Part shown: in pieces, positions 1 to 64,000 of the stretch
Numbering within the stretch: the first letter of the stretch is position 1
Layout of the letters: every line of letters begins with the position of its first letter
The notes under the pieces: generated by a model
Databases searched by the model: none
Seen by the model: only the letters and a program-made list of their open reading frames with translations
Told to the model about the DNA's origin: nothing
Assembly (NCBI GenBank): GCA_025774935.1
Contig: JALGZK010000010.1
Location: forward strand, 3,640 to 67,639
Source: a bacterium
GTDB lineage: Bacteria > Joyebacterota > Joyebacteria > Joyebacterales > Joyebacteraceae
Direction: 5' to 3'
DNA length: 64,000 nucleotides
Program-made: the position numbers and the translations under genes

Positions 1-661
1 CGCTCGTCCTCGCCCCGCGGAGTCCGACCTCCTCCTGCACGGTCCCGACCCCGTAGAGCGTGTTGGGATGGGTCTTCCCTACCTTGTTCAGGACGTCGAT
101 GACCGCGGCGCACCCGATGCGATCGTCCCACGCCTTCGCGAGGTAGGCCTTCGGGTTCCCGAGGATCGTGAAGTCGGAGATCGGAACGATCGGATCTCCG
201 AGGCGCACGCCGAGCTTCTTCTGGATGTCGAACTTGCCGGCGGCTCCGACATCGATGTACATGTCCTTGAGGTCCATGACCTTCTTGCGCTCTTCGGGCG
301 TGATGATGTGCGGCGCCTTCGCCCCGGTCACGCCGACGATGTCGCCCTTGCGCGTCCGGACGAGCACGCGCTGCGCGAGCGCGGTGTGTCCCCACCAGCC
401 GCCGAGAGGCAGGAACCGGATGAACCCGTCCTTCGTGATCGACTTCACCATGAAGCCGACCTCGTCCATGTGCCCCGCGATCATGATCTTGGGAGCGTCG
501 GCCTTCCCCTGCTTCCTGGCGACCATGCTGCCGAGGCGGTCGTAGGAGATGTCGGCGACGCCCTCGAGGTGCCCCGCCATGATGTCGGCCACCTCGTCCT
601 CGAACCCGGGGACGCCGTTGGCTTCGGTCAGCTCCTTCAACAGCAGTTCCGTCTGGTCCAC
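1..661 (-). CDS. M42 family metallopeptidase (FrvX/YsdC-like aminopeptidase), C-terminus beyond window start
   Basis: Reverse-strand translation from GTG at 659-661 gives VDQTELLLKELTEANGVPGFEDEV...IMIAGHMDEVGFMV...WDDRIGCAAV, typical of M42 peptidases; AAGGAG Shine-Dalgarno just upstream on the minus strand. Absent from the ORF track because the stop lies outside the window. Confidence 0.8.
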   Translation of the reverse strand, partial: MDQTELLLKELTEANGVPGFEDEVADIMAGHLEGVADISYDRLGSMVARKQGKADAPKIMIAGHMDEVGFMVKSITKDGFIRFLPLGGWWGHTALAQRVLVRTRKGDIVGVTGAKAPHIITPEERKKVMDLKDMYIDVGAAGKFDIQKKLGVRLGDPIVPISDFTILGNPKAYLAKAWDDRIGCAAVIDVLNKVGKTHPNTLYGVGTVQEEVGLRGARTS

Positions 662-1195
662 TCGAGTCTCTCCTTGATGAGCGCGCCCGACTGCGCTTCT
701 CGCGACCCGTCCGTGAGAGGGCCCCCGAAGCCGCCGCCCGACGGCCGCGGACCTCCTGGAGCCCCGGACCGGGAAGCCCGGCGGGGCCCGCCGTGTTGTG
801 TTTCTGGCGAATTGGAGCGAGTTTAGCGGGCGGGGACCCCGGAGTCAAGGACGCGGCGGGTGAACGAGGGGCGGGAGGGTCGGGAGGGCGCGCTGGTGCG
901 CGCCGGAGTGGCCCGCAGGGGCCCGCAGGGCGTCTCGCCCCGCCTCCCCGACACGAGATCCCGGCATCCGCCCCCGGAAGTCCGGGGACCGAGCCGGGCG
1001 GGGCCTCTGGCCCGAGGCGCTGGTACGCTCCTTGCAAAACGATAATGCTTGCGGTCGGCGCGGGGAGGGGGTACAGTTAAGTGAAAGTTTACAGAATGGC
1101 CAGCGATTCCACAGAACCTGGGGTGACATCGAGTGCTTCCTATTGCGAATACTGGAGCGCCCTCGCAAGCGCGAGAGCTTGTCGGGAGCAGCGGA

Positions 1196-2212
1196 GTGGA
1201 TAGGGTCGTCAAACTCGGGCTGATAGGGGCCGGCGCCTGGGGGAAGAACCTCCTCCGGACCTTCGCGACCGCTGAGCGCGGCAGGCTCCTCGCATGCTGC
1301 GACTCCAACTGCGGCTTCCTCGAGACGCAGCTCAAGGGCTATGACGGCATCGAGGCGATGGAAGACCCTGAGGGCATCTTCTCCTCCCGTGAGATCGAGG
1401 CGGTCGTCATCGCGACGCCGGCCGTGTCCCACTTCGAGCTCGCCCGCCGCGCGCTCCTCTCGGGCAAGGACGTCTTCGTCGAGAAGCCGATGACGCTCTC
1501 GCTCGACGACGCGAAGGAGCTGGTGGCGCTGGCGGAGGCCGAGAAGCGCATCATCATGGTCGGTCACCTGCTCGTATACCACCCCGGCGTCGTCATGATG
1601 AAGGACCTCCTCGACCGGGGCGAGCTGGGCGATCCGTACTACCTCTACTCCGAGCGCGTCAACCTCGGCAAGATCCGCGAGGACGAGAACGCACTCTGGA
1701 GTTTCGCACCCCACGACATTTCGATTATCCTCTACCTCTTGGACGAGGAGCCGCTCGAGGTCGCCGCGTACGGCGCGGCGTACATCCGGGAGAAGATCGA
1801 GGACGTCGCGTTCCTCTGGATGCGGTTCGCGGGCAACAGGATGGCCCAGGTACACGTCTCCTGGCTCGACCCCCACAAGATCCGCCGCACGACGCTCGTC
1901 GGGAGCAAGAAGATGGTCGTCTTCGACGACATGGCGCCGTCGGAGAAGATCCGGATCTACGACAAGGGAGTCGAGCCGAACGGGCGAACCGTCGGCTACG
2001 CGGAGTCGTTCACGTTGAGGTTCGGCGAGGTGACGGTGCCGGCCCTCAAGATGAGCGAGCCGCTCAGACTGGAGTGCGACCACTTCATCGAGTGCGTGCT
2101 GACCCGCGAGAACCCTCGGTCCGACGGACACGACGGGCTCAGGGTGGTGAAGGTGCTCGACGCCGCCCAGAAGTCCCTCGAGTCGGGCGGCACCCCCGTA
2201 GCGCTGCGCTAG
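1196..2212 (+). CDS. Gfo/Idh/MocA family NAD-dependent sugar oxidoreductase (WbpB-like UDP-sugar 3-dehydrogenase)
   Basis: ORF 1133..2212; N-terminal Rossmann motif KLGLIGAGAWG and the EKPMTLSLDDAKEL motif of the Gfo/Idh/MocA family. Start placed at GTG 1196 (GGGAG upstream); ATG 1133 is the alternative. Confidence 0.8.
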   Translation: MDRVVKLGLIGAGAWGKNLLRTFATAERGRLLACCDSNCGFLETQLKGYDGIEAMEDPEGIFSSREIEAVVIATPAVSHFELARRALLSGKDVFVEKPMTLSLDDAKELVALAEAEKRIIMVGHLLVYHPGVVMMKDLLDRGELGDPYYLYSERVNLGKIREDENALWSFAPHDISIILYLLDEEPLEVAAYGAAYIREKIEDVAFLWMRFAGNRMAQVHVSWLDPHKIRRTTLVGSKKMVVFDDMAPSEKIRIYDKGVEPNGRTVGYAESFTLRFGEVTVPALKMSEPLRLECDHFIECVLTRENPRSDGHDGLRVVKVLDAAQKSLESGGTPVALR

Positions 2213-2283
2213 CTTCCACGACGAACGACTTGCACGAGACGCGCGGGGCCGCGAGGCCCCGCGAACGGAAAGGACGACCTTCG

Positions 2284-3039
2284 ATGGAGAGGTACATCGA
2301 CCCCACGGCGACCGTAGGTGACGGGACGAGCCTGGGCTACTTCACGGTGGTCGGCGCCGACGCGCGGATCGGAGAGGGCTGCACGATCGGGCACAACGTC
2401 GTGATCCACGCGGGGACGGTGATCGGGAAGAACGTCCGGATCGACGACAACTCGGTCGTCGGGAAACTCCCGATGAAGGCCGCGCTCTCCGCGACGACCG
2501 ACGGGTCGGAGGTGGCGGGCGCGCTCATCGGCGACGGCTGTCTCATCGGCGCGTGCGTCGTCGTCTACGCGGGCTGCGTTCTCGGCGACAGGGTCCTCGT
2601 GGCCGACCTCGCGTCGGTCCGCGAGAACGTCACGATCGGCGAGTTCACGATCGTGGGGAGGGGCGTGACGGTCGAGAACCACTGCACCATCGGGCGGCGC
2701 GTGAAGCTCGAGAGCGAAGCCTACATCACCGCGTACTCGACGGTCGGCGACCGCGTCTTCGTGGCGCCGGGCGTCCTCACCTCGAACGACAACTTCATCG
2801 GGCGCACGGAGGAGCGATTCAAGCACTTCAAGGGGGTCACGGTCGAGAAGGGCGGCAGGCTCGGCGTCGGGGCGGTCATCCTGCCCGGCAAGACGGTCGG
2901 GGCGGACGCCGTCGTGGCTGCGGGGTCGGTCCTCACGTCGGACGCCCCCGCCCGGAAGATCGTCGTGGGCTCCCCGGCCAGACCGCTCAGGGACGTGCCC
3001 GACGAGCAGCTTCTCGAGAACCAGGGCTGGGACGACTAG
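2284..3039 (+). CDS. Left-handed beta-helix (hexapeptide-repeat) sugar N-acetyltransferase (WbpD-like)
   Basis: ORF 2074..3039; repeated hexapeptide units (IGEGCTIGHNVVIHAGTVIGKNVRIDDNSVVG...). Start at internal ATG 2284 (MERYIDPTATVGD) preceded by AAAGGA; the upstream 70 codons are Arg-rich and judged spurious. Confidence 0.8.
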   Translation: MERYIDPTATVGDGTSLGYFTVVGADARIGEGCTIGHNVVIHAGTVIGKNVRIDDNSVVGKLPMKAALSATTDGSEVAGALIGDGCLIGACVVVYAGCVLGDRVLVADLASVRENVTIGEFTIVGRGVTVENHCTIGRRVKLESEAYITAYSTVGDRVFVAPGVLTSNDNFIGRTEERFKHFKGVTVEKGGRLGVGAVILPGKTVGADAVVAAGSVLTSDAPARKIVVGSPARPLRDVPDEQLLENQGWDD

Positions 3040-3097
3040 AGCGCGGGACGGGGCCCAGGGGTCCGGGTCGCGCGAGCACACGTCCGCAAGAAGCGAA

Positions 3098-3132
3098 GGA
3101 GCAGGGGCGCGCCGCCCCTGCTCCTCTGTTTT
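3098..3132. terminator. Bidirectional intrinsic terminator between the convergent acetyltransferase and PEP-CTERM genes
   Basis: Perfect 12-bp stem GGAGCAGGGGCG / CGCCCCTGCTCC with a 3-nt loop, followed by TCTGTTTT on the plus strand and by TTCGCTTCTT on the minus strand. Confidence 0.7.
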
Positions 3133-3153
3133 CCACCGGATCCTGCCCCGTCT

Positions 3154-3933
3154 CTACTTCCTGCGCCTCCTCACCACGCCGACCATGCCGACGATGCCGC
3201 TCCCCAGGAGGATGAGCGTTCCGGGCTCCGGAACGACTCCAGCGCCGTCGATGCCATCGAACGTGCCGTTGAGACTGACGAGGTCGTTGCGGCACCCGAG
3301 CGTCCACTCGAGGCCAATCCCCTCGCCGATCCCGGGGTTCATGAGCAGGCTCTTCGAGATCGTCACTTCGAACACGTACGTTCCGAAGCCGTTCTCCATG
3401 AGGCCGTAGTCGTAGTAGTCGACAGTGGCCGTGCCGAGATCGACGCCGCCCGCGAAGTTCGACGGCCCGGTCTCAGCCACGAAGTGCGTGTTCGCCTGGA
3501 ACCAGTCGGTCTCTTCCGTATCGGCCACCTGTCCGGTCCCACCGTCGATGTCGACACCGAGGTCGTAGGTTCCCCCCCCCAGATCGATGGCCAGGTCACC
3601 CGGGACTACCTGCTCCCCGAGGAACTGGACTCCGTCGGGAATCGGCAGGGACGTCACGACCGCGATGTAGGCGTTGGTTGCGTCGTCATCGAAGTACATA
3701 GCCTCGATGTCGAACTGCTCACCGCCGTACGGACGTCTGCCCAGGTGTGTGCTCCAGTTGTCGTCGGCGAAGTACTCGGCCGTCTCCGATGTCGGCGTCC
3801 AGTCGTGGGTGAAGTCGCCGAATCTGTCGACGGCCAGCTCCACTCCGAACCAATCGGAGAGGAGCGCCGCCCCGGCGGGAACCGCCGAGAGCAGCAAGAG
3901 CACGCCGACGCCGAGGATCAGAAGTCGTCTCAT
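3154..3933 (-). CDS. PEP-CTERM sorting-domain protein (putative exosortase substrate)
   Basis: ORF 3154..4032; start at internal ATG (MRRLLILGVGVLLLLSAVPAGAA signal peptide) with AGGAGG about 7 nt upstream. C-terminus VPEPGTLILLGSGIVGMVGVVRRRRK is VPEP + hydrophobic helix + Arg/Lys tail; Gly/Asp/Thr-rich body. Confidence 0.85.
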   Translation of the reverse strand: MRRLLILGVGVLLLLSAVPAGAALLSDWFGVELAVDRFGDFTHDWTPTSETAEYFADDNWSTHLGRRPYGGEQFDIEAMYFDDDATNAYIAVVTSLPIPDGVQFLGEQVVPGDLAIDLGGGTYDLGVDIDGGTGQVADTEETDWFQANTHFVAETGPSNFAGGVDLGTATVDYYDYGLMENGFGTYVFEVTISKSLLMNPGIGEGIGLEWTLGCRNDLVSLNGTFDGIDGAGVVPEPGTLILLGSGIVGMVGVVRRRRK

Positions 3934-4332
3934 GGCATGCCTCCTGTGAGGAAGGACAATGGAATCATGATCATGAACGCAAAGAACACCAACGCCGCTA
4001 CTGCCACTGCTATGCCCGCTCTCATGCGTCACCTCTGGTTGCCAGCTCTTGGTGTCGGTGCACGAGGTGTTTTCCTTGACAACTTCAATAGTATCACAAG
4101 TAGCCAGCCCTTGACAAGTGCTTTTGTTGGTGCATTTGTCATTTGATGGCTAACTTGTTATCTCATGGTCTTTTACGGGGTCGTTCGGTCGTGAGGGGCT
4201 CAAGGGGCGGGGCTGGGAACCCTCAGCGGGCGGCCCCTGGGGCCCCATTCACGGTCCCCCCGGGCCCCTAACGACGTCGCCCGCGGCCGGAGGGGCGGCC
4301 GCGGGCGGGTAGCGTAGGGGTGGCTGTGCCGG

Positions 4333-6357
4333 CTACCTCAGCACCGTGATCTTCCTGGTTGCGACGGCCTCGGGCGTACGGAGCTCCGCGAGGTAGACCC
4401 CGGCGGACACCCGGTGCCCCGACTCGTCACATGCGTCCCAGGCGACCGTGTGATCGCCCGGCTGCAGGCGTCCGTAGGCCAGCTCGCGGACGACCCGCCC
4501 CGAGGTCGCGAGGATCCTGATCGCCACCCGGTCTACGCCCCCCGGCAGCGAGAACGCGAGGGTGGCCGGTCCCGGCGCCGGATTCGGGTAAGCGCTCAGG
4601 GCGAGCGTCGGCGCCGTGGCGCTCGCCATGACGATCTCCATGCTGTCGGACGGCCCGCTCTCGTTCCCGGCCGCGTCCGCGGCGGTGACCCAGTACCTGT
4701 AGGAGTACCCCTCCTCGACGCTCTCGTCGAGGAAGCTGGGTCCCGAAACCGGAGGGTCGGTGAGACAGACCGTCCGGCAAGGCGTGTCGTCCTGGGCCCG
4801 TGAACTCCTGTAGACGTAGTACCCGACCAGATCGTCCTCCTGGTTCGGCTCCCACGTGATCCGGATCCCGTTCCCCTCCTCCCACGCCAGAAGGCCCGAG
4901 GGAGCGGACGGCGGGACCAGATCGGGCCCCAGAAGCGTTACGAACTCCTGGTCCCCACCGATGTTGAGACCTCCCACCCGGTCCCAGGCGAGGACCCGGT
5001 AGTGGTACGTCGTCCCGGGCATCAGGTCCACGAGGTCCGCGCCGAACACGCAGTCGCCGGCACCGGCAGGAACGCCCGTCCGTGAAGAGCCGTACGTGGT
5101 GGTGAGCCCGTACTCGATCCAGGTCGTGCAGGGACGAGACGTGACCCAGTTCAGCCGCGCAGTCTCCTCTCCGACGGCACCGACGCCCGCTCGGATGATC
5201 CCGGGGGGATGCGTGTACGTCATCTGTCCCGTCGGAGCGATCGTCCTGAACGCGCCGACGTCTCCGCAGGTGGTGTCGCTCCCGCAGGCCGACAGGGTCA
5301 TGAACGAGTACTCCGCGTACGGGGCGACTGGCGCCACCACGACCGCGTGGTTCGTGACGAGCGTCGTGTCGATATCGGTCGAGCAGTCGAGCACCCCACC
5401 CGTGCCGTACCGGACGAGCGACGACGCCGCGCGGTCGGTGCTCCACGTGATGAGAACCGACGTTGCCGAGAGCTCTTCCACGTCGACCCCCCACATCATC
5501 GGCGGTCCGGTCGGACCCAGCTCGAGCGTCTCGAACGTCGCGTCCACGGAGCCCGCCTGCGAACCGTACGCGTCCTCAGACAGGACGCGGAAGTGGTAGA
5601 GCTCACCGTCCACGAGCCCGCTCAACGTGACCGAGTGCTCCGACACGAGCTCCTCGTCGACGGGCGTCTCCAGGCCGTACGCGCTCGTCAGGCCGTAGAG
5701 CACCTGGGAGGTGGCGGGGCGGGACGTCCGCCATGCGACCGCGGCCGTCGTCGGCGTGATGTCGGTCACCTGGACGTCAGTGATCTCGAGGGGCGCGAGC
5801 AACGTCTGGAACTCGTGGTCGCCGGACTGCGCGCTCCCGCCCTCCGCGTCCTCGGAGACGACGCGGAAGTGGTAAACGCTGCCGGACGTGAGGCCGGTCA
5901 GCTCGACGGCGTGGTCGGTCACGAGAGGCGTCCCGTGGGGAGACCAGAGCCCGTAGGACTCGGTGGGCCCGTACTCGACGCGGGAGTCGGCGGGGTGGTT
6001 CGTCTGCCACGTGACGAGGACCGAGGTCCCCGTGATCTCGGAGACCGCGACGTCGTGGATCACGAGCGAGCCGTCGAGGGTGAAGCAGATGGAGAGATCG
6101 CCGGGCGGGTAACCGGAGTCGTCGACCACGAAGCTCATGATCCCGGACTCGTCAGAGACGACCGGGCTCCCGTTGAACTCGTCGCCGTCGACCGTCACCT
6201 CGAACCCTGAGGAGGGCGCGACGCCGATCACGATCTGCGCGAGTTCCGCCCTGGAGCCGGGCTCCGCCTGGGCGGCTCCGGCCAGGAGCCCCCAGACGAG
6301 AAGGGCCGTGACCGCCGCACATGTGCCGGTCTTTTCCGCAGTAGCAGTTAGCGTCAT
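4333..6357 (-). CDS. Secreted multi-FN3-repeat protein with T9SS-type (Por/FlgD-Ig-like) C-terminal sorting domain
   Basis: 674 aa; N-terminal signal peptide ending AQA; repeated ~90-aa units containing WxT...R(V/L)xYG...Y(H/Y)FRV(L/V)SxD (purple-acid-phosphatase-N/FN3-like); last ~85 aa LSAYPNPAPGPATLAFSLP...VAIRILATSGRVVREL...GDHTVAWDACDESGHRVSAGVYLAEL...RKITVLR resembles the Por secretion tail (TIGR04183-like). Confidence 0.8.
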   Translation of the reverse strand: MTLTATAEKTGTCAAVTALLVWGLLAGAAQAEPGSRAELAQIVIGVAPSSGFEVTVDGDEFNGSPVVSDESGIMSFVVDDSGYPPGDLSICFTLDGSLVIHDVAVSEITGTSVLVTWQTNHPADSRVEYGPTESYGLWSPHGTPLVTDHAVELTGLTSGSVYHFRVVSEDAEGGSAQSGDHEFQTLLAPLEITDVQVTDITPTTAAVAWRTSRPATSQVLYGLTSAYGLETPVDEELVSEHSVTLSGLVDGELYHFRVLSEDAYGSQAGSVDATFETLELGPTGPPMMWGVDVEELSATSVLITWSTDRAASSLVRYGTGGVLDCSTDIDTTLVTNHAVVVAPVAPYAEYSFMTLSACGSDTTCGDVGAFRTIAPTGQMTYTHPPGIIRAGVGAVGEETARLNWVTSRPCTTWIEYGLTTTYGSSRTGVPAGAGDCVFGADLVDLMPGTTYHYRVLAWDRVGGLNIGGDQEFVTLLGPDLVPPSAPSGLLAWEEGNGIRITWEPNQEDDLVGYYVYRSSRAQDDTPCRTVCLTDPPVSGPSFLDESVEEGYSYRYWVTAADAAGNESGPSDSMEIVMASATAPTLALSAYPNPAPGPATLAFSLPGGVDRVAIRILATSGRVVRELAYGRLQPGDHTVAWDACDESGHRVSAGVYLAELRTPEAVATRKITVLR

Positions 6358-6751
6358 CCGATTGGGTCCCCGCCGCCGTTGGGAGTTTCACCTTCACGTC
6401 GAGATCCGCGGGGCCGGAGGCGGGTGCATAGGGGGTTGCCTGTTCGGTGGAAAACCCGGGGGCCGGCTTCGTGGGGGGGTACGTTACCGGCCCGGCGCGA
6501 CCGAGGCTTCTCGAGTGCCTCACGGTCCCCGCAGGATCTCGGCGAATCCGTAATCGCTCCTCATGTTGCACGGGATTCGCTCCCACACACCCACGACAGA
6601 TTGCACAATCTATGCCAGTTAGGAAGTAACAATGCAGGCAGGGTACCGAAAAGGGCAGGGAATGAGTGCTCCGAGGGGGCCTTGCGGGCTCGCCGGCCGA
6701 GAGGGCCGGCCCTCTCATTAATAGAGGAGCCTCGCCTGGGCACGCGCGGGG

Positions 6752-6787
6752 GCAAAGAGCGAGGGGCCCACAGCGTTCGGGCCCCTC
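6752..6787 (-). terminator. Putative intrinsic terminator downstream of the FN3 lipoprotein gene
   Basis: 9-bp stem GAGGGGCCC / GGGCCCCTC with a 9-nt loop; on the minus strand it is followed by GCTCTTTGCC, about 70 nt after the stop codon of the 6860..8473 gene. Confidence 0.45.
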
Positions 6788-6859
6788 GAATTCCTCATTC
6801 CGCCTGTCGCCTCCCCCGCTACCCGGGGGAGCTTCGTCCCGCGTGTCGGCGGCGTACCT

Positions 6860-8473
6860 CTACGGCGCCGCCGGGCGCGGCGAGCCCGAGACGGTGTTCG
6901 AGACCGCCGTCCCTCCGAACGAGTCGACGACAGCAACCTCGTACCAGTAGACGAACGAATCGACCAGGCTCTCGTGCGTGAAGAAGGTCTCCGTCCGGTC
7001 GGTCAGGCGTGCGATCACACGCTTGGTGCCCAGGTCCGGCGGGTTCGGGGGATCCTGGTCCCAGCAGAAGAGCTCGTACGCGAGGAAGTCGTCGTCCGTG
7101 TTCACCGACCATGAGAGCTCGAGGCTCGCCGAGTCAGGCGCCCACGGCTCCGCGAGCTCCACCGGCGTGGGGAGCTCGTTCTCCATCGTCGTCCCGACGA
7201 CCTCGTTGCTGATGGCCGAGAGGCCGATGTCGTCGAAGACGTAGACCGCGTAGTAGTACGTCGAGTCGGGCTCGAGACCGGTGTCCGTGAAATCGGTCAG
7301 CGTCTGGTTCGTGATGTCCGCGATGAGCTCGCGCTCGGACGACGTGTCGACCCCCGGGATGTACGACCGGTAGAGCCTGTAGCTGTCGAAGTCGCTGTCG
7401 TTGTTCCTCGTCCACGACAGCCCGATCCGCCGCTCGGAGATCGGCACAGGCGGGTTCAGGGTCACGGACGTCGGCGGGTCGAGGATCGTGACGAGTGTCT
7501 GCGCCACGACCGGCTCCGCCTGGTTTCCGACGTCGTCCGTGAAGAAGCCGCTGACCGTTCCGTCGAGAATCTCCACTCCGATCTCGATGACGTAGTCGCG
7601 CTCGTAGACTCCGTCGTTCGGAACCGTGTCCCCTCCTACGCCGTCGTCGTAGAGGGCGATGGCAATCACGACGTTCCCGATGTCGACCTCCGCCTGACCG
7701 TACAGCTCCTGCGCGTCGAGCGTGAAGTGGATCGTCTCCCCCGCGACCATGGACGCGCCCTGAGTGTCTTCCGTCACCGACTCGATCACGGCCCGGGTGT
7801 CGAGGATGATGCCGTCGCTCGCGATCGTGGAGTCGTTGTCCTCGCCGTCGCGGAATCGGGCGTAGACGTTCTTCACCCCGTCGCCTCCCTCAAGCTCCCA
7901 CGCGGACGTCGTGCGGAACGGCTGCCACTGGGCGCCGACGAGATTCTCGTTGTTCGAGAGCTGCATCAGCTGCGTGCCGGCGGCGGCGGACATCGTGAGC
8001 GTTACGTTTCGGCTGGGCGTCTTCATCTGGCCGTTGTCGATCGTCACGCCGTAGATCGCGGGCGTCGCCGTGATGGTCGACGACAGCAGGCCCTCGAGCC
8101 CGTGCGTGTTCACGGCCGAGACCGCGTATGCGTACTCCGTGCCGTTCCTCACTTCTTCGTCCGCGTAGTACGAGGTCGTCGCCGTGTTCAGGAGCTCGAG
8201 GTCCTCGGTCTCGTCCTCGATCACCTCCCACCGGTACACCATGTACTCCTCGATGTCGGTCGTGTCGCTCATCGACCAGTTCAGAGCGACGACGCGGTCC
8301 GCGATGATCGCGCCGAGATTCGAGGGCTTCCCCGGCTCCTCGGAGCCCGTGTTCGGGTTCTCGGGGTCGGCCGAGTTGTCGCGCGTTGGCGACGTGAGTT
8401 CGCCGCCGCAGCCGGCGAGGCCCACGACGAGGATGAGGGCCAGTCCGGCAGTAAGGAACCCGTGTAGTTTCAT
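6860..8473 (-). CDS. FN3-repeat lipoprotein (cell-surface protein)
   Basis: 537 aa; lipoprotein signal MKLHGFLTAGLALILVVGLAGC (lipobox LAGC); several FN3-like segments (YxYRWE, YRLYRS, YxYAV motifs); GGAGGTGA Shine-Dalgarno upstream. Confidence 0.8.
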   Translation of the reverse strand: MKLHGFLTAGLALILVVGLAGCGGELTSPTRDNSADPENPNTGSEEPGKPSNLGAIIADRVVALNWSMSDTTDIEEYMVYRWEVIEDETEDLELLNTATTSYYADEEVRNGTEYAYAVSAVNTHGLEGLLSSTITATPAIYGVTIDNGQMKTPSRNVTLTMSAAAGTQLMQLSNNENLVGAQWQPFRTTSAWELEGGDGVKNVYARFRDGEDNDSTIASDGIILDTRAVIESVTEDTQGASMVAGETIHFTLDAQELYGQAEVDIGNVVIAIALYDDGVGGDTVPNDGVYERDYVIEIGVEILDGTVSGFFTDDVGNQAEPVVAQTLVTILDPPTSVTLNPPVPISERRIGLSWTRNNDSDFDSYRLYRSYIPGVDTSSERELIADITNQTLTDFTDTGLEPDSTYYYAVYVFDDIGLSAISNEVVGTTMENELPTPVELAEPWAPDSASLELSWSVNTDDDFLAYELFCWDQDPPNPPDLGTKRVIARLTDRTETFFTHESLVDSFVYWYEVAVVDSFGGTAVSNTVSGSPRPAAP

Positions 8474-8518
8474 GCGTCACCTCCGGGCGGTTCCAGCCGC
8501 CCACGTCCAGCTCAGCGG

Positions 8519-9283
8519 CTAGAACTTGATGGCGAACCCGACCGTTGATCCGTCCGGCGTGAGTGCGGCGTAGAACCCGGACGGCTCAGCGCCGAGCTGG
8601 CTCACCGTGGGAGCCTCGCTGGTCGGCGGCGAGATCATGAAGGCGTCGACCACGTTGATCGCCCAGATTCCGATGGCCGCATACATCCAGACGTCGCGCT
8701 TCTGCTGCCAGTCCTCGGCGTCGCTGTATGTCGATTCCACCTCTTCCCACGCGAGCTCGATCTCCTCGATCTGGGTCGCGTCCAGGTAGTCGTCGTACGC
8801 CTCTTCGTACGTGTCCTTCGCGTCCACGTAGTTCGACTGCGTCCAGACGAGCCCGCCGAGCGCCACCGCCTCCGCGATGAAGAAGAAGGCTCCCTTCGCT
8901 GCCTGGTCGGCGTAGACCTGTCCCCATCCAGGGATGATGACCGAGCGGAATCCGGCCCCGGACGCGGTCTTCCGCGTGAGACGGATCTCGATCTCCTCCA
9001 CCGTGGTCGCCGACAGCACAGTGACCCCCGTCCACTCCTCGTACCCGGTCATGCGTGCTCGGATCTCGTACGTCCCGGAGAGACCGCGCTCGAGCCGCCA
9101 GGGAGTCACGCCCCGAAGGGCATGGTCTCCGAGGAGCTCGACCACGGCTCCCGAGGGAACCGAGGTGATGACTACGCCTCCCCCGGTCGCGTTCGCGGCC
9201 GGCTGCGCCGTGGAGTCCCCGACGAGGGGAAGCGCGAGCAGGAGGATCGCGAGGACTGGGAGACCCAGTGGTCTGAGAGACAT
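8519..9283 (-). CDS. PEGA-domain protein with DUF5683-like C-terminal region
   Basis: ORF 8519..9502; start at internal ATG (MSLRPLGLPVLAILLLALPLVG signal peptide) with AAGGAG about 6 nt upstream; PEGA-like VVITSVPSGAVVELLGDHALRGVTPW...GTYEIRARMTGYEEW, then IIPGWGQVYADQAAKGAFFF. Confidence 0.7.
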   Translation of the reverse strand: MSLRPLGLPVLAILLLALPLVGDSTAQPAANATGGGVVITSVPSGAVVELLGDHALRGVTPWRLERGLSGTYEIRARMTGYEEWTGVTVLSATTVEEIEIRLTRKTASGAGFRSVIIPGWGQVYADQAAKGAFFFIAEAVALGGLVWTQSNYVDAKDTYEEAYDDYLDATQIEEIELAWEEVESTYSDAEDWQQKRDVWMYAAIGIWAINVVDAFMISPPTSEAPTVSQLGAEPSGFYAALTPDGSTVGFAIKF

Positions 9284-9371
9284 GTGCGACTCCTTCTGGT
9301 CTGTCTGTCGGCCTCGTCCGCCGCTCTCGACCGGGACAACCGGCCAAAGGCGGGCCGCGGCGATTCTATGG

Positions 9372-10853
9372 TCACCCTTCGGTGCTGTCAAGGTCACCCG
9401 GACCGCGAGCGGCGCGCGGGCGGCTGTCGCTCGGGTCGAATCCCTCGGAACGCCCCGCTTCCCGCGGTTTTCTTCTTGCGAGTGACTTGAATCCTGTGAC
9501 ATCGATTTCGTATTTTCGAATGAGATCGTAGACGGTCGACCGGCTCACGCCGATCGAACGGGCCGCACGAGAGACGTTGCCGGCGGCCCGCCTGAGCGCG
9601 TCGACGACGATCTCGTGTTCCAGTGCGTCCTTCGCTTCACCGAGTGTCTGCGCGCGCCGTTCAGTCTCGGAGTCGAGCCCGAGGTCGGCCGCCGTGAGCC
9701 TGTGACCGGATGACATGACGACCGCGCGCTTGACCCGGTTCTCCAGCTCGGGGATGTTCCCGGGCCACTCGTGCGCCATCATCGCCCGCACCGCCGACCG
9801 GGTGAACCCCGACAACCTCCGCCCGTGCTCGGAGGCGCAGCGCTCGAGGAGGTCCTCCGCGAGAAGGGCGATGTCCTCGCCCCGCTCTCTGAGCGGGGGC
9901 AGCGTGACCGTCACCACGCTCAACTGATAGTAGAGGTCCTCCCGGAACCCGCCTTCCGCGACGACCTCTTCCAGATCGTCATCGGCGGCAGCTATGATCC
10001 TGACGTCCGCCTTGATCGGATCGTGCGGGCCTTTCCGCTCGATCTCTCCCGACTGAAGGAACGCGGAGAGCCGAGCCTGAAGATGCTGCGACAGCTCGTC
10101 GACTCCTACGACGAACAGCGTCCCGCCGTCGGCCTGTTCGATTCGGCCCGGCATCTTCTCCGCGCCGTTGAACGTCCCGTTCCCGTTGCCGTTTCCGAAG
10201 ACCTCGGCCTCGAGGTACTCGGACGGCGTCGCGCGCAGGTCGACAGCGACGAAGGGCCCTCGCGAGCGGCGACTCAGGTGGTGGATTCCTCGGGCGATGA
10301 GCTCCCTTCCGGTTCCTCGTTCGCCCACGAGAAGCACGCCGACTTCGGTCGCGGCGACCTTCCTGGCGGAGGAGAACACGTCCTGCATGGCCTCACAGGT
10401 CCCCGCCAGGCTGTCGAGGCGCTCGACGCCCGAGAGACGGTCCGGAACGGCGTCCGCGGCCGCCTCCAGCTCCTGGATCCTGAGCGCGCGCTTCACGAGG
10501 ACCCCGAACTCGTCGATGTCGAAGGGCTTCACGCAACAGTCGCACGCTCCGAGCTCGATGGCGCGGACGGCGAGGTCGCGGTCCCCGCTCGGGGCGACCA
10601 CGATGATCTTGAGCCTGAGCCTGGCCTTCCGCGCCAGCCGGAGGAGCTCGAGCTCCTCGCCGGAGCCCTCTTCGCCGCGCTCCAGCGTGCCGTCGAGCGT
10701 CATCACGTCCGGGCGGAACCGGCGGACGGCCTCGATGGCACCGGCGATCGTGTCGGAGGCGCACACGTCGTAGTCGCGCGCGAGACCTTCCCGGAGCAGC
10801 CTCCGGGTGACCTCGTCGCCTTCCACGATCAGGACTCTCTTGCGCTCGGACAC
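9372..10853 (-). CDS. prsR: Sigma-54-dependent response regulator (NtrC/AtoC family; PrsR-like PEP-CTERM-box regulator)
   Basis: 493 aa, GTG start with GGAGG upstream; receiver domain (VLIVEGDE...DVMTLDG), AAA+ sigma-54 interaction domain (LLVGERGTGRELIARGIH, GAFxGA-like FNGAEKMPG, EWPGNIPELEN), C-terminal Fis-type HTH (GNVSRAARSIGVSRSTVYDLIRK). Confidence 0.85.
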   Translation of the reverse strand: MSERKRVLIVEGDEVTRRLLREGLARDYDVCASDTIAGAIEAVRRFRPDVMTLDGTLERGEEGSGEELELLRLARKARLRLKIIVVAPSGDRDLAVRAIELGACDCCVKPFDIDEFGVLVKRALRIQELEAAADAVPDRLSGVERLDSLAGTCEAMQDVFSSARKVAATEVGVLLVGERGTGRELIARGIHHLSRRSRGPFVAVDLRATPSEYLEAEVFGNGNGNGTFNGAEKMPGRIEQADGGTLFVVGVDELSQHLQARLSAFLQSGEIERKGPHDPIKADVRIIAAADDDLEEVVAEGGFREDLYYQLSVVTVTLPPLRERGEDIALLAEDLLERCASEHGRRLSGFTRSAVRAMMAHEWPGNIPELENRVKRAVVMSSGHRLTAADLGLDSETERRAQTLGEAKDALEHEIVVDALRRAAGNVSRAARSIGVSRSTVYDLIRKYEIDVTGFKSLARRKPREAGRSEGFDPSDSRPRAARGPGDLDSTEG

Positions 10854-10956
10854 GATCCTCGGTTCCTCCAGCTACGGACCGGGCGTCGGGCGGGTCTTCC
10901 GCCCCGCGGCGCCCACACGACCCCTCCGGCTTCCCTGCGGTGCCCTGCCGGTGCTC

Positions 10957-12486
10957 CTACTCGGGCAGGGCCTCCAGCTGCCGGGCCGCCTCTTCCGCCC
11001 ACGGCTCTCCGGCGTACGTGCTCGCGATGTCCTCGAGCACCTCGCGCGCACTGGCGAAGTCCTCGAGCTGCCTCGTGTACAGATCGGCGGCCTGCAGCTT
11101 CATGATCGGCGCGTCCTCCGAGTCGGGCAGAAGCTCCGACGTCTCTAGGAGGATCCGCGCCGCCGCCTCCCACTTCTCCTGTCGGATCCGCGCGTCGACG
11201 AGGTACCCGCGGGCGGCAATCTCGGCCGACGTCCCGGCGTACTCCCTGATCACGCGCGTGTACTGCTCCACGGCCCGCTCGAGCGTGCTGGCCCCGACCT
11301 CCTCGTCACCGCTCTGGACGTACCGGTCGGACACGTGGATGAGTGCGCGGAGGCCGTACAGCGTGGTCGGGTACTCGCGCGCGAGAACGCTGTACTGCGC
11401 CGCCGCGCGATCCCAGTTCCCGGTCGCCTCGAAGCTCATCGCCAGGTACTGCATCGCCGTGGCGCTCACGACCTGCTCGGTCGTAAACTCGTCGATGACT
11501 CGTGAGAGGCGCCGCCGCGCGTCGTCGTGGCGCCCCGCGGCGAGGTCCTGTCTCGCGAGCGAGACGGCCGCCGTCGCGCCCGACACGTCGTCCCCGTACT
11601 CGCTCTCGACCCTCTCGTAGTACTCGCGCGCGAGACCGTTGCGCCCGAGTCTCGTCTCGTAGATCTCGGCCAGTCCGAGCCAGAGGGGCGCGCGGTTCTC
11701 GGGCGTTCCGAAGTCGCGGTCGAGCTCCTCGTACACCCTGGCCGCTTCCTCCCAGCGGTCCTCGAGCCCGTAGCTCTCCGCCGTGAGCGACGTCGCGAGC
11801 TCCGCGGTGGGCGATTCCGGCCACTCCGCGATCCAACGGGCGTAGTACTCCCTGGCACGGTCGGACCACGCCGCCGCCTCGGCCGCATCTCCCCGAGCGC
11901 GGTAGACCGCCGCGACCGACAGGGGCGCGCGGAGGATCCGCGTGTCGGGACTCGACTCCGGGTCGCGGGCGGGCTGCCAGTCCTCAATGAGCCCCGCGTA
12001 GACCGCCACGGCCTCGGGCCACCTGTCCTCGCGCCGCTCGACGGCGCCGAGCGCGAGCGTCGCATCGATCGCAAGGCCCCTCTCGAGCGCGTAGCTGTCT
12101 CGCACGGACGAGTAGAGGCGCCGCGCCTCGTCGAAGTCCCCGCGGTCCATCGCGAGCTGCCCGAGCGCGAGCCTGCTGTGCCCGGAGATGCGGGCGATCT
12201 GCCTGGCGACCTCGGAGACGCCCTCCGAATCCCCCTCGGGTGGCGGGAACGCCCGCGTGATGTTCCGGTACTCGTCCTCGACGCGGGCGCGCATCTCGTC
12301 GGTGTTCATACCGGGGTTGACGCTCACCGCGCGCATGAGGCTGCTCGCGCGCCAGGCCATTCTCTCGGCCTCGTACCTGTCCCTGATCTCCCTCGATGAT
12401 TCGCATCCGACGCACACGGCCACGACCACGATCAGGAGGACCGCCGCGAGCCGCCTTGCTGCGCGAGTGTCTCTCAGTGTCATCAT
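10957..12486 (-). CDS. TPR-repeat lipoprotein (PrsT-like)
   Basis: ORF 10957..13209; start at ATGATG 12481-12486 (MMTLRDTRAARRLAAVLLIVVVAVCVGC, lipobox) with GGAGGG upstream; TPR-like helical repeats throughout. The longer N-terminal extension in the track is Arg-rich and rejected. Confidence 0.75.
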   Translation of the reverse strand: MMTLRDTRAARRLAAVLLIVVVAVCVGCESSREIRDRYEAERMAWRASSLMRAVSVNPGMNTDEMRARVEDEYRNITRAFPPPEGDSEGVSEVARQIARISGHSRLALGQLAMDRGDFDEARRLYSSVRDSYALERGLAIDATLALGAVERREDRWPEAVAVYAGLIEDWQPARDPESSPDTRILRAPLSVAAVYRARGDAAEAAAWSDRAREYYARWIAEWPESPTAELATSLTAESYGLEDRWEEAARVYEELDRDFGTPENRAPLWLGLAEIYETRLGRNGLAREYYERVESEYGDDVSGATAAVSLARQDLAAGRHDDARRRLSRVIDEFTTEQVVSATAMQYLAMSFEATGNWDRAAAQYSVLAREYPTTLYGLRALIHVSDRYVQSGDEEVGASTLERAVEQYTRVIREYAGTSAEIAARGYLVDARIRQEKWEAAARILLETSELLPDSEDAPIMKLQAADLYTRQLEDFASAREVLEDIASTYAGEPWAEEAARQLEALPE

Positions 12487-13367
12487 GGCCGTCCCTCCCC
12501 TCCGGCGCCGGGAACGGCTGCGCCCGGCGCTTCGTCCTGCGTCAGGTGGAGGAAGAGCCGCGTGATGCCGCCGAGCGTCACGTAGGTCGCGAAGAAGAGG
12601 ACGACGACCCAGATCACCATGAGGAGCGGCACGAGCACCGGGGAGAACGTGTGCGCGATCGTGGCGCTCTGCCTCCACAGCCAGAGCGGCAGGATCTCGA
12701 GCGCGGCCGGCATGGCCACGAGCAGGAACGTGGCGACCGGGGTCCTCCCGAAGAGCACCAGGCTGCCTCCGACCGCCGCGCGCACGCTCCTTCCCGCGAG
12801 CACGATGTAGGGTGCCGTGTAGACGAGGACGGCCTGGACGAAGAGGACGACGAGGATCGTCGATCCCCTCACCACCCGGAACGTCCTCGGGCTCTCCTCC
12901 GCGAGATACCCGAAGAACGCGTAGGACGTCCTCGTCACGATCTGAGCGAGACCGACGGCGATCACCGCCGCGACCACGAGCGACCAGTACCTCGACGACG
13001 CCCGGCTCCACGCCTCCCCGAACCCCACCCGCCTCCGCTGATAGAAGGTGCCGAAGAGCACGATCCCCGTCGCCGCGGTCACCGCTCCCAGGAAGACGGC
13101 CAGGAACGGGTCGAGCTCGCCCAGCCCGGCCCTGAGCACGAGGAAGTTGTTCGGGTAGTGCAGCACGGACTCCCCGAACCGCCACCTCAGGAGCGGCACC
13201 ATGAACCACGAGACGACCGGGTACGCGAACCCGCCGATCGCGGCCAGGATCGCGGCCTGCCCCGCGGCGTAGATGGCGAACGGGAGGAGCGCCACGCGCC
13301 GCGAAAACGCCCTGAACGTCTCCACCCAGCCCCAGATGAGAGCATTGATCTGATCGATGAGGCCCAT
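12483..13367 (-). CDS. Uncharacterised polytopic membrane protein embedded in the exosortase operon
   Basis: 294 aa with about 7-8 hydrophobic helices; stop TGA overlaps the TPR-lipoprotein ATG (ATGA); no recognisable family motif. Confidence 0.65.
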   Translation of the reverse strand: MGLIDQINALIWGWVETFRAFSRRVALLPFAIYAAGQAAILAAIGGFAYPVVSWFMVPLLRWRFGESVLHYPNNFLVLRAGLGELDPFLAVFLGAVTAATGIVLFGTFYQRRRVGFGEAWSRASSRYWSLVVAAVIAVGLAQIVTRTSYAFFGYLAEESPRTFRVVRGSTILVVLFVQAVLVYTAPYIVLAGRSVRAAVGGSLVLFGRTPVATFLLVAMPAALEILPLWLWRQSATIAHTFSPVLVPLLMVIWVVVLFFATYVTLGGITRLFLHLTQDEAPGAAVPGAGGEGRP

Positions 13368-13463
13368 CAGAGTCCTTTCGAGAATCCCCTACGACGCGGC
13401 CCGCCCGGCGTCACGCCGCAGGCGGTCCCGCCGGTTCCCGGCGGTTCACGGCGCCCGGCCCCG

Positions 13464-14108
13464 TCAGCCCTCCCCGGCGAACACGAAGAGCTCCGGAAGG
13501 CGCACGAGCGCGGCCTCCGAGAAGTCCTTCAGCACCTCCATGGCGCCGTCGAAGTCACCGTCCCTCACGACGGTCGACACTCTAACGAACGCTCCGTAGG
13601 TCACGTTCGACACGATCCCCGACGCTGCCATCCGCGTCATGAACTTGTCGCGGTCGGCCGTCGCCAGATCCCCCGCCGTGTACCACCAGTAGACCGCGAG
13701 CCGGCGGACGCCCTGCTGCTCGACGAGCACCCAGTTGGCGTCGAAGCCGCCGTCTTTCCTCCAGAGGGGCTCGAGCCCCGAGTCGACGTCCGTCCATCCC
13801 TGGGACCGGTAGCATACGAGCGGCTCGTGCGCGCCGTACCGGTCGTTCTGATGGAAGATGATGACGAACCATATCCAGTCGCCCACGTCGTTCGTGTACC
13901 GCCGCGCCAGCGTGTCCGTCGCCTCGAGTTCCTCGTAGACGACGTCTTCGAACGACAGATCGACGCTGCGCCATCCTCCGAGCTGCGCCGGGAACGCTCC
14001 GAGCGAGCCCGCCTCGAGCTCCATCCTGTCGGGCGGGTTCAGGTGCACGTAGAAGGCGCCCGCCCCGAGGAGCGCGACCACGACGATCGTTCCGAATGAG
14101 GTCCTCAC
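13464..14108 (-). CDS. epsI: EpsI-family exosortase-associated protein
   Basis: 214 aa; N-terminal membrane anchor (IVVVALLGAGAFYV) then periplasmic domain; immediately downstream of exosortase with ATGA start/stop overlap at 14105-14108. Confidence 0.7.
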   Translation of the reverse strand: MRTSFGTIVVVALLGAGAFYVHLNPPDRMELEAGSLGAFPAQLGGWRSVDLSFEDVVYEELEATDTLARRYTNDVGDWIWFVIIFHQNDRYGAHEPLVCYRSQGWTDVDSGLEPLWRKDGGFDANWVLVEQQGVRRLAVYWWYTAGDLATADRDKFMTRMAASGIVSNVTYGAFVRVSTVVRDGDFDGAMEVLKDFSEAALVRLPELFVFAGEG

Positions 14109-15043
14109 GCGCCCCTCCCCTCAGGGGCGGTCTCTTCCCCCTCGCACGTCTCACATCTCAGGAGCTTCCGCACCACCACGAGTCCGACGAACGCGAACAT
14201 GAACAGCAGGAACCCTGAGAAGTCGTGGAAGAACCCGAGCGCGGCGTCGATGCCCCAGACGTGGGCGACGAGACAGAGCGCGGTGATCCTGAGCATGTTC
14301 CCGGCGATCGCGAGCGGCACGCTGACCGCGACGATGACGAGCCGCTTCCACGCGGCGCCCGCCGTCAGATACGCGAAGAGCGTTCCGAGGGCCACGAGCG
14401 CGATGAGCGACCTGAGCCCGCTGCAGGGGTCCGCGATCCGAAGCGACCCGGCCGGGACGTGGATCGTCATGCCCGAGCGGACGAGTGGCACGCCGAGCTT
14501 CGCGGCGAGTGCACTCCCTGAGCGCGCCGCGAAGACCTTGAGGTTGAAACTCAGCACGTTCATGAGGAACGGCGGCCACGGCAGCATGAACACGAGGAAC
14601 GCGAGCGGGAACCAGATCACCCTCGTCGCCCGACCCCCGAAGAAGAAGAGCGACAGGCCGAAGAGCATGAGGACGAACGAGTAGCCCTGCGTCATGAAGA
14701 TGCCCGCACGGATCGACACCACGTTCCCTACGAGCGCGAGAGCGATGATCGCGATGCCCCAAGCCGTCCCCGCCCTCACCGCATCCACGAACCTCTTCCG
14801 CTCGCGCCACAGGAGGAAGAGGACGATCGGCGGGATCAGGAACCCGTGCGAGTAGTTCGGCGAGGACATCCAGGTCCGCCAGAGCGTCGGGAAGACCGGG
14901 TAGTACACGATCGCAACGAGGACGGCCGCCACCGCGAAGCGCGCGAGCTGCCGCGCGGCGAGCGTCCCCCGAGGGGTCGCGCCCCCGCTACCGGTCGCGT
15001 TCCGGAGCTCCGCCCCGTCTCGTCTGTCGTTCCCGGTCGTCAA
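14105..15043 (-). CDS. xrtA: Exosortase (XrtA/EpsH family)
   Basis: ORF 14105..15388; polytopic membrane protein with exosortase-like motifs (ADPCSGLRSL, GNMLRITALCLV). Start assigned to TTG 15041-15043 with GGAGG about 5 nt upstream, overlapping the upstream TGA (TTGA); the Arg-rich 115 codons before it are rejected. Confidence 0.8.
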   Translation of the reverse strand: MTTGNDRRDGAELRNATGSGGATPRGTLAARQLARFAVAAVLVAIVYYPVFPTLWRTWMSSPNYSHGFLIPPIVLFLLWRERKRFVDAVRAGTAWGIAIIALALVGNVVSIRAGIFMTQGYSFVLMLFGLSLFFFGGRATRVIWFPLAFLVFMLPWPPFLMNVLSFNLKVFAARSGSALAAKLGVPLVRSGMTIHVPAGSLRIADPCSGLRSLIALVALGTLFAYLTAGAAWKRLVIVAVSVPLAIAGNMLRITALCLVAHVWGIDAALGFFHDFSGFLLFMFAFVGLVVVRKLLRCETCEGEETAPEGRGA

Positions 15044-16896
15044 CGCTGCTCCTCCGTGCTCAGGCGGGGCCCGCTCTCCTCCCCTCGGGACCTCCTGAGG
15101 GCTCCGAACGTCCCCAGGAGGATCCTGAGATCGAGGAGGAGCGAGCAGTTCTCGACGTAGAACCTGTCGAGCCTGACCTTCTCCTCGAGGTCGATCTCGT
15201 CCCTCCCATTGATCTGCGCCCAGCCGGTGAGGCCGGGCCGGACCAGGTCGACCCCGACCTGGCGCCTGAGTTCGATCAGCTCGTACTGGTTGTAGAGGGC
15301 GGGCCGCGGCCCGACCACGCTCATCTCGCCGCGGAGCACGTTCACGAGGTTCGGGTACTCGTCGGCGCTCGTCCTCCTCAGGAACCACCCGAACTTCGTC
15401 ACGCAGCCGTCCTTCATCTGGCTGTGGTTCATCAGGTCTGTCGCGAGATCCGGCGTCTCGCGGTGCATCGTTCGGAGCTTCAGGATCGTGAACTCCTGTG
15501 AGTAGACGCCGATCCGCCTCTGCGTGAAGTGCGCGTGCCCCGGCGAGTCGAGCCTGACGGCGATCGCCAGGAGCGCGTGGAGGGGCGCTCCCACGATCAG
15601 GATGCCGAATGCCGTGAGGACGTCTAGCAAGTACTTGACCCCGAGGTAGTAGCGGAACTTGAGGTGGCTTCCGCAGAGCGCGCGCTCTGATGCGAGGATC
15701 TCCTCGAGAAGCTCCTCGAGCTTGCCGGCGAGGGCGGTCCTCGAGTACGCGTCCTCGACGAAGACCCGACCGCTCCTCCCGAGCGTGTGGCGCATCTCGG
15801 CGTCACCAAGGAGCGTCTTCACGGCCTCGGCGAGGCCTCGCCCGTCACCCGGCTTCGTCACGATGCCGCTGCCGGCACGTTCGACGATCTCCCGCGCGTC
15901 GCCCTCCACCGCGGCGACTACTGGCTTCCCGCACGCCATGTAGTCGAAGAGCTTCACCGGGATCGTGCTCGCCGAGAACTCCCCGCTCCTCGTCGTCGCG
16001 AGGCAGAGAGCTGAGCGGTGCACGAGCTCGCTGAGCTCGTCCGGCTGCTTGCTCGGAAGGAACTCGACGTTCCTGAGACCCCGCCCGTCGACCTGGCGGA
16101 CGAGGTCCTGCTTCGCGACGCCGTCGCCCACCAGGACGAACCTCGCGTCGCTCTCGTCCCTCAGGATCTCGGCGGCTTCGAGGATCACGTCCATCCCGTG
16201 AACGAGCCCGTGCGTCCCCGAGTAGATGACCGTCCGGCCGTCTCCGCCGTTGCCAGCGGGTCCTCCGGCGGCCGGAGCGAAAAGCTCCGTGTCCGCCCCG
16301 TTCGTGATGAGCGAGATCCTGTGCCGCGGGATGCCACGCTCGAGCATCAGTCGCTCCATACCGGGCGTGACGGCCACGAGCCTCGCTGCCCGGCGGTAGA
16401 GGAACTGCTCGAGGCTCTCCGCGGCGCGGATGGCCCGCCGGCTCCTCAGCTCGCCGAGCTCGACGGCCGCGTGTGGCCAGTAGTCCCTGAGATCGAGCAC
16501 GAACGGGACGCCACGGACGAGTCCGAGGAACCACGCCGTCAGTCCGAGGAAGAGCGGCGGAGAACTCACGAGGACCAGATCGCACTTCCCCGCGGCGCAC
16601 CCGCCGACCGCGGCGGTGATCATGAACGAGAGCTGGTTCGCAACGCGGGTGAAGAACGTCTTCCTGGGCGTCGCGAAGAGGTAGCACCTCAGGATGCGGA
16701 CGCCGTCTACCTCCTCGCGGCAAGCGAGCTTCCTCCGGTAGCGGGGCTGCTTCACGCCGCTCGGGTGGTTGGGCATGCCCGTCACGACCGTCACGGCGTG
16801 GCCCCGCTTCGCGAGATTCGTCGCGAAGTGATAGGCCCGAAGCGGCGCCGCGCCGGTCTCCGGCGGGTAGTACTGTGTCAGGAAGAGGATCCTCAT
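15040..16896 (-). CDS. Bifunctional GT4 glycosyltransferase / PglC-like phosphoglycosyltransferase (Bac_transf) fusion
   Basis: 618 aa; N-terminal GT4 ([35 protein letters not shown]...), C-terminal ~190 aa sugar-transferase domain (KYLLDVLTAFGILIVGAPL...SVVGPRPALYNQYELI...RPGLTGWAQINGR). Confidence 0.85.
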   Translation of the reverse strand: MRILFLTQYYPPETGAAPLRAYHFATNLAKRGHAVTVVTGMPNHPSGVKQPRYRRKLACREEVDGVRILRCYLFATPRKTFFTRVANQLSFMITAAVGGCAAGKCDLVLVSSPPLFLGLTAWFLGLVRGVPFVLDLRDYWPHAAVELGELRSRRAIRAAESLEQFLYRRAARLVAVTPGMERLMLERGIPRHRISLITNGADTELFAPAAGGPAGNGGDGRTVIYSGTHGLVHGMDVILEAAEILRDESDARFVLVGDGVAKQDLVRQVDGRGLRNVEFLPSKQPDELSELVHRSALCLATTRSGEFSASTIPVKLFDYMACGKPVVAAVEGDAREIVERAGSGIVTKPGDGRGLAEAVKTLLGDAEMRHTLGRSGRVFVEDAYSRTALAGKLEELLEEILASERALCGSHLKFRYYLGVKYLLDVLTAFGILIVGAPLHALLAIAVRLDSPGHAHFTQRRIGVYSQEFTILKLRTMHRETPDLATDLMNHSQMKDGCVTKFGWFLRRTSADEYPNLVNVLRGEMSVVGPRPALYNQYELIELRRQVGVDLVRPGLTGWAQINGRDEIDLEEKVRLDRFYVENCSLLLDLRILLGTFGALRRSRGEESGPRLSTEEQR

Positions 16897-18155
16897 GGCT
16901 TCCTTCCGGCCTCTCCTGCCTGCCCAAGCCTCAGTTCCGATGACGTCCGATCCGCGCCCGTGCGGGATCCGCCCGCCGCGCGCAGGAGCGCCGCGAACGT
17001 GTCCTCGACCTTAGTCACGACTGCGGCGATGTCGTGACTCTCGCGCGCGAGCGTCCGGCCGCGCTCACCCATAGAGCACGCGCGCGCGGGGTCGCTCAGG
17101 ATCTCGAGGAGCGCCCTGCCCATCGCGGGACCGTCGCCCGCCGGGACCAGGAGGCCCGACGAGCCGCGCTCGACCACCTCGGGCACCCCGCCGACGTCCG
17201 TCGCCACGACCGGAAGGCCCGCGGCCATCGCCTCCATCAGGACGTTCGGCGTGCCCTCGGAGGTCGACGAGAGCGCGAAGGCGTCCATGAGCCCGAGCAC
17301 CCGGGGCACGTCCTCCCGGACGCCCGCGAAGATCACGGCGTCCGCGATCCCGAGCTCGTCGGCAACGCGGCCGAGTTCCTGTCTCCTCGCGCCGTCGCCG
17401 ACTATGAGGAAGCGCGCGTCCGGCAACGACCTCGCGACCACCGCCGCCGCCGCGAGGAAGTGCTCGTGTCCCTTTACGTCCGAGAGTTTGCCGACGATCC
17501 CGACCACGGGGTGCCCGTCCGTGCCCAGCTCCCGCGCGAGGTTCCCGTCCCGGAGGACGTGCCGGCTTCCGGCTCCGCCCTCCGTGTCGCCGGGTGCATC
17601 CACCGCCGCTCCCCTGACCGCGCTCCCGACCGAGTAGGGCGTCAGGTCTATGCCGACGCCCACGTTGACGATCTTCCGTTCCGGGACGCGGAACCGCTCG
17701 ACGAGCTCCCTGGCCGCCGCCGCGCTGTTCACGAGGACCGCGTCGACGACCCGACGGTTCGCGTACCCGTAGACCTTCTCCTTCGTTCCGCCCGTGAGCC
17801 AGTACGAGAGGTTCCTCTGGTTGTTCACGACGACCGGCACCCGAGCGGCGCGTCCGACGAACGGCCCGACGATGGTCGTGAGGCCGAGCATGCATGAGAG
17901 AATCTCCACCCGCTCGCGCCTCAGGAACGACGCCGCCCGCGGAAGACCGCGGACGGTCCCCGCCGAGAGAGCGCTCGCCCCGGTCCCGAACTCGTGGACC
18001 GGGACTCCCAAGGACTCGATCACCGGGAGCAGCTCGCCGCGCTTCGCCGTCGACATGACGACCGGGTCGAAGCGCTCCCGGTCGATTCTCGAGAGGAGCT
18101 CGACGAGGAAGCGCTGCGTGCCGGCCCGCTCGAACGACCCGGCCCAGAACGCCAC
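16893..18155 (-). CDS. GT4 family glycosyltransferase
   Basis: 420 aa, GTG start; GT4 C-terminal motifs ([36 protein letters not shown]); stop overlaps the downstream ATG (ATGA). Confidence 0.85.
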
Positions 18156-18224
18156 CTTGATGGGTCCGCCCCTCGCTTCTCTGACGGTCCTTCCCAGAAT
18201 CGACCTCCGCGTGCTCGGCGTCCG

Positions 18225-19499
18225 TCACGACGCCGCCTCCTGACGTTCGCCCGTCGGCCCCGCGACGTCACGGCCGCCGCCGCGCGTCGGCCGCGATCGG
18301 GACGATGCGGTCACCTCCCGGAGCGACGAGTGGTTCGGGCGCGAGAGCCGCGCGTACTGGATGTCCGCCGCGAGCCATCGGACGTCCGCGTCGTGCGGGA
18401 CGATCCCGAGCCGGGGCAGGCAGTGCACGGGGTACCGCCTTGAGACGGGCCCGGCGATCGAGGTCACGCCGGATCTGAACCCGGCGTCGGCGACGACCGC
18501 GGCCGTCGTCGCGTCGAAGTGACGGTTCGTCCTTCCGTTCGGGTAGGCGAAGTGCTCGACCTCGCACCCTAGGAGCTCCTCGAGGGCGCGCTTCGACTCC
18601 CCCACCTCGCCGACGAGCGCGTCGGTCGAGACGCTCGGGAGGTTGTAGTGCGTCACCGAGTGCGCGCCGATCGTCATCCCGCCCTCGTGCATCTCCCGGA
18701 TCTCGTCCGGGTTCATCATGATCCTCGAGTCGTACGTGTCCCGCGAGTTCCCGCATGCCTCCCGGACCTCGTTCACGATCTCGAGGGCCTCGCGTTCGCC
18801 CGATCGCTTCACGACCGCGGTAATGAACGCGATCGCCTTCTCCTTCGCGCGCGGGGTCGAGAGGTCTATCGAGCAGGCGCCGAAGGTCCCGCACTTGAGC
18901 CCTTGAGACTCGGTCCTGCGGATCGCGTGGCGAAGGGCGACGGTCCAGAGGATCGATTCGTCCGAGATCGCTCCCGTCGTCACGTAGAACGTCGCGGTCG
19001 CCCCGTGCTTCCTGAGAATCGGGAACGCACAGCGGTAGTTGTCCTCGTACCCGTCGTCGAACGTGATCGCGACGGTTCTCGGGTCGACCCGTCTGCCCGA
19101 AGCGATGGCGTCCGCAAGTTCGGGCACGCCGACGACGCGGTGCCGCTCCACGAGGTAGGCAACCTGCCTGTCGAAGACGTCCGTCGAGACGACCAGGCTC
19201 CGCTGGACGTAGTCTCCCGCCCAGCCGGGGTCGTCGTTGACCGAATGGTAGCGGAGGATCGTCGCACCGCCCCACGGTAGGAGGCTCATGGCCCTCACGA
19301 GAGGCGCGCAGTTCCGGAACGCGCGGCCGAACCCCCACAGGCCGTCGACGGAGATGGCGCCGTTCTCGTCGATGTACGGGACGTCGCCACGCCCCGGGCC
19401 GAGTCCGGCCCTGTCCGCGTCGCCCCACAGGCAGCGGCTCTCCTCGCCGGTGAGACCACGGCCCCTCCCGCGCTCCCTCATGTCGGGGTCCTTCCTCAT
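18225..19499 (-). CDS. Polysaccharide deacetylase (NodB-homology, PEP-CTERM-locus type)
   Basis: ORF 18225..19538; NodB motifs ILRYHSV and VAITFDDGYEDNY. Start placed at ATG 19497-19499, which overlaps the stop of the upstream tandem GT4 gene (ATGA) with GAGGGAG about 11 nt upstream; ATG 19289 is an alternative. Confidence 0.75.
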   Translation of the reverse strand: MRKDPDMRERGRGRGLTGEESRCLWGDADRAGLGPGRGDVPYIDENGAISVDGLWGFGRAFRNCAPLVRAMSLLPWGGATILRYHSVNDDPGWAGDYVQRSLVVSTDVFDRQVAYLVERHRVVGVPELADAIASGRRVDPRTVAITFDDGYEDNYRCAFPILRKHGATATFYVTTGAISDESILWTVALRHAIRRTESQGLKCGTFGACSIDLSTPRAKEKAIAFITAVVKRSGEREALEIVNEVREACGNSRDTYDSRIMMNPDEIREMHEGGMTIGAHSVTHYNLPSVSTDALVGEVGESKRALEELLGCEVEHFAYPNGRTNRHFDATTAAVVADAGFRSGVTSIAGPVSRRYPVHCLPRLGIVPHDADVRWLAADIQYARLSRPNHSSLREVTASSRSRPTRGGGRDVAGPTGERQEAAS

Positions 19500-21832
19500 A
19501 CCGTGTCGAACTCCCTCGCGCGCAGCGCGTCGACCCAACCCACGAGCCCGGACACCCGCTCGTCGAGCAGTTCCAGGTAGTAGTCGATCGTGTCCTCGAC
19601 CATGTGCTCCGTCGAGAACCTGGCGAGGACGCGTTCCCTCCCGGCCCTCCCCATGCGGCGCCGCAGCTCCTCGTCGCCGAGAAGCTCGAGCACGCGACGG
19701 GCGACCCCTTCGGCGTCGCCCGCGGGAAGCAGGAAGCCGGTCTCTCCCTCCTCGATCAGCTCGGGGTTTCCTCCGACGGCGGTCGCCACGACGGGCCTCC
19801 CGGCCGCCATCGCCTCGAGGACCACGTTCGAGCAGCCCTCCTTGATCGAGGTGAGCACGGACACGTCCGTGCTCGCGAGGACGGCGCCGATCCGGTCGGT
19901 CATGCCGGCGAACGTCACTGCCTCCCCGAGCCCGAGCTTCCGCGCGTGCTCGGTGAGCTCCGCCCTGAGCTGTCCGTCTCCGACAATGAGGAACCGCGCG
20001 TCGGGTCTCTCCCTCGCGATCAGAGCGGCGGCCTCGAGGAACGTCGCGTGGTCTTTCTTCGGGGTCAGGCTCGCGATGACGGTGATCGTGGGGCCGCTGC
20101 CCGCGCCGCTCCCGGGGAACGGCTCCGGAGGAGGCGAGCCGGTCCTCGACGGGACGTTTCCGTCGGCGGGCGCCGCGTCGACGTGGCCGCTGACCCGGCG
20201 GACCGAGATCCCGTTGTAGATCACGCGGATCTTCTCCGGGTCGACCCAGTGCATCTCCGCCACGTAGTCCTTGACCGCGCCGGCGTTCACGATCACGCGG
20301 TCCGTGATGCCAGAGAGGATCCTCTCGATGGCGTTTCCGCGAAACCTCGTGTGAACGTCGACGTTCCGCACCGACGTGAGGACGATCGGGACGCGAAGGA
20401 ACCGTCCGACGATGAGCCCCCTCCAGTTCGCCGACGACAGGAACGCGTGCAGGATCACCGGCCGCTCCGTCCTCACCAGACGCGCGAGCTTGCGGGACGC
20501 GCCGGAGAAGTTACCGAGGCGCTTCGCGAGCACGACCAGACGGACCCCGGCCTCCTCGATCTCGCGGCCGAGCGGCCCCAGCTGGCCGAGGCAGCAGACG
20601 ATCGGCTCGAACCGGTCCCTCGGGAGCCGGGTCGCGAGCTCCATGAGCTGGCGCTCGGCCCCACCGCGTTCGAGCTGTCCGATCACGTAGAGGACCTTGA
20701 TCTTCCCGGCCGGGGCGCGGTCCGCGTGCCCCGAGAGCGCAAGGTCGTAGAGCGCCTCCGTCTGCCCGACCATGTGCTTAGCGGTGAAGGCCTTCTCGTA
20801 GGACCGGCGGGCCGCGGCCGCAAGACGCGACCTCCGCCCGGCGTCCCTCGAAAGGAGAGCTATCTTGTCCGCGAGCGCTTCGTGGTCCCGCGGCGGAACC
20901 ACGTACCCGTTCACGCCGTCCCTGATCACCTCTGGGACGCCCCCGACGGCCGTCGAGACGCACGGGACCCCGGCCGCCATCGCCTCGAGCACCGTGATCG
21001 GCAGCCCCTCCCACGCCGAGGAGAGGACGAAGAGGTCCGATCCCCTGAGGAGCCTCGGCACGTCGTCGCGCGACCCGAGGAACGACACGCGATCGCCGAC
21101 GCCGAGCTCGGCCGCGTGGTCGCTCAGGTGCTGGAGGATCGGGCCGCCGCCGGCGACGGCGAAGTACACGGGCGGGACCAGGTCGGAGACTGCCGCGGCC
21201 GCCCGGATGAGGTTCTCGTGGTCCTTCTGTGGACTGAGGTTGCCGACGGTCAGGCAGAGGACGGCGTCGTCGGGCACGCCCAGCTCGCGTCGCACCTCTG
21301 CGCGGTCGCCGGCGACCGGGCGAAGTGTGTCGTCGATGCCGTTCCGGATGGTCACGAGGCGCGCCGGGGAGAACCTCCCCTCGGCGAGCCGGGACCGGGC
21401 GACGGCCTCCGACACGGCGATCTGCGCGTTCTCGCGCATGCTCGCGAGCCTGCTCAACGCGAGCCTGAATGGGAAGCGAGCCGCGGCGACGTTGTGCTCG
21501 GTGCGGAGCACGGCGGTGGCCCCGCCGAGGATGGCGGCGGGGATTCCGACGGTCATCGCAGTGAAGTTGTGGTCGTGGACGACATCGACGCCGCGTCGCC
21601 TGATTAGACCGGCGAGTCTGAGGACGGCGCGGAAGTCGAGACGCGACCTTCGTTCCAGGGCGTGGACGGGGACGCCGCGTTCGTCGAGGACGGCAGCCAG
21701 GGGACCCGCGTCCCCCACGCAGCACACCTCGGGCTCGTAGCGCGAGCGGTCGTGGGAGGTCGCGTACTCGACCACCACGCGCTCGGCCCCACCGAGCCCC
21801 AACGAACCAACGACGTGGAAGACCTTCTTCAT
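19496..21832 (-). CDS. Tandem GT4-GT4 glycosyltransferase (two complete GT4 modules in one polypeptide)
   Basis: Start at ATG 21832 (MKKVFHVVGSLGLGGAERVV); first module ends ...EALYDLALSGH, second begins KIKVLYVIGQLERGGAERQ; each has an EGxP...EAMAAG C-terminal signature. The 525 codons upstream in the same track ORF are Arg-rich and overlap the CoA-ligase-like gene, so they are rejected. Confidence 0.8.
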   Translation of the reverse strand: MKKVFHVVGSLGLGGAERVVVEYATSHDRSRYEPEVCCVGDAGPLAAVLDERGVPVHALERRSRLDFRAVLRLAGLIRRRGVDVVHDHNFTAMTVGIPAAILGGATAVLRTEHNVAAARFPFRLALSRLASMRENAQIAVSEAVARSRLAEGRFSPARLVTIRNGIDDTLRPVAGDRAEVRRELGVPDDAVLCLTVGNLSPQKDHENLIRAAAAVSDLVPPVYFAVAGGGPILQHLSDHAAELGVGDRVSFLGSRDDVPRLLRGSDLFVLSSAWEGLPITVLEAMAAGVPCVSTAVGGVPEVIRDGVNGYVVPPRDHEALADKIALLSRDAGRRSRLAAAARRSYEKAFTAKHMVGQTEALYDLALSGHADRAPAGKIKVLYVIGQLERGGAERQLMELATRLPRDRFEPIVCCLGQLGPLGREIEEAGVRLVVLAKRLGNFSGASRKLARLVRTERPVILHAFLSSANWRGLIVGRFLRVPIVLTSVRNVDVHTRFRGNAIERILSGITDRVIVNAGAVKDYVAEMHWVDPEKIRVIYNGISVRRVSGHVDAAPADGNVPSRTGSPPPEPFPGSGAGSGPTITVIASLTPKKDHATFLEAAALIARERPDARFLIVGDGQLRAELTEHARKLGLGEAVTFAGMTDRIGAVLASTDVSVLTSIKEGCSNVVLEAMAAGRPVVATAVGGNPELIEEGETGFLLPAGDAEGVARRVLELLGDEELRRRMGRAGRERVLARFSTEHMVEDTIDYYLELLDERVSGLVGWVDALRAREFDTV

Positions 21833-21930
21833 CTCGACAACCCCGTGCACCCTTCCCGGCACTCGAGACGCCGGGTCCTTCGTTTCGCCTCGCTGTCTGC
21901 GCCGAGTCTCGCCCTTCGCGTCGCCCGCCC

Positions 21931-23439
21931 CTACGACGAGGCGCGGGAGGCGCCGGCGCGTTCCTCCTCTGACTCCTCCGTGCTCTCCACCCCGACCTCT
22001 CCCCCGCCTCCCTCCTGGTAGAGGTTCGCCGTGGTCGTCTTCCCCCACACGAGCGGCACCGTGGAGATGACCCGGCGGTACTTGCCTCGGCCGACGAGGG
22101 GAATGTCGTCGACGTACTCGATGGCGACCCGGACGTCGGGACCGAGCCTCTCGGCGATGTTCCTCCTGAGATCGTCCTCGTCGTGCGCCGCGAGCGGCTG
22201 CTTCACCACGAGCCGTGTGGTGATTTCCGCGGGGTCGTGCTGGACGATCTGCGACCTGACGATGCCCGGAAGAAGCTTGAACGCGCGCGCGACCATGAGA
22301 GGCGGCACGAGCCGGCCGTCCGGCGTCACCAGGATGTCCTCCGCCCGCATCGCCACGTCCCTCATGAGCGGCAGCTTCCTGCCGCAAGGGCAGTCGGTCC
22401 CCGCCATGGAGGCGGTGTCGCCGACCTCGTAGCGGATGAGCGGCATCCCGAAGTTGTGCAGGCCGGTCGCGACGACTCGTCCGACCGTACCGTCCGGAAC
22501 GGGGTCTCCGTCGTCGTCGAGGAGCTCCGTGATGCCGAACTCCATGTAGAGGTGGTGCCCCGTGTGCCGGTCGCACTCGCTCGAGTACATCACGCGCTCG
22601 GACTGACTGTAGCCGTCGAAGACCCGGCACTGGAACCGCTCCTCTATCACCTCGCGCTCGACGTCGAGGAGGGGCTCGGACGTCGTGAAGACGCACCTGA
22701 GCGGCAGGTACTCGTCGCGCTCCTCCATGAACCGGGCCAGGACGTACGCCGCGGTCGGGTGCGCGTCGAGCGCCACGACGCCGACCTCCCGCATCGCCTC
22801 GATGTAGAGCGGAGCGGACTCGTCGGTCATGTGGAGCGGAGACAGCATGAGGTAGTTCCACGGCCGGTTGTGGCGCCAGTAGGGAGGTCCCTTCTGGTCG
22901 AGAGGAACGACCGGGCGTCCGAGACACGTGGCGATCGGCTCGCCGAACTCGACCCCGGCCCAGTTCCGCTCGCGCCAGAGGCACGCGTTGTTCATGTAGC
23001 CGATCTCCCGGTCCCAGTACATGTAGAGGGACGAACCTGTCGTTCCGGCGCTGTGCGTCTTCTTGAGTGACTTCCTCGGGGCGGCGTCGGACACCAGCTG
23101 CTCGATGCTCCGGTCGACGTCCGCGCGCGTGAGCACGGGCAGCTTCGGCAGGTCGGAGAGACGAGTGATGTCGCCGGGGACGAGCTTGAGGCCGCTCATG
23201 AGGTCGCGGTAGTAGGGCACCGTCTCGTACGCGTGCCTCACGACCAGGCGGAGTCGCTCCTCCTGGTACGCCTCGAGCTCCTCGAGCGACAGCCACTGTG
23301 ACCGGTCGAGCAGCTCGCTCGCGCGGTCGAAACCCTGCCCGAAGCGCTCGCGGCGCAGCTTCCAGCCGTAGGCCGACATGATCACATTCTGGATCGGCAC
23401 GGGGCACCGGCTGTAGAGTCTCTCTCCGACGTACTCCAT
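21931..23439 (-). CDS. Adenylate-forming enzyme, phenylacetate-CoA ligase (PaaK)/CapK-like
   Basis: ORF 21931..23484; start at ATG 23439 (MEYVGERLY) with GAGGT upstream; motifs SAGTTGSS (P-loop-like A3), YRDL, FKLLPGIVRSQIV; acidic low-complexity C-terminal tail (ESTEESEEE). Confidence 0.7.
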   Translation of the reverse strand: MEYVGERLYSRCPVPIQNVIMSAYGWKLRRERFGQGFDRASELLDRSQWLSLEELEAYQEERLRLVVRHAYETVPYYRDLMSGLKLVPGDITRLSDLPKLPVLTRADVDRSIEQLVSDAAPRKSLKKTHSAGTTGSSLYMYWDREIGYMNNACLWRERNWAGVEFGEPIATCLGRPVVPLDQKGPPYWRHNRPWNYLMLSPLHMTDESAPLYIEAMREVGVVALDAHPTAAYVLARFMEERDEYLPLRCVFTTSEPLLDVEREVIEERFQCRVFDGYSQSERVMYSSECDRHTGHHLYMEFGITELLDDDGDPVPDGTVGRVVATGLHNFGMPLIRYEVGDTASMAGTDCPCGRKLPLMRDVAMRAEDILVTPDGRLVPPLMVARAFKLLPGIVRSQIVQHDPAEITTRLVVKQPLAAHDEDDLRRNIAERLGPDVRVAIEYVDDIPLVGRGKYRRVISTVPLVWGKTTTANLYQEGGGGEVGVESTEESEEERAGASRASS

Positions 23440-23446
23440 CCTCACC

Positions 23447-24550
23447 TCACGAGCGGCGGACCGACCGCGCCGCGCTCGACTCAACGAGCTTCAGGTAGGC
23501 CGTCTCGATCGTCCTCATGTTCTTCGAGAGGTCGCCCCTCTCCTCCACGATCGCCCTGTTGATCTCCGAGGCGCGCGCCCTCAGCTCGCGATCCGAGAGG
23601 GCGGCGGTAATCGCCTCTGCGTACGCCTCCGGGCCTTTGTCTGCGACCAGGAAGCCGTTTCGTCCGTGCTCTATCCAGTGGCGGTTCGCTGCGTTGTCCC
23701 AGACGATCGGGAAGCAGCCGCGCGCCATCGCTTCAAGGAGCGAGGCCGACACGCCGTCGACCCTGACGGCAGCCACGTAGACGCTCGAACTCCCGAGGAG
23801 CTTCGGGAGCTCGTCGTACGCCACTCCCCCCGCGAACCACACGCGGTCGTCAATCCCGAGGTCGCGCGTGAGCCCCTCGAGCTCCGCCGCGCAGTTCCCG
23901 GTCCCGGCGACCGCGCCCGTGATGGCGGGGACGTCCTTCCTGGCGAGCGCGAGCGCCTGGAGCACGACGTCGAGCCTGTAGTGGCGCTGGAGCGACCTCG
24001 TCGTGATCACCGAGTACTCTTCGTCGGCCCCGTCGTCCCGGGGCGCGAACCGCGCGAGGTCGATCCCGCGGGGGCACTCGAAGATCTTCTCCCGGTCCGC
24101 TCCGAGTTCGACCAGGCGATCCGACATGTGGGGCGCCCACGAGTGGATGAGGTCGGCCCGCCGGAGCGTCATCCGTACGGGTATCCTCTTCTGGGCGCGG
24201 AACGGCAGACCGACGATGATCTGGCTCTGCGCGACCACGACCAGCGGGTGGAACCCGGACATCGCGGCCACGAAGCCGTAGCTCGGGACCCGGTACCCGA
24301 CCACGAGGTCGGGCTCTATCTCGGCGATGATCTTCCTCACGCGCGGGATCTTCCCCAGATTCGCTACCCTTCCCGCGAAGCCCGGCTCGCCCTCCACGAC
24401 CGACAGGTCCCGCACGTCGATCGACGGGTCGAGCTCGGCCGGGGGACTCATGGACAGCACGTGCACGTCGTGGCCGAGCACCTTCGAGAAGTGCTCGACC
24501 CAGCTTCGCGTGTTCACGCTGCTGCCGTCTGCGAGAAAGCAGACCCGCAC
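23447..24550 (-). CDS. GT4 family glycosyltransferase
   Basis: ORF 23447..24607; start at GTG 24550 (VRVCFLADGSSVNT) with AGGAGG about 6 nt upstream; C-terminal SLLEAMARGCFPIV...GRNGFLV GT4 motif. Confidence 0.8.
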   Translation of the reverse strand: MRVCFLADGSSVNTRSWVEHFSKVLGHDVHVLSMSPPAELDPSIDVRDLSVVEGEPGFAGRVANLGKIPRVRKIIAEIEPDLVVGYRVPSYGFVAAMSGFHPLVVVAQSQIIVGLPFRAQKRIPVRMTLRRADLIHSWAPHMSDRLVELGADREKIFECPRGIDLARFAPRDDGADEEYSVITTRSLQRHYRLDVVLQALALARKDVPAITGAVAGTGNCAAELEGLTRDLGIDDRVWFAGGVAYDELPKLLGSSSVYVAAVRVDGVSASLLEAMARGCFPIVWDNAANRHWIEHGRNGFLVADKGPEAYAEAITAALSDRELRARASEINRAIVEERGDLSKNMRTIETAYLKLVESSAARSVRRS

Positions 24551-24575
24551 GCCTTGCCTCCTGTGAAACCGTCTC

Positions 24576-26600
24576 CTAGCCGCCGGACACCCAGCAGGCG
24601 TCCTCACCCGGCTGCCCGCTCTTCGTGAACAGGACCGTCTGTCCCGCCACGTTCGCCCCGATGAAGTCCCCCGTGTCGATGAACGTCACGTTCGGCATCG
24701 ACGAGACGCCCGACGAGGTCGCGTAGAGGACGTGCAGGAACATGTGCTCGTTTGCCGCGGTCGACGGTGACACCTCCACGCGCCACGACCCGCTCTCCGA
24801 CCCTCCGCCTCCGGCGGGCGGGTAGTTGACACCGTTCACCTCGAACTGCCGGCCGCTTCCGCCGACCGGCGTGATCTGGTGCTGCGTCGGGAGGAGCGTC
24901 TTCACGAACAGCCTCGAGTCTCCCTGCGTGACCGAGAACGTGTCGCCGGACACCTGGGGCTGGTTGATCGAGTGGAGGAGCCACTTCTTGGTGAACGACG
25001 GGGACGTGGCAGTGACCCTGTCCAGCACGACGAAGAAGTCCGGCTTGAGCCACACGAACTCCCTGGTGAAGTTCGAGAGCTTGTGCGACGAGTAGGCCTT
25101 CGTGGCGTCGCCCTTGACGTAGGTGAACGTCTCGGTGTCCCTGTACGGCGTGACGATGCTCCCGCGGTCGAACTCCGGGCCCGACATGTCGCCGCAGACG
25201 ACGGCGTCCGGATAGCTCCAGACCGGGATCTGACCTCCGTCGTTCGCGTACGGATAGAACGTCGACTCGCCGGGGTCGTAGACCGTGATCGTGTTGTGGG
25301 CGATGGTGCGGCAAAAGTAGTTCTGATGATGGGAGCTGATCGACGAGTCGTAGTCGCCCGAGTCGATCGCCAGGAGGTCGTTCCCCCTCGCAATCAGGAA
25401 GTGACCCTGATGGGAGTGGGTGTGGTACGACGGGACGGCCTCGCAGCGGAAGACGGCGTAGATGTCCGTGCTGTTCACGGAGAGGTCCCAGCCGGACCTC
25501 ATGTACACCATGCCCACGTCGTTGAAGAGGGCGGCGCTGTTGTCGCCGTAGACGGCGGACGGGTGGACGGGCGTGACCGACGGGTCCCGCCACACGATCT
25601 GCTTCCAGCGGTCGAACGAGTTGATGTACCCGGATCCCTGCTCGAGGACCTCGTCCGCCACCCACTGGGCCACCCCGTCGTTGTAGACGGCGGCCAGGTT
25701 GTAGAGCGCCATTCGGACGGCCCCCGACCCGCCGCTGTGCCAGTGGGAGTCGCCCTGCTTCGAACCGAGCGACGTCCCGCTCCCCTTCGCGGCGCCCGTG
25801 TCGTAGACGAGGTAGCGGGCCATGTTCTGGTAGTTGGTCGACCACGAGAACGGGTCGTCGGTGGTTCCGACGTCGTAGGCCGTCATGCCCATCCTGTTAC
25901 CCGTGCAGAGGATCGACATGTTGTAGTCGCCCTCGAAGTAGCCTCCGTCGCTCGCGATCTCGTCGAGACAGCAGAGGATGGTCGAGGAGCCGAACTGGTG
26001 GGCCGAGTACGTGTCGAGGCACGCGGTCGCGACCTGGTTGTTGATGCCCTCTCCGTACAGCGCGATGCCCGGGTACGACAGGAGCGCGATCCTCCCGAGC
26101 TTGGAGTGGTAGTTGTTCAGGCTGCTCCACTGCGTCCCGATGCCGCTGCCGCTCTGATACCAGTCGGCACCGTCTGCGAGCGCGCTGCCGTAGGTGCTGC
26201 GCTCGGACGCGGTGAGCCCGTCGTAGCACCAGTCGAAGAACACGCTCCCCCCGAAGATCCAGTCGGTCGAGTGGGTCTGGTTGTGGCTGATCACGTACGA
26301 CGCGACCGCCTTGGCCCGGTTGAGGTAGCTGGTGTCCTGGCTGACGAGGTAGACGAAGCTGTACGACGAGAGCGCCCAGCTCACGTTCACCGGCAGCGGG
26401 TCGTTGATGTGGCTGTCGCACCAGGTCTTGATCTTGTTGTAGTCCGCGGAGTAGGAACCCAGGGCTCTCGAGCGGATGCCGGAGACCTGGCTCGCCGTGA
26501 AGAAGAGCCGCGGGTGTCCCTGGATGACCTGGTACCCCTCCGCCGGGACCACCATGGCCACGACGACGAGAAAGAGCACAGCTAGGGTAGTGAGTCTCAT
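24576..26600 (-). CDS. Secreted heparinase II/III-like polysaccharide lyase family protein
   Basis: ORF 24576..26657; start at ATG 26600 (MRLTTLAVLFLVVVAMVVPAEG signal peptide) with GAGGAG upstream; large Trp/Tyr/His-rich carbohydrate-active fold; start overlaps the upstream stop (ATGA). Confidence 0.65.
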   Translation of the reverse strand: MRLTTLAVLFLVVVAMVVPAEGYQVIQGHPRLFFTASQVSGIRSRALGSYSADYNKIKTWCDSHINDPLPVNVSWALSSYSFVYLVSQDTSYLNRAKAVASYVISHNQTHSTDWIFGGSVFFDWCYDGLTASERSTYGSALADGADWYQSGSGIGTQWSSLNNYHSKLGRIALLSYPGIALYGEGINNQVATACLDTYSAHQFGSSTILCCLDEIASDGGYFEGDYNMSILCTGNRMGMTAYDVGTTDDPFSWSTNYQNMARYLVYDTGAAKGSGTSLGSKQGDSHWHSGGSGAVRMALYNLAAVYNDGVAQWVADEVLEQGSGYINSFDRWKQIVWRDPSVTPVHPSAVYGDNSAALFNDVGMVYMRSGWDLSVNSTDIYAVFRCEAVPSYHTHSHQGHFLIARGNDLLAIDSGDYDSSISSHHQNYFCRTIAHNTITVYDPGESTFYPYANDGGQIPVWSYPDAVVCGDMSGPEFDRGSIVTPYRDTETFTYVKGDATKAYSSHKLSNFTREFVWLKPDFFVVLDRVTATSPSFTKKWLLHSINQPQVSGDTFSVTQGDSRLFVKTLLPTQHQITPVGGSGRQFEVNGVNYPPAGGGGSESGSWRVEVSPSTAANEHMFLHVLYATSSGVSSMPNVTFIDTGDFIGANVAGQTVLFTKSGQPGEDACWVSGG

Positions 26601-28141
26601 GATGTCATCTCCTCTGCTGTCCGGGGAGCTTTGTCGGTTGCTGCGAAACGGACGCATCTATCTACAAGACCGGCGAGGAAGAAATAGGTCCCCGCGATCG
26701 ACATGTTCAGGAATCTCTCTCCGAAGACGTTCGCCGCAAGGAGCGCCGCGGTGGCGCTCAGGAAGCCGAGGGCGATGCCTCTGTCCAGCCTGCGGGATGC
26801 TGCGCGCAGGAGCTCTATGCCGCTCTTCACGCACGACACGAGGAGCCACGCGAGCGCGACTATTCCGATGAGACCCGCCTCTCCGAAGATCGCGACGTAG
26901 AGGTTGTGGGACGAGAACGACCGGCCGATCTCCTTGTAGGTCAGGAACGGGATGGTCGAGTACCCCATCCCCCAGATTGGCGAGCTGCGCATCGTCTCGC
27001 GGAAGACGATCCCCCAGATCTTGAGCCTCACCCCGGCGGACGGGTCGAGTTTGTCCGTCGGGTCTCCCATGAGCTCGGCCTCGACCGTGTCGACCCGAGT
27101 CTCCGCCACTCGGTCCTTCACGAAGTCGGGAGCCCAGATCGGGCTCAGCGCCAGCACGATCAGGAAGAGCACGAAGACGCGCTTGCTCACGCTCAGCGTC
27201 AGGAGCCCGAGCCCGCACGCGAATCCCACCAACGCCCCTCGGGAGTTCGGGAGGAAGACGCCGATCGCGGCGAATGCGGACGACACCCAGATCGTGAGTC
27301 GCTTCATCATCGGGAAGATCCTCGATGACACGAGGACGATCCCGATGATCATCGTGGCGCACATCGCGAAGTACGCGCCGAGGTCGTTCACGTCGCCGAG
27401 CGCACCTGAGACGCGCTGGTGCGAGGCGAGCCCGCCGTACTGGTCGAGCGCGATGAGGGCGCCGACCGTCAGACCGACGCCGAAGGTCACGAGGAGGTTC
27501 TTCATCTGCTCGCGGTTCTCGACCGTGTTCACGACGACGAAGTAGACCGCGATCCCGAGGACGCTGTTCCAGAGGTTCTTGACGAGCACCATCGCCGGGT
27601 AGCTCCCCGTCGACGGTGGGAAGACAACGACCTTGAGGAGCGACATGAAGAGCACGCCGATGAACAGGGCGATCGGCACGGTGAGCCTCGCCCTCACGAA
27701 GATCTGCTGTCTCGCGAAGATCCTGGGGACGATCCAGCTCACCAGGAGGATGATGAAGATGAGGTTGGGCGCGTTGATCCCGGGAATGCCCGTCGCGGGG
27801 AGGTACTCGCCGAGCGGGAGAGCGAGGAGCCAGGCGTGCAGCGCGACGTGGGGCCGGAAGAACGCGACTGTGAAGATGGTCACGCCCACGAGGATCTTGA
27901 TGATCCGGTGCGGAGCCTGCCCGTACGCGTAGTGGAGCTGGAAGATCGCGTAGGCCATGCCGAGAGCGACGACCGCGGCCACGACGTACAGCAGCCAGGC
28001 GTAGCTGTACTGCGGCACCTGGCTCGGCAGCGGGGGCGGCGCCGGGGTCTGTCTCGGCGTTCCGGGATCAGCCACCGCTCTCCTCCTCCGCGTGCTCCGT
28101 CGCGTCCGTCGTCCCGGCGTCCATGACCTCCGCCGCGTCAC
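26597..28141 (-). CDS. O-antigen ligase / Wzy-like polymerase family membrane protein
   Basis: About 12 TM helices; Wzy_C-like motifs RGALVGFACGLGLL and SSHNLYVAIFGEAGLIGIVAL. Start uncertain: ATG 28141 overlaps the upstream gene by 74 nt and gives an Arg-rich N-terminus; GTG near 28018 (VPQYSYAWLLYVV) is the alternative. Confidence 0.75.
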   Translation of the reverse strand: MTRRRSWTPGRRTRRSTRRRRAVADPGTPRQTPAPPPLPSQVPQYSYAWLLYVVAAVVALGMAYAIFQLHYAYGQAPHRIIKILVGVTIFTVAFFRPHVALHAWLLALPLGEYLPATGIPGINAPNLIFIILLVSWIVPRIFARQQIFVRARLTVPIALFIGVLFMSLLKVVVFPPSTGSYPAMVLVKNLWNSVLGIAVYFVVVNTVENREQMKNLLVTFGVGLTVGALIALDQYGGLASHQRVSGALGDVNDLGAYFAMCATMIIGIVLVSSRIFPMMKRLTIWVSSAFAAIGVFLPNSRGALVGFACGLGLLTLSVSKRVFVLFLIVLALSPIWAPDFVKDRVAETRVDTVEAELMGDPTDKLDPSAGVRLKIWGIVFRETMRSSPIWGMGYSTIPFLTYKEIGRSFSSHNLYVAIFGEAGLIGIVALAWLLVSCVKSGIELLRAASRRLDRGIALGFLSATAALLAANVFGERFLNMSIAGTYFFLAGLVDRCVRFAATDKAPRTAEEMTS

Positions 28142-29957
28142 CGAGCGTGAGTTCGTAGATCTCGACCACCGGGTTGTGGAACGAACGGCCGGGCCCGCGA
28201 TCGATCGACGGCATCGGGAACGTCTCGGCGAACCGCGCGACGCGGACGCCGTTCTCCCCGATCCAGTCGAGGAGCGTGCTCGGGCTGGGCGTGCCGGGCG
28301 GCTCCGCGCCCTCCATGGGCCGCCTCTGGTCCGCCTTGCTGGTGATCACGAGGTAGTCGGGGCGGATCTCCTCGATCGCCGCGATCATCGCGGCCTGGTC
28401 GTCGCCGGCCTCGGGGATCCGGAAGAGCTCCTGCCCCCAGCCGGAGCCGAAGATCCGGTACTGCGGGTGCCTCGCCCGACCGATGTCGAGCTCGAGCTCG
28501 TTGATGCGCCGCTTCGACGCGCTCCACGAGGAGACGCCCGTTTTGTCGGCTTCGATCGCGTGCTCGAGCTGCGCTGTCGCGCGGTTGAGCTCCGGCCCGT
28601 AGGACTCGACCACCACCGTGCTCCCCGCCTCGATGTTCTCCTCCACCCACTGCTTCGCCTGCGTGCGCGTGTCGGTCGCGTCGAGCGCGCGGACGAATCG
28701 GAGCGATGGCCACGCGGCGAACGCCAGCACGACGATCGCGACGGTCGTTGCCGCGGCCACCGCCGACGGGGCGCGCGACGTACCGCGTCCGCCGGGTGTC
28801 CGATCGAACGTCCCGAGCCCGAGCAGGAGGACGATCCCCGCGCCCGCCATGGCGGCGATCGCCGGGATCGCCGGCGTCACGTACGTCGAGCGCTTCACGG
28901 TGATCGCGATCAGGAACAGGAGGACGCAGACGACGTAGACGAGCGAGATGAGCGCGCCCGCGAGCCTGAGCTCGGGATGACCCGGTTCGAGCTTGTCGCC
29001 GGCCCTGCCGCGGCGCGCCCCCCGACCCTCGGCCACGCCGCGGCTGAGAGCGAGCACGAACCCGAGGACCGCGAGCAGGAGCACGGGGTAACCGACGCCC
29101 CGGCCGAGGCTCTTCCCGAACACTTCCCCGAGGCCTCGCCAGATCGAGCTCGCCTCCTGGGCGACGCCCGACTCGGACACCATCGTGAACTGCATGAGGA
29201 CGTCTCTCGAGAACTCGCCCGCGCTCACGACCGAGTACGGGGTTCCGATCACGAATCCGACGACGCACGCGACGATCGCGGCCGGGAGCACCCACGCCGC
29301 GATCGCCCGTCTCGAGACGAGGAAGACGAACGCCGTGAGGGTCCCCGCGAAGACGATCACTCCGGGGTACTTGGTGGACGCGGCCAGTCCGGCCAGGAGA
29401 CCCGAGAGAACGAGCTGGCTCGCCCGCCCGGAACGGACCGCGTAGAGAGCGAACAGGAGCGAGACCGACGCGAGGAAGGTCGTCGCCACGTCCGGAGTCG
29501 CGTAGTGCGAGTCGCGGACGTGAAGGAAGCCCACCGCGACCAGGGCCGCCGCGATGAGCCCGGCCGCCCTCCCGAAGGCCGTTCGGCCGAAGAGATACGT
29601 CGTCCAGACGGTGGCGACCCCGGCCGCCACCGAGACGTATCGTCCGATGAGCCAGAACGGCGTTAGGTCGGTGAGGTACGCGCGCGCGAGGTCGAGCGGC
29701 CCGCCGAACGTGCCGGCCGCCTTCCCGATGAGGTAGAAGACGGCGTAGAGGCCGAACACGAAGTACATCATCAGGGACGGCCACCTGAACCAGTGAGGGT
29801 TCATGTCGCCGGTGCCGAATCCGAGCGAGTGGATGAGGATCGAGCCCTCGTCGGGATGGTATGCGTGCGGGAGCCCCCACCCGATCCCCCAGATGCGGAT
29901 CCAGAGGGCGACCCCGATGATGACGATGAGGATGATCGTAGCGTTGCGTCGGCTCAT
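28068..29957 (-). CDS. GT39/ArnT-like (GT-C fold) membrane glycosyltransferase
   Basis: 629 aa; N-terminal polytopic domain with the HPDEG motif (AYHPDEGSILIH) typical of ArnT/PMT-type undecaprenyl/dolichyl-phosphate-sugar-dependent transferases; C-terminal soluble domain. Confidence 0.8.
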   Translation of the reverse strand: MSRRNATIILIVIIGVALWIRIWGIGWGLPHAYHPDEGSILIHSLGFGTGDMNPHWFRWPSLMMYFVFGLYAVFYLIGKAAGTFGGPLDLARAYLTDLTPFWLIGRYVSVAAGVATVWTTYLFGRTAFGRAAGLIAAALVAVGFLHVRDSHYATPDVATTFLASVSLLFALYAVRSGRASQLVLSGLLAGLAASTKYPGVIVFAGTLTAFVFLVSRRAIAAWVLPAAIVACVVGFVIGTPYSVVSAGEFSRDVLMQFTMVSESGVAQEASSIWRGLGEVFGKSLGRGVGYPVLLLAVLGFVLALSRGVAEGRGARRGRAGDKLEPGHPELRLAGALISLVYVVCVLLFLIAITVKRSTYVTPAIPAIAAMAGAGIVLLLGLGTFDRTPGGRGTSRAPSAVAAATTVAIVVLAFAAWPSLRFVRALDATDTRTQAKQWVEENIEAGSTVVVESYGPELNRATAQLEHAIEADKTGVSSWSASKRRINELELDIGRARHPQYRIFGSGWGQELFRIPEAGDDQAAMIAAIEEIRPDYLVITSKADQRRPMEGAEPPGTPSPSTLLDWIGENGVRVARFAETFPMPSIDRGPGRSFHNPVVEIYELTLGDAAEVMDAGTTDATEHAEEESGG

Positions 29958-30011
29958 GCGCTCCTCTCCGGACGCGGTCCCGCGGCTCTGCGCCGCGCGG
30001 CCCGGCGCCCG

Positions 30012-30371
30012 CTAGCTCCGCGAGATGACGAACACGCCGAGACAGATGATGACGAGACCTATGGTCCTCACGGCCGTGATGTGCTCCCCCAGAAAGAGCC
30101 AGGACGCCACGAAGACGAGCACGTACGCGAGGCTCACCATCGGGTACGCGAGGCTCAGGTCCACGTTTGACACCACCGCGATCCACAGGACGGCGGAGAG
30201 CCCGTAGCAGACGAAGCCGATCGCCACCTGCGGGACCTTGAGGATCGGGACGAGCTGACCCCACACGCTTCCTGCCGACACCTCGCCGTAGATCATCATC
30301 CCCTTCTTCATGATGACCTGGCCGGTGGCTCCCAGCAGGACCGCCGCGAGGATGAGCGGGATTCCCTTCAT
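30012..30371 (-). CDS. Small 4-TM DMT/SMR-like membrane protein (ArnE/ArnF- or GtrA-like flippase subunit)
   Basis: 119 aa, four hydrophobic helices, MKGIPLILAAVLLGATGQVIMKKG N-terminus typical of EamA/SMR-like Und-P-sugar flippase subunits; sits between the GT2 and GT39 genes. Confidence 0.65.
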   Translation of the reverse strand: MKGIPLILAAVLLGATGQVIMKKGMMIYGEVSAGSVWGQLVPILKVPQVAIGFVCYGLSAVLWIAVVSNVDLSLAYPMVSLAYVLVFVASWLFLGEHITAVRTIGLVIICLGVFVISRS

Positions 30372-30426
30372 CGAGCGCCTCCTCCACGAACCCGGACCGG
30401 CCGCGCGCCGCGGCCCCGGGCACGGA

Positions 30427-31179
30427 CTACGATGGTCTCCTGATGGCCTGACGTCCTGCGGCGACCATCACGAGGTATCGCCTGATGGTGTCCAGGATGT
30501 TCATCTTGCTCGCGCCGCCCTTCCTGTCGTACCTGAGGACGAGCGGCACCTCTGTCACGCGCGACGGGAGCTGCGCGAGCTTGAGAAGCACCTCGGCGGA
30601 CGAGACGAACCCGGACTCCGTGATGAGGTCGTCTCCGAAGACCCGGAATCCCGCCGCGAGGGTCGAACCCCTGTAGGCCCTGTATCCGCACGAGTAGTCC
30701 CGCACCCCGGGCACTCGCAGGAACGTCCTCAGGAGCATGCTCGCACCCTTGCTCAGGAAGCTCCTGAGAGGCGACAGCCCGACCTCCCTTCCGCCCTTCG
30801 CGTACCTGGAGGCGATGACGATGTCGTAGCCGTCATCGATCCGCTCGAGCATGTCCGGTATGATCGACGGATCGTGCGTGTCGTCGGTGTCCATGCCTAC
30901 GAGCACGCCGTCCTCGCCCGCGATGTCCTTGCCGCGAGCGAACCCGGTCCTGAGCGCCTCCCCGAGGCCGCGGTTGGTCTCGTGCGTCTCGACCGTCAGC
31001 TCGAGCCCGAGCTCCCGGGCGCGCTCCCTGGCCTTCTCCGCGGTCCCGTCTGAGCTCCCGTCGTCGACGAGGAGCACGCCCGCGGGACGGTCGACCCGGC
31101 CGAAGACGGCCGCGATCTTCTCCAGCAGGGGCCCGATCGCTCCGGACTCGTTGTATGCCGGCAGCATCACTACGAGCAT
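30427..31179 (-). CDS. GT2 polyprenyl-phosphate glycosyltransferase (ArnC/GtrB/DPM1-like)
   Basis: 250 aa; MLVVMLPAYNE start, VLLVDDGSSDGT (DxD-type), VGMDTDDTHDP; GAGGA Shine-Dalgarno upstream. Confidence 0.85.
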   Translation of the reverse strand: MLVVMLPAYNESGAIGPLLEKIAAVFGRVDRPAGVLLVDDGSSDGTAEKARERARELGLELTVETHETNRGLGEALRTGFARGKDIAGEDGVLVGMDTDDTHDPSIIPDMLERIDDGYDIVIASRYAKGGREVGLSPLRSFLSKGASMLLRTFLRVPGVRDYSCGYRAYRGSTLAAGFRVFGDDLITESGFVSSAEVLLKLAQLPSRVTEVPLVLRYDRKGGASKMNILDTIRRYLVMVAAGRQAIRRPS

Positions 31180-32333
31180 CGGTTCACGTTCCTCACTTTC
31201 GGCACGAAGTCCGCGGGGCGCGACGTCTTGCCGACGCCGAACGCGTGTTCGATGCCGTCGACGATCCTGACGGCAGCCCGCCCGTCGCCGTAGGGGTTCA
31301 CGGCGTTCGCCATCTCCGAATAGAGCCCGTCGTCGGTCAGGAGCGCGGAGATCCCCTCGGCGACAGACCTCTCGTCCGTCCCGACGATCCGCACGGTTCC
31401 GGCCTCGACCGCCTCCGGCCGCTCCGTCTCGTTCCTGAGCACGAGCACCGGCTTCCCGAGGGCCGGGGCCTCCTCCTGGAGGCCGCCCGAATCGGTCACG
31501 ACGATCGCGGCCTTCTTCATGAGGTCGACGAACGGCGCGTAGGGCATCGGATCGACGAGGTGGATCCGCGCGTGGCCCGAGAGGACCGCGCGCGCCGTCT
31601 CCTGAACGCGGGGGTTCAGGTGGACGGGATAGACGACCTCGATGTCACTCAGGTCGTCGGCCACGGTCCGGAGAGCGCGACAGATGTTCTCGAGCGGCTC
31701 CCCGAAGTTCTCCCGCCGGTGCGCCGTCACGAGGACGAAGCGTCCGCCCACCGGGACGCCGTGGGGCGGCGCCTTCGGGTCGCCGGCGACCTCGAGGAGG
31801 GCGTCTATGACCGTGTTGCCCGTGACGTAGATCGAGTCCGCGGATACGCCTTCGTCCAGGAGGTTCCGCCTGGCCTGCGCGGTCGGGGCGAAGTGGTAGA
31901 CCGACAGCGAGTCTGCGACCCTGCGGTTCATCTCCTCAGGAAACGGCGTGTAGAAGGAGTGCGTACGGAGTCCGGCCTCCACGTGTCCGACCGGGATCCG
32001 TCTGTAGAAGGCGGAGAGGGACGCCGCCATCGTGGTGGTCGTGTCCCCGTGCACCAGCACGAGGTCGGGGCTCTCGGAGGCGATGACCTCGTCCATGCCC
32101 TCGAGCACCGCTGAAGCCACGCGCCACGGGGGCTGGTTGTCGGTCATCACGCGCAGGTCGACGTCGGGAGCGATCGCGAAGAGATCGAGCACCTGGTCGA
32201 GCATCTCGCGGTGCTGGCCCGTCACGCAGATGCGCGACTCGACGCGCCCCTCGCGGGAGGCCAGCTCCTCGATGACGGGTGCCATCTTGATGGCTTCGGG
32301 ACGGGTCCCGAAAACCGAGAGCACTCGGACCAT
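31170..32333 (-). CDS. wecB: UDP-N-acetylglucosamine 2-epimerase (non-hydrolysing)
   Basis: ORF 31170..32693; start at ATG 32333 (MVRVLSVFGTRPEAIKMAPV) with GAGGAG upstream; conserved VTGQHREMLDQVL and HVEAGLRT motifs; the upstream 120 codons are Arg-rich and rejected. Confidence 0.9.
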   Translation of the reverse strand: MVRVLSVFGTRPEAIKMAPVIEELASREGRVESRICVTGQHREMLDQVLDLFAIAPDVDLRVMTDNQPPWRVASAVLEGMDEVIASESPDLVLVHGDTTTTMAASLSAFYRRIPVGHVEAGLRTHSFYTPFPEEMNRRVADSLSVYHFAPTAQARRNLLDEGVSADSIYVTGNTVIDALLEVAGDPKAPPHGVPVGGRFVLVTAHRRENFGEPLENICRALRTVADDLSDIEVVYPVHLNPRVQETARAVLSGHARIHLVDPMPYAPFVDLMKKAAIVVTDSGGLQEEAPALGKPVLVLRNETERPEAVEAGTVRIVGTDERSVAEGISALLTDDGLYSEMANAVNPYGDGRAAVRIVDGIEHAFGVGKTSRPADFVPKVRNVNRCS

Positions 32334-32338
32334 GCGTG

Positions 32339-34591
32339 CTACTCCTCTTCCTCCTCGAGCTCGCTGCTGTCGGACGTGTAGCCGTAGTAGCGGTAGTCGT
32401 AGTAGTACGGCAGCACGCGCTCGAGGTTGTTGACGACCACACCGAGCACGTTCTCCTTCTCGTCCCGCTGCAACTGAACGCCGCGTGTGACGACCTCTCT
32501 TGGAGTCACGCCGGCTCTGAGAACGATCACGACGCCGTCCACCTCGCCGCCCAGGATCATCGCGTCGGGCACGGGCAGGTTGGGCGCAGTGTCGAGGATC
32601 ACGGTGTCGAAGCTCGCGAGGAGCTCCGCCATGACGCGCGACCCGGGCATCGACTCGAGCAACCACGTCGGCTGATCTCGCCGGGTCCCGCACGGCAGGA
32701 CGAAGAGGTTCGGCAGCTTCGTCGGCTTGATGTCCGTGCCGAGGAGGTTTCCCCTCTCGAGAGCGTCGGAGAGCCCGGGCTTGGACGCCACGGCCATGAG
32801 GCGGTGCGCGCGGGGCTTCCTGAGGTCGCAGTCGACGAGGACGGTCCTGTGCCCGTAGTGCTTCGCGAGCGTGATGGCGAGCGAGGCCGCCGCGGTCGAC
32901 TTCCCCTCCCCCCTGTTCGCGCTCGTGACCAGGATCGACTTGGGGATGTCGCGCCCCACGCCGCGCGCGATCCTCCTCGCCATCCTCCTGAACTCGAAGC
33001 TGACCGCGGTCTCCCGCACCATGTGCCGGAGGAGCTCCGAGTCCCCGTTGGATGGCCCCGCACCCTTCTTCCTTACCTTCTTCGCGGCCTTCTTCTCCCT
33101 CGCCGAGATGCCTCGCAGAACGTCGCTGCTCGGGATGGTCGCCAGCACGGGAACGCCTACCGCGGCCTCGATCTCGTCGATGTTCTTGAAGGACGTGTCT
33201 CCCTGCTCCGAGACGAGGATGGCGGCGAGTCCGACGACGGCGCCTCCGAAGACCGACATCACGAGGATCATCAGCTTGTCGGGAGCGACGGGCGAGGTCG
33301 GGCGGACCGGGGGCTCGATGATCTCGAACCGCCCGCCGGCTCGCGCGGCCTCGAGAGCCTCCGTGATCTGGCCGGCTGCGGTCTGCTGTAGAAACGCCTC
33401 GTAAAGGGCCCGCGTCGACTCGACCTCCTGCTCGAGCCTCGTGATCTCGAGCTGGCTTCCCGCGGCCGACGCGCGGCCGCGCGTGTAGTCCCGCATGAAC
33501 CTGCCGAGCACCGACGCCCGCTCCGAGATCATCTGCTCCTCCACCTGAGCGATTCGGTACTGAGCGAACGCCTCCAGGATGTCCGGCGCGGCTCCCGGCA
33601 CGGCCGCCGCGGCCAGTCTCCTCGCCTCCTGGCGGTACTGGTCCTTCTTCTCGGCCTCGCTGACGTAGAGCGTCGTGATCTCGGGACCCTCCTGCGCCGA
33701 GAGTACGAGCACGGAGGCGACCTCCCGCTCGAGCTCGACGAGCTGCTCGGAGTACGACGTGAGGAGGTCGGACTCGAGCACCGAGAGCCTGTTGTACGAG
33801 TTCCCGGCGAGGCCCATCAGGTCATTTCGCTTCTCGTTGACCCGCTCGCCGGCGCGGTCGCGCTCGACGGTCGCCTGACTTATGAGGATGTCGACGCGCC
33901 CGACGTTCGTCGAGTTGACGGGGTTGGCCATCGAGTAGCCGACCGCCTGGCTCTCGCGGTAGTCCTTCAGGCGCAGTTCGGCGTCGTCGAGCTTCTGCCG
34001 GTAGATGACGAGCTGCTCGATGCTGAAGTCGTAGACCGCCCTGATCTCCTCGAGCTGCTCGCGGTTCGACGCACTCACGAAGGCGTTGGTGATGTGCTGC
34101 GCGAGGAGGGTCGCCCGGTCGGGATCGGTGTCCCGTATCACGACCTGGAACCCGTCGGTCGACGAACGGTGGACGCTGATCCGTCGACGGAGCCCCTCCA
34201 CGGCCGCCCCCTCCGCCAGATCCTGGACCGGGATCGCCGGATCCTCCGCGTACGTCTCCTCAGCCCACGCCTTGATCCCCGGATCCTCCGCGAGGTCGAG
34301 CGAGCGGACGAGTTCGACGAGGAACGCCCTGCTCTTCAGCTTCTCCTGAACTCGCGAGAGTTGCTCCTCCGCCGGCGACCGTCCGATGATCTGCGCGAGC
34401 CCCTCCGAGAACCTCTCCTGCACCTTGACGACTATCGTGCTCCTGGCCTCGTAGACCGGCGCGAGCGTCTGCGCGACCCCGAAGCCTGCGCCCCCGGCCA
34501 CGACGATCGGGACGATGAGTAGCCACTTCCGCCTCCACACGGCCCTCAGGAGCGCCATAACGTCGATAGTCTGTACCGGCTGGTCAGGCAT
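32339..34591 (-). CDS. Polysaccharide co-polymerase / tyrosine autokinase (Wzc/EpsG-like, chain-length determinant fused to BY-kinase)
   Basis: 750 aa; N-terminal TM (WLLIVPIVVAGGAGFGV), long coiled-coil periplasmic region, second TM, Walker A (SANRGEGKST), DTAP motif, C-terminal Tyr cluster YYYDYRYYGY. Confidence 0.85.
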   Translation of the reverse strand: MPDQPVQTIDVMALLRAVWRRKWLLIVPIVVAGGAGFGVAQTLAPVYEARSTIVVKVQERFSEGLAQIIGRSPAEEQLSRVQEKLKSRAFLVELVRSLDLAEDPGIKAWAEETYAEDPAIPVQDLAEGAAVEGLRRRISVHRSSTDGFQVVIRDTDPDRATLLAQHITNAFVSASNREQLEEIRAVYDFSIEQLVIYRQKLDDAELRLKDYRESQAVGYSMANPVNSTNVGRVDILISQATVERDRAGERVNEKRNDLMGLAGNSYNRLSVLESDLLTSYSEQLVELEREVASVLVLSAQEGPEITTLYVSEAEKKDQYRQEARRLAAAAVPGAAPDILEAFAQYRIAQVEEQMISERASVLGRFMRDYTRGRASAAGSQLEITRLEQEVESTRALYEAFLQQTAAGQITEALEAARAGGRFEIIEPPVRPTSPVAPDKLMILVMSVFGGAVVGLAAILVSEQGDTSFKNIDEIEAAVGVPVLATIPSSDVLRGISAREKKAAKKVRKKGAGPSNGDSELLRHMVRETAVSFEFRRMARRIARGVGRDIPKSILVTSANRGEGKSTAAASLAITLAKHYGHRTVLVDCDLRKPRAHRLMAVASKPGLSDALERGNLLGTDIKPTKLPNLFVLPCGTRRDQPTWLLESMPGSRVMAELLASFDTVILDTAPNLPVPDAMILGGEVDGVVIVLRAGVTPREVVTRGVQLQRDEKENVLGVVVNNLERVLPYYYDYRYYGYTSDSSELEEEEE

Positions 34592-34657
34592 GTACCCCCC
34601 GTGAGTTCGGATGTGCTCGTGGCATCGATGCCGTCCCGCTCGCTGCTCGAGAGCCGC

Positions 34658-35695
34658 CTACGGTGTCGTTGTGGTTGTCTGCTGCTGCTGCGCCGTCGCG
34701 ATCGCCGCGTTCCTGAACCTGCGGTCGTCGATCTCCCGCTCGATGCTGAGGTAGAGGAGGTAGGCGGTGAGCACCTGGGTCGTCGCGGTGAGAAGCGCGC
34801 CCGCGGCGTTCCAGAACTGGCCGCCGAACGTGTCCTGCGTCGATCCGATGACCACCCTGTCTCCCGCCCTCAGGAAGAACGGCTTCGGCGTGCCGCGTGT
34901 GAGCACGCTCTTGAGGTCCACCTTCGCGACGGCGTGCCCCTCGCCCGCGTCCATCACCACCGAGACCTCGTCCAGTCGCGCGTCGACCGTCGTGCCTCCC
35001 GCGATCGCGATGAGCTGGAAGAGGTCGATCCTGTCCGACGTCGCGTACGCCCCGGGCGTGTTCACCTCGCCGAAGATGTAGACCATGCCCGGGCCCGCGA
35101 GGCCTCCCCCGCCAATGATCGACGGGATCTCGATCGTGTCGCCGGGCATGAGCGCGGGGAGCGGCTGCGCCGTCTCGCCTCTCATGTACGCGCCGAGATC
35201 GACGTTGATGAGCTCGGGTCCGCCGATCGAGGGTCTCAGGATCGAGACGTTGGAGAGGTCGGCGCTCGGGAGCGCCCCTCCGGCGGAACTGAGGAGCTGC
35301 AGGATGTCGGGGATGGCCTCGAAGCTGTAGCGCCCGGGCGCGGTGACCTGTCCGGTCAGATAGACGGCTCTGCTGTTGAACTGCTCGACCGACACCGTTA
35401 CCTGGGTGGTCTCCCTCGTGTAGTCTCTCAGGCGCTGGACGATCTCCCTCGAAAGCTCGGACGGAGTGAGTCCGGCCGCCGTGAGCTCGCCGATCGGGGG
35501 GAGCGTGATCGTCCCGTTCGATTTGACGGTGACGTCCTGGTTCAGGTCGGAGTGACGCCAGACCGCGACCCTGAGCACATCGCCCGGGCCGATGACGTAC
35601 TCGATTCCCTGCTGCTGCGCCGGCGCCTCGACCGCAACGAGCGGCAGGATCATGGTAACGAGCAGGATCGATGACACGAGCTTTCTGCTGGACAT
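34658..35695 (-). CDS. Polysaccharide export protein (Wza/EpsE-like, Poly_export + SLBB domains)
   Basis: ORF 34658..35845; start at internal ATG (MSSRKLVSSILLVTMILPLVAVEAPAQ signal peptide); motif YVIGPGDVLRVAVW typical of Wza-like proteins; C-terminal helix AGALLTATTQVLTAYLLYL. Confidence 0.85.
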   Translation of the reverse strand: MSSRKLVSSILLVTMILPLVAVEAPAQQQGIEYVIGPGDVLRVAVWRHSDLNQDVTVKSNGTITLPPIGELTAAGLTPSELSREIVQRLRDYTRETTQVTVSVEQFNSRAVYLTGQVTAPGRYSFEAIPDILQLLSSAGGALPSADLSNVSILRPSIGGPELINVDLGAYMRGETAQPLPALMPGDTIEIPSIIGGGGLAGPGMVYIFGEVNTPGAYATSDRIDLFQLIAIAGGTTVDARLDEVSVVMDAGEGHAVAKVDLKSVLTRGTPKPFFLRAGDRVVIGSTQDTFGGQFWNAAGALLTATTQVLTAYLLYLSIEREIDDRRFRNAAIATAQQQQTTTTTP

Positions 35696-36079
35696 CGTTC
35701 GTCCCCCCGAGTCAGAACTGCGTGGAAGTCGCCGGTCGTGCCGGCGGCGTCCCGTCTGTTCCACGTTCTCGCTGAGTTCCCAGAGTTGTGCGGCACACGA
35801 CGGGCGGCCCGGGACGCGAGTCCCGCAGTCGCCCGGCGCACACATGGTTACCGGCTACGGACACAGCGGTCAACAGGAAACAGTCAGAACTGTTGCCTTT
35901 TCCGACACCCCCACTCCAGCCACTCGCACGGGTCATCTCTAATACCTTGCGGTTCAACAAGTTACGGATATCCACAAGGGGGGCTCCGCGTGCCGGGAGC
36001 GAACGCAGGGACCCCCCGGAAAGCACACAATGAAGCAGTTCCGGGGGGTCCTTTTGCATCACCTGTGCCAGAGAGAACC

Positions 36080-37132
36080 CTATTTGAGGGCCATTCTGAC
36101 GATTCTGTCCACCAACTCGCCAAATCCGATCCCCGCCGCGGCGGCCGCCATCGGGACAAGACTCACGTCCGTCATGCCGGGGACCGTGTTGATCTCGAGG
36201 CAGAAGACGCCGTTGTTGGGAGCGACGCGGTAGTCGGCGCGCGCGTACCCGCGGCAGCCGAGCGCGCGGAACGCGTGGAGCGCCGTCGCCTCGAGGACGT
36301 CAGCGAGCCGCTTCGGAACGTCCGCCGGGCACGTGTACTCGCTCATGCCCTTCGTGTACTTGCTCTCGTAGTCGTAGAGCCCGCCCTTCGGCGCGATCTC
36401 CACCACGGGGAGCGCTTCCCCGCCGAGGATCGCGACCGTCATCTCGCGCCCCGGGATGTATGTCTCGAGCAGCACGTGGCGCGAGTACTCGGCCGCCGAC
36501 CTGATCGCCCCGACGAGCTCCTCCTCGCCCTCGACGACGGTGAGTCCGACCGTCGATCCCTGGTCGTTCGGCTTGACGACGAGCGGGTAGCCGCCGACAC
36601 GCTCCGCCGCCTCGAGAGAGTCCGAGACGGAGAGGTCGTCGGGCAGCCACGGCGAGCCGCCCCGCTCGTCCGCCGCGAAGCTGCCCTCGAGCGAGACCAC
36701 GGCCCACGCCGGTGTCGGCACCCGCGATTCCCTGAAGATGATCTTGGACGCCCGCTTGTCCATCGCGAGCGCGCACGCGAGTACGCCCGAACCCGTGTAC
36801 CGTTTCCCGGCGAGCTCGAGAAGCCCCTGGACCGTGCCGTCCTCGCCCGACCCGCCGTGGAGCGCGACGAAGACGACGTCGGCGCCCTGCACGGCTTCGC
36901 CCGTGACCGCGCGGAGCGCCGCCCCGGCCTCCTTGAGGATCGGCGGCGGCGCGGCGCCGATCTCGGCGGCGGCCGCGGCCTCCCTCGCCCCCACTGCGGA
37001 GTCGCCGACGGCCGGATCGATCAGGAGCACGTCGTGTCCCGCGTCCGCGAGCGCCAGCCCGACGGCCCGGCCCGTGACGAGGGAGATCTCGCGCTCCGCG
37101 GACGTTCCACCGTAGAGAACTGCGATCCTCAC
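36080..37132 (-). CDS. ddl: D-alanine--D-alanine ligase
   Basis: 350 aa; MRIAVLYGGTSAEREISLVTG...ALHGGSGEDGTVQGLLE...ATP-grasp motifs. Confidence 0.9.
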   Translation of the reverse strand: MRIAVLYGGTSAEREISLVTGRAVGLALADAGHDVLLIDPAVGDSAVGAREAAAAAEIGAAPPPILKEAGAALRAVTGEAVQGADVVFVALHGGSGEDGTVQGLLELAGKRYTGSGVLACALAMDKRASKIIFRESRVPTPAWAVVSLEGSFAADERGGSPWLPDDLSVSDSLEAAERVGGYPLVVKPNDQGSTVGLTVVEGEEELVGAIRSAAEYSRHVLLETYIPGREMTVAILGGEALPVVEIAPKGGLYDYESKYTKGMSEYTCPADVPKRLADVLEATALHAFRALGCRGYARADYRVAPNNGVFCLEINTVPGMTDVSLVPMAAAAAGIGFGELVDRIVRMALK

Positions 37133-38580
37133 CGCCGGGCCTCCTTCCCCGCCGCGCTCGAGAGGCGGGCGAGCGCAAGCTCCCGCCCGAGTGTCGCCGC
37201 GACGTCGCCGAGCGCCGGGCCGTGCGTCCGTCCCGTCAGAGCGGCGCGCGCCGGCATGAAGAGGTCCTTCCCCTTGACGCCGAGTTCCTTCCCGACGCCC
37301 TTCAGAATCGACTTGAAGGTCTCGGGAGCGAGCGCGGCCGTCTCGCGCTCCACCGCGGAGTGGAGCGCCTGGACCACGCGGGCCCCGACCTCACCTTCGA
37401 CCCAGTCCCGCGCCTCGGTCTCGAACTCCAGTCCGTCTTCGAAGAAGATCGCGATCTCGTCGGGAATGTCGCTCAGGCGCTCGATGCCGTCTCGCACCAG
37501 GTCGACCATCTGCGCGAACCGCGCCGCATCGGCCTCGACGAACCCCGCTCCCTCCGCGAACGGACGCGCGAGATCGGCGACGCGCTCGAGAGGCTCCTCC
37601 CGGATGTGGTGGGCGTTGACCCACGAGAGCTTGTCCTCGTCGAACGCGGCCGGCGACGGGGAGACCCGGTCGAGCTCGAACGCCCCGACGAGTTGCTCGC
37701 GCGTCAGGATCTCCGCGGCCTCGGGGTGGGACCAGCCGAGGAGCGCCAGGTAGTTCACGATGCCCCCGGGAAGGAAGCCCTGCTCCCTGAACTCCGCGAC
37801 CGACGTCGCGCCGCGCCGCTTCGAGAGCTTGCTCCTGTCCTTGTCGACGATGAGCGAGACGTGCACGAAGGTCGGCGGCTCGAACCCGAGCGCCCGGTAG
37901 ACGAGGATCTGGCGCATGGTGTTCGAGAGGTGCTCCTCCGCGCGGATGACGTGCGAGATGTCCATGAGAGCGTCGTCCACGACGACCGCGAAGTTGTAGG
38001 TCGGCCTTCCGTCGCTCCTCATGATGACGAAGTCCCCGAGCATGTCCTTCCCGAACTCCACGGCTCCCCTAACGAGGTCCTCGAACGCGATGTCTTCCGT
38101 CGGTCCGTAGAGTCGGACGACCGGAGGCCTGCCTTCACTTCGCAGCCTCTCCTCGTCTTCCGGGGAGATGCCCCGGCAGGTGCCGTCATACTGCGGTACG
38201 AGCCCCCTCGCGAGCGCGTCCTTTCGCTTCGCCTCGAGCTCCCCGTCCGTGCAGTAGCAGCGGAACGCCTTCCCCTCCTCGAGGAGCCTCTCGGCCTGCT
38301 CCCGGTAGATCTCGCGCCTCTCCGATTGGCGGTAGGGTCCCCTGTCGCCACCCGCCCCGGGACCCTCGTCCCAGGAGAGCCCCAGCCACTCGAGGTCTTG
38401 GAGCACGGCCTTCTCGGATTCGGCGGTCGACCTCGCCGTGTCCGTGTCCTCGATCCGGAGGATGAACGTGCCGCCCGTGTGCCTGGCGAACAGCCAGTTG
38501 AAGAGCGCCGTCCTGGCGCCGCCTATGTGAAGGTGTCCCGTCGGGCTGGGCGCGAACCTCACTCGTGTGGAACCGGTCAT
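37129..38580 (-). CDS. gltX: Glutamate--tRNA ligase
   Basis: 483 aa; class I aaRS HIGH motif (PSPTGHLHIGGARTA) and KMSKS-like KLSKR; stop overlaps ddl start. Confidence 0.9.
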   Translation of the reverse strand: MTGSTRVRFAPSPTGHLHIGGARTALFNWLFARHTGGTFILRIEDTDTARSTAESEKAVLQDLEWLGLSWDEGPGAGGDRGPYRQSERREIYREQAERLLEEGKAFRCYCTDGELEAKRKDALARGLVPQYDGTCRGISPEDEERLRSEGRPPVVRLYGPTEDIAFEDLVRGAVEFGKDMLGDFVIMRSDGRPTYNFAVVVDDALMDISHVIRAEEHLSNTMRQILVYRALGFEPPTFVHVSLIVDKDRSKLSKRRGATSVAEFREQGFLPGGIVNYLALLGWSHPEAAEILTREQLVGAFELDRVSPSPAAFDEDKLSWVNAHHIREEPLERVADLARPFAEGAGFVEADAARFAQMVDLVRDGIERLSDIPDEIAIFFEDGLEFETEARDWVEGEVGARVVQALHSAVERETAALAPETFKSILKGVGKELGVKGKDLFMPARAALTGRTHGPALGDVAATLGRELALARLSSAAGKEARR

Positions 38581-38682
38581 GATCTCTCCGTTCGGGCTTC
38601 CAGTGATCCCGTCGTGGCCGGGCCGGCGTTGCGCCGGTGCTCCCGCCCCTCCAGCCGGCCGTGCGCCGACCCTACACCACGC

Positions 38683-39429
38683 TCATCTCCGGCGCGACAG
38701 GCGCATCACCTTCTGGCGCGCGGGGACCCGCGGCGGCCGCCCGATGGCCATGAGGAAGATGAGCACCACGCCGGCCGCGAAGCCGCCGATGTGCGCCATG
38801 TAGGCGACGCCCGTCGACGCGCCGAGCCCGACGGTCACCTGCGAGATGAGCTGGAGCACGATCCAGAACCCGAGGACGACGAACGCCGGCATGACCACGA
38901 TCGCCCGCACGACGAGCACTCGCACCGGGTTCCGGGGGTACTTGACGAGATACGCTCCTAGGACGCCGGCGATTGCGCCCGAGGCGCCGAGTGAAGGGAT
39001 GACCGAGTTCGAGGCAAACGCGACGTGCGCCAGACTCGCCCCGATCCCGCAGAGGAGGTAGAAGAGGATGAAGCGCCCGTGTCCGAGGATGTCCTCGATC
39101 TGGTCGCCGAAGATGGCGAGGTAGAGCATGTTCCCGATGATGTGCATCCAGGACCCGTGCATGAACATCGCGGTCAGGAGCGTGATGTGGATGGGAACCG
39201 GGCCCGGAGCCTGCGGGATCTCGAGCGTCTGCCCCGCGAACTCGACCATCTGCGCGTGGACGAGGTCGACGTTCCTGGTGATCTCGAACGGGATCGCGGC
39301 CCAGCCGTAGGTGAACGACTCGCCGATCCCGAGCTGCGCGAGCCAGAAGAGTACGTTGACCCCGATTAGCGTCCAGACCACGTACGGGGTCGTCTCCCTC
39401 TGTGAGTTGTCGTCGCCGAGCGGGAACAT
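38683..39429 (-). CDS. Rhomboid family intramembrane serine protease
   Basis: 248 aa; 6 TM; catalytic GASGAIAGVLGAY (GxSG) and downstream AHIGGFAAGV (His) motifs. Confidence 0.85.
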   Translation of the reverse strand: MFPLGDDNSQRETTPYVVWTLIGVNVLFWLAQLGIGESFTYGWAAIPFEITRNVDLVHAQMVEFAGQTLEIPQAPGPVPIHITLLTAMFMHGSWMHIIGNMLYLAIFGDQIEDILGHGRFILFYLLCGIGASLAHVAFASNSVIPSLGASGAIAGVLGAYLVKYPRNPVRVLVVRAIVVMPAFVVLGFWIVLQLISQVTVGLGASTGVAYMAHIGGFAAGVVLIFLMAIGRPPRVPARQKVMRLSRRR

Positions 39430-39524
39430 CGTTCACTCCGGTGTGCCGGCGGGCGTCGCCGGCCTGAGCTGGATCGGGGCCCCCGCCACCCACGTCGGTG
39501 AGGGCGCGTCGACCCCTCCGCCGC

Positions 39525-39926
39525 CTAGTCACCCGTTCCCGACGCGGCCTTCTGCTCCACTCCGAGCCAGTCCTCGGCCTCCCTCATCTCCCTGAAGACG
39601 CTCAGCTCGATCGACACGTCCCCGAGGTGCGCCTGGAGCATCCGGATGAGCCCGAAGCTCGCATCCGTCGGAGCCACAACTGCCACCTTGAGTGGCCCGA
39701 TCTCCTCGACGTGGCTCTTGACGTACGCCGCCACCCTGGCGACGTCGGCCTTGTGCGCGGTCGTGGTGACGCCACGCATGTCCGTGAGCATGTGCATCCC
39801 TGGACGGTAGTCGGGATCGCGGAGCGCCTCGTCAAAGCTCTCGAGGAGCTCGTCGGTCGTCACGACGCCGGTCAGGGTGCGGTAGAGGATCCCCGCTTCC
39901 TTGTCGATGACATAGATGGTAGGCAT
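39525..39926 (-). CDS. Hypothetical protein (small soluble, possible STAS-like fold)
   Basis: 133-aa ORF with plausible composition; no confident family assignment. Confidence 0.45.
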   Translation of the reverse strand: MPTIYVIDKEAGILYRTLTGVVTTDELLESFDEALRDPDYRPGMHMLTDMRGVTTTAHKADVARVAAYVKSHVEEIGPLKVAVVAPTDASFGLIRMLQAHLGDVSIELSVFREMREAEDWLGVEQKAASGTGD

Positions 39927-39977
39927 GCACTCACCCCTTCGAGTTGCGGTCGACGCTTGCCGGACGTCGCCCCGCCG

Positions 39978-40517
39978 CTACTCCACCAGGAGGATGGCGT
40001 AGCGGTTCATGGTCTGGTCGCGGCTCGTCAGGACCTCGATGGGGTAGCCGCACGCGCGCACCGTCGAGAACACGTCGACTCCGAGACCCTCGGCGCTCGG
40101 TCTCGCAGACTCGGGGTGCAGGCAGGTCTCGGGCGTTCCCGGACACTCGTCGCAGATATGGCAGGAGCTCGTGCCCATGACGAAGGCCTTCTCGGACCCC
40201 GCCAGGAACGCTCCTCGTTCGATCTCCAGGAGCGTCGCATTCAGCTCGGCCGTCCAGACGTGACGCTTCTCGGGGTCGTCGAGCCGCTTCTCAAATCGGA
40301 AGACGACGGCGGACGTGTATTCGCCAATGAACTCCCTGCACTCGTCCACCGGCGGGTTGTGCGGAGGACACGCGGCGGTCCGGCCGTAGTCCTCGCATCC
40401 GAACCGGCACTTCATCCGGACCCACTGGGCCACCACGATGCTTGCCGCGTCGATCCACCTGTAATCCTCGCAGCCCTTCTCCCGAAAGAGCGCCTCCAGC
40501 GCTGCTCGATCTGCCAT
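39978..40517 (-). CDS. DUF2284-like Cys-rich predicted metal-binding protein
   Basis: ORF 39978..41021; start at internal ATG (MADRAALEALFREKGCEDYRW); multiple Cys clusters (KCRFGCEDYG, CHICDECPGTPETC); the upstream ORF portion is Arg-rich. Confidence 0.6.
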   Translation of the reverse strand: MADRAALEALFREKGCEDYRWIDAASIVVAQWVRMKCRFGCEDYGRTAACPPHNPPVDECREFIGEYTSAVVFRFEKRLDDPEKRHVWTAELNATLLEIERGAFLAGSEKAFVMGTSSCHICDECPGTPETCLHPESARPSAEGLGVDVFSTVRACGYPIEVLTSRDQTMNRYAILLVE

Positions 40518-40540
40518 CTTCACCCCGCTTGTACGTCGGT

Positions 40541-40861
40541 TCAGAGATCGACTGGCTCGAAGTTCGCGAACCGCTCGGCCGACTCCGGTAGCTCGGACAG
40601 GCTCGGGAACTCGGCGCACTCGATGAGCCGCTCCCACAGCTCCCGCACCGCCTCGTGCTCGTGTGCCTTCGTCTTCGCCTCGGGCGACGCCCACTCGATG
40701 ACCTCGACGATGGTGCCGTCGCGCGAGCGCATGACGACCCGCGGCCGGTCGGTCACGAAACCGTGCGCGCGCAGTGTGGGGTCGTGCTGTCTGACCGTGT
40801 CGAGCAGATCGACGTCTCTGCCCGGCTTCGGACGATAACACGCTACGGCGATTCCCGCCAT
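40541..40861 (-). CDS. Small ABM (antibiotic-biosynthesis-monooxygenase)-like / Dabb-fold protein
   Basis: ORF 40541..41272; start at internal ATG (MAGIAVACYRPKPGRD) with GGAGA upstream; ~106 aa, composition typical of ferredoxin-like ABM proteins; assignment tentative. Confidence 0.45.
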   Translation of the reverse strand: MAGIAVACYRPKPGRDVDLLDTVRQHDPTLRAHGFVTDRPRVVMRSRDGTIVEVIEWASPEAKTKAHEHEAVRELWERLIECAEFPSLSELPESAERFANFEPVDL

Positions 40862-40911
40862 GCTCTCGTTCTCCTGTGATGGCCCGCGAGGAAACGTCCC
40901 ATGCCCGAGGG

Positions 40912-42261
40912 TCACTCGACCGCGGGGTCGATCCGCACGTACGCGCGCTCGCCCGACTTCTCGACGGTCGCGCCCTCGATGTCGAGCTTGAACGCGGGCA
41001 GCTCCAGCGCCACGTGCCCACCCGAGACCTCGAGCGCCGGCTCGCCGGCGAGCCCGGTAAGGACCACCCGGGTGACGCCGTTGTAGAGCGGATGCGGACC
41101 GGGACCTTCGGTGAGCACGGTGTCTCCCATGACGTCGATCGTGCCGGCGTCGTTCCCCAGAGACAGGTAGCGCCTGTGGATGAGTCCCCCCTCGATCCGG
41201 TCCACGTTCATGGGATCGAACCCTCTGAGCCAGAGCCTCTGGCTCAGGGGCGCCTCCACGATGAGGCGCCACCCCGGGGCCGACTCGAACTCCTGCTTGC
41301 GCCGGTCGCGCTCGGCCATGAGCGCTTCGACGTCCTCGCCCGCGATGCGCGCGAACTCGTCCTTCTCCTCGGCAGTAAACGCCCGGCGCACGGTCTCCGG
41401 GATCTCCGGGAGCGCCCGCGCCAGATCGACGTCGGGGAATCGTTCCTCGTCGTCACCGAACCCGTCGCGCCACCCTGGGTCGTAGCGATCCAGGAGGAAC
41501 GCGAACGCGACGCCCGTCTGGTAGGAACGGGCACGGACGTTCGTCGCATCGAACCCGCCCTCGGGGAGCTCCGGGTCGGTCCGTCCGGTGGCGCGGTACT
41601 CGACGTACGTCGGCGTCCCTTCGCCCACCTCGGTCCCCCGTTCGTAGGCCGGGAACTCGGCCTCCATCTGCCCGAACCGATCGCCCCTCACGTCGAGCGC
41701 GAGGCGCGCCCAACCGGCGACCTCGTCGTCCTCGTCCGCGAGAAACGCGCGCCGGAGCGCCTCGGTCTCCATGCGTCGGAGCGCGAGGAGGTCTGCGCGC
41801 TCGACCGGGAACAGGAAGAGCGACGCCTCGTTCGCGCCCCACCTCCGGTCCGTGTCCCGCTGAAACACGTGGAAGGCCTCGTGGACCGCCACGCCGGCCA
41901 TGCCCGTCACGTCGTGCCTCTCCCGCATGGACTCGATCATGAGCGTCGCCGTCGCGACCTCCCCGATCATCGCCGACGAGTTCGCGACGATGGCCGGGTG
42001 GCGCCCGGCGAACACCTGCGCCCCGTTCCGCTCGACGAACCCCTCGGGCGGGGCGGGGTGCCGGAAAAGCCACGTGTCGGTGCCGTCGTAGACGGCGAGC
42101 GGTATGGCGAGGGGGTCGTAGTCCGGCCAGAGCGTACCGGCGGACGCGATCCGCGCCATCTCCGCTTCGATCTCCAGGGCGGAGATCGGTTCCTCCTCCC
42201 GAGCGCATCCGGCGAGAGCGAGGCATCCGATGAGGAAGAGCGTCAACACCTTCGAGCGCAT
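40912..42261 (-). CDS. Lipoprotein with HExxH zinc-metallopeptidase motif (uncharacterised family)
   Basis: 449 aa; lipoprotein signal MRSKVLTLFLIGCLALAGC; HEAFH motif (AVHEAFHVF). Confidence 0.65.
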   Translation of the reverse strand: MRSKVLTLFLIGCLALAGCAREEEPISALEIEAEMARIASAGTLWPDYDPLAIPLAVYDGTDTWLFRHPAPPEGFVERNGAQVFAGRHPAIVANSSAMIGEVATATLMIESMRERHDVTGMAGVAVHEAFHVFQRDTDRRWGANEASLFLFPVERADLLALRRMETEALRRAFLADEDDEVAGWARLALDVRGDRFGQMEAEFPAYERGTEVGEGTPTYVEYRATGRTDPELPEGGFDATNVRARSYQTGVAFAFLLDRYDPGWRDGFGDDEERFPDVDLARALPEIPETVRRAFTAEEKDEFARIAGEDVEALMAERDRRKQEFESAPGWRLIVEAPLSQRLWLRGFDPMNVDRIEGGLIHRRYLSLGNDAGTIDVMGDTVLTEGPGPHPLYNGVTRVVLTGLAGEPALEVSGGHVALELPAFKLDIEGATVEKSGERAYVRIDPAVE

Positions 42262-42360
42262 GGGAACCTCCGGGATGGAGACGGATCCTGTCGCCTCGGA
42301 GCCGCCCGCTCACGCGTCGGCGACATCGGCTGTTCGCCGCTCGCGATCGCGTCGCGGGCC

Positions 42361-43800
42361 TTACCGCGTGCGTTCTGTCGAGTCGATGGCCAGCAGCGTG
42401 AACTGCGGGTTCCGGTGCGCCACCTCGAGCCTGTCCTCCGATCTATCGATGAACGCACGGTAGTCGTCCGTGTCTTCCGGCCCCGACACGAGGTAGTCCG
42501 CCCCGATCCGCTCGAGGTACGCCCACAGGTCGGCGTCCGATGCTCGATGGTAGACGGACGCGGCGCGGTCCGTGTAGAGGCTGAGCACACGGGGGCGCCT
42601 CGCCACGAACACGTCGGTCTCGTCGGTCGCCTCCCGGACGAACCGGAAGAGGTCCTCCGCGTGTGCGGTCCTGCCGGGGCTCCCGAGCGGTCCGAACTCC
42701 AGAGATGTGTACCGCGCTCCGTACGCGGCCAGGACGACGCACAGGAGGACGGCAAGCGCGCGTCCCCTCGTGCGCTGCGGGAGCGAGGAGGTCACCCTCT
42801 CGAAGGCGAGCATGGTGTGGAACACGTACAGCGGGATCAGTGGGAAGAGGTAGCGCGCCGCGCTCCAGGGCGAGACGAGCAGGACGGCGGCGTAGGCAAG
42901 GGTGAAAGTCTCCACGATCGTCGCCCGTCTGCGGACTCTCCTCGTGAAGCTCCAGACCGCGGCGGCCCCGGTCAGTCCGAAGAGCGCGAGGCGCAGCGGG
43001 GGGAAGTACCCGTTGCTCCAGACGGCGGTCGCGGCCCTCGTGAGCTTGGCGGTGTTGTACCACACGGCCGCCGGGTCCACGGGCCAGAGCCCCGCGACGC
43101 TGCTCCCCGAACCCGGGAACAGCACTCCCTGAAGGAGCACGAGCGCTCCCGTGGCGACCGTGACGAGGACGGCGAACCCCGAGATCTTCCGGTGTCTGAG
43201 AATGTCGAGCAGGATGAGCGCCGGGACGACCGCGAGCCCGACCGCTCTCACGGCCGCGGCGAACCACACGACCACCGAGACCACGAGGGCGTAGAGCGGC
43301 CACGGGAGACGGCGCGCCTCGCCGCGGTAGTACCGCTCGATCAGAAGAAGGCCCGCGAAGAGGAACGGCAGGAACGCGAAGTCGGAACTGATGTGCTCCT
43401 TGTGCAGCCAGAAGACGGGACAGAGACCCGTGATGAGGAGCGCGGCGACCGCGGACGGGCGGGAGAGCTCCTTCGAGACCAGGGTGAAGTAGAGCGGCAG
43501 GAACACCAGGAACAGGAGGATCGTCAGGACCTGCATCACCTCGAGATCCATCCCCCGAAGGCGATAGACCGGGGCGAGAAGGAGTGGGTATCCGGGAGGG
43601 TACGACTGCGGCCCGAGCACCGGGTACTGCGGGTTCACTATGTACCCCGTCTCGGCGTAAGGGACGCCGGTGGCGAGGTTCTTCGCGTGGTGGATGTACA
43701 TCGCGTAGTCGCCGCCGCCTCCGGAACCGTCGCGGACGGTCCCGAAGTAGAAGAACGCGATGACGACGATGATGGCCGCTACGCCGAGGTTCCTCGTCAA
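42361..43800 (-). CDS. Polytopic membrane protein, possible GT-C-type glycosyltransferase (uncharacterised)
   Basis: 479 aa with more than 10 hydrophobic helices and a soluble C-terminal domain; no definitive motif. Confidence 0.55.
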   Translation of the reverse strand: MTRNLGVAAIIVVIAFFYFGTVRDGSGGGGDYAMYIHHAKNLATGVPYAETGYIVNPQYPVLGPQSYPPGYPLLLAPVYRLRGMDLEVMQVLTILLFLVFLPLYFTLVSKELSRPSAVAALLITGLCPVFWLHKEHISSDFAFLPFLFAGLLLIERYYRGEARRLPWPLYALVVSVVVWFAAAVRAVGLAVVPALILLDILRHRKISGFAVLVTVATGALVLLQGVLFPGSGSSVAGLWPVDPAAVWYNTAKLTRAATAVWSNGYFPPLRLALFGLTGAAAVWSFTRRVRRRATIVETFTLAYAAVLLVSPWSAARYLFPLIPLYVFHTMLAFERVTSSLPQRTRGRALAVLLCVVLAAYGARYTSLEFGPLGSPGRTAHAEDLFRFVREATDETDVFVARRPRVLSLYTDRAASVYHRASDADLWAYLERIGADYLVSGPEDTDDYRAFIDRSEDRLEVAHRNPQFTLLAIDSTERTR

Positions 43801-43836
43801 GCTCCCGTCTCCCTCTGGTGCCTCCCGGGCCGAAGG

Positions 43837-45081
43837 TCAGGGCCGTGCGCGGACGACCGCCACGGCGTAGGCCGAGATCGCGAGCCCCTCGCCTTCCGGC
43901 CCGGTCCCCTCGGTCGTCGTGGCCTTGACGGAGACCGCCGCCTCGTCGACACCGAGCGCGCCCGCGAGCGCCCGTCTCATGTCCGGGACGTGAGGCGCGA
44001 GCTTCGGCGCCTCGGCGACGATGGTCACGTCGACGCTCGCGGGATCATGGCCCCGTTCGCGAACGATCGCGACCACCCGCTCCAGGAGGCCGAGACTCGA
44101 GACGTCCCTGAACGCGGGATCGCCCGGAGGGAAGTACCCGCCGATGTCGCCGGCCGCGACGGCGCCCAGGAGCGCGTCCATGACGGCGTGCGCGGCGACG
44201 TCTGCGTCCGACCACCCGTCGAGCCCCTTCCCGAACGGGATGTCGACTCCCGCGAGGACGAGCTTCCGTCCCTCGACCAGGCGGTGGGTGTCGCTCCCCG
44301 TTCCCACGCGCGCTCCCGCCTCGAGGCCCAGCTCGCGGCCCACTCGTGCGACGGCGGTCTCCAGATCGAGCGCCGTCGTCACCTTGACGTTCCCCGCGTC
44401 GCCTTCCACCACGGTCACGCGCCGTCCCACCATCTCGACCGCCTGGGCGTCGTCGGTCACGGCGGCGTCCCCGAGCACGCGGTACGCTTCGTCCAGCACC
44501 GCGCGCCTGAATCCCTGAGGCGTCTGCGAAAGGCCGAGGACCGCGCGGTCGAGCGTCGCGACGACGTCCCTCCCTTCCACGCGCTTCACGGTGTCCGGGA
44601 CCGGCGCGACCGGAACCGCCGCGCCGCACGCGACGGCCGCGTCCACGACCCGGTCGACGAGCTCGCGCGACACGAAGGGCCTCGCTGCGTCGTGGACGAG
44701 GACGACCTCGACCTCTTCGGAGAGCGCGGCGAGACCGCGGACCACCGAGTCCTGCCGGCGCTCCCCCCCCTCGACGACCGCGACACGCGTCCCCTCGAAC
44801 CTGTCCCCGCCAGGCCAACCGGCCTCGCGAAGGAGTCCCTCCGCGGTCGAGACACGGTCCGCCGCGGCGACGATGATCACCTCGGCCGACACCTCGAGCA
44901 GGGGCCGGAGCGCGCGGACGAACATCGGTTCGAGACCGAGAAGGCAGAACTGCTTCGGGGTCGGGTCGCCGACCCTCCTCGACGCGCCGGCCGCGACGAG
45001 GACGGTGCCGATCCGTGGGCCGTTCGTGTCGTCGTTCACTGGGGTCATCTCCTCGGAACGCGTGGAGAACTTAGTCGGCAC
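43837..45081 (-). CDS. ispDF: Bifunctional 2-C-methyl-D-erythritol 4-phosphate cytidylyltransferase / 2-C-methyl-D-erythritol 2,4-cyclodiphosphate synthase
   Basis: IspD N-terminal region (IGTVLVAAGASRRVG...) fused to IspF (GSDTHRLVEGRKLVLAGVDIPFGKGLDGWSDADVAAHAVMDALLGA). Start ambiguous: GTG 45081 or ATG 45048. Confidence 0.9.
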   Translation of the reverse strand: MPTKFSTRSEEMTPVNDDTNGPRIGTVLVAAGASRRVGDPTPKQFCLLGLEPMFVRALRPLLEVSAEVIIVAAADRVSTAEGLLREAGWPGGDRFEGTRVAVVEGGERRQDSVVRGLAALSEEVEVVLVHDAARPFVSRELVDRVVDAAVACGAAVPVAPVPDTVKRVEGRDVVATLDRAVLGLSQTPQGFRRAVLDEAYRVLGDAAVTDDAQAVEMVGRRVTVVEGDAGNVKVTTALDLETAVARVGRELGLEAGARVGTGSDTHRLVEGRKLVLAGVDIPFGKGLDGWSDADVAAHAVMDALLGAVAAGDIGGYFPPGDPAFRDVSSLGLLERVVAIVRERGHDPASVDVTIVAEAPKLAPHVPDMRRALAGALGVDEAAVSVKATTTEGTGPEGEGLAISAYAVAVVRARP

Positions 45082-46024
45082 CCGCCGCGCTCGCGCGTTC
45101 CTCGAACCACGATGCGAGAGGGTCCGCCGCTGCGAGACCGTTCAGGGACCCGGGGAACCGGAACGTCCCCTCGTAGACCGGGCAGACGAGCTCGTCGAGC
45201 GCCGCCGCCCTTCGGTCCTCGGGCACGCGGTCGTGGAAGTGGAGCGGGTAGCTGTACTCGGGCGGAAGCTCTCGCAGGCGGTCCGCGGCGAGAGTGTCGG
45301 TGAGGAGCGCGCTCAGGATCGCCTGGTGCAGGAAGATCCGGTGCTCCTCGTCGGCGTACGGCCCCGACATGAACTCCTCGTCGGAGACAGCGATCTTCCA
45401 GAACTCGAGCCACCGCCGGAGCAGTCCCCTTGACGGGTTCACGGAGAACAGGTGCGTGTTGAAGTAGGGACGAATGGCCTCGCGGTCGACGAACGACTCG
45501 AGCGCTCTCTCGGGCGCGACGACGCCGGCCAGCTGGTAGACTCTCTCCCAGAACCCGTCGACGGGCGAGCCCGCCGGGGAGCCGACGTTCCTCACGTGCA
45601 CCACCCGGAACGCAGCGTCGAGCGACGGCTCGAGGTCGAGAAGGACCGGCGGACCCGTGACGAGACACCCCGGATTCATCCAGACGAGCGTTCCGGCGTC
45701 GTCCCAGGCCATCGTCTCGGCCTCGGACGCCGCGTACACCTTCGCAGCGAAGTGGTGTTCGCGCCACGGCGGCGGGACCAGGAGGGGGATGCCGTAGACG
45801 TTGTCGAGGTCCGCGTGGACCCGGAGGGGAGCGCCGGGATCGGACTGGAAGACGAGCACGGTGGAATCCGCGAGCGTTCCACCGAAGGCCCTCAGGCTCT
45901 CGATCAGTAGCCGGACGCCGCTCTCGTCCTCGGCGGAGCGGGTCAGCGTGAAGACGACGGCGCGCGCGGAGACGGGCGACTCGGCCATGCCGTCGATGCG
46001 AGCGTCTTCAATGGGTTCGGCCAC
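45071..46024 (-). CDS. Hypothetical protein
   Basis: 317-aa ORF with non-repetitive, protein-like composition in the gap between radA and ispDF; no recognised motif. Confidence 0.5.
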   Translation of the reverse strand: MAEPIEDARIDGMAESPVSARAVVFTLTRSAEDESGVRLLIESLRAFGGTLADSTVLVFQSDPGAPLRVHADLDNVYGIPLLVPPPWREHHFAAKVYAASEAETMAWDDAGTLVWMNPGCLVTGPPVLLDLEPSLDAAFRVVHVRNVGSPAGSPVDGFWERVYQLAGVVAPERALESFVDREAIRPYFNTHLFSVNPSRGLLRRWLEFWKIAVSDEEFMSGPYADEEHRIFLHQAILSALLTDTLAADRLRELPPEYSYPLHFHDRVPEDRRAAALDELVCPVYEGTFRFPGSLNGLAAADPLASWFEERASAAGAD

Positions 46025-46060
46025 GGTGCGCCGACTCCTTCGCGTGGGGGACGTTCTCTC

Positions 46061-47488
46061 TCAGATCTCGGGGACCTGGGCGGTGGAGGTCTCCTTCTTC
46101 CTGCCGCCCGGCCGCTCACCCCCAATCAGGGCGCCGATCGCTTCCCGCACCGTGCCCACTTCCACGATCCTGATGTCCTTCGGACGCTCCTCTCGCGGAA
46201 TCGCTCCCTTCGGCACGACGAGCCGCGTGTACCCGAGACGTTCGGCTTCCTGCGCGCGCTTCGCGGCGAGCGTCACGCGGCGCACCTCGCCGCCGAGCCC
46301 GATCTCGCCGAAGACGGCGGTGCGCTCGTCGATCTCCGCGTCCCAGTAACTCGACGCGACGGCGAGCGCGATGCCGAGGTCCGCGGCCGGCTCCTCGACG
46401 CGCACGCCCCCGGCGACACTCACGAAGACGTCGCGGTTCCCGAGCGAGAGACCTCCCCGCCGCTCTAGGACCGCGAGAAGGAGCGGCAGCCTCCGGCGAT
46501 CGATGCCGGTGCTCGAGCGCTGCGGCGTCGCGTAGTTCGTGAGACCCGTCAGCGCCTGGATCTCGACCATGAGCGCGCGCGTTCCCTCGATGGTCCCGAT
46601 CACCGCGGACCCGGACGTCGGGCCGCGCTCGCGGGAGACGAAGAGACCCGACGGGTCGTCGACCTCGACGAGCCCCCTGCCGGTCATCTCGAAGACCCCG
46701 ATCTCGTCGGTCGAGCCGTAGCGGTTCTTGACCGCCCGGAGGATCCGGTACGAGAGATGCTTGTCCCCCTCGAAGTAGAGGACCGTGTCGACCATGTGCT
46801 CGAGGATGCGCGGGCCCGCGATCGCGCCCTGCTTCGTGACGTGACCGATGAGGAAAACGGGCGTGCCGGTCTCCTTCGCCAGACGGACGAGCGCTGCCGC
46901 CGACTCGCGCACCTGGGAGACGCTGCCGGGGGATCCTGCGATCTCGGGAACAAAGACGGTCTGAATGGAGTCGAGGATGACCGCGCCCGGAGAGAGCGAA
47001 CCGGCTACCTCGATCACGCGCGAGACGTCGGTCTCGGTGAGGACCTGGATCGTGCTCGACTCGACCCCGAGCCTCCTGGCCCTCATGCGGAGCTGCGAGC
47101 GGGACTCCTCGCCGGACACGTAGAGCACGGCCTCGCCCGTCCGGGCGAGCGCGTCGCTCACCTGCAGGAGGAGCGTCGACTTGCCGATGCCGGGGTCTCC
47201 GCCCACGAGCACCACGCCGCCGGGAACGACTCCCCCGCCGAGCGCCCGGTCGAGCTCGCCGATCCCGGTCACGAGACGCTCGGTCTCGTCGGCCCTTATC
47301 TCCGTGAGCGGCACCGGGTCCTGACGCACGCCGGCGCCCCGCGACCCTCGCGACCCGCCCGCCGGCGCCCGCGACACCTCCTGCTCGACGAAGGTGTTCC
47401 ACTCTCCGCAGGCCGGGCAGCGCCCGAGCCACTTCGGCGACTCGTGCCCGCAGTCCTTGCAGAAGAAGATGCTGCGCTTCTTCGCCAC
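46061..47488 (-). CDS. radA: DNA repair protein RadA (Sms)
   Basis: ORF 46061..47548; start at GTG (VAKKRSIFFCKDCGHESPKWLGRCPACGEWNTF zinc ribbon) with AGGAGG 5 nt upstream; Walker A GDPGIGKST; KNRYG motif; Lon-like C-terminal domain. Confidence 0.9.
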   Translation of the reverse strand: MAKKRSIFFCKDCGHESPKWLGRCPACGEWNTFVEQEVSRAPAGGSRGSRGAGVRQDPVPLTEIRADETERLVTGIGELDRALGGGVVPGGVVLVGGDPGIGKSTLLLQVSDALARTGEAVLYVSGEESRSQLRMRARRLGVESSTIQVLTETDVSRVIEVAGSLSPGAVILDSIQTVFVPEIAGSPGSVSQVRESAAALVRLAKETGTPVFLIGHVTKQGAIAGPRILEHMVDTVLYFEGDKHLSYRILRAVKNRYGSTDEIGVFEMTGRGLVEVDDPSGLFVSRERGPTSGSAVIGTIEGTRALMVEIQALTGLTNYATPQRSSTGIDRRRLPLLLAVLERRGGLSLGNRDVFVSVAGGVRVEEPAADLGIALAVASSYWDAEIDERTAVFGEIGLGGEVRRVTLAAKRAQEAERLGYTRLVVPKGAIPREERPKDIRIVEVGTVREAIGALIGGERPGGRKKETSTAQVPEI

Positions 47489-47572
47489 GCCCCCTCCTTC
47501 ACGTCCCCTCGGCACCGTCCGGGCCACTCTCGGGACGACGCCCGTCACCGTCCACCGCCCGACGTCGGACCG

Positions 47573-48946
47573 CTACGCGTCCTCTTCCAGCCATCGCTCG
47601 GCGTAGTCGGGCTCGAGCCGCACGAGATCGAAGAGCGTCGCGATCAGCTCACCCTCTTTCCCCGCGCGCTGCGGGTTTATGAACTCCCAGACGATCTCGC
47701 CGTCGGGCGCCGCCTCGAACGCCCTGCCGCTCCCGGACTCGACGATGAGCGTGTTGCCGTTCGGGAGCCTCTGGCACGAGCCGGCCTTCCGCGAGTAGAA
47801 CGGGATCTCGTCGCTTCCCCGGTACGACCAGAGCTTCCGCTGCGTCAGAGGGTCGAACTCGAGCACCTCGGACACCTGGAAGTCCGCGACGTTGTTGAAG
47901 ACGAGCACGCTCCCTTCCGGAAGGAGCACCGGCTCGTGCTGCTGGATCCACCGTCCGGACATCGCCCAGACGAACAGCTCCTTCTCGAGGTCGAGCACGG
48001 CTATCGTGTCGAGGTTCCGGAGCGACGTCAGGATATTCCCCTCCGCGAACGCCGGAACCACGTCGGCGAACTTGCCGTCGAGCACCTGGATCGTGTTCCC
48101 GTGCATGATGTCGCCGGACTCCCGCCCTCCCCGGAAGAGCGGCGCGAACTCGGAGCGCAAGAGGGCGTCGAGCATCGAGACCCTCCTCCGCTCCGCGCCG
48201 TCGGTGTCGAGGATCACGATGAAGTTCTCGAAGACCTGGTCCCTCTCGTTCAGCTCGGGGACTAGCCTCGTCTCGTTCTCGAGGACGTAGACCATCCCGT
48301 CGTCGGTGACCCAGAGGTCGTTGAAGCAGCTCCCGGGGTAGGCCCACAGCAGGTTCGAGTCCCGGTCGAGCTTGACGAGACCGTGCCACTGGAAGATCGC
48401 GTAGATGTTGCCGTCCGCATCGACGTGCGCGCGCCGCCAGCACTTGGTGTTCGGATCGTCGTCGGGAAGATCGTTGTCGGGCCAGACGGTGTCGTACTCG
48501 ATCGACCACCGGTGGAGCACCTGACCGTCCATGTCCATCAGAGTGGCCTCGGGCGCGTGGCCGGAGACAACGAGGTTGAATCCCGCGTTCGCTCTCGCCG
48601 GGTCGTGAGCCGTGACGCCCGCGTACACGCCCGCAAGCTTCGAGCCCTGGAGATACGGGAGCGACATGAGCTGGTCGATCTCCGCCTTCTGCTCCTCGGT
48701 GAGCCTGAGCTCTCCCCACGGCGTCCTGCTCTGACCCGAGCTCGTGTCCGCCGCGTTGCACGCGCGCTGCACCGCGACGTGACGGACCGACCTGTAGGCC
48801 CGCCTCACCAGTTCGTACGGGAAGACCTGATACGTCGCGGCCGCAAATCCCCAGACGAATGCGCCACCCACGAGCACGACGGTGACGATCAGGCGGAGCG
48901 CGTTCACACGCTTCCCGCCCCTCGCGTTGATACCCTCACGTACCAT
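47573..48946 (-). CDS. Arylsulfotransferase (ASST)-like beta-propeller protein, signal-anchored
   Basis: 457 aa; N-terminal TM (LRLIVTVVLVGGAFVWGFAAA); body resembles ASST-family propeller proteins; family assignment tentative. Confidence 0.5.
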   Translation of the reverse strand: MVREGINARGGKRVNALRLIVTVVLVGGAFVWGFAAATYQVFPYELVRRAYRSVRHVAVQRACNAADTSSGQSRTPWGELRLTEEQKAEIDQLMSLPYLQGSKLAGVYAGVTAHDPARANAGFNLVVSGHAPEATLMDMDGQVLHRWSIEYDTVWPDNDLPDDDPNTKCWRRAHVDADGNIYAIFQWHGLVKLDRDSNLLWAYPGSCFNDLWVTDDGMVYVLENETRLVPELNERDQVFENFIVILDTDGAERRRVSMLDALLRSEFAPLFRGGRESGDIMHGNTIQVLDGKFADVVPAFAEGNILTSLRNLDTIAVLDLEKELFVWAMSGRWIQQHEPVLLPEGSVLVFNNVADFQVSEVLEFDPLTQRKLWSYRGSDEIPFYSRKAGSCQRLPNGNTLIVESGSGRAFEAAPDGEIVWEFINPQRAGKEGELIATLFDLVRLEPDYAERWLEEDA

Positions 48947-48997
48947 GGCAGCCTCCGTAAGCCGGCTGATGCAAGCGCAAGCTGTCGGACTACCCGG

Positions 48998-49861
48998 CTA
49001 CCATATGGAGAAACGGATGAAGTTCTTCGGGTTCGCGCGGATCTCCGCCACGAGGTCCCTGACCTCCTTGACGGCCGCCGTGAACTCGTTGTACGCAGTG
49101 TCGTCCGTGACGACCTTGCCCAGCGTTCCCTCCCCCGCCTCGATGCGGGTCACCAGTGAATCGAGCGTCGCCGAGATCGTTGCGAGTTCGGCGGAGACCT
49201 CCGCGAATCTCTCCGAGGCCTCCCCGACCGAGTCGATCGCGTCGCCCGCGTCGTCTGTCTTCGCCTCGACGAACGCACGGAGGTCGGCGGCCATCGCCCT
49301 GATGTCGGCGACCGCTACCTTGAGGTCGATCGTGGCGTCCCGCGCGTTCGTGATGGTCTCCTTGATCTGATCGCGCCCCTCCATGTCGGAGAGGACCTCG
49401 TCCGCCGCCCTCATGACGCCGCGGATCTCCGTGAGAGCCTCGCCCATCTCGCTCACGACGTCGCCGAGCGCCTTTTCGTACTCGCCGTCCACCCTCGAGC
49501 CCGCCTCGATGTAGGCGTCACTCGTGCCTGGCCTGACGGCGATGATCTTCGCCCCGATGAGGCCGTAGCTCGCCACGCTGATTCGGGAGTCGTCGGGGAT
49601 CCTGATGTCCGGGTCGATCTCCACCGCGACGACGACCTCGTTGCCCTCCAGGTCGAGCGAGATGACCTCGCCCGCGGCGAGTCCCGCCACCGTGACCTTG
49701 TCGCCCGGAACGAGCCCGGCGACCTCGGGAAAGACGATGCTCAGCTCGTACCGCTCGTCCCCGAACTGGACATCGCTCAGCCAGAGGATGCCGAAGACGA
49801 GCGCCGCACCCGCGATGGTGAGTGTGATCCCGACCCTCAGCTCGCTCCCGTGCTCGGTCAT
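48998..49861 (-). CDS. mlaD: MCE-family protein MlaD (ABC transporter periplasmic component)
   Basis: 287 aa; N-terminal TM then MCE domain (YELSIVFPEVAGLVPGDKVTVAGLAAGEV). Confidence 0.8.
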   Translation of the reverse strand: MTEHGSELRVGITLTIAGAALVFGILWLSDVQFGDERYELSIVFPEVAGLVPGDKVTVAGLAAGEVISLDLEGNEVVVAVEIDPDIRIPDDSRISVASYGLIGAKIIAVRPGTSDAYIEAGSRVDGEYEKALGDVVSEMGEALTEIRGVMRAADEVLSDMEGRDQIKETITNARDATIDLKVAVADIRAMAADLRAFVEAKTDDAGDAIDSVGEASERFAEVSAELATISATLDSLVTRIEAGEGTLGKVVTDDTAYNEFTAAVKEVRDLVAEIRANPKNFIRFSIW

Positions 49862-49915
49862 CGCGTTCTCCCTTTCGTCGTCGTGTCAGGCGCGGACGGG
49901 CAGGCCGTCCTCGTG

Positions 49916-50713
49916 CTAGAAGAGCCCGTACCGGTCGCAGCTCGGATCCGCTTCACGTTCTCCGGGAAGCGGCCGTCGTCCTCTCGCGATGAACGTCCTC
50001 ACTGCCTCGTTCTCGGTCTTCGTGAGCTCGTCGGTCGTCCCCTCGAATGCGATCCTGCCTTCGTCCATGAGCGCGACCCTGTCGCCCGTGAAGCAGGCGC
50101 TGTGGAGGTCGTGAGTCACCACGATCGAGGTCGCGTTGAGCTTCCCCTGAGTGCTCCGGATGAGCTCGTTGATCTGCTCGGCCATGACGGGATCGAGCCC
50201 CGTCGTCGGCTCGTCGTAGAGGATGACATCCGGGTCGAGCGCGATCGCACGGGCCAGCGCGACCCGCTTCTTCATGCCGCCCGAGAGCTCAGACGGCCAG
50301 AGGTGCGCGGTCCCGGCGAGGCCGACCATCTCGAGCTTCTCCTCCACGAGCCGGTCGAGCTCGGAGCCACCGGTGCGGTGGTGCTCCACGAGCGGTAGGC
50401 CGACGTTCGCGCCGACCGTCATCGAGTCGAAGAGCGCGGCGCCCTGGAAGACCATCCCGAAGCGCATCCGGAGCTCGTTGAGCTCGCCGCGATCGAGGCC
50501 CGTGACCTCTCTGCCCTCGACGACGATCGAGCCGCCGTCCGGCTTCATCAGCCCGATGATGTGCTTGAGGAGCACGCTCTTCCCGCATCCGGAAGGCCCG
50601 AGGACGACCATCGTCTCGCCGTCCCTGACCGCGAGGTCGACCCCGCGGAGGACCTCGTTGTCCCCGAACGCCTTGAAGAGCCCCCTTATGTCGATGATCG
50701 CTCTGCCGGTCAC
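49916..50713 (-). CDS. mlaF: ABC transporter ATP-binding protein MlaF
   Basis: Walker A GPSGCGKS, signature LSGGMKKRVALARA, Walker B ILYDEPTTGLD. Confidence 0.85.
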   Translation of the reverse strand: MTGRAIIDIRGLFKAFGDNEVLRGVDLAVRDGETMVVLGPSGCGKSVLLKHIIGLMKPDGGSIVVEGREVTGLDRGELNELRMRFGMVFQGAALFDSMTVGANVGLPLVEHHRTGGSELDRLVEEKLEMVGLAGTAHLWPSELSGGMKKRVALARAIALDPDVILYDEPTTGLDPVMAEQINELIRSTQGKLNATSIVVTHDLHSACFTGDRVALMDEGRIAFEGTTDELTKTENEAVRTFIARGRRPLPGEREADPSCDRYGLF

Positions 50714-50770
50714 TCGGTCTTCCTTCCCGGGAGCGCGTCCCCGGGCCGCGGACCGAAGGCCCGCGCGTGC

Positions 50771-51607
50771 TCACGCCTCTCCGAAGATCACCTTGAAGAG
50801 GAGGGTCGCGAGCACGTAGTCGCCTATGAGAATGAGGACGCAGCTCGCAACTACGGCCCGCGTCGCTGCGCGGCCGACGCCGACGGCGCCTCCGTGCGTC
50901 CTGAGCCCCGCCGTGCATCCCATGATCGCGATGATCCCGCCGAACACGAACGCCTTGAACAGGCCGCCGAGGACGTCGTGGGGGAAGAAGAAGAGCTTCA
51001 TCCCCTCGACGAACGTCTTCGCCGACACGTCGAGCGAGAGGTTCGAGACGATGAACCCGCCGCTGATGGCGAGCACGTCCGCGAAAATCGTGAGGACCGG
51101 GAGCATGATGAGCGCCGCCACGACCCTCGGCATCACCAGGTAGCGGACCGGATCGATCGCCATCGCGTCCATCGCGTCGATTTGCTCGGTGACCCTCATC
51201 GTCCCGAGCTCCGCCGCGATCGACGCGCTGACCCTGCCACCGACGACGAGCGCCGTCAGTACCGGACCGAGCTCGATCGAGACCGACTTGTAGATCGCGA
51301 CCCCGAGGTAGATCTTCGGAACGAACTCCTTGAGCTGGTACGCCGCCTGGACGGCCGTGACCGCGCCGGTGAAGATCGACGTGATCATCACCAGGGGCAG
51401 CGACTCGACACCGATCCGCCGCATCTGCACTACGATCAGATGGAACGATCGGCCGAGCTTCCGGAGCGACAGGAAGGCACGCCACAGGAGGAGTCCGGCA
51501 GCTCCGACCTCGGTCACCAGATCGAGCGCGCCTCCTCCGAAGGTGCGGAGCAGACCGCTCCCGAACCCGCCCTGGTTCCGTCGCGAGGTGACGCTAGAGC
51601 TCGTCAA
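50771..51607 (-). CDS. mlaE: ABC transporter permease MlaE
   Basis: 278 aa polytopic permease with MlaE-type conserved region (SLPLVMITSIFTGAVTAVQAAYQL). Confidence 0.85.
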   Translation of the reverse strand: MTSSSVTSRRNQGGFGSGLLRTFGGGALDLVTEVGAAGLLLWRAFLSLRKLGRSFHLIVVQMRRIGVESLPLVMITSIFTGAVTAVQAAYQLKEFVPKIYLGVAIYKSVSIELGPVLTALVVGGRVSASIAAELGTMRVTEQIDAMDAMAIDPVRYLVMPRVVAALIMLPVLTIFADVLAISGGFIVSNLSLDVSAKTFVEGMKLFFFPHDVLGGLFKAFVFGGIIAIMGCTAGLRTHGGAVGVGRAATRAVVASCVLILIGDYVLATLLFKVIFGEA

Positions 51608-52988
51608 CGAAACTCTCCTCGGGCCTGTGAGAGAGGTTCTCGAACCTCGTGCACTCCGAGAGGAACGCGAGCTTCACCGTTCCCGTGGGACCGTTCCGCT
51701 GCTTCCCGACGATGACCTCCGCGAGTCCCATGTTCTCCGGCGAGCGTTCGTAGACCTCCTGACGATAGATGAACGCGACGACGTCGGCGTCCTGCTCGAT
51801 AGCGCCCGACTCACGGAGGTCTGAGAGGATCGGACGCCTGTCTCCGCCGCGCGACTCGACGGCCCGCGAGAGCTGTGAGAGCGCCATGACCGGAACCTCG
51901 AGCTCCTTCGCCAGGGCCTTGAGCGAACGCGAGATCTCCGAGATCTCCTGCTGCCGGTTCTCCTGTCGCCCCAGTCCGTGCATGAGCTGGAGATAGTCGA
52001 CGATGACGAGCCCGATGTCCGACTCGGCCTTGAGCCTCCGGGCCTTCGAGCGCATCTCCAGGACGGTCATGGCGGGCGTGTCGTCGATGTAGATCGAGGA
52101 CTCCGAGAGGAGCCCGGCCGCCGTCGTCAGGCTCGACCAGTGCTTGTCCGCGAGATACCCGGTCCTCAGCTTGTGCGCGTCGACGCGCGCCTCCGAACAG
52201 AGCATCCTCTGGACGAGCTGCTCCTTCCCCATCTCGAGGCTGAAGATCGCGACCGGCAGCCCCGCCTTGATCGACGCGTGCGACGCGACATTCAGCGCGA
52301 AGGCCGTCTTCCCCATCGAGGGCCGGCCGGCAATGATGACGAGGTCCGACTTCTGGAACCCGGACGTCATCTGGTCTAGCTCGTTGAACCCGGTCGGTAC
52401 GCCGGTGATGTGCTGCTTCTTGTCGTAGAGCTCCTGGATGACCTCGAAGCTGTGCTTGAGGATCTCGCGCATCGGGACGAAGTCGCGTCTGACCCTCGAC
52501 TGCGCGATCTCGAAGATCATGTGCTCCGCGCGGTCCAGGATGTCGCTCGCCTCGCCGCCGGCGTCGAAGGCCTCCTGCACGACCTCGGTCGCGACGTTGA
52601 TGAGTCTCCTGAGCACGGACTTCTCAAGGACGATCTTCGCATGGTGGCGGACGTTCGCGGTCGTCGCCACGCTCCCGAGAACCTGCGAGAGGTAGGCCGC
52701 CCCGCCGACGTCGTCGAGCTCCTTCCGCTTCTTGAGCTCCTGCGTCACGGTGACCAGATCGACCGCCTCGTCCCGCGCGAAGAGCGTCATGATCGCGCTG
52801 AAGATCTTCCGGTGCGCGCCCCTGTAGAACGAGCTCTCGTCGAGGACCTCCGTCACCACCCCGCACGCGCCCTTGTCGAGGAGCATCGCCCCGAGCACCG
52901 CGACCTCCGCGTCGACCGCCTGCGGCGGAACGCGGTCGACGGCGGTCGCCGTCCTCTCCGTCGTTGCTGTCTTCTCCAGTGTTGCCAT
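51594..52988 (-). CDS. dnaB: Replicative DNA helicase DnaB
   Basis: ORF 51594..53024; start at ATG 52988 (MATLEKT) with GGAGG upstream; DnaB N-terminal domain (PQAVDAEVAVLGAMLL), Walker A GRPSMGKTAF, Walker B VIVDYLQLM. Confidence 0.9.
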   Translation of the reverse strand: MATLEKTATTERTATAVDRVPPQAVDAEVAVLGAMLLDKGACGVVTEVLDESSFYRGAHRKIFSAIMTLFARDEAVDLVTVTQELKKRKELDDVGGAAYLSQVLGSVATTANVRHHAKIVLEKSVLRRLINVATEVVQEAFDAGGEASDILDRAEHMIFEIAQSRVRRDFVPMREILKHSFEVIQELYDKKQHITGVPTGFNELDQMTSGFQKSDLVIIAGRPSMGKTAFALNVASHASIKAGLPVAIFSLEMGKEQLVQRMLCSEARVDAHKLRTGYLADKHWSSLTTAAGLLSESSIYIDDTPAMTVLEMRSKARRLKAESDIGLVIVDYLQLMHGLGRQENRQQEISEISRSLKALAKELEVPVMALSQLSRAVESRGGDRRPILSDLRESGAIEQDADVVAFIYRQEVYERSPENMGLAEVIVGKQRNGPTGTVKLAFLSECTRFENLSHRPEESFVDEL

Positions 52989-53049
52989 TCTGTCCTCCAC
53001 GTCGCACACCTCCCCGCCCCTCACCGATGTAATGGCGTCTCAGACGCCG

Positions 53050-53277
53050 CTAGCCCCCGTCGTCCGATCCCCGATCGTCCGTTCCTTCTTCCTCTCTGCG
53101 CTTCCTCTTCGACCCCTCGAAGGCCGCGCCGAGGCACAGGCCCACTCCGATCCCGATGGCGAGCCACGCGGGGTTGTCGGTCGCGGCCATGAGCGATATC
53201 CCAACGGCCGGGCCGAAGATGAGCCCGAACGCGATCCCGTTGACCTCCCGCTTCCTCTTGTCGCCGGATGCAGACAT
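53050..53277 (-). CDS. Small membrane protein (hypothetical)
   Basis: ORF 53050..53304; internal ATG with GGAGAGG upstream; two hydrophobic helices flanked by Lys/Arg-rich ends. Confidence 0.4.
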   Translation of the reverse strand: MSASGDKRKREVNGIAFGLIFGPAVGISLMAATDNPAWLAIGIGVGLCLGAAFEGSKRKRREEEGTDDRGSDDGG

Positions 53278-53356
53278 GCGATCCCTCTCCGTCGCGGCCG
53301 TCACTCATGTCGCCGTGCGCGCCCGCCACGAGCCCGGCACGGATCGCCCTTGCCGC

Positions 53357-53824
53357 CTACGCCATCGTCGCGAGATCGTCGAGGAGCATCTTCTTCGAGT
53401 CCGCGTCGTCGACGGACTCCGCCGCCTTCCTCGCTTCCTCGAGGTACTCCTGCTTCTTCTCCGCGTTCCCGGCGATCCACTCAGCGCGCGCCAGCGCCTC
53501 GTATGCGTAGCCGACGAAGAACGGGCCGACGTCGTCGGCATCGCTCGCTTCCAGGCAGAGCCTCCCGTAGTGCCGGGCGGGGTCGGCGAGTCCGAGCGCC
53601 GCGTAGACGCGCGAGACCTGCCAGTACCCGACCGACATCTGCTGTGCGCCGCAGTCGTCGCGCTGCGTCCAGTGCCACATCGACGCCAGCGCGGTCCGGA
53701 TCATGTCCTGATCCTCCTCGGGCGTCCGGTCGGCCTTGTCGAGAAGCTCCCACGTCTTGTTGAAGCACTGCGCCGAGAAGTACTTGTGAGCTGCACTGAG
53801 GTCGAACTCAGGTCCCTGTGCCAT
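53357..53824 (-). CDS. Hypothetical protein
   Basis: 155-aa ORF with balanced, protein-like composition; no recognised motif. Confidence 0.5.
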   Translation of the reverse strand: MAQGPEFDLSAAHKYFSAQCFNKTWELLDKADRTPEEDQDMIRTALASMWHWTQRDDCGAQQMSVGYWQVSRVYAALGLADPARHYGRLCLEASDADDVGPFFVGYAYEALARAEWIAGNAEKKQEYLEEARKAAESVDDADSKKMLLDDLATMA

Positions 53825-53869
53825 CGTGCTGTCCTCCGCGCGCCGGCGCGGGGTCGTCCAGGTGTCTGC

Positions 53870-54943
53870 CTACTTCCGCTCGTACTCCCTCTTGATGAGG
53901 AGGAAGTCGTCCCATATCGGCCGCTTGTACTTCGGGTCGCGGAGCGCGGCCGCAGGGTGGTATGTGGGGATCACCCTGAGGTCTCGCGACCGGTAGAGCT
54001 TGCCGCGCATGCTTCCCATCGACCCGCGGATGCCGAGGAGCGTCTGAGTCGCCGGAAGACCGAGCGTACAGATGATCCTCGGCTTGATGAACCCGACCTG
54101 CTTCGCGAGGTACGGGATGCACGCTTCGATCTCGCTGGTCAGGGGCGTCCGGTTGTTCGGTGGCCTGCACTTGATGATGTTCGCGATGTAGACGTCGTCC
54201 CGCCCGATGCCTGCCGCGTCGAGGATCTTGTTGAGGAGCTGCCCGGCCCTGCCTACGAACGGAATGCCCTGGATGTCCTCGTCGCGCCCTGGCGCCTCGC
54301 CGATGAACATGAGCTTCGCCGAGACGTCCCCGACGCCGAAGACGACGCTGTTGCGGCCGGCCGCGAGCTCGCAGTTCTCGCACTTCGACGCGACCTTCTC
54401 GACGTCGTCCAGGCTCGCGCACGTCTCGAGAGGCGACGCTCCCTTGAACATGTCGGGCGCCCCGCCCGCCGTGGTGAACGCGAGCGTCACGTCGACGATC
54501 TCCGGCGCTGGCACGTCGTCCGCGGGCGGCTGCTTCGCGGTCTTGCGCGCGGCCGTCTGGGTGGCGGTCGCACCGGCCGCGGTCTTCCGGGGCCCCGCGT
54601 TCCCGGCCCCGGTGCTGCGGGGTCCCGCGTTTCGGGGCGCGGCCTTTCGGGGCTCGGCCGCACGCGGCTTCCCGGAACCGCCCGGCCGATCGGGGCTCAC
54701 TGCGCGGAGCCCTTCCTTGAGGGCCGCTCCGCGTTCACGCCGTGACGGCACCCCTGCGGGCGGTGAGACCGCTTCGGCCCCCGCTTCCGCGGCGACGCCG
54801 TCGTCTGCGGCGCCGAGTCCGTCTCGCAGCGCGCGGGCGGCCTCCTCGGAGACGTAAATCTCCCGCTCGCCTCTCTCGGCGAGCTGCCCGAGGTAGCGCG
54901 CCAGGAGGAGGCGCGCTCTGTCCCTGGCGTCACTCCGTCCCAT
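53870..54943 (-). CDS. Uracil-DNA glycosylase, family 4 (with low-complexity N-terminal extension)
   Basis: C-terminal ~200 aa carry family-4 UDG motifs (LMFIGEAPGRDEDIQGIPFVGRAGQLL, IANIIKCRPPNNRTP, HPAAALR); possible Fe-S Cys (CENCELAAGR). Confidence 0.8.
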   Translation of the reverse strand: MGRSDARDRARLLLARYLGQLAERGEREIYVSEEAARALRDGLGAADDGVAAEAGAEAVSPPAGVPSRRERGAALKEGLRAVSPDRPGGSGKPRAAEPRKAAPRNAGPRSTGAGNAGPRKTAAGATATQTAARKTAKQPPADDVPAPEIVDVTLAFTTAGGAPDMFKGASPLETCASLDDVEKVASKCENCELAAGRNSVVFGVGDVSAKLMFIGEAPGRDEDIQGIPFVGRAGQLLNKILDAAGIGRDDVYIANIIKCRPPNNRTPLTSEIEACIPYLAKQVGFIKPRIICTLGLPATQTLLGIRGSMGSMRGKLYRSRDLRVIPTYHPAAALRDPKYKRPIWDDFLLIKREYERK

Positions 54944-56195
54944 CGCCGCCCCACTCGAGCTCGGCGATGGTCCTCGTGAGGACGAGGTCCGCGAGCTCTC
55001 TCTTCGGGACTTTCCCGACGCTCTCCTCGAACCCCGAGCGCCCGATGATCGTCGCCACGTTCGTGTCCGACTCGAACGCGGCGCCGTCGACCGTCGGGTC
55101 GTTCGCCACGATGAGGTCCAGTTCCTTCTTCGCGAGCTTGTCCTTCGCGTTCGCGATGAGGTCCTCGGTCTCGACGGCGAACCCGACGACCCCCTGACCC
55201 TCGCGCCTGTGCTCCTTGACGCCCATCAGGATGTCGTCGGTGCGAACGAGCTCGATCGTCAGCCGGTCCCACGACTTCTTGATCTTCTTGTCGGCGACCT
55301 CAGCAGGTCGGTAGTCCGCGGGGGCGGCGGCCATGACGAGGAGGTCGAGCTCCGGGAGCTCGGCCATGACCGCGTCCTTCATCTCTTCGGTCGTCACCAC
55401 TGGAACGAGTCGTACGCCCGCGGGCGCCTCGAGGGACGTCCGTCCCGAGACCAGCACGACGTCGGCCCCCCGTCTCGCAGCTCGCTCGGCGACGGCGTAC
55501 CCCATCTTCCCGCTCGACCGGTTCCCGATGTGCCGGATCGGGTCGAGCGGCTCCTCCGTCGGACCCGCAGTCACGACGACGCGCCTTCCGGCGAGGTCCT
55601 GCGAAGGGAGGAGAAGCCTCTTCACCTCTTCCACGATCTGGTCGGGGTCGGCCAGCCTGCCGCGGCCAACCGCGCCGCTCGCCAGGCGCCCGACCTCCGG
55701 CTCGATGACGATGACGCCCCGGGTCTTGAGCTTCTCGACGTTCTCGCCGACGGCGTCGGACTCCATCATGTTGACGTTCATCGCGGGCGCGACGATGACG
55801 GGACACGTCATCGCCATGAGCTCGGTCGACAGGAAGTCGTCCGCGATCCCTCCCGCCATCTTCCCGATCACGTTCGCGGTCGCGGGAGCGACGAGCGCCA
55901 GGTCGGCCGCCTCGGCGAGGTGGACGTGCTGGAGGTGATCGTCCCGGGCGAGCGCCTCCTCGGGGCTCGAGACGCCCTCCTTGCCCTCCGACCACATGTC
56001 GACAATGACCTCGGTGCCCGTCAGCGTCTCGAATGTGAGCGGCGTGACGAAACGCGTCGCGTTCTCGGTCATGACAACGACGACGTCGGCGCCCATCGCA
56101 ACGAGGCGCGTCACGATCGACGGCGCCTTGAACGCTGCGATGCTGCCGGTCACGCCCAGCACGATCTTCCTGTCAGCGAGCGGCCTCGACATCAC
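54930..56195 (-). CDS. coaBC: Bifunctional phosphopantothenoylcysteine decarboxylase / phosphopantothenate--cysteine ligase
   Basis: 421 aa; flavoprotein N-terminal domain (KIVLGVTGSIAAFKA) and CoaB C-terminal domain (VVVTAGPTEEPLDPIRHIGNRSSGKMG). Confidence 0.9.
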   Translation of the reverse strand: MMSRPLADRKIVLGVTGSIAAFKAPSIVTRLVAMGADVVVVMTENATRFVTPLTFETLTGTEVIVDMWSEGKEGVSSPEEALARDDHLQHVHLAEAADLALVAPATANVIGKMAGGIADDFLSTELMAMTCPVIVAPAMNVNMMESDAVGENVEKLKTRGVIVIEPEVGRLASGAVGRGRLADPDQIVEEVKRLLLPSQDLAGRRVVVTAGPTEEPLDPIRHIGNRSSGKMGYAVAERAARRGADVVLVSGRTSLEAPAGVRLVPVVTTEEMKDAVMAELPELDLLVMAAAPADYRPAEVADKKIKKSWDRLTIELVRTDDILMGVKEHRREGQGVVGFAVETEDLIANAKDKLAKKELDLIVANDPTVDGAAFESDTNVATIIGRSGFEESVGKVPKRELADLVLTRTIAELEWGGDGTE

Positions 56196-56226
56196 TCCCG
56201 TCCTGCTCCCGCCGGTCCGTTCCCTG

Positions 56227-56457
56227 CTACTCCTCCGCCGCTTCCTCTTCCTCTTCTTCCTCGACTTCCTCGATCTCGTAGTCGACCTTGCCCTGCGTGA
56301 TGAGCTTGAGGGCGAGCGAGGTCACCTTCGCCTTCGGGTCCTCGCGGTCGACCGGCTCCATGCTGTGGAGCCGTCGGGCGACCTTCGCAGCGAGCATCGC
56401 CCCGAGGTACTCGTTCTTTGCGTGCTTCAGGAGCTTCCTCTTCTCCAGCTGTTCCAT
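56227..56457 (-). CDS. rpoZ: DNA-directed RNA polymerase subunit omega
   Basis: ORF 56227..56481; internal ATG (MEQLEKRKLLKHAKNEYLGAMLAAKVARRL) with GGAG upstream; acidic C-terminal tail; conserved position between gmk and coaBC. Confidence 0.75.
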   Translation of the reverse strand: MEQLEKRKLLKHAKNEYLGAMLAAKVARRLHSMEPVDREDPKAKVTSLALKLITQGKVDYEIEEVEEEEEEEAAEE

Positions 56458-56496
56458 GGATTCACTCCGTCCTGGGTTCACCGCTTCGGATGCTGA

Positions 56497-57084
56497 CTAG
56501 TCGAGCCTGACTCGTGACGTCCGCAGCCGCTCGGCGACTACGATCGCCTTCGCCTCGCGCACCGCCTCGTCGAGGACGTCGTTCACCACAACGTAGTCGT
56601 AGCGCTGCGCCCACTTCAGTTCGTCGAGGCTGTTCGTGAGCCTCGTCTGAATCGCCTCCTCGTCGTCGGTGGCCCTCCGGCGCAGCCGCTCTTCGAGCGC
56701 CGCGGGCGACGGTGGGAGCACGAAGATCAGGACGCTCTCAGGGTAGAGCTCCTTGATCGACATCCCTCCCTGGACGTCGACGTCCATCACGACGTCGCGT
56801 CCGCCGGCCACCGTCTCCTGAATGAACTTCTTCCTCGTTCCGTACCTGTGGCCGTGGACGACTGCCCATTCGGCGAGCTCGTTCATCATGACGAGCGCGT
56901 CGAACGTCACATCCTGCACGAACTCGTAGTCCCTCCGATCCTCCTCCCCCGGACGCACCGGCCTCGTCGTCACGGAGACGGAGTAGGCCGTCTCAGGGTC
57001 CTCGGCGAGGAGTCCCTGGCAGATCGACGTCTTCCCGACACCGGACGGCCCCGATATGACTATGGGGAATGCGGAACGCTCCAC
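56497..57084 (-). CDS. gmk: Guanylate kinase
   Basis: P-loop ISGPSGVGKTS; YSVSVTTRPVRPGEEDRRDYEFV matches the GMP-binding region. Confidence 0.9.
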   Translation of the reverse strand: MERSAFPIVISGPSGVGKTSICQGLLAEDPETAYSVSVTTRPVRPGEEDRRDYEFVQDVTFDALVMMNELAEWAVVHGHRYGTRKKFIQETVAGGRDVVMDVDVQGGMSIKELYPESVLIFVLPPSPAALEERLRRRATDDEEAIQTRLTNSLDELKWAQRYDYVVVNDVLDEAVREAKAIVVAERLRTSRVRLD

Positions 57085-57121
57085 GTTCTACTCCCGCGGC
57101 GCGGGTCCGAGTGCCGGCGCG

Positions 57122-57382
57122 CTAGGCGTCGGCGTGCTCGTCCCTGCCCTCGAGCCTCTGCGTGATGGTCTCGGCGGCGACGGCCGACAGGATCACGTGA
57201 TCGCTGTCGGTCACGATGACGGCGCGCGTCCGCCGCCCCTGCGTCGCGTCGACCAGCTTGCCGGCCTCTTTGGCGTTGTCCTTCAGGCGCTTGACGGGCG
57301 CCGATCCGGGCGTGACGATCGCGACGACGCGATGCGACGCGACGACGTTCCCGAATCCTATGTTGAGAAGGACGCCGTTCAT
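57122..57382 (-). CDS. DUF370 / RemA-like small regulatory protein
   Basis: 86 aa; [29 protein letters not shown]...[25 protein letters not shown] closely matches the RemA/YlzA (DUF370) family; conserved position between yicC and gmk. Confidence 0.75.
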
Positions 57383-57430
57383 CCCGGACCTCCCGTTTCG
57401 GACGCCGCGCCCTCGGGCGCGTGTCCGCGA

Positions 57431-58315
57431 TCACTCCACGTTCTGGACCTGCTCGCGGAGTTTCTCGACCTCTTCCTTGAGCGACACGACCGTGTTCGAC
57501 ACGCCGATGTCGACGCTCTTCGACCCGATCGTGTTCGCCTCCCTGTGCATCTCCTGAACGAGGAAGTTCAACCGCTTCCCGACGGGCCCGCCTTCCTCGA
57601 TAACCTCGTGCGCGTGCGAGAGGTGCGCACCGAGCCGCACGAGCTCCTCGGTGAAGTCGGACCGCTCCGCGGCCATCACGATCTCCTGCGCGATGCGCGT
57701 CTCGTCCACCGGGGGCGTGTCGTCCATGAGCGCCGTAAGCCTCTCGCGGAGACGCTGCTTCGAGGCCTCGAGCGCCTCGGGCGCCGACCGCTCGAGCCCG
57801 GTCACGATGGACTTGATCGCGACGATCCTCTCCATCAGATCGTCGCGGAGCTTCGCTCCCTCCGTCTCGCGCATCGCCACGAGTCCGGCGAGGGCCTCGG
57901 TGAACGCGGGCTCGAAGAGCTGCCACACCTCGTCGGCCGCCGGGGTCTCGCCGTTCGTCTCGAAGACCTGAGGGAACTGGGACAGAACGGAGAGATCGAT
58001 CTCACCAGGGAGCGCGAGCGTCTCCTTGATCTCGCGGAGTTCCCTCACGAGGCTCCACGCGACGTCGCGGTTGAGGACGGCTCCTCCCGCTCCCGATTCG
58101 TCGCGCCACTCGACGTAGACCGTCATGCGGCCGCGATTGAGGGACGACTCGATGGCCTTTCGGATCTTGTCCTCGACCTGAAGGAGCAGTCGCGGGGCCT
58201 TGATCTGAACGTCGAGGAATCGCTGGTTGACCGACTTGAGCTCGACCCGGATGCGTCGCCCGCCGTCGGCCCGCTCCGAGCTACCGTAACCGGTCATGCT
58301 CCTGAGCACGGGCAC
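57431..58315 (-). CDS. yicC: YicC family stress-induced protein
   Basis: 294 aa; RSMTGYG N-terminus, YicC-type C-terminal motifs (EEGGPVGKRLNFLVQEMHREANTIGSKS). Confidence 0.85.
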   Translation of the reverse strand: MPVLRSMTGYGSSERADGGRRIRVELKSVNQRFLDVQIKAPRLLLQVEDKIRKAIESSLNRGRMTVYVEWRDESGAGGAVLNRDVAWSLVRELREIKETLALPGEIDLSVLSQFPQVFETNGETPAADEVWQLFEPAFTEALAGLVAMRETEGAKLRDDLMERIVAIKSIVTGLERSAPEALEASKQRLRERLTALMDDTPPVDETRIAQEIVMAAERSDFTEELVRLGAHLSHAHEVIEEGGPVGKRLNFLVQEMHREANTIGSKSVDIGVSNTVVSLKEEVEKLREQVQNVE

Positions 58316-58473
58316 CCCCTTCCGGATTTGACGTGAACAGATACTATACTCCGCCCCTGACCGGGAGTCAACGAAATGCTGAGCTTTTCGCCGGATTCGG
58401 GCGTTCTACGGGCCTTATTGACGAGCGCTCCGGGACACGGCTATACTGCCGCCGACATGCAGTTCGGTCCCCG

Positions 58474-59964
58474 ATGCAGAGGGAGGTCCCGCTGGACACG
58501 ACGGTCATCAGGAAGCTCGCGGACGAGATCTCCCCTCGAATCGAGGGGGCGAAGATCGCGGGCTCGACGCTCGCCGCCAGAGACTGCCTCGTCCTCGAGC
58601 TCCTCGCGGGCGACCGGCTGTTCCTGGTCGCGAGCACCATGCGCGCGATGCCCCTCGTCTTCCTGACGGATTCCCCGGACGACGTCCCCCCTTCCCGCGC
58701 GGAGCTCGACCCTGGACCCGAGCGCGAGCTCCGGAACTCCCGCGTTTCGTCGCTCCGGTTAGCGGGGACGGGCGACGTGCTCGAACTCCCCGTCGCGCGC
58801 ACCGACACGGCCGGGCGAACGGTGGAGCGCGTGCTCGCCGTAGACCTCGGGAGGAAGCCGGGCATCTCCGTCCGCGACGTCGCGCGACCCAGGACGCCAC
58901 CCGAGTCCGACGGACCGGCGGACGGCTCGGACGGCGCCGGCGCCGATGCCGCAACCGGCTCCGGCGCCACCGTCGCGTGGAGACACGACCGGTCGGGGCG
59001 CCTTCACGTCAGGCTCCGGACGGACGACGAAAGGGCAGATGCCGACGACGCCGGCCGGTTCGAAGGCAGGAACGCGTTCGAGAGCGCGAACGAGGCCGCC
59101 CGTTTCGCGTTCGCCCGTTTCTGGGACGAGCTCGACCACGAGCGGCGCCGCGGGGACGTCCGCCGCGCGATCGCCGCCGCCGTCCGCAGGAAGCGCCGCG
59201 CTGTCGGCAAGGTCCAGCGAGAGGTCGACGACGCGCGCAAGGCCGAGGAGTACCGCGCGAAGGGGCAGCTCATTCTCGCGAGGAAGGACTCGATCCCGCG
59301 CGGGCGGACGCCGATCGAGGTCCTCGACTTCGACAACGAGACGAAGATCACCATCGACGTCGACCCCGCGCTCGACCCCCAGAGGAACGCGGAGACCCTC
59401 TTCCGCCGAGCGAAGAAGGCCGAGCGCCGGGGCGAGCGCGCCCCGGCGAGGCTCGACGAGATCGAGACGGAGATGCGGGAGCTCGAGGAGCTCGAGGCGT
59501 CGGTCGCCGAGGCGTCCGACGAGGAACTCGCGGCCCTCGAGGAGCGCTTCCTGCGCCCCGCGATCGGGCGCGCGCGAGTGAAGACGCAGGCCGCGCGAGC
59601 GCGGTACCGGACCTACACGGTGTCGGGCGGCTGGCAGGTCCTCGTGGGGAAGTCGAACCGCGACAACGACGTCCTCTCGCACCGCATCGCGCGTCCGGAC
59701 GACCTTTGGTTCCACGCGCATCAGTCGGCGGGATCCCACGTCGTCCTCAGACGCGCCGGACGGAAGGAACAGCCGGACAAGAGAGCGATCCTGGAGGCCG
59801 CGGCGATCGCGGCGTACCACAGCAAGGCGGGGAAGTCCTCGAAGGTCTCCGTCTGCTACACGGAGAAGCGCCACGTAAGAAAACCGCGAGGCGCCAGACC
59901 GGGCCTCGCGGTCGTGAGTCGTGAGAAGGTCGTCATGGTAGAGCCGAAGCTCCCCGAGACATAG
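58474..59964 (+). CDS. NFACT-family RNA-binding protein (RqcH/FbpA-like; DUF814)
   Basis: ORF 58333..59964; start taken at internal ATG (MQREVPLDTTVIRKLADEISPRIEG); C-terminal DUF814 motif (VLVGKSNRDNDVLSHRIARPDDLWFHAHQSAGSHVVL); central coiled coil. Confidence 0.7.
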   Translation: MQREVPLDTTVIRKLADEISPRIEGAKIAGSTLAARDCLVLELLAGDRLFLVASTMRAMPLVFLTDSPDDVPPSRAELDPGPERELRNSRVSSLRLAGTGDVLELPVARTDTAGRTVERVLAVDLGRKPGISVRDVARPRTPPESDGPADGSDGAGADAATGSGATVAWRHDRSGRLHVRLRTDDERADADDAGRFEGRNAFESANEAARFAFARFWDELDHERRRGDVRRAIAAAVRRKRRAVGKVQREVDDARKAEEYRAKGQLILARKDSIPRGRTPIEVLDFDNETKITIDVDPALDPQRNAETLFRRAKKAERRGERAPARLDEIETEMRELEELEASVAEASDEELAALEERFLRPAIGRARVKTQAARARYRTYTVSGGWQVLVGKSNRDNDVLSHRIARPDDLWFHAHQSAGSHVVLRRAGRKEQPDKRAILEAAAIAAYHSKAGKSSKVSVCYTEKRHVRKPRGARPGLAVVSREKVVMVEPKLPET

Positions 59965-60002
59965 TGCCGGGGGCGCGATCTACGGCGCCCCTCCGGTCCC
60001 TC

Positions 60003-60410
60003 CTAGGCGCACTCCTCGTCCGGAACGAACCCGAGCGCGACCGAGTTGATGCAGTAGCGGAGACCCGTCGGCTCCGGGCCGTCGTCGAACACGTGCCCCA
60101 GATGCCCGCCGCAGCGCGCGCAGAGGACCTCCGTCTTCATCTCCCCGTCGGAGTCGTCCGGCGCGGTCTCGAGCGCATCGTTCCGGACGACCTCCCAGAA
60201 GCTAGGCCATCCCGTTCCCGACTCGTACTTCTTGTCGGAACGGAAGAGCTCGCTCCCGCATCCCGCGCAGACGTAGACGCCCTTGTCGGTCAGGAGGTAG
60301 TACTCCCCCGACCCGGCCAGCTCGGTCCCCTTCTCACGGAGAACCTGATACTGCTCCGGCGTGAGGGTCTTCCTCCACTCCTCCTCCGTCTTCACGATCT
60401 TCTCGGACAT
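60003..60410 (-). CDS. msrB: Peptide-methionine (R)-S-oxide reductase
   Basis: ORF 60003..60539; start at internal ATG ([14 protein letters not shown]) with GGGGGAG upstream; two CxxC pairs ([25 protein letters not shown]) and RYCINS active-site motif. Confidence 0.9.
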
Positions 60411-60801
60411 CGTCTCCCCCCTGGACGAGCTCGTATTCGATGCCGAGGTCGGTGACGTCGTCGCGAGCCATGCCCGCGCTCCCCGCACCCTCCGCGTCCG
60501 TGCTCGCGTATGCGCTCTCGTCGTCCTCGCCGCCGTCAAGCAGACCTGCCGGTACCGGGCAGGAATACGGTCCTCAGCAGCCGGCGAGGAAGAAGCTCAC
60601 AATGAGCATCGAGAACAGCAGCAACTTGACAGCCATGGCCAACTCCTCTCACGGCAACCCCCGTCGCCTGAGAGCCTCGGCTGTATCTCGATGCACCAAT
60701 CGTGCCATTTGTCAATATGTTGCGGCTGAGTCCCCGTTCCGGCCATCTGGAGGCCGTATTCTGCCCCCGGGAACTCCTGAGTCACCACTCAGTATCCTAG
60801 T

Positions 60802-61563
60802 CTATGCGCTTCGGCTCGGAGTTTCAAGGGCCTCGTCGCCGTCCGTTCGCGGGGGGTCGGGCCTCCTCCCCACCCTGCGGTCGGCCTCCGCCGTCCACTC
60901 ATCGATGGCGCGGTCGAGCTCCTCGACGGTGAGCGTCCCCTCAGCCGACCCTGGAATCGGCGCCCCCCGGCCCACGAAGCAGCGCGTGAACGGGAGCGCG
61001 ATGAGGTACCTGTCCCACGTGCCGGGGGTCACGAACGCGCGCCGCGCGCTCGTCGCGACGGGCACGATCGGGTACCCGAGCTTCTTCGCGAGAAGGAGAA
61101 CGCCCGGCTTCGACCTTCGCTCGGGACCGCGCGGCCCGTCGAGCGCGAACGCGGGAGGGTGTCCGTCTTCCACCACTCGCTTCATGTTCGAAAGCACCCG
61201 GGCCGCGTTCCGCTTCGTGGACCCGCGGACCGTCAGGAACCCGAGACGTTCGACGGCGCGCGACTGCACCTCCCCCGCCCAGCTCAGCTCCAGAAGGACG
61301 ACGATGCCCCAGTCCCGGTAGTTGGGCATCATCAGGTAGTAGCGCCCGTGCCAGAACGCGTAGATCACGCGGTTCCGGTCGAGCGGTTCGGTGTCCGGGT
61401 GGGTGTAGCTGGTGACTCGGAGCGTCTTCCAGTGAAGAACGATGAATGCCTGGATCACTCGCGCCAGGAAGTCGATGAACGCTTCCGACCGGGTGACCCG
61501 GCGTCTCGTCGACTTGAGTCGCGAGCGGAGACTCTCGCGGGGTGCGTCGCCGGGATTCGCCAT
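60802..61563 (-). CDS. DUF374 / lysophospholipid-acyltransferase-like family protein
   Basis: 253 aa; VIYAFWHGRYYLM and FALDGPRGP motifs resemble DUF374 acyltransferase-like proteins; assignment moderately confident. Confidence 0.6.
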   Translation of the reverse strand: MANPGDAPRESLRSRLKSTRRRVTRSEAFIDFLARVIQAFIVLHWKTLRVTSYTHPDTEPLDRNRVIYAFWHGRYYLMMPNYRDWGIVVLLELSWAGEVQSRAVERLGFLTVRGSTKRNAARVLSNMKRVVEDGHPPAFALDGPRGPERRSKPGVLLLAKKLGYPIVPVATSARRAFVTPGTWDRYLIALPFTRCFVGRGAPIPGSAEGTLTVEELDRAIDEWTAEADRRVGRRPDPPRTDGDEALETPSRSA

Positions 61564-61566
61564 CGA

Positions 61567-63126
61567 CTACTCCGTCGTCTCCTTGATCCAGTCGACCACC
61601 ATTCCGAGAACGAGCGGCGACATGGTCTCGTCGATGGACGCGTACTCGGTGGGAAGCCCGGTTATCGCCGTCTGGAACAGGTGGTTCAGTCCCTCGAGCT
61701 TCCGAACGGTGTAATCCTCGGCGCACCCGTCGTCGAGCGCGTCCTCGATCGCGTCGAGGTTCTCCTCGGCGGGGACCTGCAGGTCCTTCTCCCCGATCAG
61801 CGCGAGCACTGGACAACACACCTCGCGGAGCGTCGGTTCCGGATCGTACGTCAGGAAGAACATGAACCACGGAGCGAGGACGCGATCGATCTGCTCCTCG
61901 ATCTGTTCGTCGGTCGCGGTGGCTATCGCTATCTGCTGCGCCTCCGTCGCCTCTTCCGGGAGCTCCCTCAGGACGGAGCGGAGCCTCTCCCGCCTGGCAT
62001 CTTCGTCGCCCTCTTCTTTCAGGACCTCGAAGACACGCTCCTGGATGGCGCGGCTGCCGGCAACGTCCGCCTCCGTCGCGCCCGCCGCCCGCGAGATGAG
62101 CTCGGCCTGCGAGTAGAGGACCTCCTCCCCCGGCAGGCCCGGCGCTGCGAGCAGGACGAGGAACGCGACGTCGTCGTTACCCGCCGCGACCATCGGTCCG
62201 ATGATGCCGCCCTCGCTGTGCCCGATGAGACCGACCTTCGCGGGGTCGATCTCGTCGCGCGCCATGAGGTAGCGGAACCCGGCCTCGACGTCTCCCGCGA
62301 GATCCTCGGACGTCGACTGTGCCACGCTTCCCGTCGACCCGCCGATGCCGCGGTCGTCGACGCGGAGCACGGCGATCCCGCGCCGCGTGAGGTAGTCGGC
62401 CATCACCAGGAACGGTCGGTGCCCGAAGACCGCCTCGTCGCGGTCCTGCGCGCCCGAACCCGAGATGAGGATCGCCGCGGGAACGCGTTCCTCCGAATGC
62501 GGGATCGTGATCGACCCCGTGAGCGTGACGCCGTCCTTCTCGTTCGCGTACGTGACCTCCTCGGAGGCGTACGGGTACGGCTCCCTCGGCTCCTGGGCCC
62601 TCCGGACCTCCGGGAACTCCTCCAGGCGCGTGAGCGTGAGCGGCATCTCGATCGCCGCCTGACGCCACGTCCCGTCCATCGCGGTCGCGTCGTCGGCCAT
62701 CACGCCTTCGAAGTAGGCACCCGCGAACGACATCTCGAACCGCACGGTGTCTCCCCTGACGACGATCCTGTCGACTGGGAGGTCGGCGGCGCCCTGGTCC
62801 GGGCTGTCCATGAGCGACGAGAGGGTCCCGTCGTCCTCACGCCACACGCGGAAGATGATCCGGAAGTCCGAACCGTTCGGGAGCGTCAGGATGCCCTGCC
62901 AGAACCCCTCGGCTGCGCCGGACGCCGCTTCCTCGACGCGGCCGGAATCCGCGGCCGCCGCGCCCTCGGGGGTCCCGGACGCATCGTCGGGAGCGTCCTG
63001 TGCGAGAGCGGCGGAGGCGAACGCGATCGCGGCCAGGGCGATAAGGAGCACGAGGGTCCGGGCGATCGACCGGGCCGGCTTCCCCGGCACGGGCGCAGCC
63101 GGCGGTGACTTCGCGGGGGCTCTCAC
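61567..63126 (-). CDS. Secreted alpha/beta hydrolase (S9/dienelactone-hydrolase-like)
   Basis: 519 aa; signal peptide (LVLLIALAAIAFASAALA); nucleophile elbow GHSEGG; alpha/beta hydrolase fold C-terminal half. Confidence 0.7.
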   Translation of the reverse strand: MRAPAKSPPAAPVPGKPARSIARTLVLLIALAAIAFASAALAQDAPDDASGTPEGAAAADSGRVEEAASGAAEGFWQGILTLPNGSDFRIIFRVWREDDGTLSSLMDSPDQGAADLPVDRIVVRGDTVRFEMSFAGAYFEGVMADDATAMDGTWRQAAIEMPLTLTRLEEFPEVRRAQEPREPYPYASEEVTYANEKDGVTLTGSITIPHSEERVPAAILISGSGAQDRDEAVFGHRPFLVMADYLTRRGIAVLRVDDRGIGGSTGSVAQSTSEDLAGDVEAGFRYLMARDEIDPAKVGLIGHSEGGIIGPMVAAGNDDVAFLVLLAAPGLPGEEVLYSQAELISRAAGATEADVAGSRAIQERVFEVLKEEGDEDARRERLRSVLRELPEEATEAQQIAIATATDEQIEEQIDRVLAPWFMFFLTYDPEPTLREVCCPVLALIGEKDLQVPAEENLDAIEDALDDGCAEDYTVRKLEGLNHLFQTAITGLPTEYASIDETMSPLVLGMVVDWIKETTE

Positions 63127-63166
63127 GTTCGTTCCTCCTGTCCGTCGCGGCGCTCGGCCGCGCTCC

Positions 63167-64000
63167 TCACCGGATCTCGTAGGAGAGACACCAGTAGTAC
63201 CGGAAGAGCGTCACGACCGCGTCGTCGGTCGCCTCGGCGACCGCGGCGCGCAGCTCCTCCTCCGTCGGGAAGTTCTTCACGAGGAGGTACTCCGTCCCGT
63301 CCTCGAGGCGGCGCACCTGATACGTGTTGCCGTGCTCGTCCTCGTGCGAGAGCGGAGTGCTCTCGCCCTCGACGTACCGGTTGTCGAAGAAGACCACGTG
63401 CCCGCCGGACCCGAGCCGCTCGTGAAGGCTCTCGAGGAAGACCGGCAGGTCCTGCCGGGGGACGTGCGACCACCAGAACGCGCCGAGGGCCGCGGTGAAC
63501 GAGCCTTCGAGGTGATGCATCTCGTAGGCGTCGGCGACCGCGAACCTGACGCCGTCGGCCCCCTTCACCCTTAGCTCGGCGACCTCGGTCAGGGCCGGCG
63601 ACAGATCCGTCGCGACCACGGAGCTCGCGACCGCGGCGGCGACGTCGGTCCAGTAGCCGGTCCCGCAGGCGATCTCCAGGACGTCCTGGCCCGCGAGCTT
63701 CTCGCGCACCAGCCTCCGGAGCGCGGCCAGGTCCTTCTGGCGCTCCGGGCGCTCGTAGATGCGGTCGTACTCCGGAAGTCGGCGCTCGTAGTACTCGACG
63801 ATGTCGTCCGGACCGCGGTCCGCGTCGACGGCGGCAGCGGCGTCCGCCTGGATGACCTCGAGCACGAGGCCGTCGGGATCCCTGATGAAGACGCTCTCGT
63901 CTCCCGGTCTCCACCGCGACTCGAAGTCGACGTCGTGCTCCGCGAGATGCCTCACGGCCTCCGCGATGTTCTCGACGACGACGTCGAACGAGATCGAGGG
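63167..64000 (-). CDS. VOC (glyoxalase-like) domain fused to class I SAM-dependent methyltransferase; N-terminus beyond window end
   Basis: The reading frame stays open upstream of the track M at 63955 to the window edge (IAEAVRHLAEHDVDFE...); methyltransferase motif I VLEIACGTGYWT. Confidence 0.6.
   Translation of the reverse strand, partial: PSISFDVVVENIAEAVRHLAEHDVDFESRWRPGDESVFIRDPDGLVLEVIQADAAAAVDADRGPDDIVEYYERRLPEYDRIYERPERQKDLAALRRLVREKLAGQDVLEIACGTGYWTDVAAAVASSVVATDLSPALTEVAELRVKGADGVRFAVADAYEMHHLEGSFTAALGAFWWSHVPRQDLPVFLESLHERLGSGGHVVFFDNRYVEGESTPLSHEDEHGNTYQVRRLEDGTEYLLVKNFPTEEELRAAVAEATDDAVVTLFRYYWCLSYEIR

Follow-up and report, generated by a model that had tools for sequence, protein, structure and literature searches.

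Two adjacent genes in the 64-kb stretch of DNA analyzed here (hereafter, the window) encode proteins that end in different sorting tags. One is a 259-residue protein with a canonical PEP-CTERM signal; the other is a 674-residue multi-FN3 protein with a T9SS-type C-terminal domain (CTD), and the window holds exactly one protein of each kind. On balance, and with somewhat better than even confidence, we favor the view that both are Sec-exported surface or matrix proteins of a single gene cluster that are sorted by two different routes, as predicted from their tags. The features concerned are as follows.

3154..3933, minus strand: gene for the 259-aa PEP-CTERM protein (ORF from MRRLLILG; Sec signal peptide, passenger domain, PEP-CTERM tail)
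3157..3237, minus strand: PEP-CTERM sorting domain, residues 233-259 (VPEP, hydrophobic helix, RRRRK; HMM stretch 234-258)
4333..6357, minus strand: gene for the secreted 674-aa protein, with multiple FN3 domains and a T9SS-type sorting domain at the C terminus (ORF; Pfam hits; orthologues P0002-P0048)
4336..4608, minus strand: CTD, residues 584-674, a seven-strand Ig-like sandwich
6265..6357, minus strand: Sec signal peptide predicted for the 674-aa protein at residues 1-31 (...LLAGAAQA/EP), judged by eye from the translation

Both ORFs are identical to gene calls on the public contig JGI 3300041074 Ga0451568_000758. In the model that we favor, the C-terminal helix of the 259-aa protein would keep it in the inner membrane until the exosortase, whose gene lies 10 kb upstream, cuts at VPEP; the protein would then pass to the EPS or the cell surface. 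For the 674-aa protein, a T9SS translocon would recognize the CTD in the periplasm and export the protein across the outer membrane, after which it may be released or re-anchored by a PorU-like sortase. Each of these transport steps is inferred, and so are three further points: that this organism has a T9SS, that PrsR acts as a regulator, and that the two proteins play a joint role in one EPS-based structure.

The canonical PEP-CTERM signal claimed by the original prediction was borne out. The 259-aa protein ends, as read from the translation, in VVPEPGTLILLGSGIVGMVGVVRRRRK, and the tail is laid out as VPEP-GTLILLGSGIVGMVGVV-RRRRK at the extreme C terminus; it exceeds both curated cut-offs (TIGR02595, 26.5 versus 16 bits; PF07589, 27.1 versus 20.7). 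Its N terminus, MRRLLILGVGVLLLLSAVPAGAA, looks by eye like a putative signal peptide. The protein is very highly conserved, with the tail kept in 20 aligned homologues and the motif present in all orthologues. The passenger domain is a DOMON/CBM9-like beta-sandwich that possibly binds glycans.

Class of the C-terminal domain

The 674-aa protein contains FN3/Pur_ac_phosph_N repeats (83 to 87 bits in Pfam) and carries the C-terminal motifs YPNPA...GVYLAEL...RKITVLR. Taken whole, it scores under the T9SS cut-offs (TIGR04183, 17.0 versus 23 bits; PF18962, 14.9 versus 27), and the 91-aa CTD scanned alone is still under that of TIGR04183 (22.7 versus 23 bits). PF13860 (FlgD_ig) is exceeded (44.8 versus 27) and is the sole C-terminal-domain model over its cut-off on this protein. 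FlgD structures are also the top PDB sequence hits (7eh9, E = 1.8e-10), and neither the window nor some 170 kb from related loci yielded a T9SS machinery gene. All of this favors the view that the CTD is only a structural Ig domain of the FlgD type, serving for example as an adhesion module or spacer, that the organism lacks a T9SS, and that the FN3 protein stays in the periplasm or leaves by another exit. We consider this improbable. In the PDB profile search, FlgD aligns with the core of the domain only (positions 13-78), whereas T9SS CTDs, and only these, align over the full length from the YPNP start through the K-x-T-V-L-R end (PorU CTD, 6za2, E = 9.3e-10, positions 2-87; PorZ, 5m11, E = 1.7e-7). 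A Foldseek search with the AF2 model of the CTD (pLDDT 95.9, seven strands) places PorU, PorU, and PorZ in the first three ranks and FlgD 16th or lower; it also matches the cargo CTDs 8qb1 and 8glk_D. In all orthologues, the domain begins with YPNP, ends in K-[LI]-T-[VL]-[LIV]-R, and occupies the extreme C terminus. The lack of a FlgD N-terminal domain and of any nearby flagellar gene also argues against a purely structural role.

The family as a whole tells the same way. TIGR04183 is matched by 20 of the 22 orthologous CTDs at an E value of 0.01 or less (best, 2.3e-11), the orthologous CTDs also match the C termini of the PorZ and PorU models, and NCBI has given the name "T9SS type A" to two orthologues (P0025 and P0031). 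Alignment A1 shows an invariant G37, with almost no variation at R38 and V40, and K86 and the hydrophobic end are kept; judging from the PorU alignment, these positions may correspond to the CTD motifs of P. gingivalis. A profile of the CTD matches 2857 proteins, and PF18962 and PF13860 overlap in 95 of the best 120. The Pfam partners in these proteins include CBM, cohesin, and others, the passengers being otherwise unrelated, and among Eisenbacteria, Gemmatimonadetes, and WOR-3, such proteins bear the NCBI name "T9SS type A sorting domain." Counting against the favored model, one more distant paralogue of the CTD (P0043) lies in an unrelated gene context. To end thousands of otherwise unrelated proteins is the behavior of a sorting tag, and this, too, speaks against a merely structural Ig domain.

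Type A CTDs have been defined as a 3+4 sandwich with a conserved Gly at the beta3-beta4 (L-beta3-beta4) motif and a C-terminal strand motif (PMC11285876). As modeled, the present domain agrees with the fold in that definition, being a compact seven-strand Ig-like sandwich at the extreme C terminus, and its conserved Gly and last strand may agree with the two motifs. It resembles the uncleaved P. gingivalis CTDs of PorU (6ZA2) and PorZ (5M11) in its length (ca. 90 aa), position, and seven strands and shares with them the YPNP start and, apparently, the Gly of the beta3-beta4 region and the basic/hydrophobic last strand. Unlike type A CTDs, it lies under the TIGR04183 and PF18962 cut-offs and over that of FlgD_ig, and it bears W-D-G-x-D...G-x-x-V-x-x-G-V-Y, which is typical of FlgD Ig domains. 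The Ig domain of the FlgD hook cap (PF13860; 7EH9 and 3OSV) is similar in sequence over the core strands but has no counterpart to the first and last strands (YPNP and KxTVLR). From the family-level HMM, PDB profile, and fold evidence, the 91-aa domain is a type A T9SS-like CTD of a FlgD_ig-like subclass. The T9SS-type ending that the original prediction had assigned to this protein is thus upheld by its orthologues and its fold, although its own score is under the cut-offs. Of the two scans that had been suggested as a check, that with TIGR02595 passed and that with TIGR04183 did not; at curated cut-offs, this formally goes against the prediction, which had named failure against T9SS CTD models as grounds for rejection. 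We override that formal result because of the same family-level HMM, PDB profile, and fold evidence.

The possibility that the 674-aa protein is itself a FlgD hook-capping protein was considered and rejected. The match is confined to the Ig core (model positions 90-150 of 197), the FlgD N-terminal domain is absent, the rest of the protein is made up of FN3 repeats, and the window contains no flagellar genes.

The host also sets this domain apart from other type A CTDs, since it belongs to a candidate phylum without a described T9SS, and the machinery was not seen in the DNA read. Joyebacterota belong, as a phylum, to the FCB superphylum, with Eisenbacteria treated as their nearest relatives, and several FCB phyla other than Bacteroidota have been proposed to have T9SS; a literature search found no paper tying Eisenbacteria to T9SS. 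FlgD_ig-annotated C-terminal domains are common in FCB-related candidate phyla, where they are best read as T9SS-type tags, a reading that bears on the annotation of metagenomic secretomes.

The exosortase cluster and its conserved order

The locus forms the distal end of a conserved Eisenbacteria exosortase/EPS gene cluster, of which the following members lie upstream of the two tagged proteins.

14105..15043, minus strand: exosortase, XrtA-like (TIGR02602, 200.4 bits versus a cut-off of 105.6)
13464..14108, minus strand: EpsI, exosortase associated (TIGR02914, 89.1 bits versus a cut-off of 42.8)
12483..13367, minus strand: 294-aa polytopic membrane protein (multiple hydrophobic helices; follows EpsI in all loci)
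10957..12486, minus strand: 509-aa TPR protein in the place of PrsT in XrtA systems (TPR hits; weak PrsT match)
9372..10853, minus strand: PrsR-like sigma-54-dependent response regulator (TIGR02915, 414 bits; Sigma54_activat, 163 bits)
8519..9283, minus strand: PEGA/DUF5683 protein, a conserved cluster member (PF18935, 55.6 bits; PF08308, 27.7 bits; synteny)
6860..8473, minus strand: 537-aa FN3 lipoprotein (lipobox LAGC) with a choice-of-anchor-X motif (NF041940, 27.9 versus 25; fn3, 48.8 bits)

The exosortase and EpsI genes lie 10 kb upstream of the PEP-CTERM gene on the same strand. The two tagged proteins had been placed directly downstream of the exosortase EPS operon; the direction holds, but the distance does not, as five genes separate EpsI and the exosortase from the 674-aa gene. 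The assignment as an exosortase cluster is supported because the PEP-CTERM, exosortase, and EpsI models all exceed their cut-offs, as does stp2, an XrtA-system glycosyltransferase that is over its equivalog cut-off (TIGR03088, 421.7 versus 409). The XrtA-specific model is just missed (TIGR03109, 196.7 versus 208), and XrtD (197.2) and XrtW (194.8) score equally, so that the exosortase is given no subtype. PrsR (TIGR02915, 414 versus 502.6) and PrsT (28.6 versus 312) are both under their equivalog cut-offs, and the EPS export protein (123 versus 180) and chain-length determinant (154 versus 279) are likewise under theirs. The 294-aa membrane protein has no NCBIfam or Pfam hit. A PrsK-like kinase gene was found neither in the window nor in locus L005, and a GAF kinase occurs in L002, L004, and L006.

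The closest comparison is the XrtA/PEP-CTERM/EpsH-EpsI system with PrsK-PrsR-PrsT (Haft et al. 2006, as cited in PMC7468200). Common to both are an exosortase and a separate EpsI that end a large EPS operon, Wza/Wzc-like export proteins, a priming transferase, and GT4 glycosyltransferases (one the stp2 equivalog), followed by a TPR protein, a sigma-54 response regulator, and then a PEP-CTERM protein with VPEP, helix, and Arg cluster. Unlike the XrtA system as summarized there, the present locus also holds a T9SS-type cargo gene. In Flavobacterium johnsoniae, too, a T9SS and an exosortase-family system occur together, both tied to surface or biofilm phenotypes, and the exosortase XrtF is needed for surface colonization (PMC10936215); here, by comparison, a canonical PEP-CTERM substrate adjoins the CTD cargo inside the exosortase locus itself.

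The gene order is exosortase, EpsI, membrane protein, TPR protein, (GAF kinase), sigma-54 activator, PEGA/DUF5683 protein, FN3 lipoprotein, CTD protein, and one or two PEP-CTERM proteins. It recurs in at least 10 related MAG loci, which are Candidatus Eisenbacteria by the NCBI names of the homologues (L002, L004, L005, L006, L007/L011, L010, L012-L016, L018, and L020), and an FN3 lipoprotein orthologue of 535 to 537 aa occupies the same position in L002, L004, L005, and L006. Across the syntenic loci, the CTD proteins are only 40 to 48% identical and range from about 515 to 965 aa. Because the order recurs in spite of this divergence, we regard the pairing as something other than a chance neighborhood, and its conservation supports a functional link between the CTD and PEP-CTERM proteins. 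To our knowledge, nearly all that has been learned of T9SS biology comes from Bacteroidota, and exosortase products lack a chemical definition. The conserved locus offers a concrete pair of proteins with which to ask whether two C-terminal transpeptidase systems serve the same polysaccharide-based surface layer. The pairing is a new combination of known parts; it extends known systems to an uncultured phylum and overturns no current view.

Neighboring putative sugar-modifying genes

Beyond the PEP-CTERM gene lies a convergent pair of genes.

1196..3039, plus strand: Gfo/Idh/MocA sugar 3-dehydrogenase-like gene and hexapeptide N-acyltransferase gene (HMM hits below cut-off)

These abut the PEP-CTERM gene and have a sigma-54-like motif, TGGTACGCTCCTTGCA, at 1021-1036, which is kept in L005 and L006. 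Veith et al. 2020 (PMC7468200) described the linkage of T9SS cargo to a sugar of the Wbp/Vim pathway, pointed out that VimA is a member of TIGR03019, a FemAB family associated with PEP-CTERM, and hinted at a T9SS/exosortase link through shared FemAB/Vim enzymes. In L002, moreover, a FemAB-like gene lies between the two cargo genes. One could therefore imagine a single amino-sugar glycan, made by the neighboring dehydrogenase and acyltransferase together with the EPS operon, to which the exosortase and a PorU-like sortase would both attach their cargo. We think this very unlikely. All three enzyme matches are far under their equivalog cut-offs (UDP-GlcNAc 3-dehydrogenase, 160 versus 450 bits; NeuD/PglB/VioB family, 95.7 versus 160.8; FemAB, 26.7 versus 260), no aminotransferase was seen beside the dehydrogenase and acyltransferase genes, and no PorU was found in the DNA examined.

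Transcription of the two genes and the leader RNA

The two cargo genes are separate transcription units, one with a sigma-54 promoter and a long leader and the other with a sigma-70-like promoter.

6602..6617, minus strand: sigma-54-type promoter of the CTD gene (TGGCAT-N5-GTGCA; motif search)
6400..6540, minus strand: conserved core (141 nt, structured) within the CTD gene's 5' leader (conservation, folding, covariation)
4088..4117, minus strand: sigma-70-like promoter of the PEP-CTERM gene (TTGTCA, spacer of 16 to 18 nt, TG-extended GATACT/TACTAT)
3097..3125, no strand assigned: GC-rich hairpin (13 bp) lying between the PEP-CTERM gene and the acetyltransferase gene that converges on it (terminator scan), probably a bidirectional terminator

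The sigma-54 promoter occupies the same position in every orthologous locus with upstream sequence, 169 to 185 nt before an invariant block of the leader, and the PrsR-like regulator (9372..10853) is its likely activator. For the PEP-CTERM gene, the promoter scan returned two upstream sites versus 0.2 expected, and the block cTTGTCAAG...TGrTAsTAT is kept 5' of the orthologous genes in L002, L004, L005, and L006.

Such separate promoters of different types, together with the PEP-CTERM gene's own terminator, are also what one might see if both tags were functional and their adjacency meaningless, the two being independent surface proteins that happen to be neighbors in a slowly rearranging lineage. 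All of the loci come from one candidate phylum, the flanking housekeeping genes (M42 peptidase, BtpA, CysS, and EF-Tu) are syntenic too, and in L002 the cargo genes are separated by three genes on the opposite strand. We nevertheless judge this unlikely, as the CTD protein, at 40% identity and 515 to 965 aa, still has the FN3 lipoprotein on one side and the PEP-CTERM gene or genes on the other, and its sigma-54 promoter adjoins a sigma-54 activator of the type found in PEP-CTERM systems. The earlier proposal that two sorting systems serve one surface structure therefore stands in part. The tags are real, they belong to different systems, and their pairing is conserved; against it, no T9SS gene occurs in the 64 kb, the promoters differ, and "the same structure" comes from synteny alone.

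Under the two-route model that we favor, the CTD gene would be read from the sigma-54 promoter, probably with the aid of the PrsR-like activator, through a structured leader of 240 nt. A bolder version, to which we give little credence, is that a T9SS-exported FN3 protein was drawn into the Eisenbacteria exosortase/EPS locus as the constant companion of the PEP-CTERM protein, so that two transpeptidase-type systems build one glycan-anchored surface layer. Expression of the T9SS cargo would then be gated by an undescribed 141-nt structured leader RNA downstream of a sigma-54 promoter, perhaps one that responds to a biofilm signal in the manner of a riboswitch or by binding a protein. Should the leader prove real, it would be a new regulatory element, specific to this lineage and connected with sigma-54 and matrix genes. 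Rfam gave no match to it at gathering score in the window, and at an E value of 1 or less, positions 3000-7200 yielded solely chance hits on the terminator hairpin (3097..3125). The MFE z-scores of the core range from -2.4 to -5.7, covariation support is modest, and the covariance model gives one hit per locus. In architecture, the core has three elements: P1, a closing helix of 21 bp; P2, a hairpin; and P3, a second hairpin whose loop is rich in C.

Two C-terminal signals on neighboring proteins

It was originally predicted that two C-terminal sorting systems, one of PEP-CTERM type and one of type IX secretion (T9SS) type, might serve a single surface structure. The window has a G+C content of about 68% and carries almost all of its genes on the minus strand. 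Both cargo genes have the predicted extents and are called identically on a public contig (JGI 3300041074 Ga0451568_000758), and several homologues of the two proteins bear the NCBI label Candidatus Eisenbacteria.

The two cargo genes and elements flanking the PEP-CTERM gene
3154-3933, minus: PEP-CTERM protein, 259 aa
4333-6357, minus: multi-FN3 protein with C-terminal domain (CTD), 674 aa
4088-4117, minus: sigma-70-like, TG-extended promoter of the PEP-CTERM gene, conserved 5′ of orthologues at four other loci
3097-3125: strong, GC-rich terminator hairpin (13 bp), common to the PEP-CTERM gene and a convergent acetyltransferase gene

The 259-aa protein ends in VPEP-GTLILLGSGIVGMVGVV-RRRRK and passed both curated models for the signal (TIGR02595, 26.5 bits against a cut-off of 16; PF07589, 27.1 against 20.7), as had been expected. 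Its family is small (61 members among 5.8 billion proteins) and very conserved, with identities of 56 to 74%. Given its own conserved promoter and terminator hairpin, the gene forms a transcription unit separate from the CTD gene; no sigma-54 promoter was found 5′ of it, the conserved sigma-70-like promoter lying there instead. In many related loci, the CTD gene and the conserved PEP-CTERM gene flank a gene for a second, unrelated family of PEP-CTERM proteins, with the tail ...YRGxVLLxAD...PVPEP (L004, 13053-13874; L005, 12692-13561; L006, 12849-13658; also L015 and L018). This second family is not present in the window.

The 674-aa protein begins with a signal-peptide-like sequence (...LLAGAAQA/EP), continues with repeated FN3/Pur_ac_phosph_N-type domains (83 to 87 bits), and ends in a CTD of 91 residues. 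The T9SS assignment of this CTD fared less simply. The whole protein fell below the curated T9SS cut-offs (TIGR04183, 17.0 against 23; PF18962, 14.9 against 27), which, taken literally, counts against the original prediction, and the PorU and PorZ models matched it weakly, at their C-terminal ends; it did pass PF13860, FlgD_ig (44.8 against 27). However, four further tests support a T9SS-type CTD. Scanned alone, the CTD scored 22.7 against the TIGR04183 cut-off of 23, and 20 of the 22 orthologous CTDs matched TIGR04183 (best E, 2.3e-11), PorZ, and PorU. When a profile of the CTD family was compared with all PDB sequences, it aligned end to end with the CTD of Porphyromonas gingivalis PorU (6za2; E, 9.3e-10; profile positions 2-87 to residues 1058-1153 of 1156), with further matches to PorZ (5m11; E, 1.7e-7) and a translocon-bound cargo CTD (8glk_D; E, 1e-3). 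The AlphaFold model of the CTD is a seven-strand sandwich (pLDDT, 95.9). Among its Foldseek matches in the PDB, two PorU chains and PorZ take the first three places, and the list also includes the CTDs of mirolase and NucA. T9SS CTDs are described as having a 3+4 sandwich, a conserved beta3-beta4 glycine, and a C-terminal motif (PMC11285876), and the fold predicted here agrees with that sandwich. Lastly, the profile matches 2857 proteins, and PF18962 and PF13860 annotations overlap in 95 of the best 120 of these; two orthologues bear the NCBI name T9SS type A.

The PF13860 score might be read as homology to the FlgD hook cap. However, FlgD structures aligned only over the core (profile positions 13-78) and appeared at rank 16 or lower in the Foldseek list, and the core-only alignment, together with the wrong genomic context, led us to reject FlgD as the primary identity of the domain. 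On the combined evidence of family HMM, PDB profile, fold, and family annotation, the CTD is best read as a FlgD-Ig-like subclass of the type-A T9SS CTD.

The exosortase locus

The two cargo genes stand at the end of a minus-strand series that runs from the EPS operon through the exosortase.

Genes of the exosortase locus, with model scores against cut-offs
~35.8 kb to 15 kb, minus: EPS operon, read 5′ to 3′ on the minus strand
34661-35854: first EPS export gene
14105-15043, minus: exosortase (TIGR02602, 200 vs 105.6; XrtA, 196.7 vs 208)
13464-14108, minus: EpsI
12483-13367, minus: polytopic membrane protein, 294 aa, after EpsI in every locus
Next, minus: TPR protein
After the TPR protein, minus: PrsR-like sigma-54 response regulator (TIGR02915, 414 vs 502.6)
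After the regulator, minus: PEGA/DUF5683 protein
After the PEGA/DUF5683 protein, minus: FN3 lipoprotein, 537 aa, with choice-of-anchor-X motif
End of the order, minus: CTD protein, then PEP-CTERM protein

The EPS operon encodes a Wza-like export protein, a Wzc-like chain-length/tyrosine kinase protein, a deacetylase, a heparinase-like lyase, large O-antigen-ligase/OST-like membrane proteins, a fused GT4/priming transferase, and several GT4 glycosyltransferases, one of which scored above the stp2 XrtA-system equivalog cut-off (421.7 against 409). The exosortase system is of XrtA-like design, with the XrtA-specific model itself below cut-off. The 294-aa membrane protein, which has no Pfam or NCBIfam match, is a conserved part of this system that has yet to be named.

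Several smaller observations concern the same region. At 24579-30011 (minus), the heparinase II/III-like lyase scored below the cut-off of the HepB model (173 bits), and faint resemblance to oligosaccharyltransferase/O-antigen ligase was all that a pair of large membrane proteins showed. A sigma-54-like motif with one mismatch (TGGCACAGGTGATGC, 36056-36070, minus) lies about 200 nt 5′ of the first EPS export gene; because such motifs are no more frequent across the window than expected by chance, its position alone is suggestive. In L002, L004, and L006, the TPR protein and the sigma-54 activator are separated by a PrsK-like GAF histidine kinase of about 700 aa. Comparison of window positions 9372-12486 with the corresponding 3.4 to 5.7 kb of those loci showed that the kinase is absent from the window, as it is from L005, whose sigma-54 activator also lacks the receiver domain. 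Elsewhere, a rhomboid-family protease (38686-39432, minus) has weak rhombosortase similarity (31.9 against 84 bits).

Conserved elements upstream of the CTD gene

Conservation across the 500-nt gap 5′ of the CTD gene far exceeds that of the proteins.

Elements 5′ of the CTD gene
6602-6617, minus: sigma-54-type promoter TGGCAY-N5-GTGCA, with CTGTTACTTAC before it
6400-6540, minus: structured leader block, 141 nt, about 60 nt after the promoter

The promoter holds a constant position in every locus for which upstream sequence is available, and the leader, which has long invariant runs (GAAGCCUCGGUC; GGCWACCCCCUAYGCACCCGYCUCCGG), lies 5′ of the CTD gene in every locus that reaches past it. An exact-pattern scan returned nine stretches in eight GTDB genomes plus five metagenome contigs, and the leader was found only in Eisenbacteria-type loci. 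It has no Rfam match, and the known riboswitch classes were rejected on that ground.

All five representatives tested share a fold with a 21-bp closing helix (P1) and two hairpins, one small and one with a C-rich loop; the folding z-scores are −2.4 to −5.7. When 11 distinct copies were aligned on sequence alone, pairing holds in 84% of cells, compared with 33 to 58% for slid partners; double changes occur at six pairs (a count reached by 4 of 500 shuffles), and the covariation score exceeds that of all 500 shuffles. Realignment with a covariance model raised these figures to 87% of cells and eight double-change pairs (1 of 500 shuffles). Since the sequences are few and related, this modest covariation makes the structure suggestive rather than proven. 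A fourth helix (AGUAC/GUACU), kept in L004-type sequences, was left out of the model because it is broken in L002, L005, and L016. A small ORF within the leader (ATGCACCCGCCTCCG...) is unlikely, given that its ATG is ACG in L005, that third positions show no conservation pattern, and that the gene caller found nothing there.

The leader also contains two GCCUC copies that could compete for one GAGGC, and an anti-Shine-Dalgarno-like CCUCC. Together with the long P1 helix, these elements would fit a leader that acts like a riboswitch or binds a protein, and would also fit an RNase III site; we regard the 141-nt leader as a candidate new cis-regulatory RNA.

Linkage of the cargo genes and the T9SS question

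The window contains a single protein of each kind, CTD and PEP-CTERM, and the two adjoin each other. In all four neighborhoods of orthologues with 40 to 44% identity (L002, L004, L005, and L006), the order from exosortase to PEP-CTERM gene(s) is the same, with the CTD gene followed by one or two PEP-CTERM genes. The loci retrieved by the leader motif (L007/L011, L010, L012-L016, L018, and L020) likewise encode the CTD protein (L010, L011, and L013 stop short of its gene), and a PEP-CTERM gene follows in those extending far enough (L007, L015, L016, L018, and L020). The gene neighborhood of P0043, a more divergent paralogue with 33% identity, is unrelated and includes no exosortase; the linkage is thus specific to this orthologous group and not a property of CTD-FN3 proteins generally. 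Both proteins add to tag families that are already known. In the papers searchable, no exosortase locus was described in which a canonical PEP-CTERM substrate is physically linked to a CTD cargo. The locus design is conserved, sigma-54 promoter and leader included, and extends the known exosortase/EPS arrangement in a phylum that lacks cultured members.

Of the idea that two systems serve one surface structure, the part that stands is that both tags are real, adjacent, and held in conserved synteny. Against it, the promoter types of the two genes differ (sigma-54-type for the CTD gene, sigma-70-like for the PEP-CTERM gene), and no T9SS core genes were found in the 64-kb window (about 50 proteins against NCBIfam) or in the related loci, the sole T9SS-named matches outside the CTD protein being to PorW, at the level of TPR noise (20 bits). 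Synteny extends to the flanking housekeeping genes, so part of the conservation may reflect lineage inertia. Because of this and the different promoters, we consider functional coupling of the two proteins about as probable as its opposite.

Support for a T9SS in this lineage is indirect. Joyebacterota is a phylum of the FCB superphylum, with Eisenbacteria treated as its closest relatives; several FCB phyla other than Bacteroidota are considered possible carriers of a T9SS (PMC11285876); and profile matches show the CTD tag to be abundant in the lineage. Our literature search returned no paper joining Eisenbacteria with T9SS or type IX secretion. On an unrelated 1.14-Mb contig (L021, ENA contig_20984), several FlgD_ig-tailed proteins cluster beside a secretin gene and a cohesin-domain protein, with no T9SS genes within 10 kb of the cluster. 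Co-occurrence of a T9SS with an exosortase would in itself be unsurprising, since the two coexist in Flavobacterium johnsoniae (PMC10936215).

A further possible connection is chemical. Veith et al. (PMC7468200) reported that T9SS cargo is joined to an amino sugar of the Wbp/Vim pathway and placed VimA in the PEP-CTERM-associated FemAB family.

Sugar genes beside the PEP-CTERM gene
1021-1036, plus: near-consensus sigma-54-like motif TGGTACGCTCCTTGCA, 5′ of both sugar genes, conserved in L005 and L006
1196-2212, plus: Gfo/Idh/MocA sugar 3-dehydrogenase-like gene, adjoining the PEP-CTERM gene region
2284-3039, plus: hexapeptide N-acyltransferase gene, beside the PEP-CTERM gene

The genes at 1196-3039 could make up an operon for sugar modification within the same regulon, with a loose resemblance to WbpB/WbpD. 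Identity of the neighboring enzymes with WbpB, WbpD, or VimA was rejected, the similarity being at family level only. As all enzyme matches are far below equivalog cut-offs, an amino sugar linking both cargo types stays a lead only, and attachment of the two proteins to the same glycan seems much less probable than their functional coupling. In L002, three opposite-strand genes (12859-15468, minus) part the two cargo genes; they encode a FemAB/Acetyltransf_6-like protein with a weak match to TIGR03019, the PEP-CTERM-associated FemAB family (26.7 bits), a GNAT protein, and an unknown protein.

Follow-up and report, generated by a model that had tools for sequence, protein, structure and literature searches.

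The EpsH/exosortase proteins, PEP-CTERM proteins, exopolysaccharide loci and the PrsK/PrsR/PrsT regulators with sigma-54 have been connected in published work (PMC1569441), and retention of exopolysaccharide on cells has been tied to a PEP-CTERM protein (PMC9850573). The XrtA systems used here for comparison are the eps locus of Methylobacillus sp. 12S and the floc loci of Zoogloea and Aquincola, all from Proteobacteria with PrsK-PrsR-PrsT regulation. We analysed a 64,000-nucleotide stretch of DNA (the window) from an organism known only from a MAG. It carries a real cluster, found in uncultured Eisenbacteria-like bacteria, that makes and exports a surface polysaccharide and sorts a PEP-CTERM surface protein (Table 1); the genes present, their families and catalytic motifs, the synteny, the conserved promoters and the covarying RNA were observed directly. 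The reading that we favor, and hold to be probable, is that a Wzy-dependent exopolysaccharide pathway is coupled to PEP-CTERM protein sorting in a conserved chromosomal cluster of a clade related to Candidatus Eisenbacteria. The locus represents a known kind of system in a form specific to this lineage, and is organised in several transcription units. The label 'atypical' given in the first-pass annotation applies only in a limited sense. The locus of this lineage has the GT2/EamA/GT-C trio and the heparinase-like and CapK-like proteins as fixed components; every module, taken singly, is a known kind. Two parts are undescribed, a structured RNA leader and the membrane-protein family of g17.

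Table 1. Genes and other features of the locus, in window coordinates.
Feature	Position	Strand	Evidence
g1, Wza-like outer-membrane polysaccharide exporter	34658..35695	-	PF02563 84.6 bits; two SLBB domains
g2, Wzc-like co-polymerase fused to tyrosine autokinase	32339..34591	-	Wzz and GNVR domains
g3, WecB, UDP-GlcNAc 2-epimerase	31170..32333	-	TIGR00236 475.7 bits (cut-off 210)
g4, GT2, polyprenyl-phosphate sugar synthase-like	30427..31179	-	PF00535 76.8 bits
g5, ArnE/ArnF-like small EamA membrane protein, 119 aa	30012..30371	-	PF00892 36.9 bits
g6, GT-C fold glycosyltransferase (PMT_2; GT39/GT83-like)	28068..29957	-	PF13231 47.7 bits (cut-off 26.1)
g7, Wzy_C family polymerase/ligase	26597..28075	-	PF04932 56.6 bits (cut-off 31.7)
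g8, secreted heparinase II/III-like lyase or epimerase	24576..26600	-	PF07940 49 bits
g9, GT4 glycosyltransferase	23447..24550	-	PF00534 93 bits
g10, CapK/PaaK-like adenylate-forming enzyme	21931..23439	-	PF27533 CapK_C
g11, one ORF, two GT4 modules	19496..21832	-	TIGR03088 (stp2) 421.8 bits (cut-off 409)
g12, polysaccharide deacetylase	18225..19481	-	PF01522 93.6 bits
g13, GT4 glycosyltransferase	16893..18155	-	PF00534 and PF13692
g14, WcaI-like GT4 fused to monotopic phosphoglycosyl transferase (PGT)	15040..16896	-	PF02397 169.5 bits, residues 421-599
g15, exosortase, subtype unassigned	14105..15043	-	TIGR02602 200 bits (cut-off 105.6); PF09721 228 bits
g16, EpsI	13464..14108	-	TIGR02914 89.2 bits (cut-off 42.8)
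g17, conserved polytopic membrane protein	12483..13367	-	predicted CysZ/CTL-like fold; position after EpsI
g18, TPR lipoprotein (PrsT-like role)	10957..12486	-	several TPR Pfam families; lipobox-like motif
g19, sigma-54-dependent response regulator (PrsR-like)	9372..10853	-	TIGR02915 414 bits (cut-off 502.6)
g20, secreted PEGA + DUF5683 protein	8519..9283	-	PF18935 54.9 bits; PF08308 27.3 bits
Fn3a, Fn3-domain lipoprotein	6860..8473	-	Fn3 domain; lipobox LAGC
Fn3b, secreted, Fn3 domains and C-terminal FlgD-Ig domain	4333..6357	-	position conserved
PEP-CTERM protein	3154..3933	-	TIGR02595 26.5 bits (cut-off 16); PF07589 27.1 bits (20.7)
Sigma-54-type promoter, Wza	36055..36070	-	TGGCACAGGTGATGCA, ~360 nt upstream of Wza start codon
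Strong hairpin directly after Wza promoter	36009..36051	-	minimum free energy -37.5 kcal/mol, z-score -4.8
Sigma-70-type promoter, PEGA and Fn3a	9363..9391	-	TTGACA-17-TAGAAT, 11/12 consensus positions
Sigma-54-type promoter, Fn3b	6602..6617	-	TGGCATAGATTGTGCA at relatives' offset
Structured RNA leader, 145 nt	6399..6543	-	covariation, conserved position
Sigma-70-type promoter, extended -10 element, PEP-CTERM gene	4088..4117	-	conserved motif
GC-rich palindromic hairpin, 13 bp	3097..3125	.	just after PEP-CTERM stop codon

GC3 frame analysis and start-codon inspection placed 20 minus-strand genes one after another between 8519 and 35695, and the public annotation of the same contig has identical gene calls for the lower half. 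The co-directional array described earlier is real but does not hold 21 genes, because the two GT4 units at 19496-21832 form one uninterrupted ORF (each GT4 model matches two stretches of it). Co-directionality is no hallmark of the locus, because nearly every gene from window position 2 to about 58400 lies on the minus strand, and four-base start/stop overlaps are commonplace in bacterial operons. The feature that goes beyond chance is a gene order kept across many relatives with only ~50% protein identity. At this distance the order from Wza to GT4 and from GT4 to Fn3b is the same, with gltX-ddl as neighbours, and it is also kept in every locus that has an exosortase at least 57% identical and enough flank. 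Together with its radA-ispDF-gltX-ddl neighbours, the locus is syntenic in about 20 species-level MAGs, the named ones being Candidatus Eisenbacteria. The conserved locus extends down to 3097, adding two Fn3 proteins and the PEP-CTERM protein. This downstream continuation to the substrate gene had been overlooked.

The first-pass annotation can be read as describing a single 27-kb translationally coupled operon, with one transcript from Wza to PEGA. This would fit with all genes lying on one strand, with gaps of at most 103 nt, with the conserved promoter before Wza and with our finding no convincing intrinsic terminator on the coding strand of the array. It would also fit with seven overlapping junctions: ATGA at 12483 (g17/g18), 16893 and 26597 and TTGA at 15040, as had been read, together with GTGA at 14105-14108 (the GTG start of EpsI on the exosortase stop codon), which had been given as ATGA, WecB/GT2 (10 nt) and GT-C/Wzy (8 nt if Wzy starts at GTG 28075). 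An alternative Wzy start lies at 28141. For ATGA at 19496-19499 to be a start/stop overlap, the deacetylase would have to use its alternative start at 19499; the ATG at 19481 has the better ribosome-binding site (GAGGAAGGA) and is the start chosen in the public annotation. Nevertheless, we think a single transcript unlikely. Only 7 of the 19 junctions overlap, the co-directional run reaches far outside the locus, and the conserved unit runs beyond PEGA into Fn3a. Furthermore, because TTGACA-17-TAnAAT stands before the PEGA gene in each of 18 related loci (near-consensus here, between regulator and PEGA gene; -35 hexamer invariant, -10 near-invariant, with TAGACT in 2 loci), this last array gene opens a separate unit.

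Four promoters are in fact position-conserved, so the locus is not one transcription unit. The motif TGGCACA-N4-GATGCA lies 286-379 nt upstream of Wza in 4/4 relatives examined (5/5 loci overall), TGGCACAnnTTGTGCA is found in 10/11 related loci at 239-266 nt before the start of Fn3b (11/12 for the sigma-54 motif overall), and CTTGTC-N14/15-TGnTAnnAT precedes the PEP-CTERM gene in 8/8 loci, with TGnTAnTAT in 7/8. The PEP-CTERM gene is without the sigma-54 promoter that the proteobacterial model predicts. The hairpin after the Wza promoter recurs with a different sequence at the same place in L002 and L003 (alignment judged by eye); it may represent the terminator of ddl or else a stem-loop at the 5' end of the operon mRNA. 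With regard to the regulator, PrsR (TIGR02915) is indeed the best match of g19 and the architecture is right (REC, Sigma54_activat (AAA+) and HTH_8 domains), but the score is below cut-off. A histidine kinase was not found within the window; 7 sister loci have one and 9 others lack it. A plausible scenario is that the PrsR-like activator, encoded inside the operon, drives the sigma-54 promoters of Wza and Fn3b, and that the PEGA-Fn3a pair and the PEP-CTERM gene are each under their own sigma-70-type promoter.

The exosortase and EpsI calls were both upheld by scores above cut-off. The exosortase scores 196.5 bits against the XrtA model (cut-off 208) and has the three family motifs, C207-x-G, N249-x-x-R and H273-x-x-x-G, whose Cys, Arg and His are invariant across 23 homologues; in some relatives EpsI is fused to it. 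Only one PEP-CTERM gene is visible. It forms a single-gene unit behind a 399-nt intergenic region, its product ends in VPEPGTLILLGSGIVGMVGVVRRRRK, homologues 57-63% identical lie downstream of Fn3b in 7 metagenome contigs, and the hairpin behind it is likely a terminator. This protein is the likely candidate substrate, whose tail exosortase and EpsI would cut, delivering it to the cell surface or matrix. It might be argued that the exosortase cassette has no functional tie to the polysaccharide genes next to it, a protein-sorting cassette having come to lie beside, say, an O-antigen or capsule cluster, as more distant Eisenbacteria pair the exosortase-EpsI-g17-TPR cassette with other glycan genes and methanolan production was unaffected by epsH disruption in Methylobacillus (PMC1569441). 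We give this little credence: the stop codon of the initiating GT4-PGT gene and the start codon of the exosortase gene overlap, the two genes are neighbours in every close relative and in most of those with 40-50% exosortase identity, and exosortases generally sit within exopolysaccharide loci (PMC1569441).

Profile searches bore out, at the family level, the earlier calls of Wza, Wzc, WecB, GT2, ArnE/F-like, PMT_2, Wzy_C, heparinase II/III, GT4, deacetylase, GT4-PGT, TPR, PEGA and CapK/PaaK-like adenylating proteins; the specific deacetylase model TIGR03006 gave no match. We infer the pathway steps from the known chemistry of each family, and all biochemical steps, substrates and regulatory wiring are to be read as predictions from sequence. 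WecB would supply UDP-ManNAc. The repeat unit would be started on undecaprenyl phosphate by the PGT domain of g14, the putative initiating enzyme (motifs KLRTM, DE and VGPRP), extended by five GT4 modules (the g14 N-terminal half, g13, both g11 halves and g9) and tailored by the deacetylase and the CapK-like enzyme (E = 3.5e-23 to PaaK structures; gene missing in sister loci L029 and L033/L108). Polymerisation and export would proceed via Wzy_C, Wzc (TIGR01007 119.8 bits, cut-off 108; C-terminal tyrosine cluster YYYDYRYYGY) and Wza (best NCBIfam match TIGR03027, under cut-off). In a parallel branch, the GT2 (best NCBIfam matches dolichyl-P hexose transferase, PpgS and ArnC, each under cut-off) would make a polyprenyl-phosphate monosaccharide, for which the EamA protein is the candidate flippase (ArnF model 60 bits, cut-off 99; ~80% identity in relatives). 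The GT-C enzyme would then transfer the sugar in the periplasm onto polymer or protein; its first transmembrane segment is followed by an acidic motif, HPDEGS, and it has about 56 full-length orthologue clusters (45-55% identical) and zero sequence matches among solved structures. The heparinase-like enzyme may trim or epimerise the polymer; it matches heparinase II structure 2FUQ (E = 8e-42), its orthologues contain a DSE-like_N domain and its hydrophobic N-terminus is signal-peptide-like as judged by eye.

The Wzy-dependent pathway is incomplete as encoded here, because a Wzx-type flippase was not found in the locus, the remaining window or the syntenic loci by profile searches and annotations. 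This would be consistent with a system devoted mainly to protein O-glycosylation, in which the Wzy_C protein as an O-oligosaccharyltransferase moves a lipid-linked oligosaccharide, the PMT-like trio adds single sugars, free polymer is secondary, and the PEP-CTERM and Fn3 proteins are the targets, afterwards sorted by the exosortase. The Wzy_C family has O-oligosaccharyltransferases among its members, a weak TfpM match was seen, and in TIGRFAMs an 'O-glycosylation ligase' family of Wzy_C proteins that accompany exosortases has been put forward; PMT_2 and PMT are protein-mannosyltransferase Pfam families, and the 3' end of the locus encodes three conserved secreted proteins. However, the TfpM match is 22 bits against a cut-off of 600, the PMT model reaches 20.3 bits (gathering score 22.7), and Asp and Gly, not Ser and Thr, abound in the PEP-CTERM protein. 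Moreover, Wza and a full Wzc with a tyrosine-cluster kinase indicate export of a high-molecular-weight polymer. We therefore find this alternative quite improbable and retain the exopolysaccharide pathway coupled to protein sorting.

Fn3a is a conserved locus member (relatives 53-66% identical), and the RNA leader, in 28 instances, always lies between Fn3a and Fn3b where flanking genes are identifiable. It shows compensatory changes at 12 base pairs and 93.9% of cells paired, as opposed to at most 52% in slid controls, and had zero matches in Rfam. The other undescribed part, g17, has zero matches in Pfam and NCBIfam and 622 representatives in a 1.84-billion-protein library, and lies after EpsI in 22/22 and 32/35 exosortase loci of this type. 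It appears from these searches to belong to an undescribed membrane-protein family. Compared with the CysZ and choline-transporter-like (SLC44, Pns1) membrane fold, its sequence identity is only 5-12% and, unlike those proteins, it lies outside every Pfam or NCBIfam family. Its neighbours are always a TPR protein (plus GAF kinase and sigma-54 regulator) and usually exosortase-EpsI, and never sulfur or choline genes.

As in the XrtA (EpsH) system, there is an exosortase with Cys/Arg/His motifs and adjoining EpsI, a locus with GT4s, a deacetylase, a chain-length determinant and a sugar transferase, a TPR lipoprotein with a sigma-54 activator, and a PEP-CTERM gene standing alone behind a long intergenic region. 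Unlike in that system, the XrtA, PrsR, PrsT (29 bits only for g18, TIGR02917) and pepcterm_* (exporter, chain-length, kinase) models all stay under their curated cut-offs in profile searches, stp2 being the one subtype model to pass, and PrsK is absent from the window. The sigma-54 promoters lie before the polysaccharide operon and an Fn3 gene and a sigma-70-type promoter at the PEP-CTERM gene, the reverse of Aquincola (PMC9850573), and g17, PEGA/DUF5683, two Fn3 proteins, the GT-C trio and the heparinase-like and CapK-like proteins are extra fixed parts. With the Wzx/Wzy group 1 capsule and colanic acid pathway (Wza-Wzc, WcaJ/WbaP, WcaI, Wzy) the locus shares an outer-membrane Wza-like exporter, the Wzc tyrosine cluster, a phosphoglycosyl transferase, WcaI-like GT4s and a Wzy_C protein, but it is without Wzx and Wzb phosphatase, and the role of initiating transferase falls to a small monotopic domain that shares its polypeptide with a GT4. 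Finally, as in the ArnC/ArnE-F/ArnT, GtrB/GtrA/Gtr-type and Ppm1/PMT three-component systems of periplasmic glycosylation, genes for a GT2 polyprenyl-phosphate sugar synthase-like protein, a small 4-helix EamA protein and a GT-C protein are consecutive; here, however, the trio proteins are all under the curated cut-offs of the named enzymes and their genes lie inside an exosortase polysaccharide operon.

Exosortase systems are widespread among environmental bacteria and, to our knowledge, it is still unknown what their substrates become attached to and which partners are needed. The exosortase named in the first-pass annotation of the present locus (g15) is borne out both by profile searches and by motifs. 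It scores 200.2 bits on TIGR02602 (cut-off 105.55), 227.7 bits on PF09721 (cut-off 25.7), with a match spanning model positions 2-251 of 254, and 69.4 bits on the TIGR04178 signature (cut-off 23), and the three family-defining motifs Cys-x-Gly, Asn-x-x-Arg and His-x-x-x-Gly (Haft et al. 2006, PMC1569441) occur as C207-S-G, N249-M-L-R252 and H273-D-F-S-G277, invariant across 23 homologues. The protein lies below the cut-off of the XrtA subtype (TIGR03109; 196.5 bits versus 208) and, with scores like that for XrtA, below those of XrtD (197 versus 400) and XrtW (195 versus 425). EpsI (g16) was likewise correctly named, being adjacent to the exosortase, whose stop codon its start codon overlaps, and scoring 89.2 bits on TIGR02914 (cut-off 42.8) and 108 bits on PF11984. 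Some members of the clade encode the two as a single fused protein of about 530-540 aa (P0203-P0209; 10001-11596 in locus L006), whereas in the window they are separate, overlapping genes.

The obvious candidate substrate of this exosortase is the PEP-CTERM protein encoded 3' of the Fn3-domain proteins Fn3a and Fn3b (see table). Its tail, VPEPGTLILLGSGIVGMVGVVRRRRK, satisfies both PEP-CTERM models (TIGR02595, 26.5 bits versus 16; PF07589, 27.1 versus 20.7). Homologues with 57-63% identity are found just 3' of Fn3b in seven metagenome contigs and, therefore, we consider the gene to be part of the conserved locus. A rhomboid-family protease is encoded about 3 kb upstream of the locus (38683-39429, minus strand); given its weak rhombosortase match (32 bits versus a cut-off of 84), it is probably a generic rhomboid.

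The exosortase gene had been placed in a single co-directional array of 21 genes between 8519 and 35695. This observation was essentially right and the array is real, with the small corrections that 20 genes are called in this interval, the double GT4 at 19496-21832 being one ORF with two GT4 modules, and that not all of the reported start/stop overlaps stand. Four-nucleotide overlaps are present at five junctions (ATGA at 12483, 16893 and 26597, TTGA at 15040 and GTGA at 14105), the last having been reported as ATGA, while the ATGA at 19496 overlaps only if translation begins at the less likely of two candidate start codons. Two further junctions overlap by 8 and 10 nt, the remaining gaps between array genes are 5-103 nt, and scans of junctions and consensus sequences found no convincing intrinsic terminator on the coding strand of the array. 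Exact protein matching puts the window on contig JALGZJ010000006.1 of the metagenome-assembled genome GCA_025774965.1. Gene calls in the lower half are identical to the public annotation, and the gene count of the upper half is the same in relatives. G+C content is 66-70% across the whole window and, by third-position GC, the minus strand holds nearly all real genes between position 2 and about 58400 (for the genes at 56-64 kb the check was by Pfam only). The strand bias over 2-58405 is extreme, and cumulative GC skew declines steadily, as expected for a window inside a single replichore.

The interpretation placed on the array fared less evenly: the gene identities stand, the array is not a single one and the boundaries drawn were too narrow, since Fn3a, Fn3b and the PEP-CTERM gene also belong to the conserved locus. 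The upstream end is ddl (36080-37132), beyond which lie gltX, the rhomboid protease, two ORFs without family matches, ispDF and radA. No Pfam or NCBIfam match was obtained for the three ORFs listed between the protease and radA.

Coordinates of features in and around the locus
Feature	Position	Strand	Remarks
PEP-CTERM protein	3154-3933	-	259 aa, signal peptide; 5' intergenic region 399 nt
Fn3b, secreted protein with Fn3 domains and FlgD-Ig domain	4333-6357	-	downstream of PEGA
Leader, 145 nt	6399-6543	-	between Fn3b sigma-54 promoter and Fn3b start codon
Sigma-54 motif, Fn3b	6602-6617	-	239-266 nt upstream of Fn3b in 11 of 12 loci
Fn3a, lipoprotein with Fn3 domains	6860-8473	-	downstream of PEGA
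TTGACA-17-TAGAAT, near-consensus promoter	9363-9391	-	regulator/PEGA interval; conserved in 18 of 18 loci
Sigma-54 motif TGGCACAGGTGATGCA	just 3' of ddl stop codon	-	precedes Wza
ORF	40912-42309	-	between rhomboid protease and radA; good codon bias
ORF	42361-43836	-	between rhomboid protease and radA; good codon bias
ORF	45071-46060	-	between rhomboid protease and radA; good codon bias

NCBIfam and Pfam searches supported the names of the polysaccharide genes at the family level. Above cut-off were WecB (TIGR00236), the tyrosine-autokinase domain (TIGR01007) and the Pfam domains Poly_export, Wzz/GNVR, GT2, EamA, PMT_2, Wzy_C, Hepar_II_III_C, Polysacc_deac_1, Bac_transf, Sigma54_activat, PEGA and DUF5683; the pepcterm_export, pepcterm_ChnLen, pepcterm_TyrKin, ArnF and HepB models remained below their curated cut-offs. 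The double GT4 protein (g11) reaches the stp2 model TIGR03088, an XrtA-system glycosyltransferase (421.8 bits versus 409.05; best stretch residues 13-374). The deacetylase (g12) gave no match to TIGR03006, the model for PEP-CTERM locus deacetylases, at E <= 0.001 and was recognized only by the generic PF01522. Components of a Wzx/Wzy pathway are present in the form of an initiating phosphoglycosyl transferase (PF02397; motifs KLRTM, DE and VGPRP), Wzy (PF04932) and an OPX exporter (PF02563), and Wzc has the make-up of a PCP-2a/BY-kinase, with Wzz, GNVR and TIGR01007 domains and a C-terminal tyrosine cluster, YYYDYRYYGY. As for a MOP-family Wzx flippase, no Polysacc_synt, MurJ or MATE match was found in the 20 genes, the other searched ORFs of the window or the syntenic loci.

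Three of the remaining enzymes can be described more closely. The GT-C protein (g6), of CAZy GT39/GT83-like type, matches PF13231 (PMT_2; 47.7 bits versus 26.1) and has an acidic HPDEGS motif at residues 34-39, after the first membrane helix; it falls short of PF02366, PMT proper (20.3 bits versus 22.7), and a structure-sequence search found no solved structure related to it in sequence. The heparinase-like protein (g8) matches PF07940 (49.1 bits versus 24) and, over residues 361-663, heparinase II (2FUQ, E = 8e-42), and scores well under the HepB equivalog (173 bits versus 600). The adenylating enzyme (g10) matches PaaK structures. An arylsulfotransferase (ASST)-like protein is encoded among housekeeping genes at 47573-48997 (minus strand), and an ASST gene is also found in a distant GT-C locus, L004.

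Orthologues of the GT-C protein (about 56 full-length clusters, 45-55% identity) and of the exosortase (more than 100 clusters, 57-75% identity) are, where named, from Candidatus Eisenbacteria, and for at least 12 GT-C/exosortase pairs of matches the longest contigs are equal in length, suggesting that the two share contigs. Gene order from Wza to Fn3b is the same in the loci that were read directly (L002/L005, L003, L006, L107 and L108), and in many cases ispDF, gltX and ddl are again the neighbours. Scanning one genome per species yielded 522 exosortase relatives, and 80 of them were retained; names among the relatives include Candidatus Eisenbacteria and Candidatus Effluviviaceae. In a tblastn matrix, all loci that have sufficient flank and an exosortase at least 57% identical carry the whole lower half, g8 to Fn3b, with CapK missing only from L029 and L033. 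More distant Eisenbacteria (40-50% identity) keep exosortase, EpsI and the membrane protein g17, often together with the TPR, PEGA and Fn3 genes, and differ in their glycan genes. Comparative synteny thus argues that the locus is a stable chromosomal trait of a single clade rather than an island. None of the papers searched joins Eisenbacteria with exosortase or exopolysaccharide, and we know of no cultured member of this phylum; the locus would provide a first functional handle on its surface biology.

The regulatory genes resemble those of known PEP-CTERM systems to varying degrees. Naming g19 PrsR was justified in that this is its best-scoring family and in that its architecture is REC, sigma-54 AAA+ and Fis-type HTH (PF00072, PF00158 and PF02954 all match), but its score is under the equivalog cut-off (TIGR02915, 414.4 bits versus 502.6). 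The TPR protein g18, 509 aa long with a lipobox-like signal, is far below the PrsT model (TIGR02917, 29 bits versus 312), and the PrsK tandem kinase (TIGR02916) is absent from the window, where the gap between the TPR and regulator genes is only 103 nt (10854-10956). In seven sister loci (L006, L015, L023, L025, L029, L033 and L034) a GAF histidine kinase of about 700 aa is encoded at this place; nine others, like the window, have none. In three of the kinase-less loci (L019, L022 and L028) the regulator match starts only at about residue 146, past the receiver domain, which may have been lost or replaced there.

An element of another kind is the candidate structured leader of Fn3b. Conservation of this block greatly exceeds that of the flanking proteins, and small indels inside it exclude a coding role. 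RNAalifold predicts a multi-branched fold, and a covariance model found 28 instances. Of these, 12 are in loci outside the model-building set, and loci fetched earlier contributed 6 more, again at the same site. Wherever flanking genes are identifiable the instance is at the Fn3a/Fn3b site, and no locus has a second copy. Support for the fold is as follows: (i) 93.9% of cells pair across 27 distinct sequences, compared with at most 52% when partners are slid; (ii) compensatory changes occur in 12 base pairs and (iii) none of 500 shuffles reaches the observed values. Helices 1, 2 and 4 carry this support. The abundance of G-U pairs fixes the strand of the RNA as that of the genes. The leader lies clear of the ribosome-binding site, and no U-run comes after it. 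Rfam gave no match at gathering scores over the whole window and none of relevance at E <= 10 on the region. Since these sequences span a narrow phylogenetic range and their alignment was fitted to the model, what the locus supplies is a candidate new structured RNA.

Profile searches assigned g17 (12483-13367, minus strand) to no Pfam or NCBIfam family; membership of a described family was rejected, the matches being confined to weak ones to GPDPase_memb (PF10110) in two of ten very distant members. A profile built from 20 homologues retrieved 622 representatives from a library of 1.84 billion proteins, nearly all full length at 270-300 aa. In an HMM scan of the fetched loci, g17 directly follows EpsI in 22 of 22 loci whose exosortase is at least 57% identical, in 32 of 35 at 40-50% and in 1 of 11 below 40%; it is a near-obligate neighbour of the Eisenbacteria-type exosortase-EpsI pair, with a predicted CysZ/CTL-like fold. 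The TPR gene is always next, the GAF kinase and sigma-54 regulator often then follow, and this context is seen even in one genome without a nearby exosortase. We favor, as most likely, a sensory or adaptor role for g17 with the TPR-kinase-regulator module. Transport of a lipid-linked glycan is less likely, and we retain it because none of these loci has a Wzx. Sixteen ORFs (477-644 aa) seemed to join a g17 domain to the upstream protein, but fusion to EpsI was rejected: in the L060 example the N-terminal half is an out-of-frame, stop-free translation of high-GC sequence, and 14 others, all beginning at the end of the exosortase gene, were taken as the same artefact. One member, P0285 (from L008, a polysaccharide locus), looks truly fused to a WecA-like enzyme.

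It is conceivable, and in our view somewhat improbable, that the locus holds two novel kinds of component, the leader being a ligand- or protein-responsive regulatory RNA for a surface Fn3 protein and g17 a core subunit of the exosortase machinery. As a core subunit, g17 could stand in for Wzx as the missing carrier of the lipid-linked glycan, or serve as a membrane sensor that signals to the TPR-kinase-regulator module. The locus is compact and strongly conserved and links one candidate PEP-CTERM substrate, exosortase and EpsI, g17, a TPR protein and a sigma-54 activator, a small defined gene set for heterologous reconstitution.

With regard to transcription, the idea of a single array failed on a conserved promoter that separates the PEGA gene from the regulator in all 18 loci. 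The best reading of the promoter motifs is that there are four predicted units: Wza to the regulator (19 genes), PEGA with Fn3a, Fn3b, and the PEP-CTERM gene. The sigma-54 motif before Wza recurs 286-379 nt upstream of that gene in four of four relatives examined, and consensus scans found no other internal promoter or terminator on the coding strand of the 19-gene stretch. Ahead of the PEP-CTERM gene, an extended -10 promoter is present in eight of eight loci. A sigma-54 promoter or proteobacterial 'PEP-CTERM box' was sought there and rejected, none being found in the window or in seven homologous loci; upstream of 3933 there is no GG-N10-GC site and a conserved sigma-70-type promoter instead.

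Several other elements were noted. A 13-bp GC-rich hairpin (36009-36051, minus strand) immediately follows the sigma-54 -12 element, and L002 and L003 have a hairpin of other sequence at the matching position; the hairpin in the window may terminate ddl or form a 5' stem-loop in the operon mRNA. The long Wza leader contains conserved blocks, TGTCGGnAAnGGCAACAGTTC...TGTTGACCG (35867-35907, minus strand), which L002 and L003 share and which include an AACAG/CTGTT inverted repeat. Two sigma-54-like motifs, TGGCACGATTGGTGCA and TGGCTGTCAAGTTGCT, are intergenic at 60620-60707 (minus strand), upstream of a SelR/MsrB gene (60003-60596).

By its gene content, the system would work like an XrtA/PEP-CTERM exopolysaccharide locus, outside the curated XrtA, PrsR and PrsT subtype definitions, and we class it as a lineage-specific variant of the known exosortase/exopolysaccharide system. 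In Proteobacteria the sigma-54 site is found at the PEP-CTERM genes (PMC1569441), and the polysaccharide genes of Aquincola do not depend on RpoN (PMC9850573). The proteobacterial logic of sigma-54 control of PEP-CTERM genes is, then, not universal: in the window the pattern is reversed, with sigma-54 sites before Wza and Fn3b and a sigma-70-type promoter before the PEP-CTERM gene.

Follow-up and report, generated by a model that had tools for sequence, protein, structure and literature searches.

A kinase-less, PrsR-derived regulator with degenerate enhancer-binding motifs in an exosortase polysaccharide locus

PrsR, VpsR, and other enhancer-binding proteins

In the exosortase (PEP-CTERM) systems described by Haft (2006, PMC1569441), the sensor kinase PrsK and the regulator PrsR are encoded in tandem in 12 of 13 pairs. 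A regulator of 493 aa encoded in the window analyzed here, a 64-kb stretch of bacterial DNA, resembles PrsR (PMC1569441) in its receiver (REC)-AAA+-Fis HTH order, in having TIGR02915 as its best family, and in lying in an exosortase, EpsI, and glycosyltransferase locus beside a TPR lipoprotein gene; moreover, this locus is syntenic with the canonical PrsK-PrsR locus of a related bacterium. The regulator differs from PrsR in its family score (414 versus 502.6 bits), in having no PrsK, and in the loss of GAFTGA, Walker B, and the arginine finger. Likewise, the PEP-CTERM gene here has a sigma-70-type promoter in place of the motif 1 and -24/-12 elements of the PrsR systems.

Regulators of sigma-70 promoters that resemble enhancer-binding proteins (EBPs) but are without GAFTGA and Walker B have been reported (PMC6158489; bioRxiv 10.1101/2023.06.06.543975). 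An atypical EBP has been defined as a protein with the EBP fold and a DNA-binding domain, in which GAFTGA is absent and the Walker motifs are non-consensus (PMC6158489). The 493-aa regulator has all of these features and in them matches the atypical EBPs of the VpsR/TyrR/NtrX type. VpsR of Vibrio cholerae is the atypical EBP that serves as master regulator of the vps exopolysaccharide genes and works with sigma-70 RNA polymerase (PMC6158489). Both VpsR (PDB 7v2b) and the 493-aa regulator have a REC-AAA+-HTH architecture, lack GAFTGA and the Walker B Asp-Glu pair, and have no established cognate kinase; VpsR controls an exopolysaccharide/biofilm locus, and the 493-aa regulator sits in one. However, the match between them is distant (E 3e-44, AAA+ domain only), the 493-aa regulator comes from the PrsR lineage whereas VpsR comes from a Vibrio NtrC-like ancestor, and the targets proposed here are putative.

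A second group, comprising TyrR/PhhR, Brucella and Caulobacter NtrX (PDB 5m7n), Rhodobacter capsulatus and Caulobacter NtrC, HupR, and HsfA, shares the EBP fold with an L1 GAFTGA loop that is deleted or replaced. These proteins regulate sigma-70 promoters, and some need nucleotide binding and not hydrolysis. Most of them have retained a cognate kinase (NtrB, NtrY, HupT), with the phospho-acceptor pocket still intact, and they have no link to exosortase systems; by contrast, the 493-aa regulator has lost its kinase, Walker B, and the arginine finger and has a degenerate receiver pocket as well. FleQ of Pseudomonas aeruginosa (PDB 5exx, 8p53) is an EBP with a receiver-like domain that cannot be phosphorylated, and it regulates the pel/psl exopolysaccharide promoters without sigma-54, through a nucleotide ligand on its AAA+ domain. 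FleQ is a strong structural-sequence match to the 493-aa regulator (E 1e-57), but it keeps a working ATPase and GAFTGA and is still the sigma-54 activator of flagellar genes; the 493-aa regulator has lost both motifs.

The regulator gene and its kinase-less locus

The regulator gene (9372..10853, minus strand; GTG start, TGA stop at 9372-9374) has exactly the coordinates assigned to it in an earlier, sequence-only reading of this DNA. Pfam domains of the product are Response_reg, Sigma54_activat, AAA_lid_14, and HTH_8, which is the combination of REC, sigma-54-interaction AAA+, and Fis-type HTH found in the PrsR equivalog, and all three domains are confident in an AF2 model. The top NCBIfam match is TIGR02915 (PrsR) at 414.4 bits, followed by AtoC at 331 bits. 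The designation of the protein as PrsR-like therefore stands for its family and not at equivalog level, where the curated cutoff of TIGR02915 is 502.6 bits. TIGR02915 is likewise the best family for two members of the same clade (P0003 and P0016; 388.5 and 324.1 bits), and the canonical neighbor (P0020) scores 536.1 bits, above the cutoff. As for PrsR, the context is a PEP-CTERM/exosortase exopolysaccharide locus: one cluster holds genes for an exosortase, EpsI, a glycosyltransferase, Wzc-like and Wza-like proteins, and a PEP-CTERM protein together with the regulator. We conclude that the gene is real and that its ancestor is PrsR, the regulator found in polysaccharide loci of the exosortase (PEP-CTERM) type. 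In a scan of a genome collection with the 493-aa protein, three of the loci recovered were close relatives, and the 77 others encoded unrelated EBPs (Fibrobacter, Pseudomonas, and others).

Genes for a TPR lipoprotein and a PEGA protein had been named as the neighbors of the regulator, and these flanks were borne out once the coordinates of both genes were corrected. The upstream neighbor (10957..12486, minus strand) encodes a 509-aa TPR lipoprotein whose signal peptide ends in VGC and which occupies the slot upstream of the PrsK position in the canonical locus. By HMM this protein is not PrsT, in which it differs from the TPR protein of the PrsR systems (PMC1569441): it scores 29 bits against TIGR02917, where the cutoff is 312. 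A mechanically called 750-aa "TPR" ORF was rejected as a single gene, since a GC3 phase change, the N-terminus, and synteny divide it into the TPR lipoprotein gene and a gene for a 294-aa hypothetical protein (12483..13367). The latter is the nearest of the upstream operon partners (12483..15040, minus strand), which continue with EpsI/DUF3485 (13464-14108) and the exosortase (14105 to ~15040). Directly downstream of the regulator, and syntenic in all related loci, is the gene for a 254-aa PEGA/DUF5683 protein (8519..9283, minus strand); GC3 phase and synteny place its true start at the ATG at 9283 behind AAGGAG, and a mechanical 327-aa "PEGA" ORF starting at 9502 was rejected. The PEGA operon continues with a 537-aa Fn3 protein (6860..8473, minus strand), and further genes encode a 674-aa Fn3/Pur_ac_phosph_N/FlgD_Ig protein (4333..6357, minus strand) and the 292-aa PEP-CTERM protein (3154..4032, minus strand).

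The tandem PrsK (TIGR02916) expected of a PrsR equivalog is missing from the 64-kb window, as the sequence-only reading had noted. Across the window, ~60 large ORFs were scanned, and none had a HisKA or HATPase domain; tblastn with the bona fide PrsK of a canonical relative (L004) gave no match at E<1, whether in the window or in 8 loci of the clade. A PrsK or another kinase may still be encoded farther away in the genome. In the canonical relative, the gene order is xrt-epsI-hyp-496aa-PrsK-PrsR, with PrsK (342 bits, cutoff 300) flanked directly by the TPR-like gene and PrsR (536 bits, cutoff 502.6). The genes of the window are pairwise homologous to those of the relative, except that PrsK is missing. 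The same synteny without a kinase recurs in L001, L002, L003, L005, L006, L007, L171, L208, and L209, or ~10 independent loci. The kinase-less clade probably corresponds to Candidatus Eisenbacteria and relatives. We propose that the ancestor was a response regulator paired with PrsK in a polysaccharide locus of the exosortase/PEP-CTERM type, and that prsK would have been deleted in this clade from the slot between the TPR-like gene and prsR.

Receiver and AAA+ motifs, selection, and the C-terminal tail

Motif residues were counted in 24 clade sequences and 97 canonical PrsR homologues, and motif changes are given relative to Aquifex NtrC1. The receiver domain of the 493-aa regulator (residues 1-120; 10494..10853, minus strand) is degenerate. 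In its D-D-D-T/S-K quintet, Gly (G12) replaces the first Asp of the acidic pocket and Ala (A87) the β4 Thr; D13, the phospho-acceptor-equivalent D54, and K109 are present. The first acidic Asp is found in 2/24 clade members compared to 96/96 canonical proteins, the phospho-Asp in 16/24 compared to 97/97, and the Lys in 3/24 compared to 97/97.

The AAA+ domain (Sigma54_activat plus lid, residues 149-402; 9648..10409, minus strand) is modeled with a pLDDT of 85-95, and its catalytic motifs are degenerate. Walker A reads GERGTGRE (10302..10325, minus strand), with the P-loop glycines intact and the Lys of the GxxGxGK consensus (NtrC1 K173) replaced by R183; 15 clade members have K here and 9 have R, compared to K in 97/97 canonical proteins. 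At the Asp-Glu of the Walker B hhhhDE consensus (NtrC1 D238/E239) stand V249-G250 (codons 10104..10109, minus strand), and the Glu is kept in 1/24 clade members compared to 97/97. The L1 loop FGHEKGAFTGA is replaced by the remnant FGNGNGNGTFNGAE (10158..10199, minus strand), in which GAFTGA has become GTFNGA behind a GNGNGN insertion; this (GN)3 is encoded by a GGNAAC x3 repeat, and pLDDT falls below 50 at residues 224-227 in the AF2 model. No clade member (0/24) has the L1 Thr, compared to 93/97 canonical proteins, and the L1 Phe/Tyr remains in 6/24 compared to 97/97, the 493-aa regulator being among those that keep the Phe (F228). The arginine-finger position (NtrC1 R299) is Q310 here (codon 9924..9926, minus strand) and R in 18/24 clade members; the R293 equivalent is kept. 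The P-loop glycines are invariant in the clade alignment, as is the sensor II Arg (24/24, compared to 94/97 canonical proteins).

The 24 degenerate sequences were monophyletic in an NJ tree, a method prone to long-branch attraction. Proteins in the same slot of some clade relatives retain nothing of GAFTGA, lack the phospho-Asp, or are missing the whole receiver domain, the last in P0022, P0042, and P0044, and in two loci (L113 and L164) the regulator gene is deleted altogether. These deletions imply that the function of the regulator is dispensable in some relatives.

Because the kinase is missing from the clade loci and the residues for ATP use and sigma-54 contact are lost, the 493-aa regulator is most likely a sigma-54-independent DNA binder. 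We favor, with a probability of roughly 0.6, a PrsR-derived pseudo-enhancer-binding protein, which would be a kinase-less, ATPase-dead, sigma-54-independent DNA-binding regulator resembling VpsR, TyrR, or NtrX in its presumed activity. After loss of prsK, the phosphorylation pocket of the receiver would have degenerated, the Walker B Asp-Glu and, in this member, the arginine finger would have been lost, the Walker A position would have come to alternate between K and R across the clade, and the GAFTGA sigma-54 contact loop would have been replaced. The protein may still bind DNA, would oligomerize without hydrolyzing ATP, and probably binds a nucleotide-like ligand; the invariant P-loop glycines and sensor II Arg, together with K or R in Walker A, are indirect evidence for a possible control of activity by a ligand (ATP or c-di-GMP) on the AAA+ domain. 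It could then act as a repressor or an activator at sigma-70-type promoters of its own locus, independently of phosphorylation and sigma-54. Conserved promoters of this type lie immediately 3' of the regulator gene and upstream of the PEP-CTERM gene.

D54, K109, and F228 are kept in the 493-aa regulator, so that a residual phosphorylation- or sigma-54-related role is possible for this member. Together with the top family match, these residues would also suit a conventional PrsR that is phosphorylated by PrsK or another kinase encoded elsewhere and activates the sigma-54 promoter of the 674-aa gene and possibly others. We consider this highly improbable given the changes of Walker B DE to VG, R299 to Q, Walker A K to R, and GAFTGA to GTFNGA with its insertion, the further decay of the same-slot proteins in relatives, and the score below the equivalog cutoff; the promoter evidence on both sides is given below. 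The 493-aa regulator and some two dozen related proteins will be named "sigma-54-dependent response regulator" or "PEP-CTERM-box regulator" by annotation pipelines. Both the usual phosphorylation drive and sigma-54 activation are at odds with the sequence, and regulon predictions based on -24/-12 elements would therefore be wrong. The list of atypical EBPs is short (VpsR, TyrR, NtrX, HupR), and the pseudo-enhancer-binding protein would be an additional, independently evolved case with a link to exopolysaccharide.

Compared to a 92%-identical orthologue (L008), dN/dS of the regulator is 0.11 overall at a dS of 0.42, with 0.11 for REC, 0.11 for AAA+, 0.05 for the HTH, and 0.31 for the tail. The Fis-type HTH (HTH_8; 9510..9623, minus strand; pLDDT ~90) is the most constrained part of the protein, and full-length intact ORFs persist in relatives down to ~48% identity. 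We conclude that purifying selection maintains the P-loop glycines, the sensor II Arg, the AAA+ fold, and the Fis-type HTH. These results, together with the invariance of the sensor II Arg and P-loop glycines, speak against a non-functional relic near loss that is kept only for the downstream operon promoter in its 3' end or for its position in the operon. The stepwise loss of kinase, motifs, receiver, and whole gene across the clade would fit such a relic, as would the overlap of the tail with that promoter, but we give the idea very little credence.

The C-terminal tail (residues 449-493; 9375..9509, minus strand) comprises the 45 residues past the HTH_8 match (7R, 6G, 5D, 5S, 4P), compared to a median of 11 residues after the HTH in the 97 canonical PrsR homologues. 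Residues 452-460 (FKSLARR) form a short conserved helix, and residues 462-493 are disordered. The reading frame of the tail is maintained in orthologues at 92, 70, and 63% identity, and a frameshift or sequencing artefact was rejected on these grounds. The conserved end of the tail, GDLDS, coincides with the -35 hexamer of a sigma-70-type promoter, TTGACA-17-TAGAAT (9363..9391, minus strand; 11/12 matches), that serves the downstream PEGA-Fn3 operon; the hexamer lies within the L-D codons of GDLDSTEG, and the promoter is conserved in six loci and in one of the loci without the regulator gene (L113). Thus, the extended Arg/Pro-rich tail of the sequence-only reading is genuine as an extension when aligned with homologues, but a functional Arg/Pro module fits less well: the tail, mostly disordered and under relaxed selection, is better explained as weakly constrained read-through into the downstream promoter. 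Where the last residues of an ORF are conserved, the cause can be an overlapping promoter and not protein function.

Promoters and a leader RNA downstream of the regulator

That the target promoters should be sigma-54 dependent, as had been expected, is unsupported for a regulator without the Walker A Lys, the Walker B DE, the R299 finger, and GAFTGA. We accepted sigma-54 sites only if they were top-scoring, intergenic, and conserved in relatives; a consensus scan of the window at a threshold of at least 9/12 matches gave 18 sites compared to 40 expected from shuffles, and thus no enrichment. Among the four positions (3933, 6357, 8473, and 35695) upstream of which such promoters had been anticipated, only 6357 has a conserved -24/-12 element. 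The PEP-CTERM gene is preceded by a conserved sigma-70-type promoter, TTGTCA-16-GATACT with an extended TG (4088..4117, minus strand), and not by the PrsR box (motif 1) and -24/-12 element of PrsR targets, the comparison with motif 1 covering its TTTACA end alone. Upstream of 8473 there is only a 45-nt gap, and this gene lies within the operon run from the conserved TTGACA-17-TAGAAT promoter. Near 35695/35854, we found only a candidate TGGCAC-N5-ATGCA (36070..36055), which was set aside since its position is between the stop codon of ddl and the ddl terminator hairpin.

The conserved sigma-54-type promoter, TGGCAT-AGATT-GTGCA (6617..6602), lies with an invariant TGTTAC (6631..6626) upstream of the 674-aa gene and 2.7 kb downstream of the regulator (6602..6631 as a whole, minus strand). 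Its presence in the same locus would favor the conventional PrsR considered above, as would a second conserved -24/-12 site, upstream of a GFO/IDH/MocA gene, which indicates that the clade uses sigma-54. However, L113 and L164 keep this promoter and its leader despite deletion of the regulator gene, which implies that another activator must serve the promoter.

The element TGTWAC is invariant 8-9 nt upstream of TGGCA in 16/16 loci, and in reverse complement it is similar to one end (TTTACA) of the PrsR box of proteobacteria. Some EBPs, FleQ/FleT among them, form hetero-oligomers. These points, along with the conserved oligomerization scaffold and HTH, would be consistent with a negative regulator or anti-activator, in which the dead EBP occupies TGTWAC by the -24 box or poisons the ring of an active paralogous EBP through mixed oligomers. 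We regard this role as unlikely. The lineage that lacks the regulator gene conserves TGTWAC just as well, which implies that the element is independent of the regulator protein; moreover, no active paralogous EBP was found in the window or in any of the loci, and a dimeric Fis-type HTH would need a site longer than 6 nt. For the pseudo-enhancer-binding protein, phylogenetic footprinting of intergenic regions in 5-6 syntenic loci gave no binding site: in these alignments, TGTWAC was the sole conserved element upstream of the sigma-54 promoter, and conservation around the sigma-70 promoters was confined to the -35, -10, and Shine-Dalgarno elements.

A conserved, structured leader RNA of 142 nt (6400..6541, minus strand) lies downstream of the sigma-54 promoter, ahead of the 674-aa gene. 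It had no Rfam match at gathering thresholds, and relaxed thresholds gave one spurious lncRNA match. This RNA is a concrete new candidate cis-regulatory RNA from an uncultivated phylum. A more tentative possibility, which we think doubtful as a whole, is that these loci record the decay of a sigma-54 two-component system, in which PrsK-PrsR would have been followed by deletion of the kinase, by a pseudo-receiver regulator that is ATPase-dead and GAFTGA-less, by deletion of the receiver, and by deletion of the gene. The surviving regulator may have been re-used as a ligand-gated regulator of sigma-70 promoters, and signal input at the remaining sigma-54 promoter may have moved to the leader, as a candidate riboswitch unique to this locus type. 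Since intermediate stages are preserved in syntenic loci, the family is a useful system for the conversion of a sigma-54 activator into a sigma-70 regulator. In a metagenome scan with an exact 17-mer, 120 loci were recovered; most were chance matches, and a covariance model confirmed the remaining 11.

A PrsR-like regulator in a locus that lacks PrsK

The regulator gene (9372..10853(-)) comprises 493 codons, with a GTG start preceded by GGAGG and a TGA stop, and its product contains the Pfam domains Response_reg, Sigma54_activat, AAA_lid_14, and HTH_8. PrsR (TIGR02915) was the top NCBIfam family at 414.4 bits, followed by AtoC at 331, in agreement with the assignment made in the sequence-only reading. 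This score lies under the curated TIGR02915 cutoff of 502.6 bits, so the protein is PrsR-like and not an equivalog by the NCBI criterion. The source organism is uncultivated, and its nearest genomes are the MAGs AB_69_Bin_103 and Meg22_46_Bin_130; remoter syntenic relatives carry the label Candidatus Eisenbacteria.

In the survey by Haft et al. (PMC1569441), 12 of 13 genomes encoded PrsK and PrsR as a tandem pair. By contrast, PrsK is absent from the query locus. Neither a histidine kinase nor rpoN was found among the ~60 large ORFs of the 64-kb window when these were compared with Pfam or NCBIfam. A control locus encoding the canonical regulator P0020 (L004; source named 'Eiseniibacteriota' in UniRef) has the order exosortase-EpsI-hyp(282)-496aa-PrsK-PrsR, where PrsK scores 342 (cutoff 300) and PrsR 536 (cutoff 502.6). 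The window genes are pairwise homologous to those of L004 and share their order, with PrsK missing, and only 103 nt, containing no gene, separate the TPR and regulator genes. The L004 PrsK gave no tblastn match at E<1 in the window and eight related loci. Moreover, some ten independent contigs (L001/L009, L002/L010, L003, L005, L006, L007, L098, L171/L195, L208, and L209) share the order TPR-regulator-PEGA-Fn3 without a kinase, where the TPR end was seen directly only in contigs extending that far. This recurrence implies that the absence of PrsK is a character of the clade and not an effect of the window edge. The earlier observation that no PrsK is adjacent was confirmed.

Motif loss and purifying selection in the regulator clade

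We aligned the regulator with 120 homologues and assigned NtrC1 numbering by alignment to PDB 1ny5. The Walker A motif (NtrC1 K173) reads GERGTGRE, with R183 in place of Lys; Walker B (D238/E239) is replaced by V249/G250, and the arginine finger (R299) by Q310. The L1 loop, which contacts sigma-54, reads FGNGNGNGTFNGAE compared to FGHEKGAFTGA, with T217 changed to N229 and a GN-repeat insertion. Three hexanucleotide units, GGAAAC GGCAAC GGGAAC (GGNAAC x3), encode this (Gly-Asn)3 insertion (10170-10190(-)), and the number of units differs between orthologues (GNGNGNG, GGGNGNG, GGGNG, GNGNG), suggesting replication slippage. In the receiver pocket, G12 replaces the first acidic Asp and A87 the β4 Thr; D54 and K109 are kept.

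Such losses define a degenerate set of 24 sequences (the query, P0001-18, P0022, P0032, P0033, P0042, and P0044), compared to 97 intact canonical homologues. The Walker B Glu is retained in 1/24 and the Asp in 7/24 degenerate sequences, the L1 Phe/Tyr in 6/24, the receiver Lys in 3/24, and the phospho-acceptor Asp in 16/24, each being present in 97/97 canonical sequences. Likewise, the L1 Thr occurs in 0/24 compared to 93/97, and the Walker A Lys is K in 15 and R in 9 degenerate sequences compared to K in 97/97. In contrast, the sensor II Arg (24/24) and the glycines of the P-loop are invariant. An NJ tree groups all 24 as a single clade, subject to the caveat of long-branch attraction, and its sublineages carry different substitutions, the pattern expected from relaxed constraint on the regulator's chemistry. 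Three members (P0022, P0042, and P0044; 396-397 aa) no longer have any receiver domain and occupy the same TPR-EBP-PEGA slot (P0044 at L208:8001-9194). With D54 and K109 kept in the query on one side, and these clade-wide losses on the other, we consider a conventional PrsR served by a remote kinase very unlikely.

Compared with a 92%-identical orthologue (L008; dS 0.42), dN/dS was 0.11 for the receiver, 0.11 for the AAA+ domain, 0.05 for the linker and HTH, and 0.31 for the tail. AlphaFold2, supplied with the family alignment, modelled the receiver, AAA+, and HTH domains confidently (block pLDDT 85-95), and low confidence was limited to the L1 loop (224-227), the inter-domain linkers, and residues 462-493. 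A pseudogene was rejected on the strength of the dN/dS of 0.05-0.11 outside the tail and the confident three-domain model; a functionless relic, to which the lost motifs might point, is scarcely probable.

Promoters of the locus and a proposed mode of action

Two sigma-70-type promoters are conserved across diverged loci. That of the PEGA-Fn3 operon, TTGACA-17-TAGAAT (9391..9363, minus strand), matches the consensus at 11/12 positions and is kept in all loci examined; that of the single PEP-CTERM gene is TTGTCA-16-GATACT with an extended TG. In contrast, proteobacterial PrsR systems have a PrsR box and a -24/-12 element before PEP-CTERM genes. A sigma-54-type promoter, TGGCAT-AGATT-GTGCA (6617..6602, minus strand), precedes the 674-aa Fn3/FlgD_Ig gene, and TGGCAY-N5-GTGCA, preceded at 8-9 nt by an invariant TGTWAC, is present in 16/16 loci reaching this position (6602-6631(-) in the window). 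A second conserved -24/-12 site (1021..1036, plus strand; TGGTACGCTCCTTGCA / CGGCACGTCTCTTGCA) precedes a GFO/IDH/MocA oxidoreductase gene and occupies the same place in the related locus L003 (about 21219-21234(-)), with a downstream AAAACG conserved. From these two sites we infer that the clade uses sigma-54. Thus, the promoter sought upstream of 6357 exists, whereas those sought for the PEP-CTERM gene and the PEGA-Fn3 operon proved to be sigma-70-type. These promoter types, together with the lost catalytic and GAFTGA motifs, speak against the earlier expectation of sigma-54-dependent targets. Further good -24/-12 matches, both putative, lie upstream of msrB (TGGCACGATTGGTGCA, 60692-60707) and of a Wza-like gene (TGGCACAGGTGATGCA, 36055-36070(-)), the latter between the ddl stop and the ddl terminator hairpin.

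In one related lineage, L113/L164, the EBP gene is cleanly gone: the TPR gene runs straight into the PEGA promoter (L113:1320-1420), its stop codon inside the TTGACA hexamer, and the sigma-54 promoter is retained along with all that follows it. This retention implies that the sigma-54 promoter is independent of the neighboring regulator, and another, conventional EBP must serve it. Given L113/L164, we consider it unlikely that the regulator acts as an anti-activator of this promoter.

We favor, with a probability of about 0.6, a PrsR-derived atypical EBP that acts independently of sigma-54 on sigma-70 promoters of its own locus. Lacking a kinase and probably unable to link ATP hydrolysis to sigma-54 remodelling, it would keep an oligomerising AAA+ scaffold and a strongly constrained Fis-type HTH, and its P-loop and sensor II would probably bind a ligand. 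It most likely represses or activates promoters of its exosortase locus without phosphorylation or sigma-54, a mode resembling that of VpsR, TyrR, NtrX, and GAFTGA-less NtrCs (PMC6158489; bioRxiv 10.1101/2023.06.06.543975). Atypical EBPs are an established kind; this regulator is a new, independently derived variant, tied to exosortase systems, whose evolutionary intermediates survive in syntenic loci. Its main value lies in correcting automated annotation and in modelling how sigma-54 control is rewired to sigma-70.

C-terminal tail, leader RNA, and neighboring genes

A GC3 phase plot indicated that the two mechanically called ORFs flanking the regulator mislead. A 750-aa 'TPR' ORF (10957-13209) was rejected as one gene, since the GC3 phase changes near 12450; it comprises a gene for a 509-aa TPR lipoprotein with a signal peptide that ends in VGC (10957..12486) and one for a hypothetical protein of 294 aa (12483..13367). 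A 327-aa 'PEGA' ORF (8519-9502) was rejected because it runs too far and overlaps the tail of the regulator; the true start of the PEGA/DUF5683 gene is ATG 9283, behind AAGGAG, and not 9502. Once both ORFs are corrected, the 45 residues C-terminal to the HTH_8 match belong to the regulator alone and overlap no other gene. The extended tail noted earlier is genuine, compared to a median of 11 residues in canonical homologues; basal degenerate members have ~13, ending near a conserved F-K-x-L, and the query's subclade 24-49. AlphaFold2 predicted a short helix at 452-460 (FKSLARR) and disorder in the remaining tail. The sole conserved distal piece, GDLDS[T/A]EG (query and homologues P0001-P0003), is encoded by DNA (..GAC CTT GAC AGC..) that holds the -35 hexamer of the PEGA promoter. 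In L003, L006, and L007 the regulator ends sooner and this promoter is intergenic; in L001 and L002 the stop codon of the regulator gene is the TAG that opens the -10 element. The tail is best viewed as a weakly constrained extension of the reading frame into this promoter, and what looks like conservation of the tail belongs to the DNA.

Of further interest is a 142-nt structured leader RNA (6400..6541, minus strand) that lies downstream of the sigma-54 promoter and ahead of the 674-aa Fn3/FlgD_Ig gene and is conserved far above the proteins on either side. With a covariance model derived from six loci, it was recovered at full length, scoring 67-161 bits, from 16 distinct loci, one per locus at a constant position, and only in this type of locus (the window; L002:14265-14406; L003:14382-14523; L006:14342-14483; L007:6409-6549; L009:14367-14507; also L098, L113, L118, L129, L139, L169, L171, L183, L208, and L209). 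A long helix closes the structure (GAGAUCC.GCGGGG / CCCCGC.GGAUCUC); 93% of cells pair compared to 36-52% in slid controls, and 12/41 pairs show compensatory changes compared to 1-4. It had no match in Rfam 15, and we regard it as a candidate for a new cis-regulatory RNA, a riboswitch or leader.

The exosortase/EPS cluster lies between ~3.1 and 35.9 kb, and housekeeping genes (ddl, gltX, ispDF, radA, dnaB, coaBC, gmk, and others) come after it. The EpsI-paired exosortase (14105-15040) scores 195 bits for XrtA (TIGR03109), just below the cutoff of 208, with XrtD and XrtW similar, and appears to be an unclassified subtype. A RemA-like extracellular-matrix regulator gene (57122-57430(-)), in a conserved housekeeping context between gmk and yicC, potentially encodes another biofilm regulator. 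A 1303-aa ORF (19496-23407(-)) holds two tandem GT4 glycosyltransferase modules; its relatives at this position are two-module proteins of only 771-817 aa, so its true start is probably internal.
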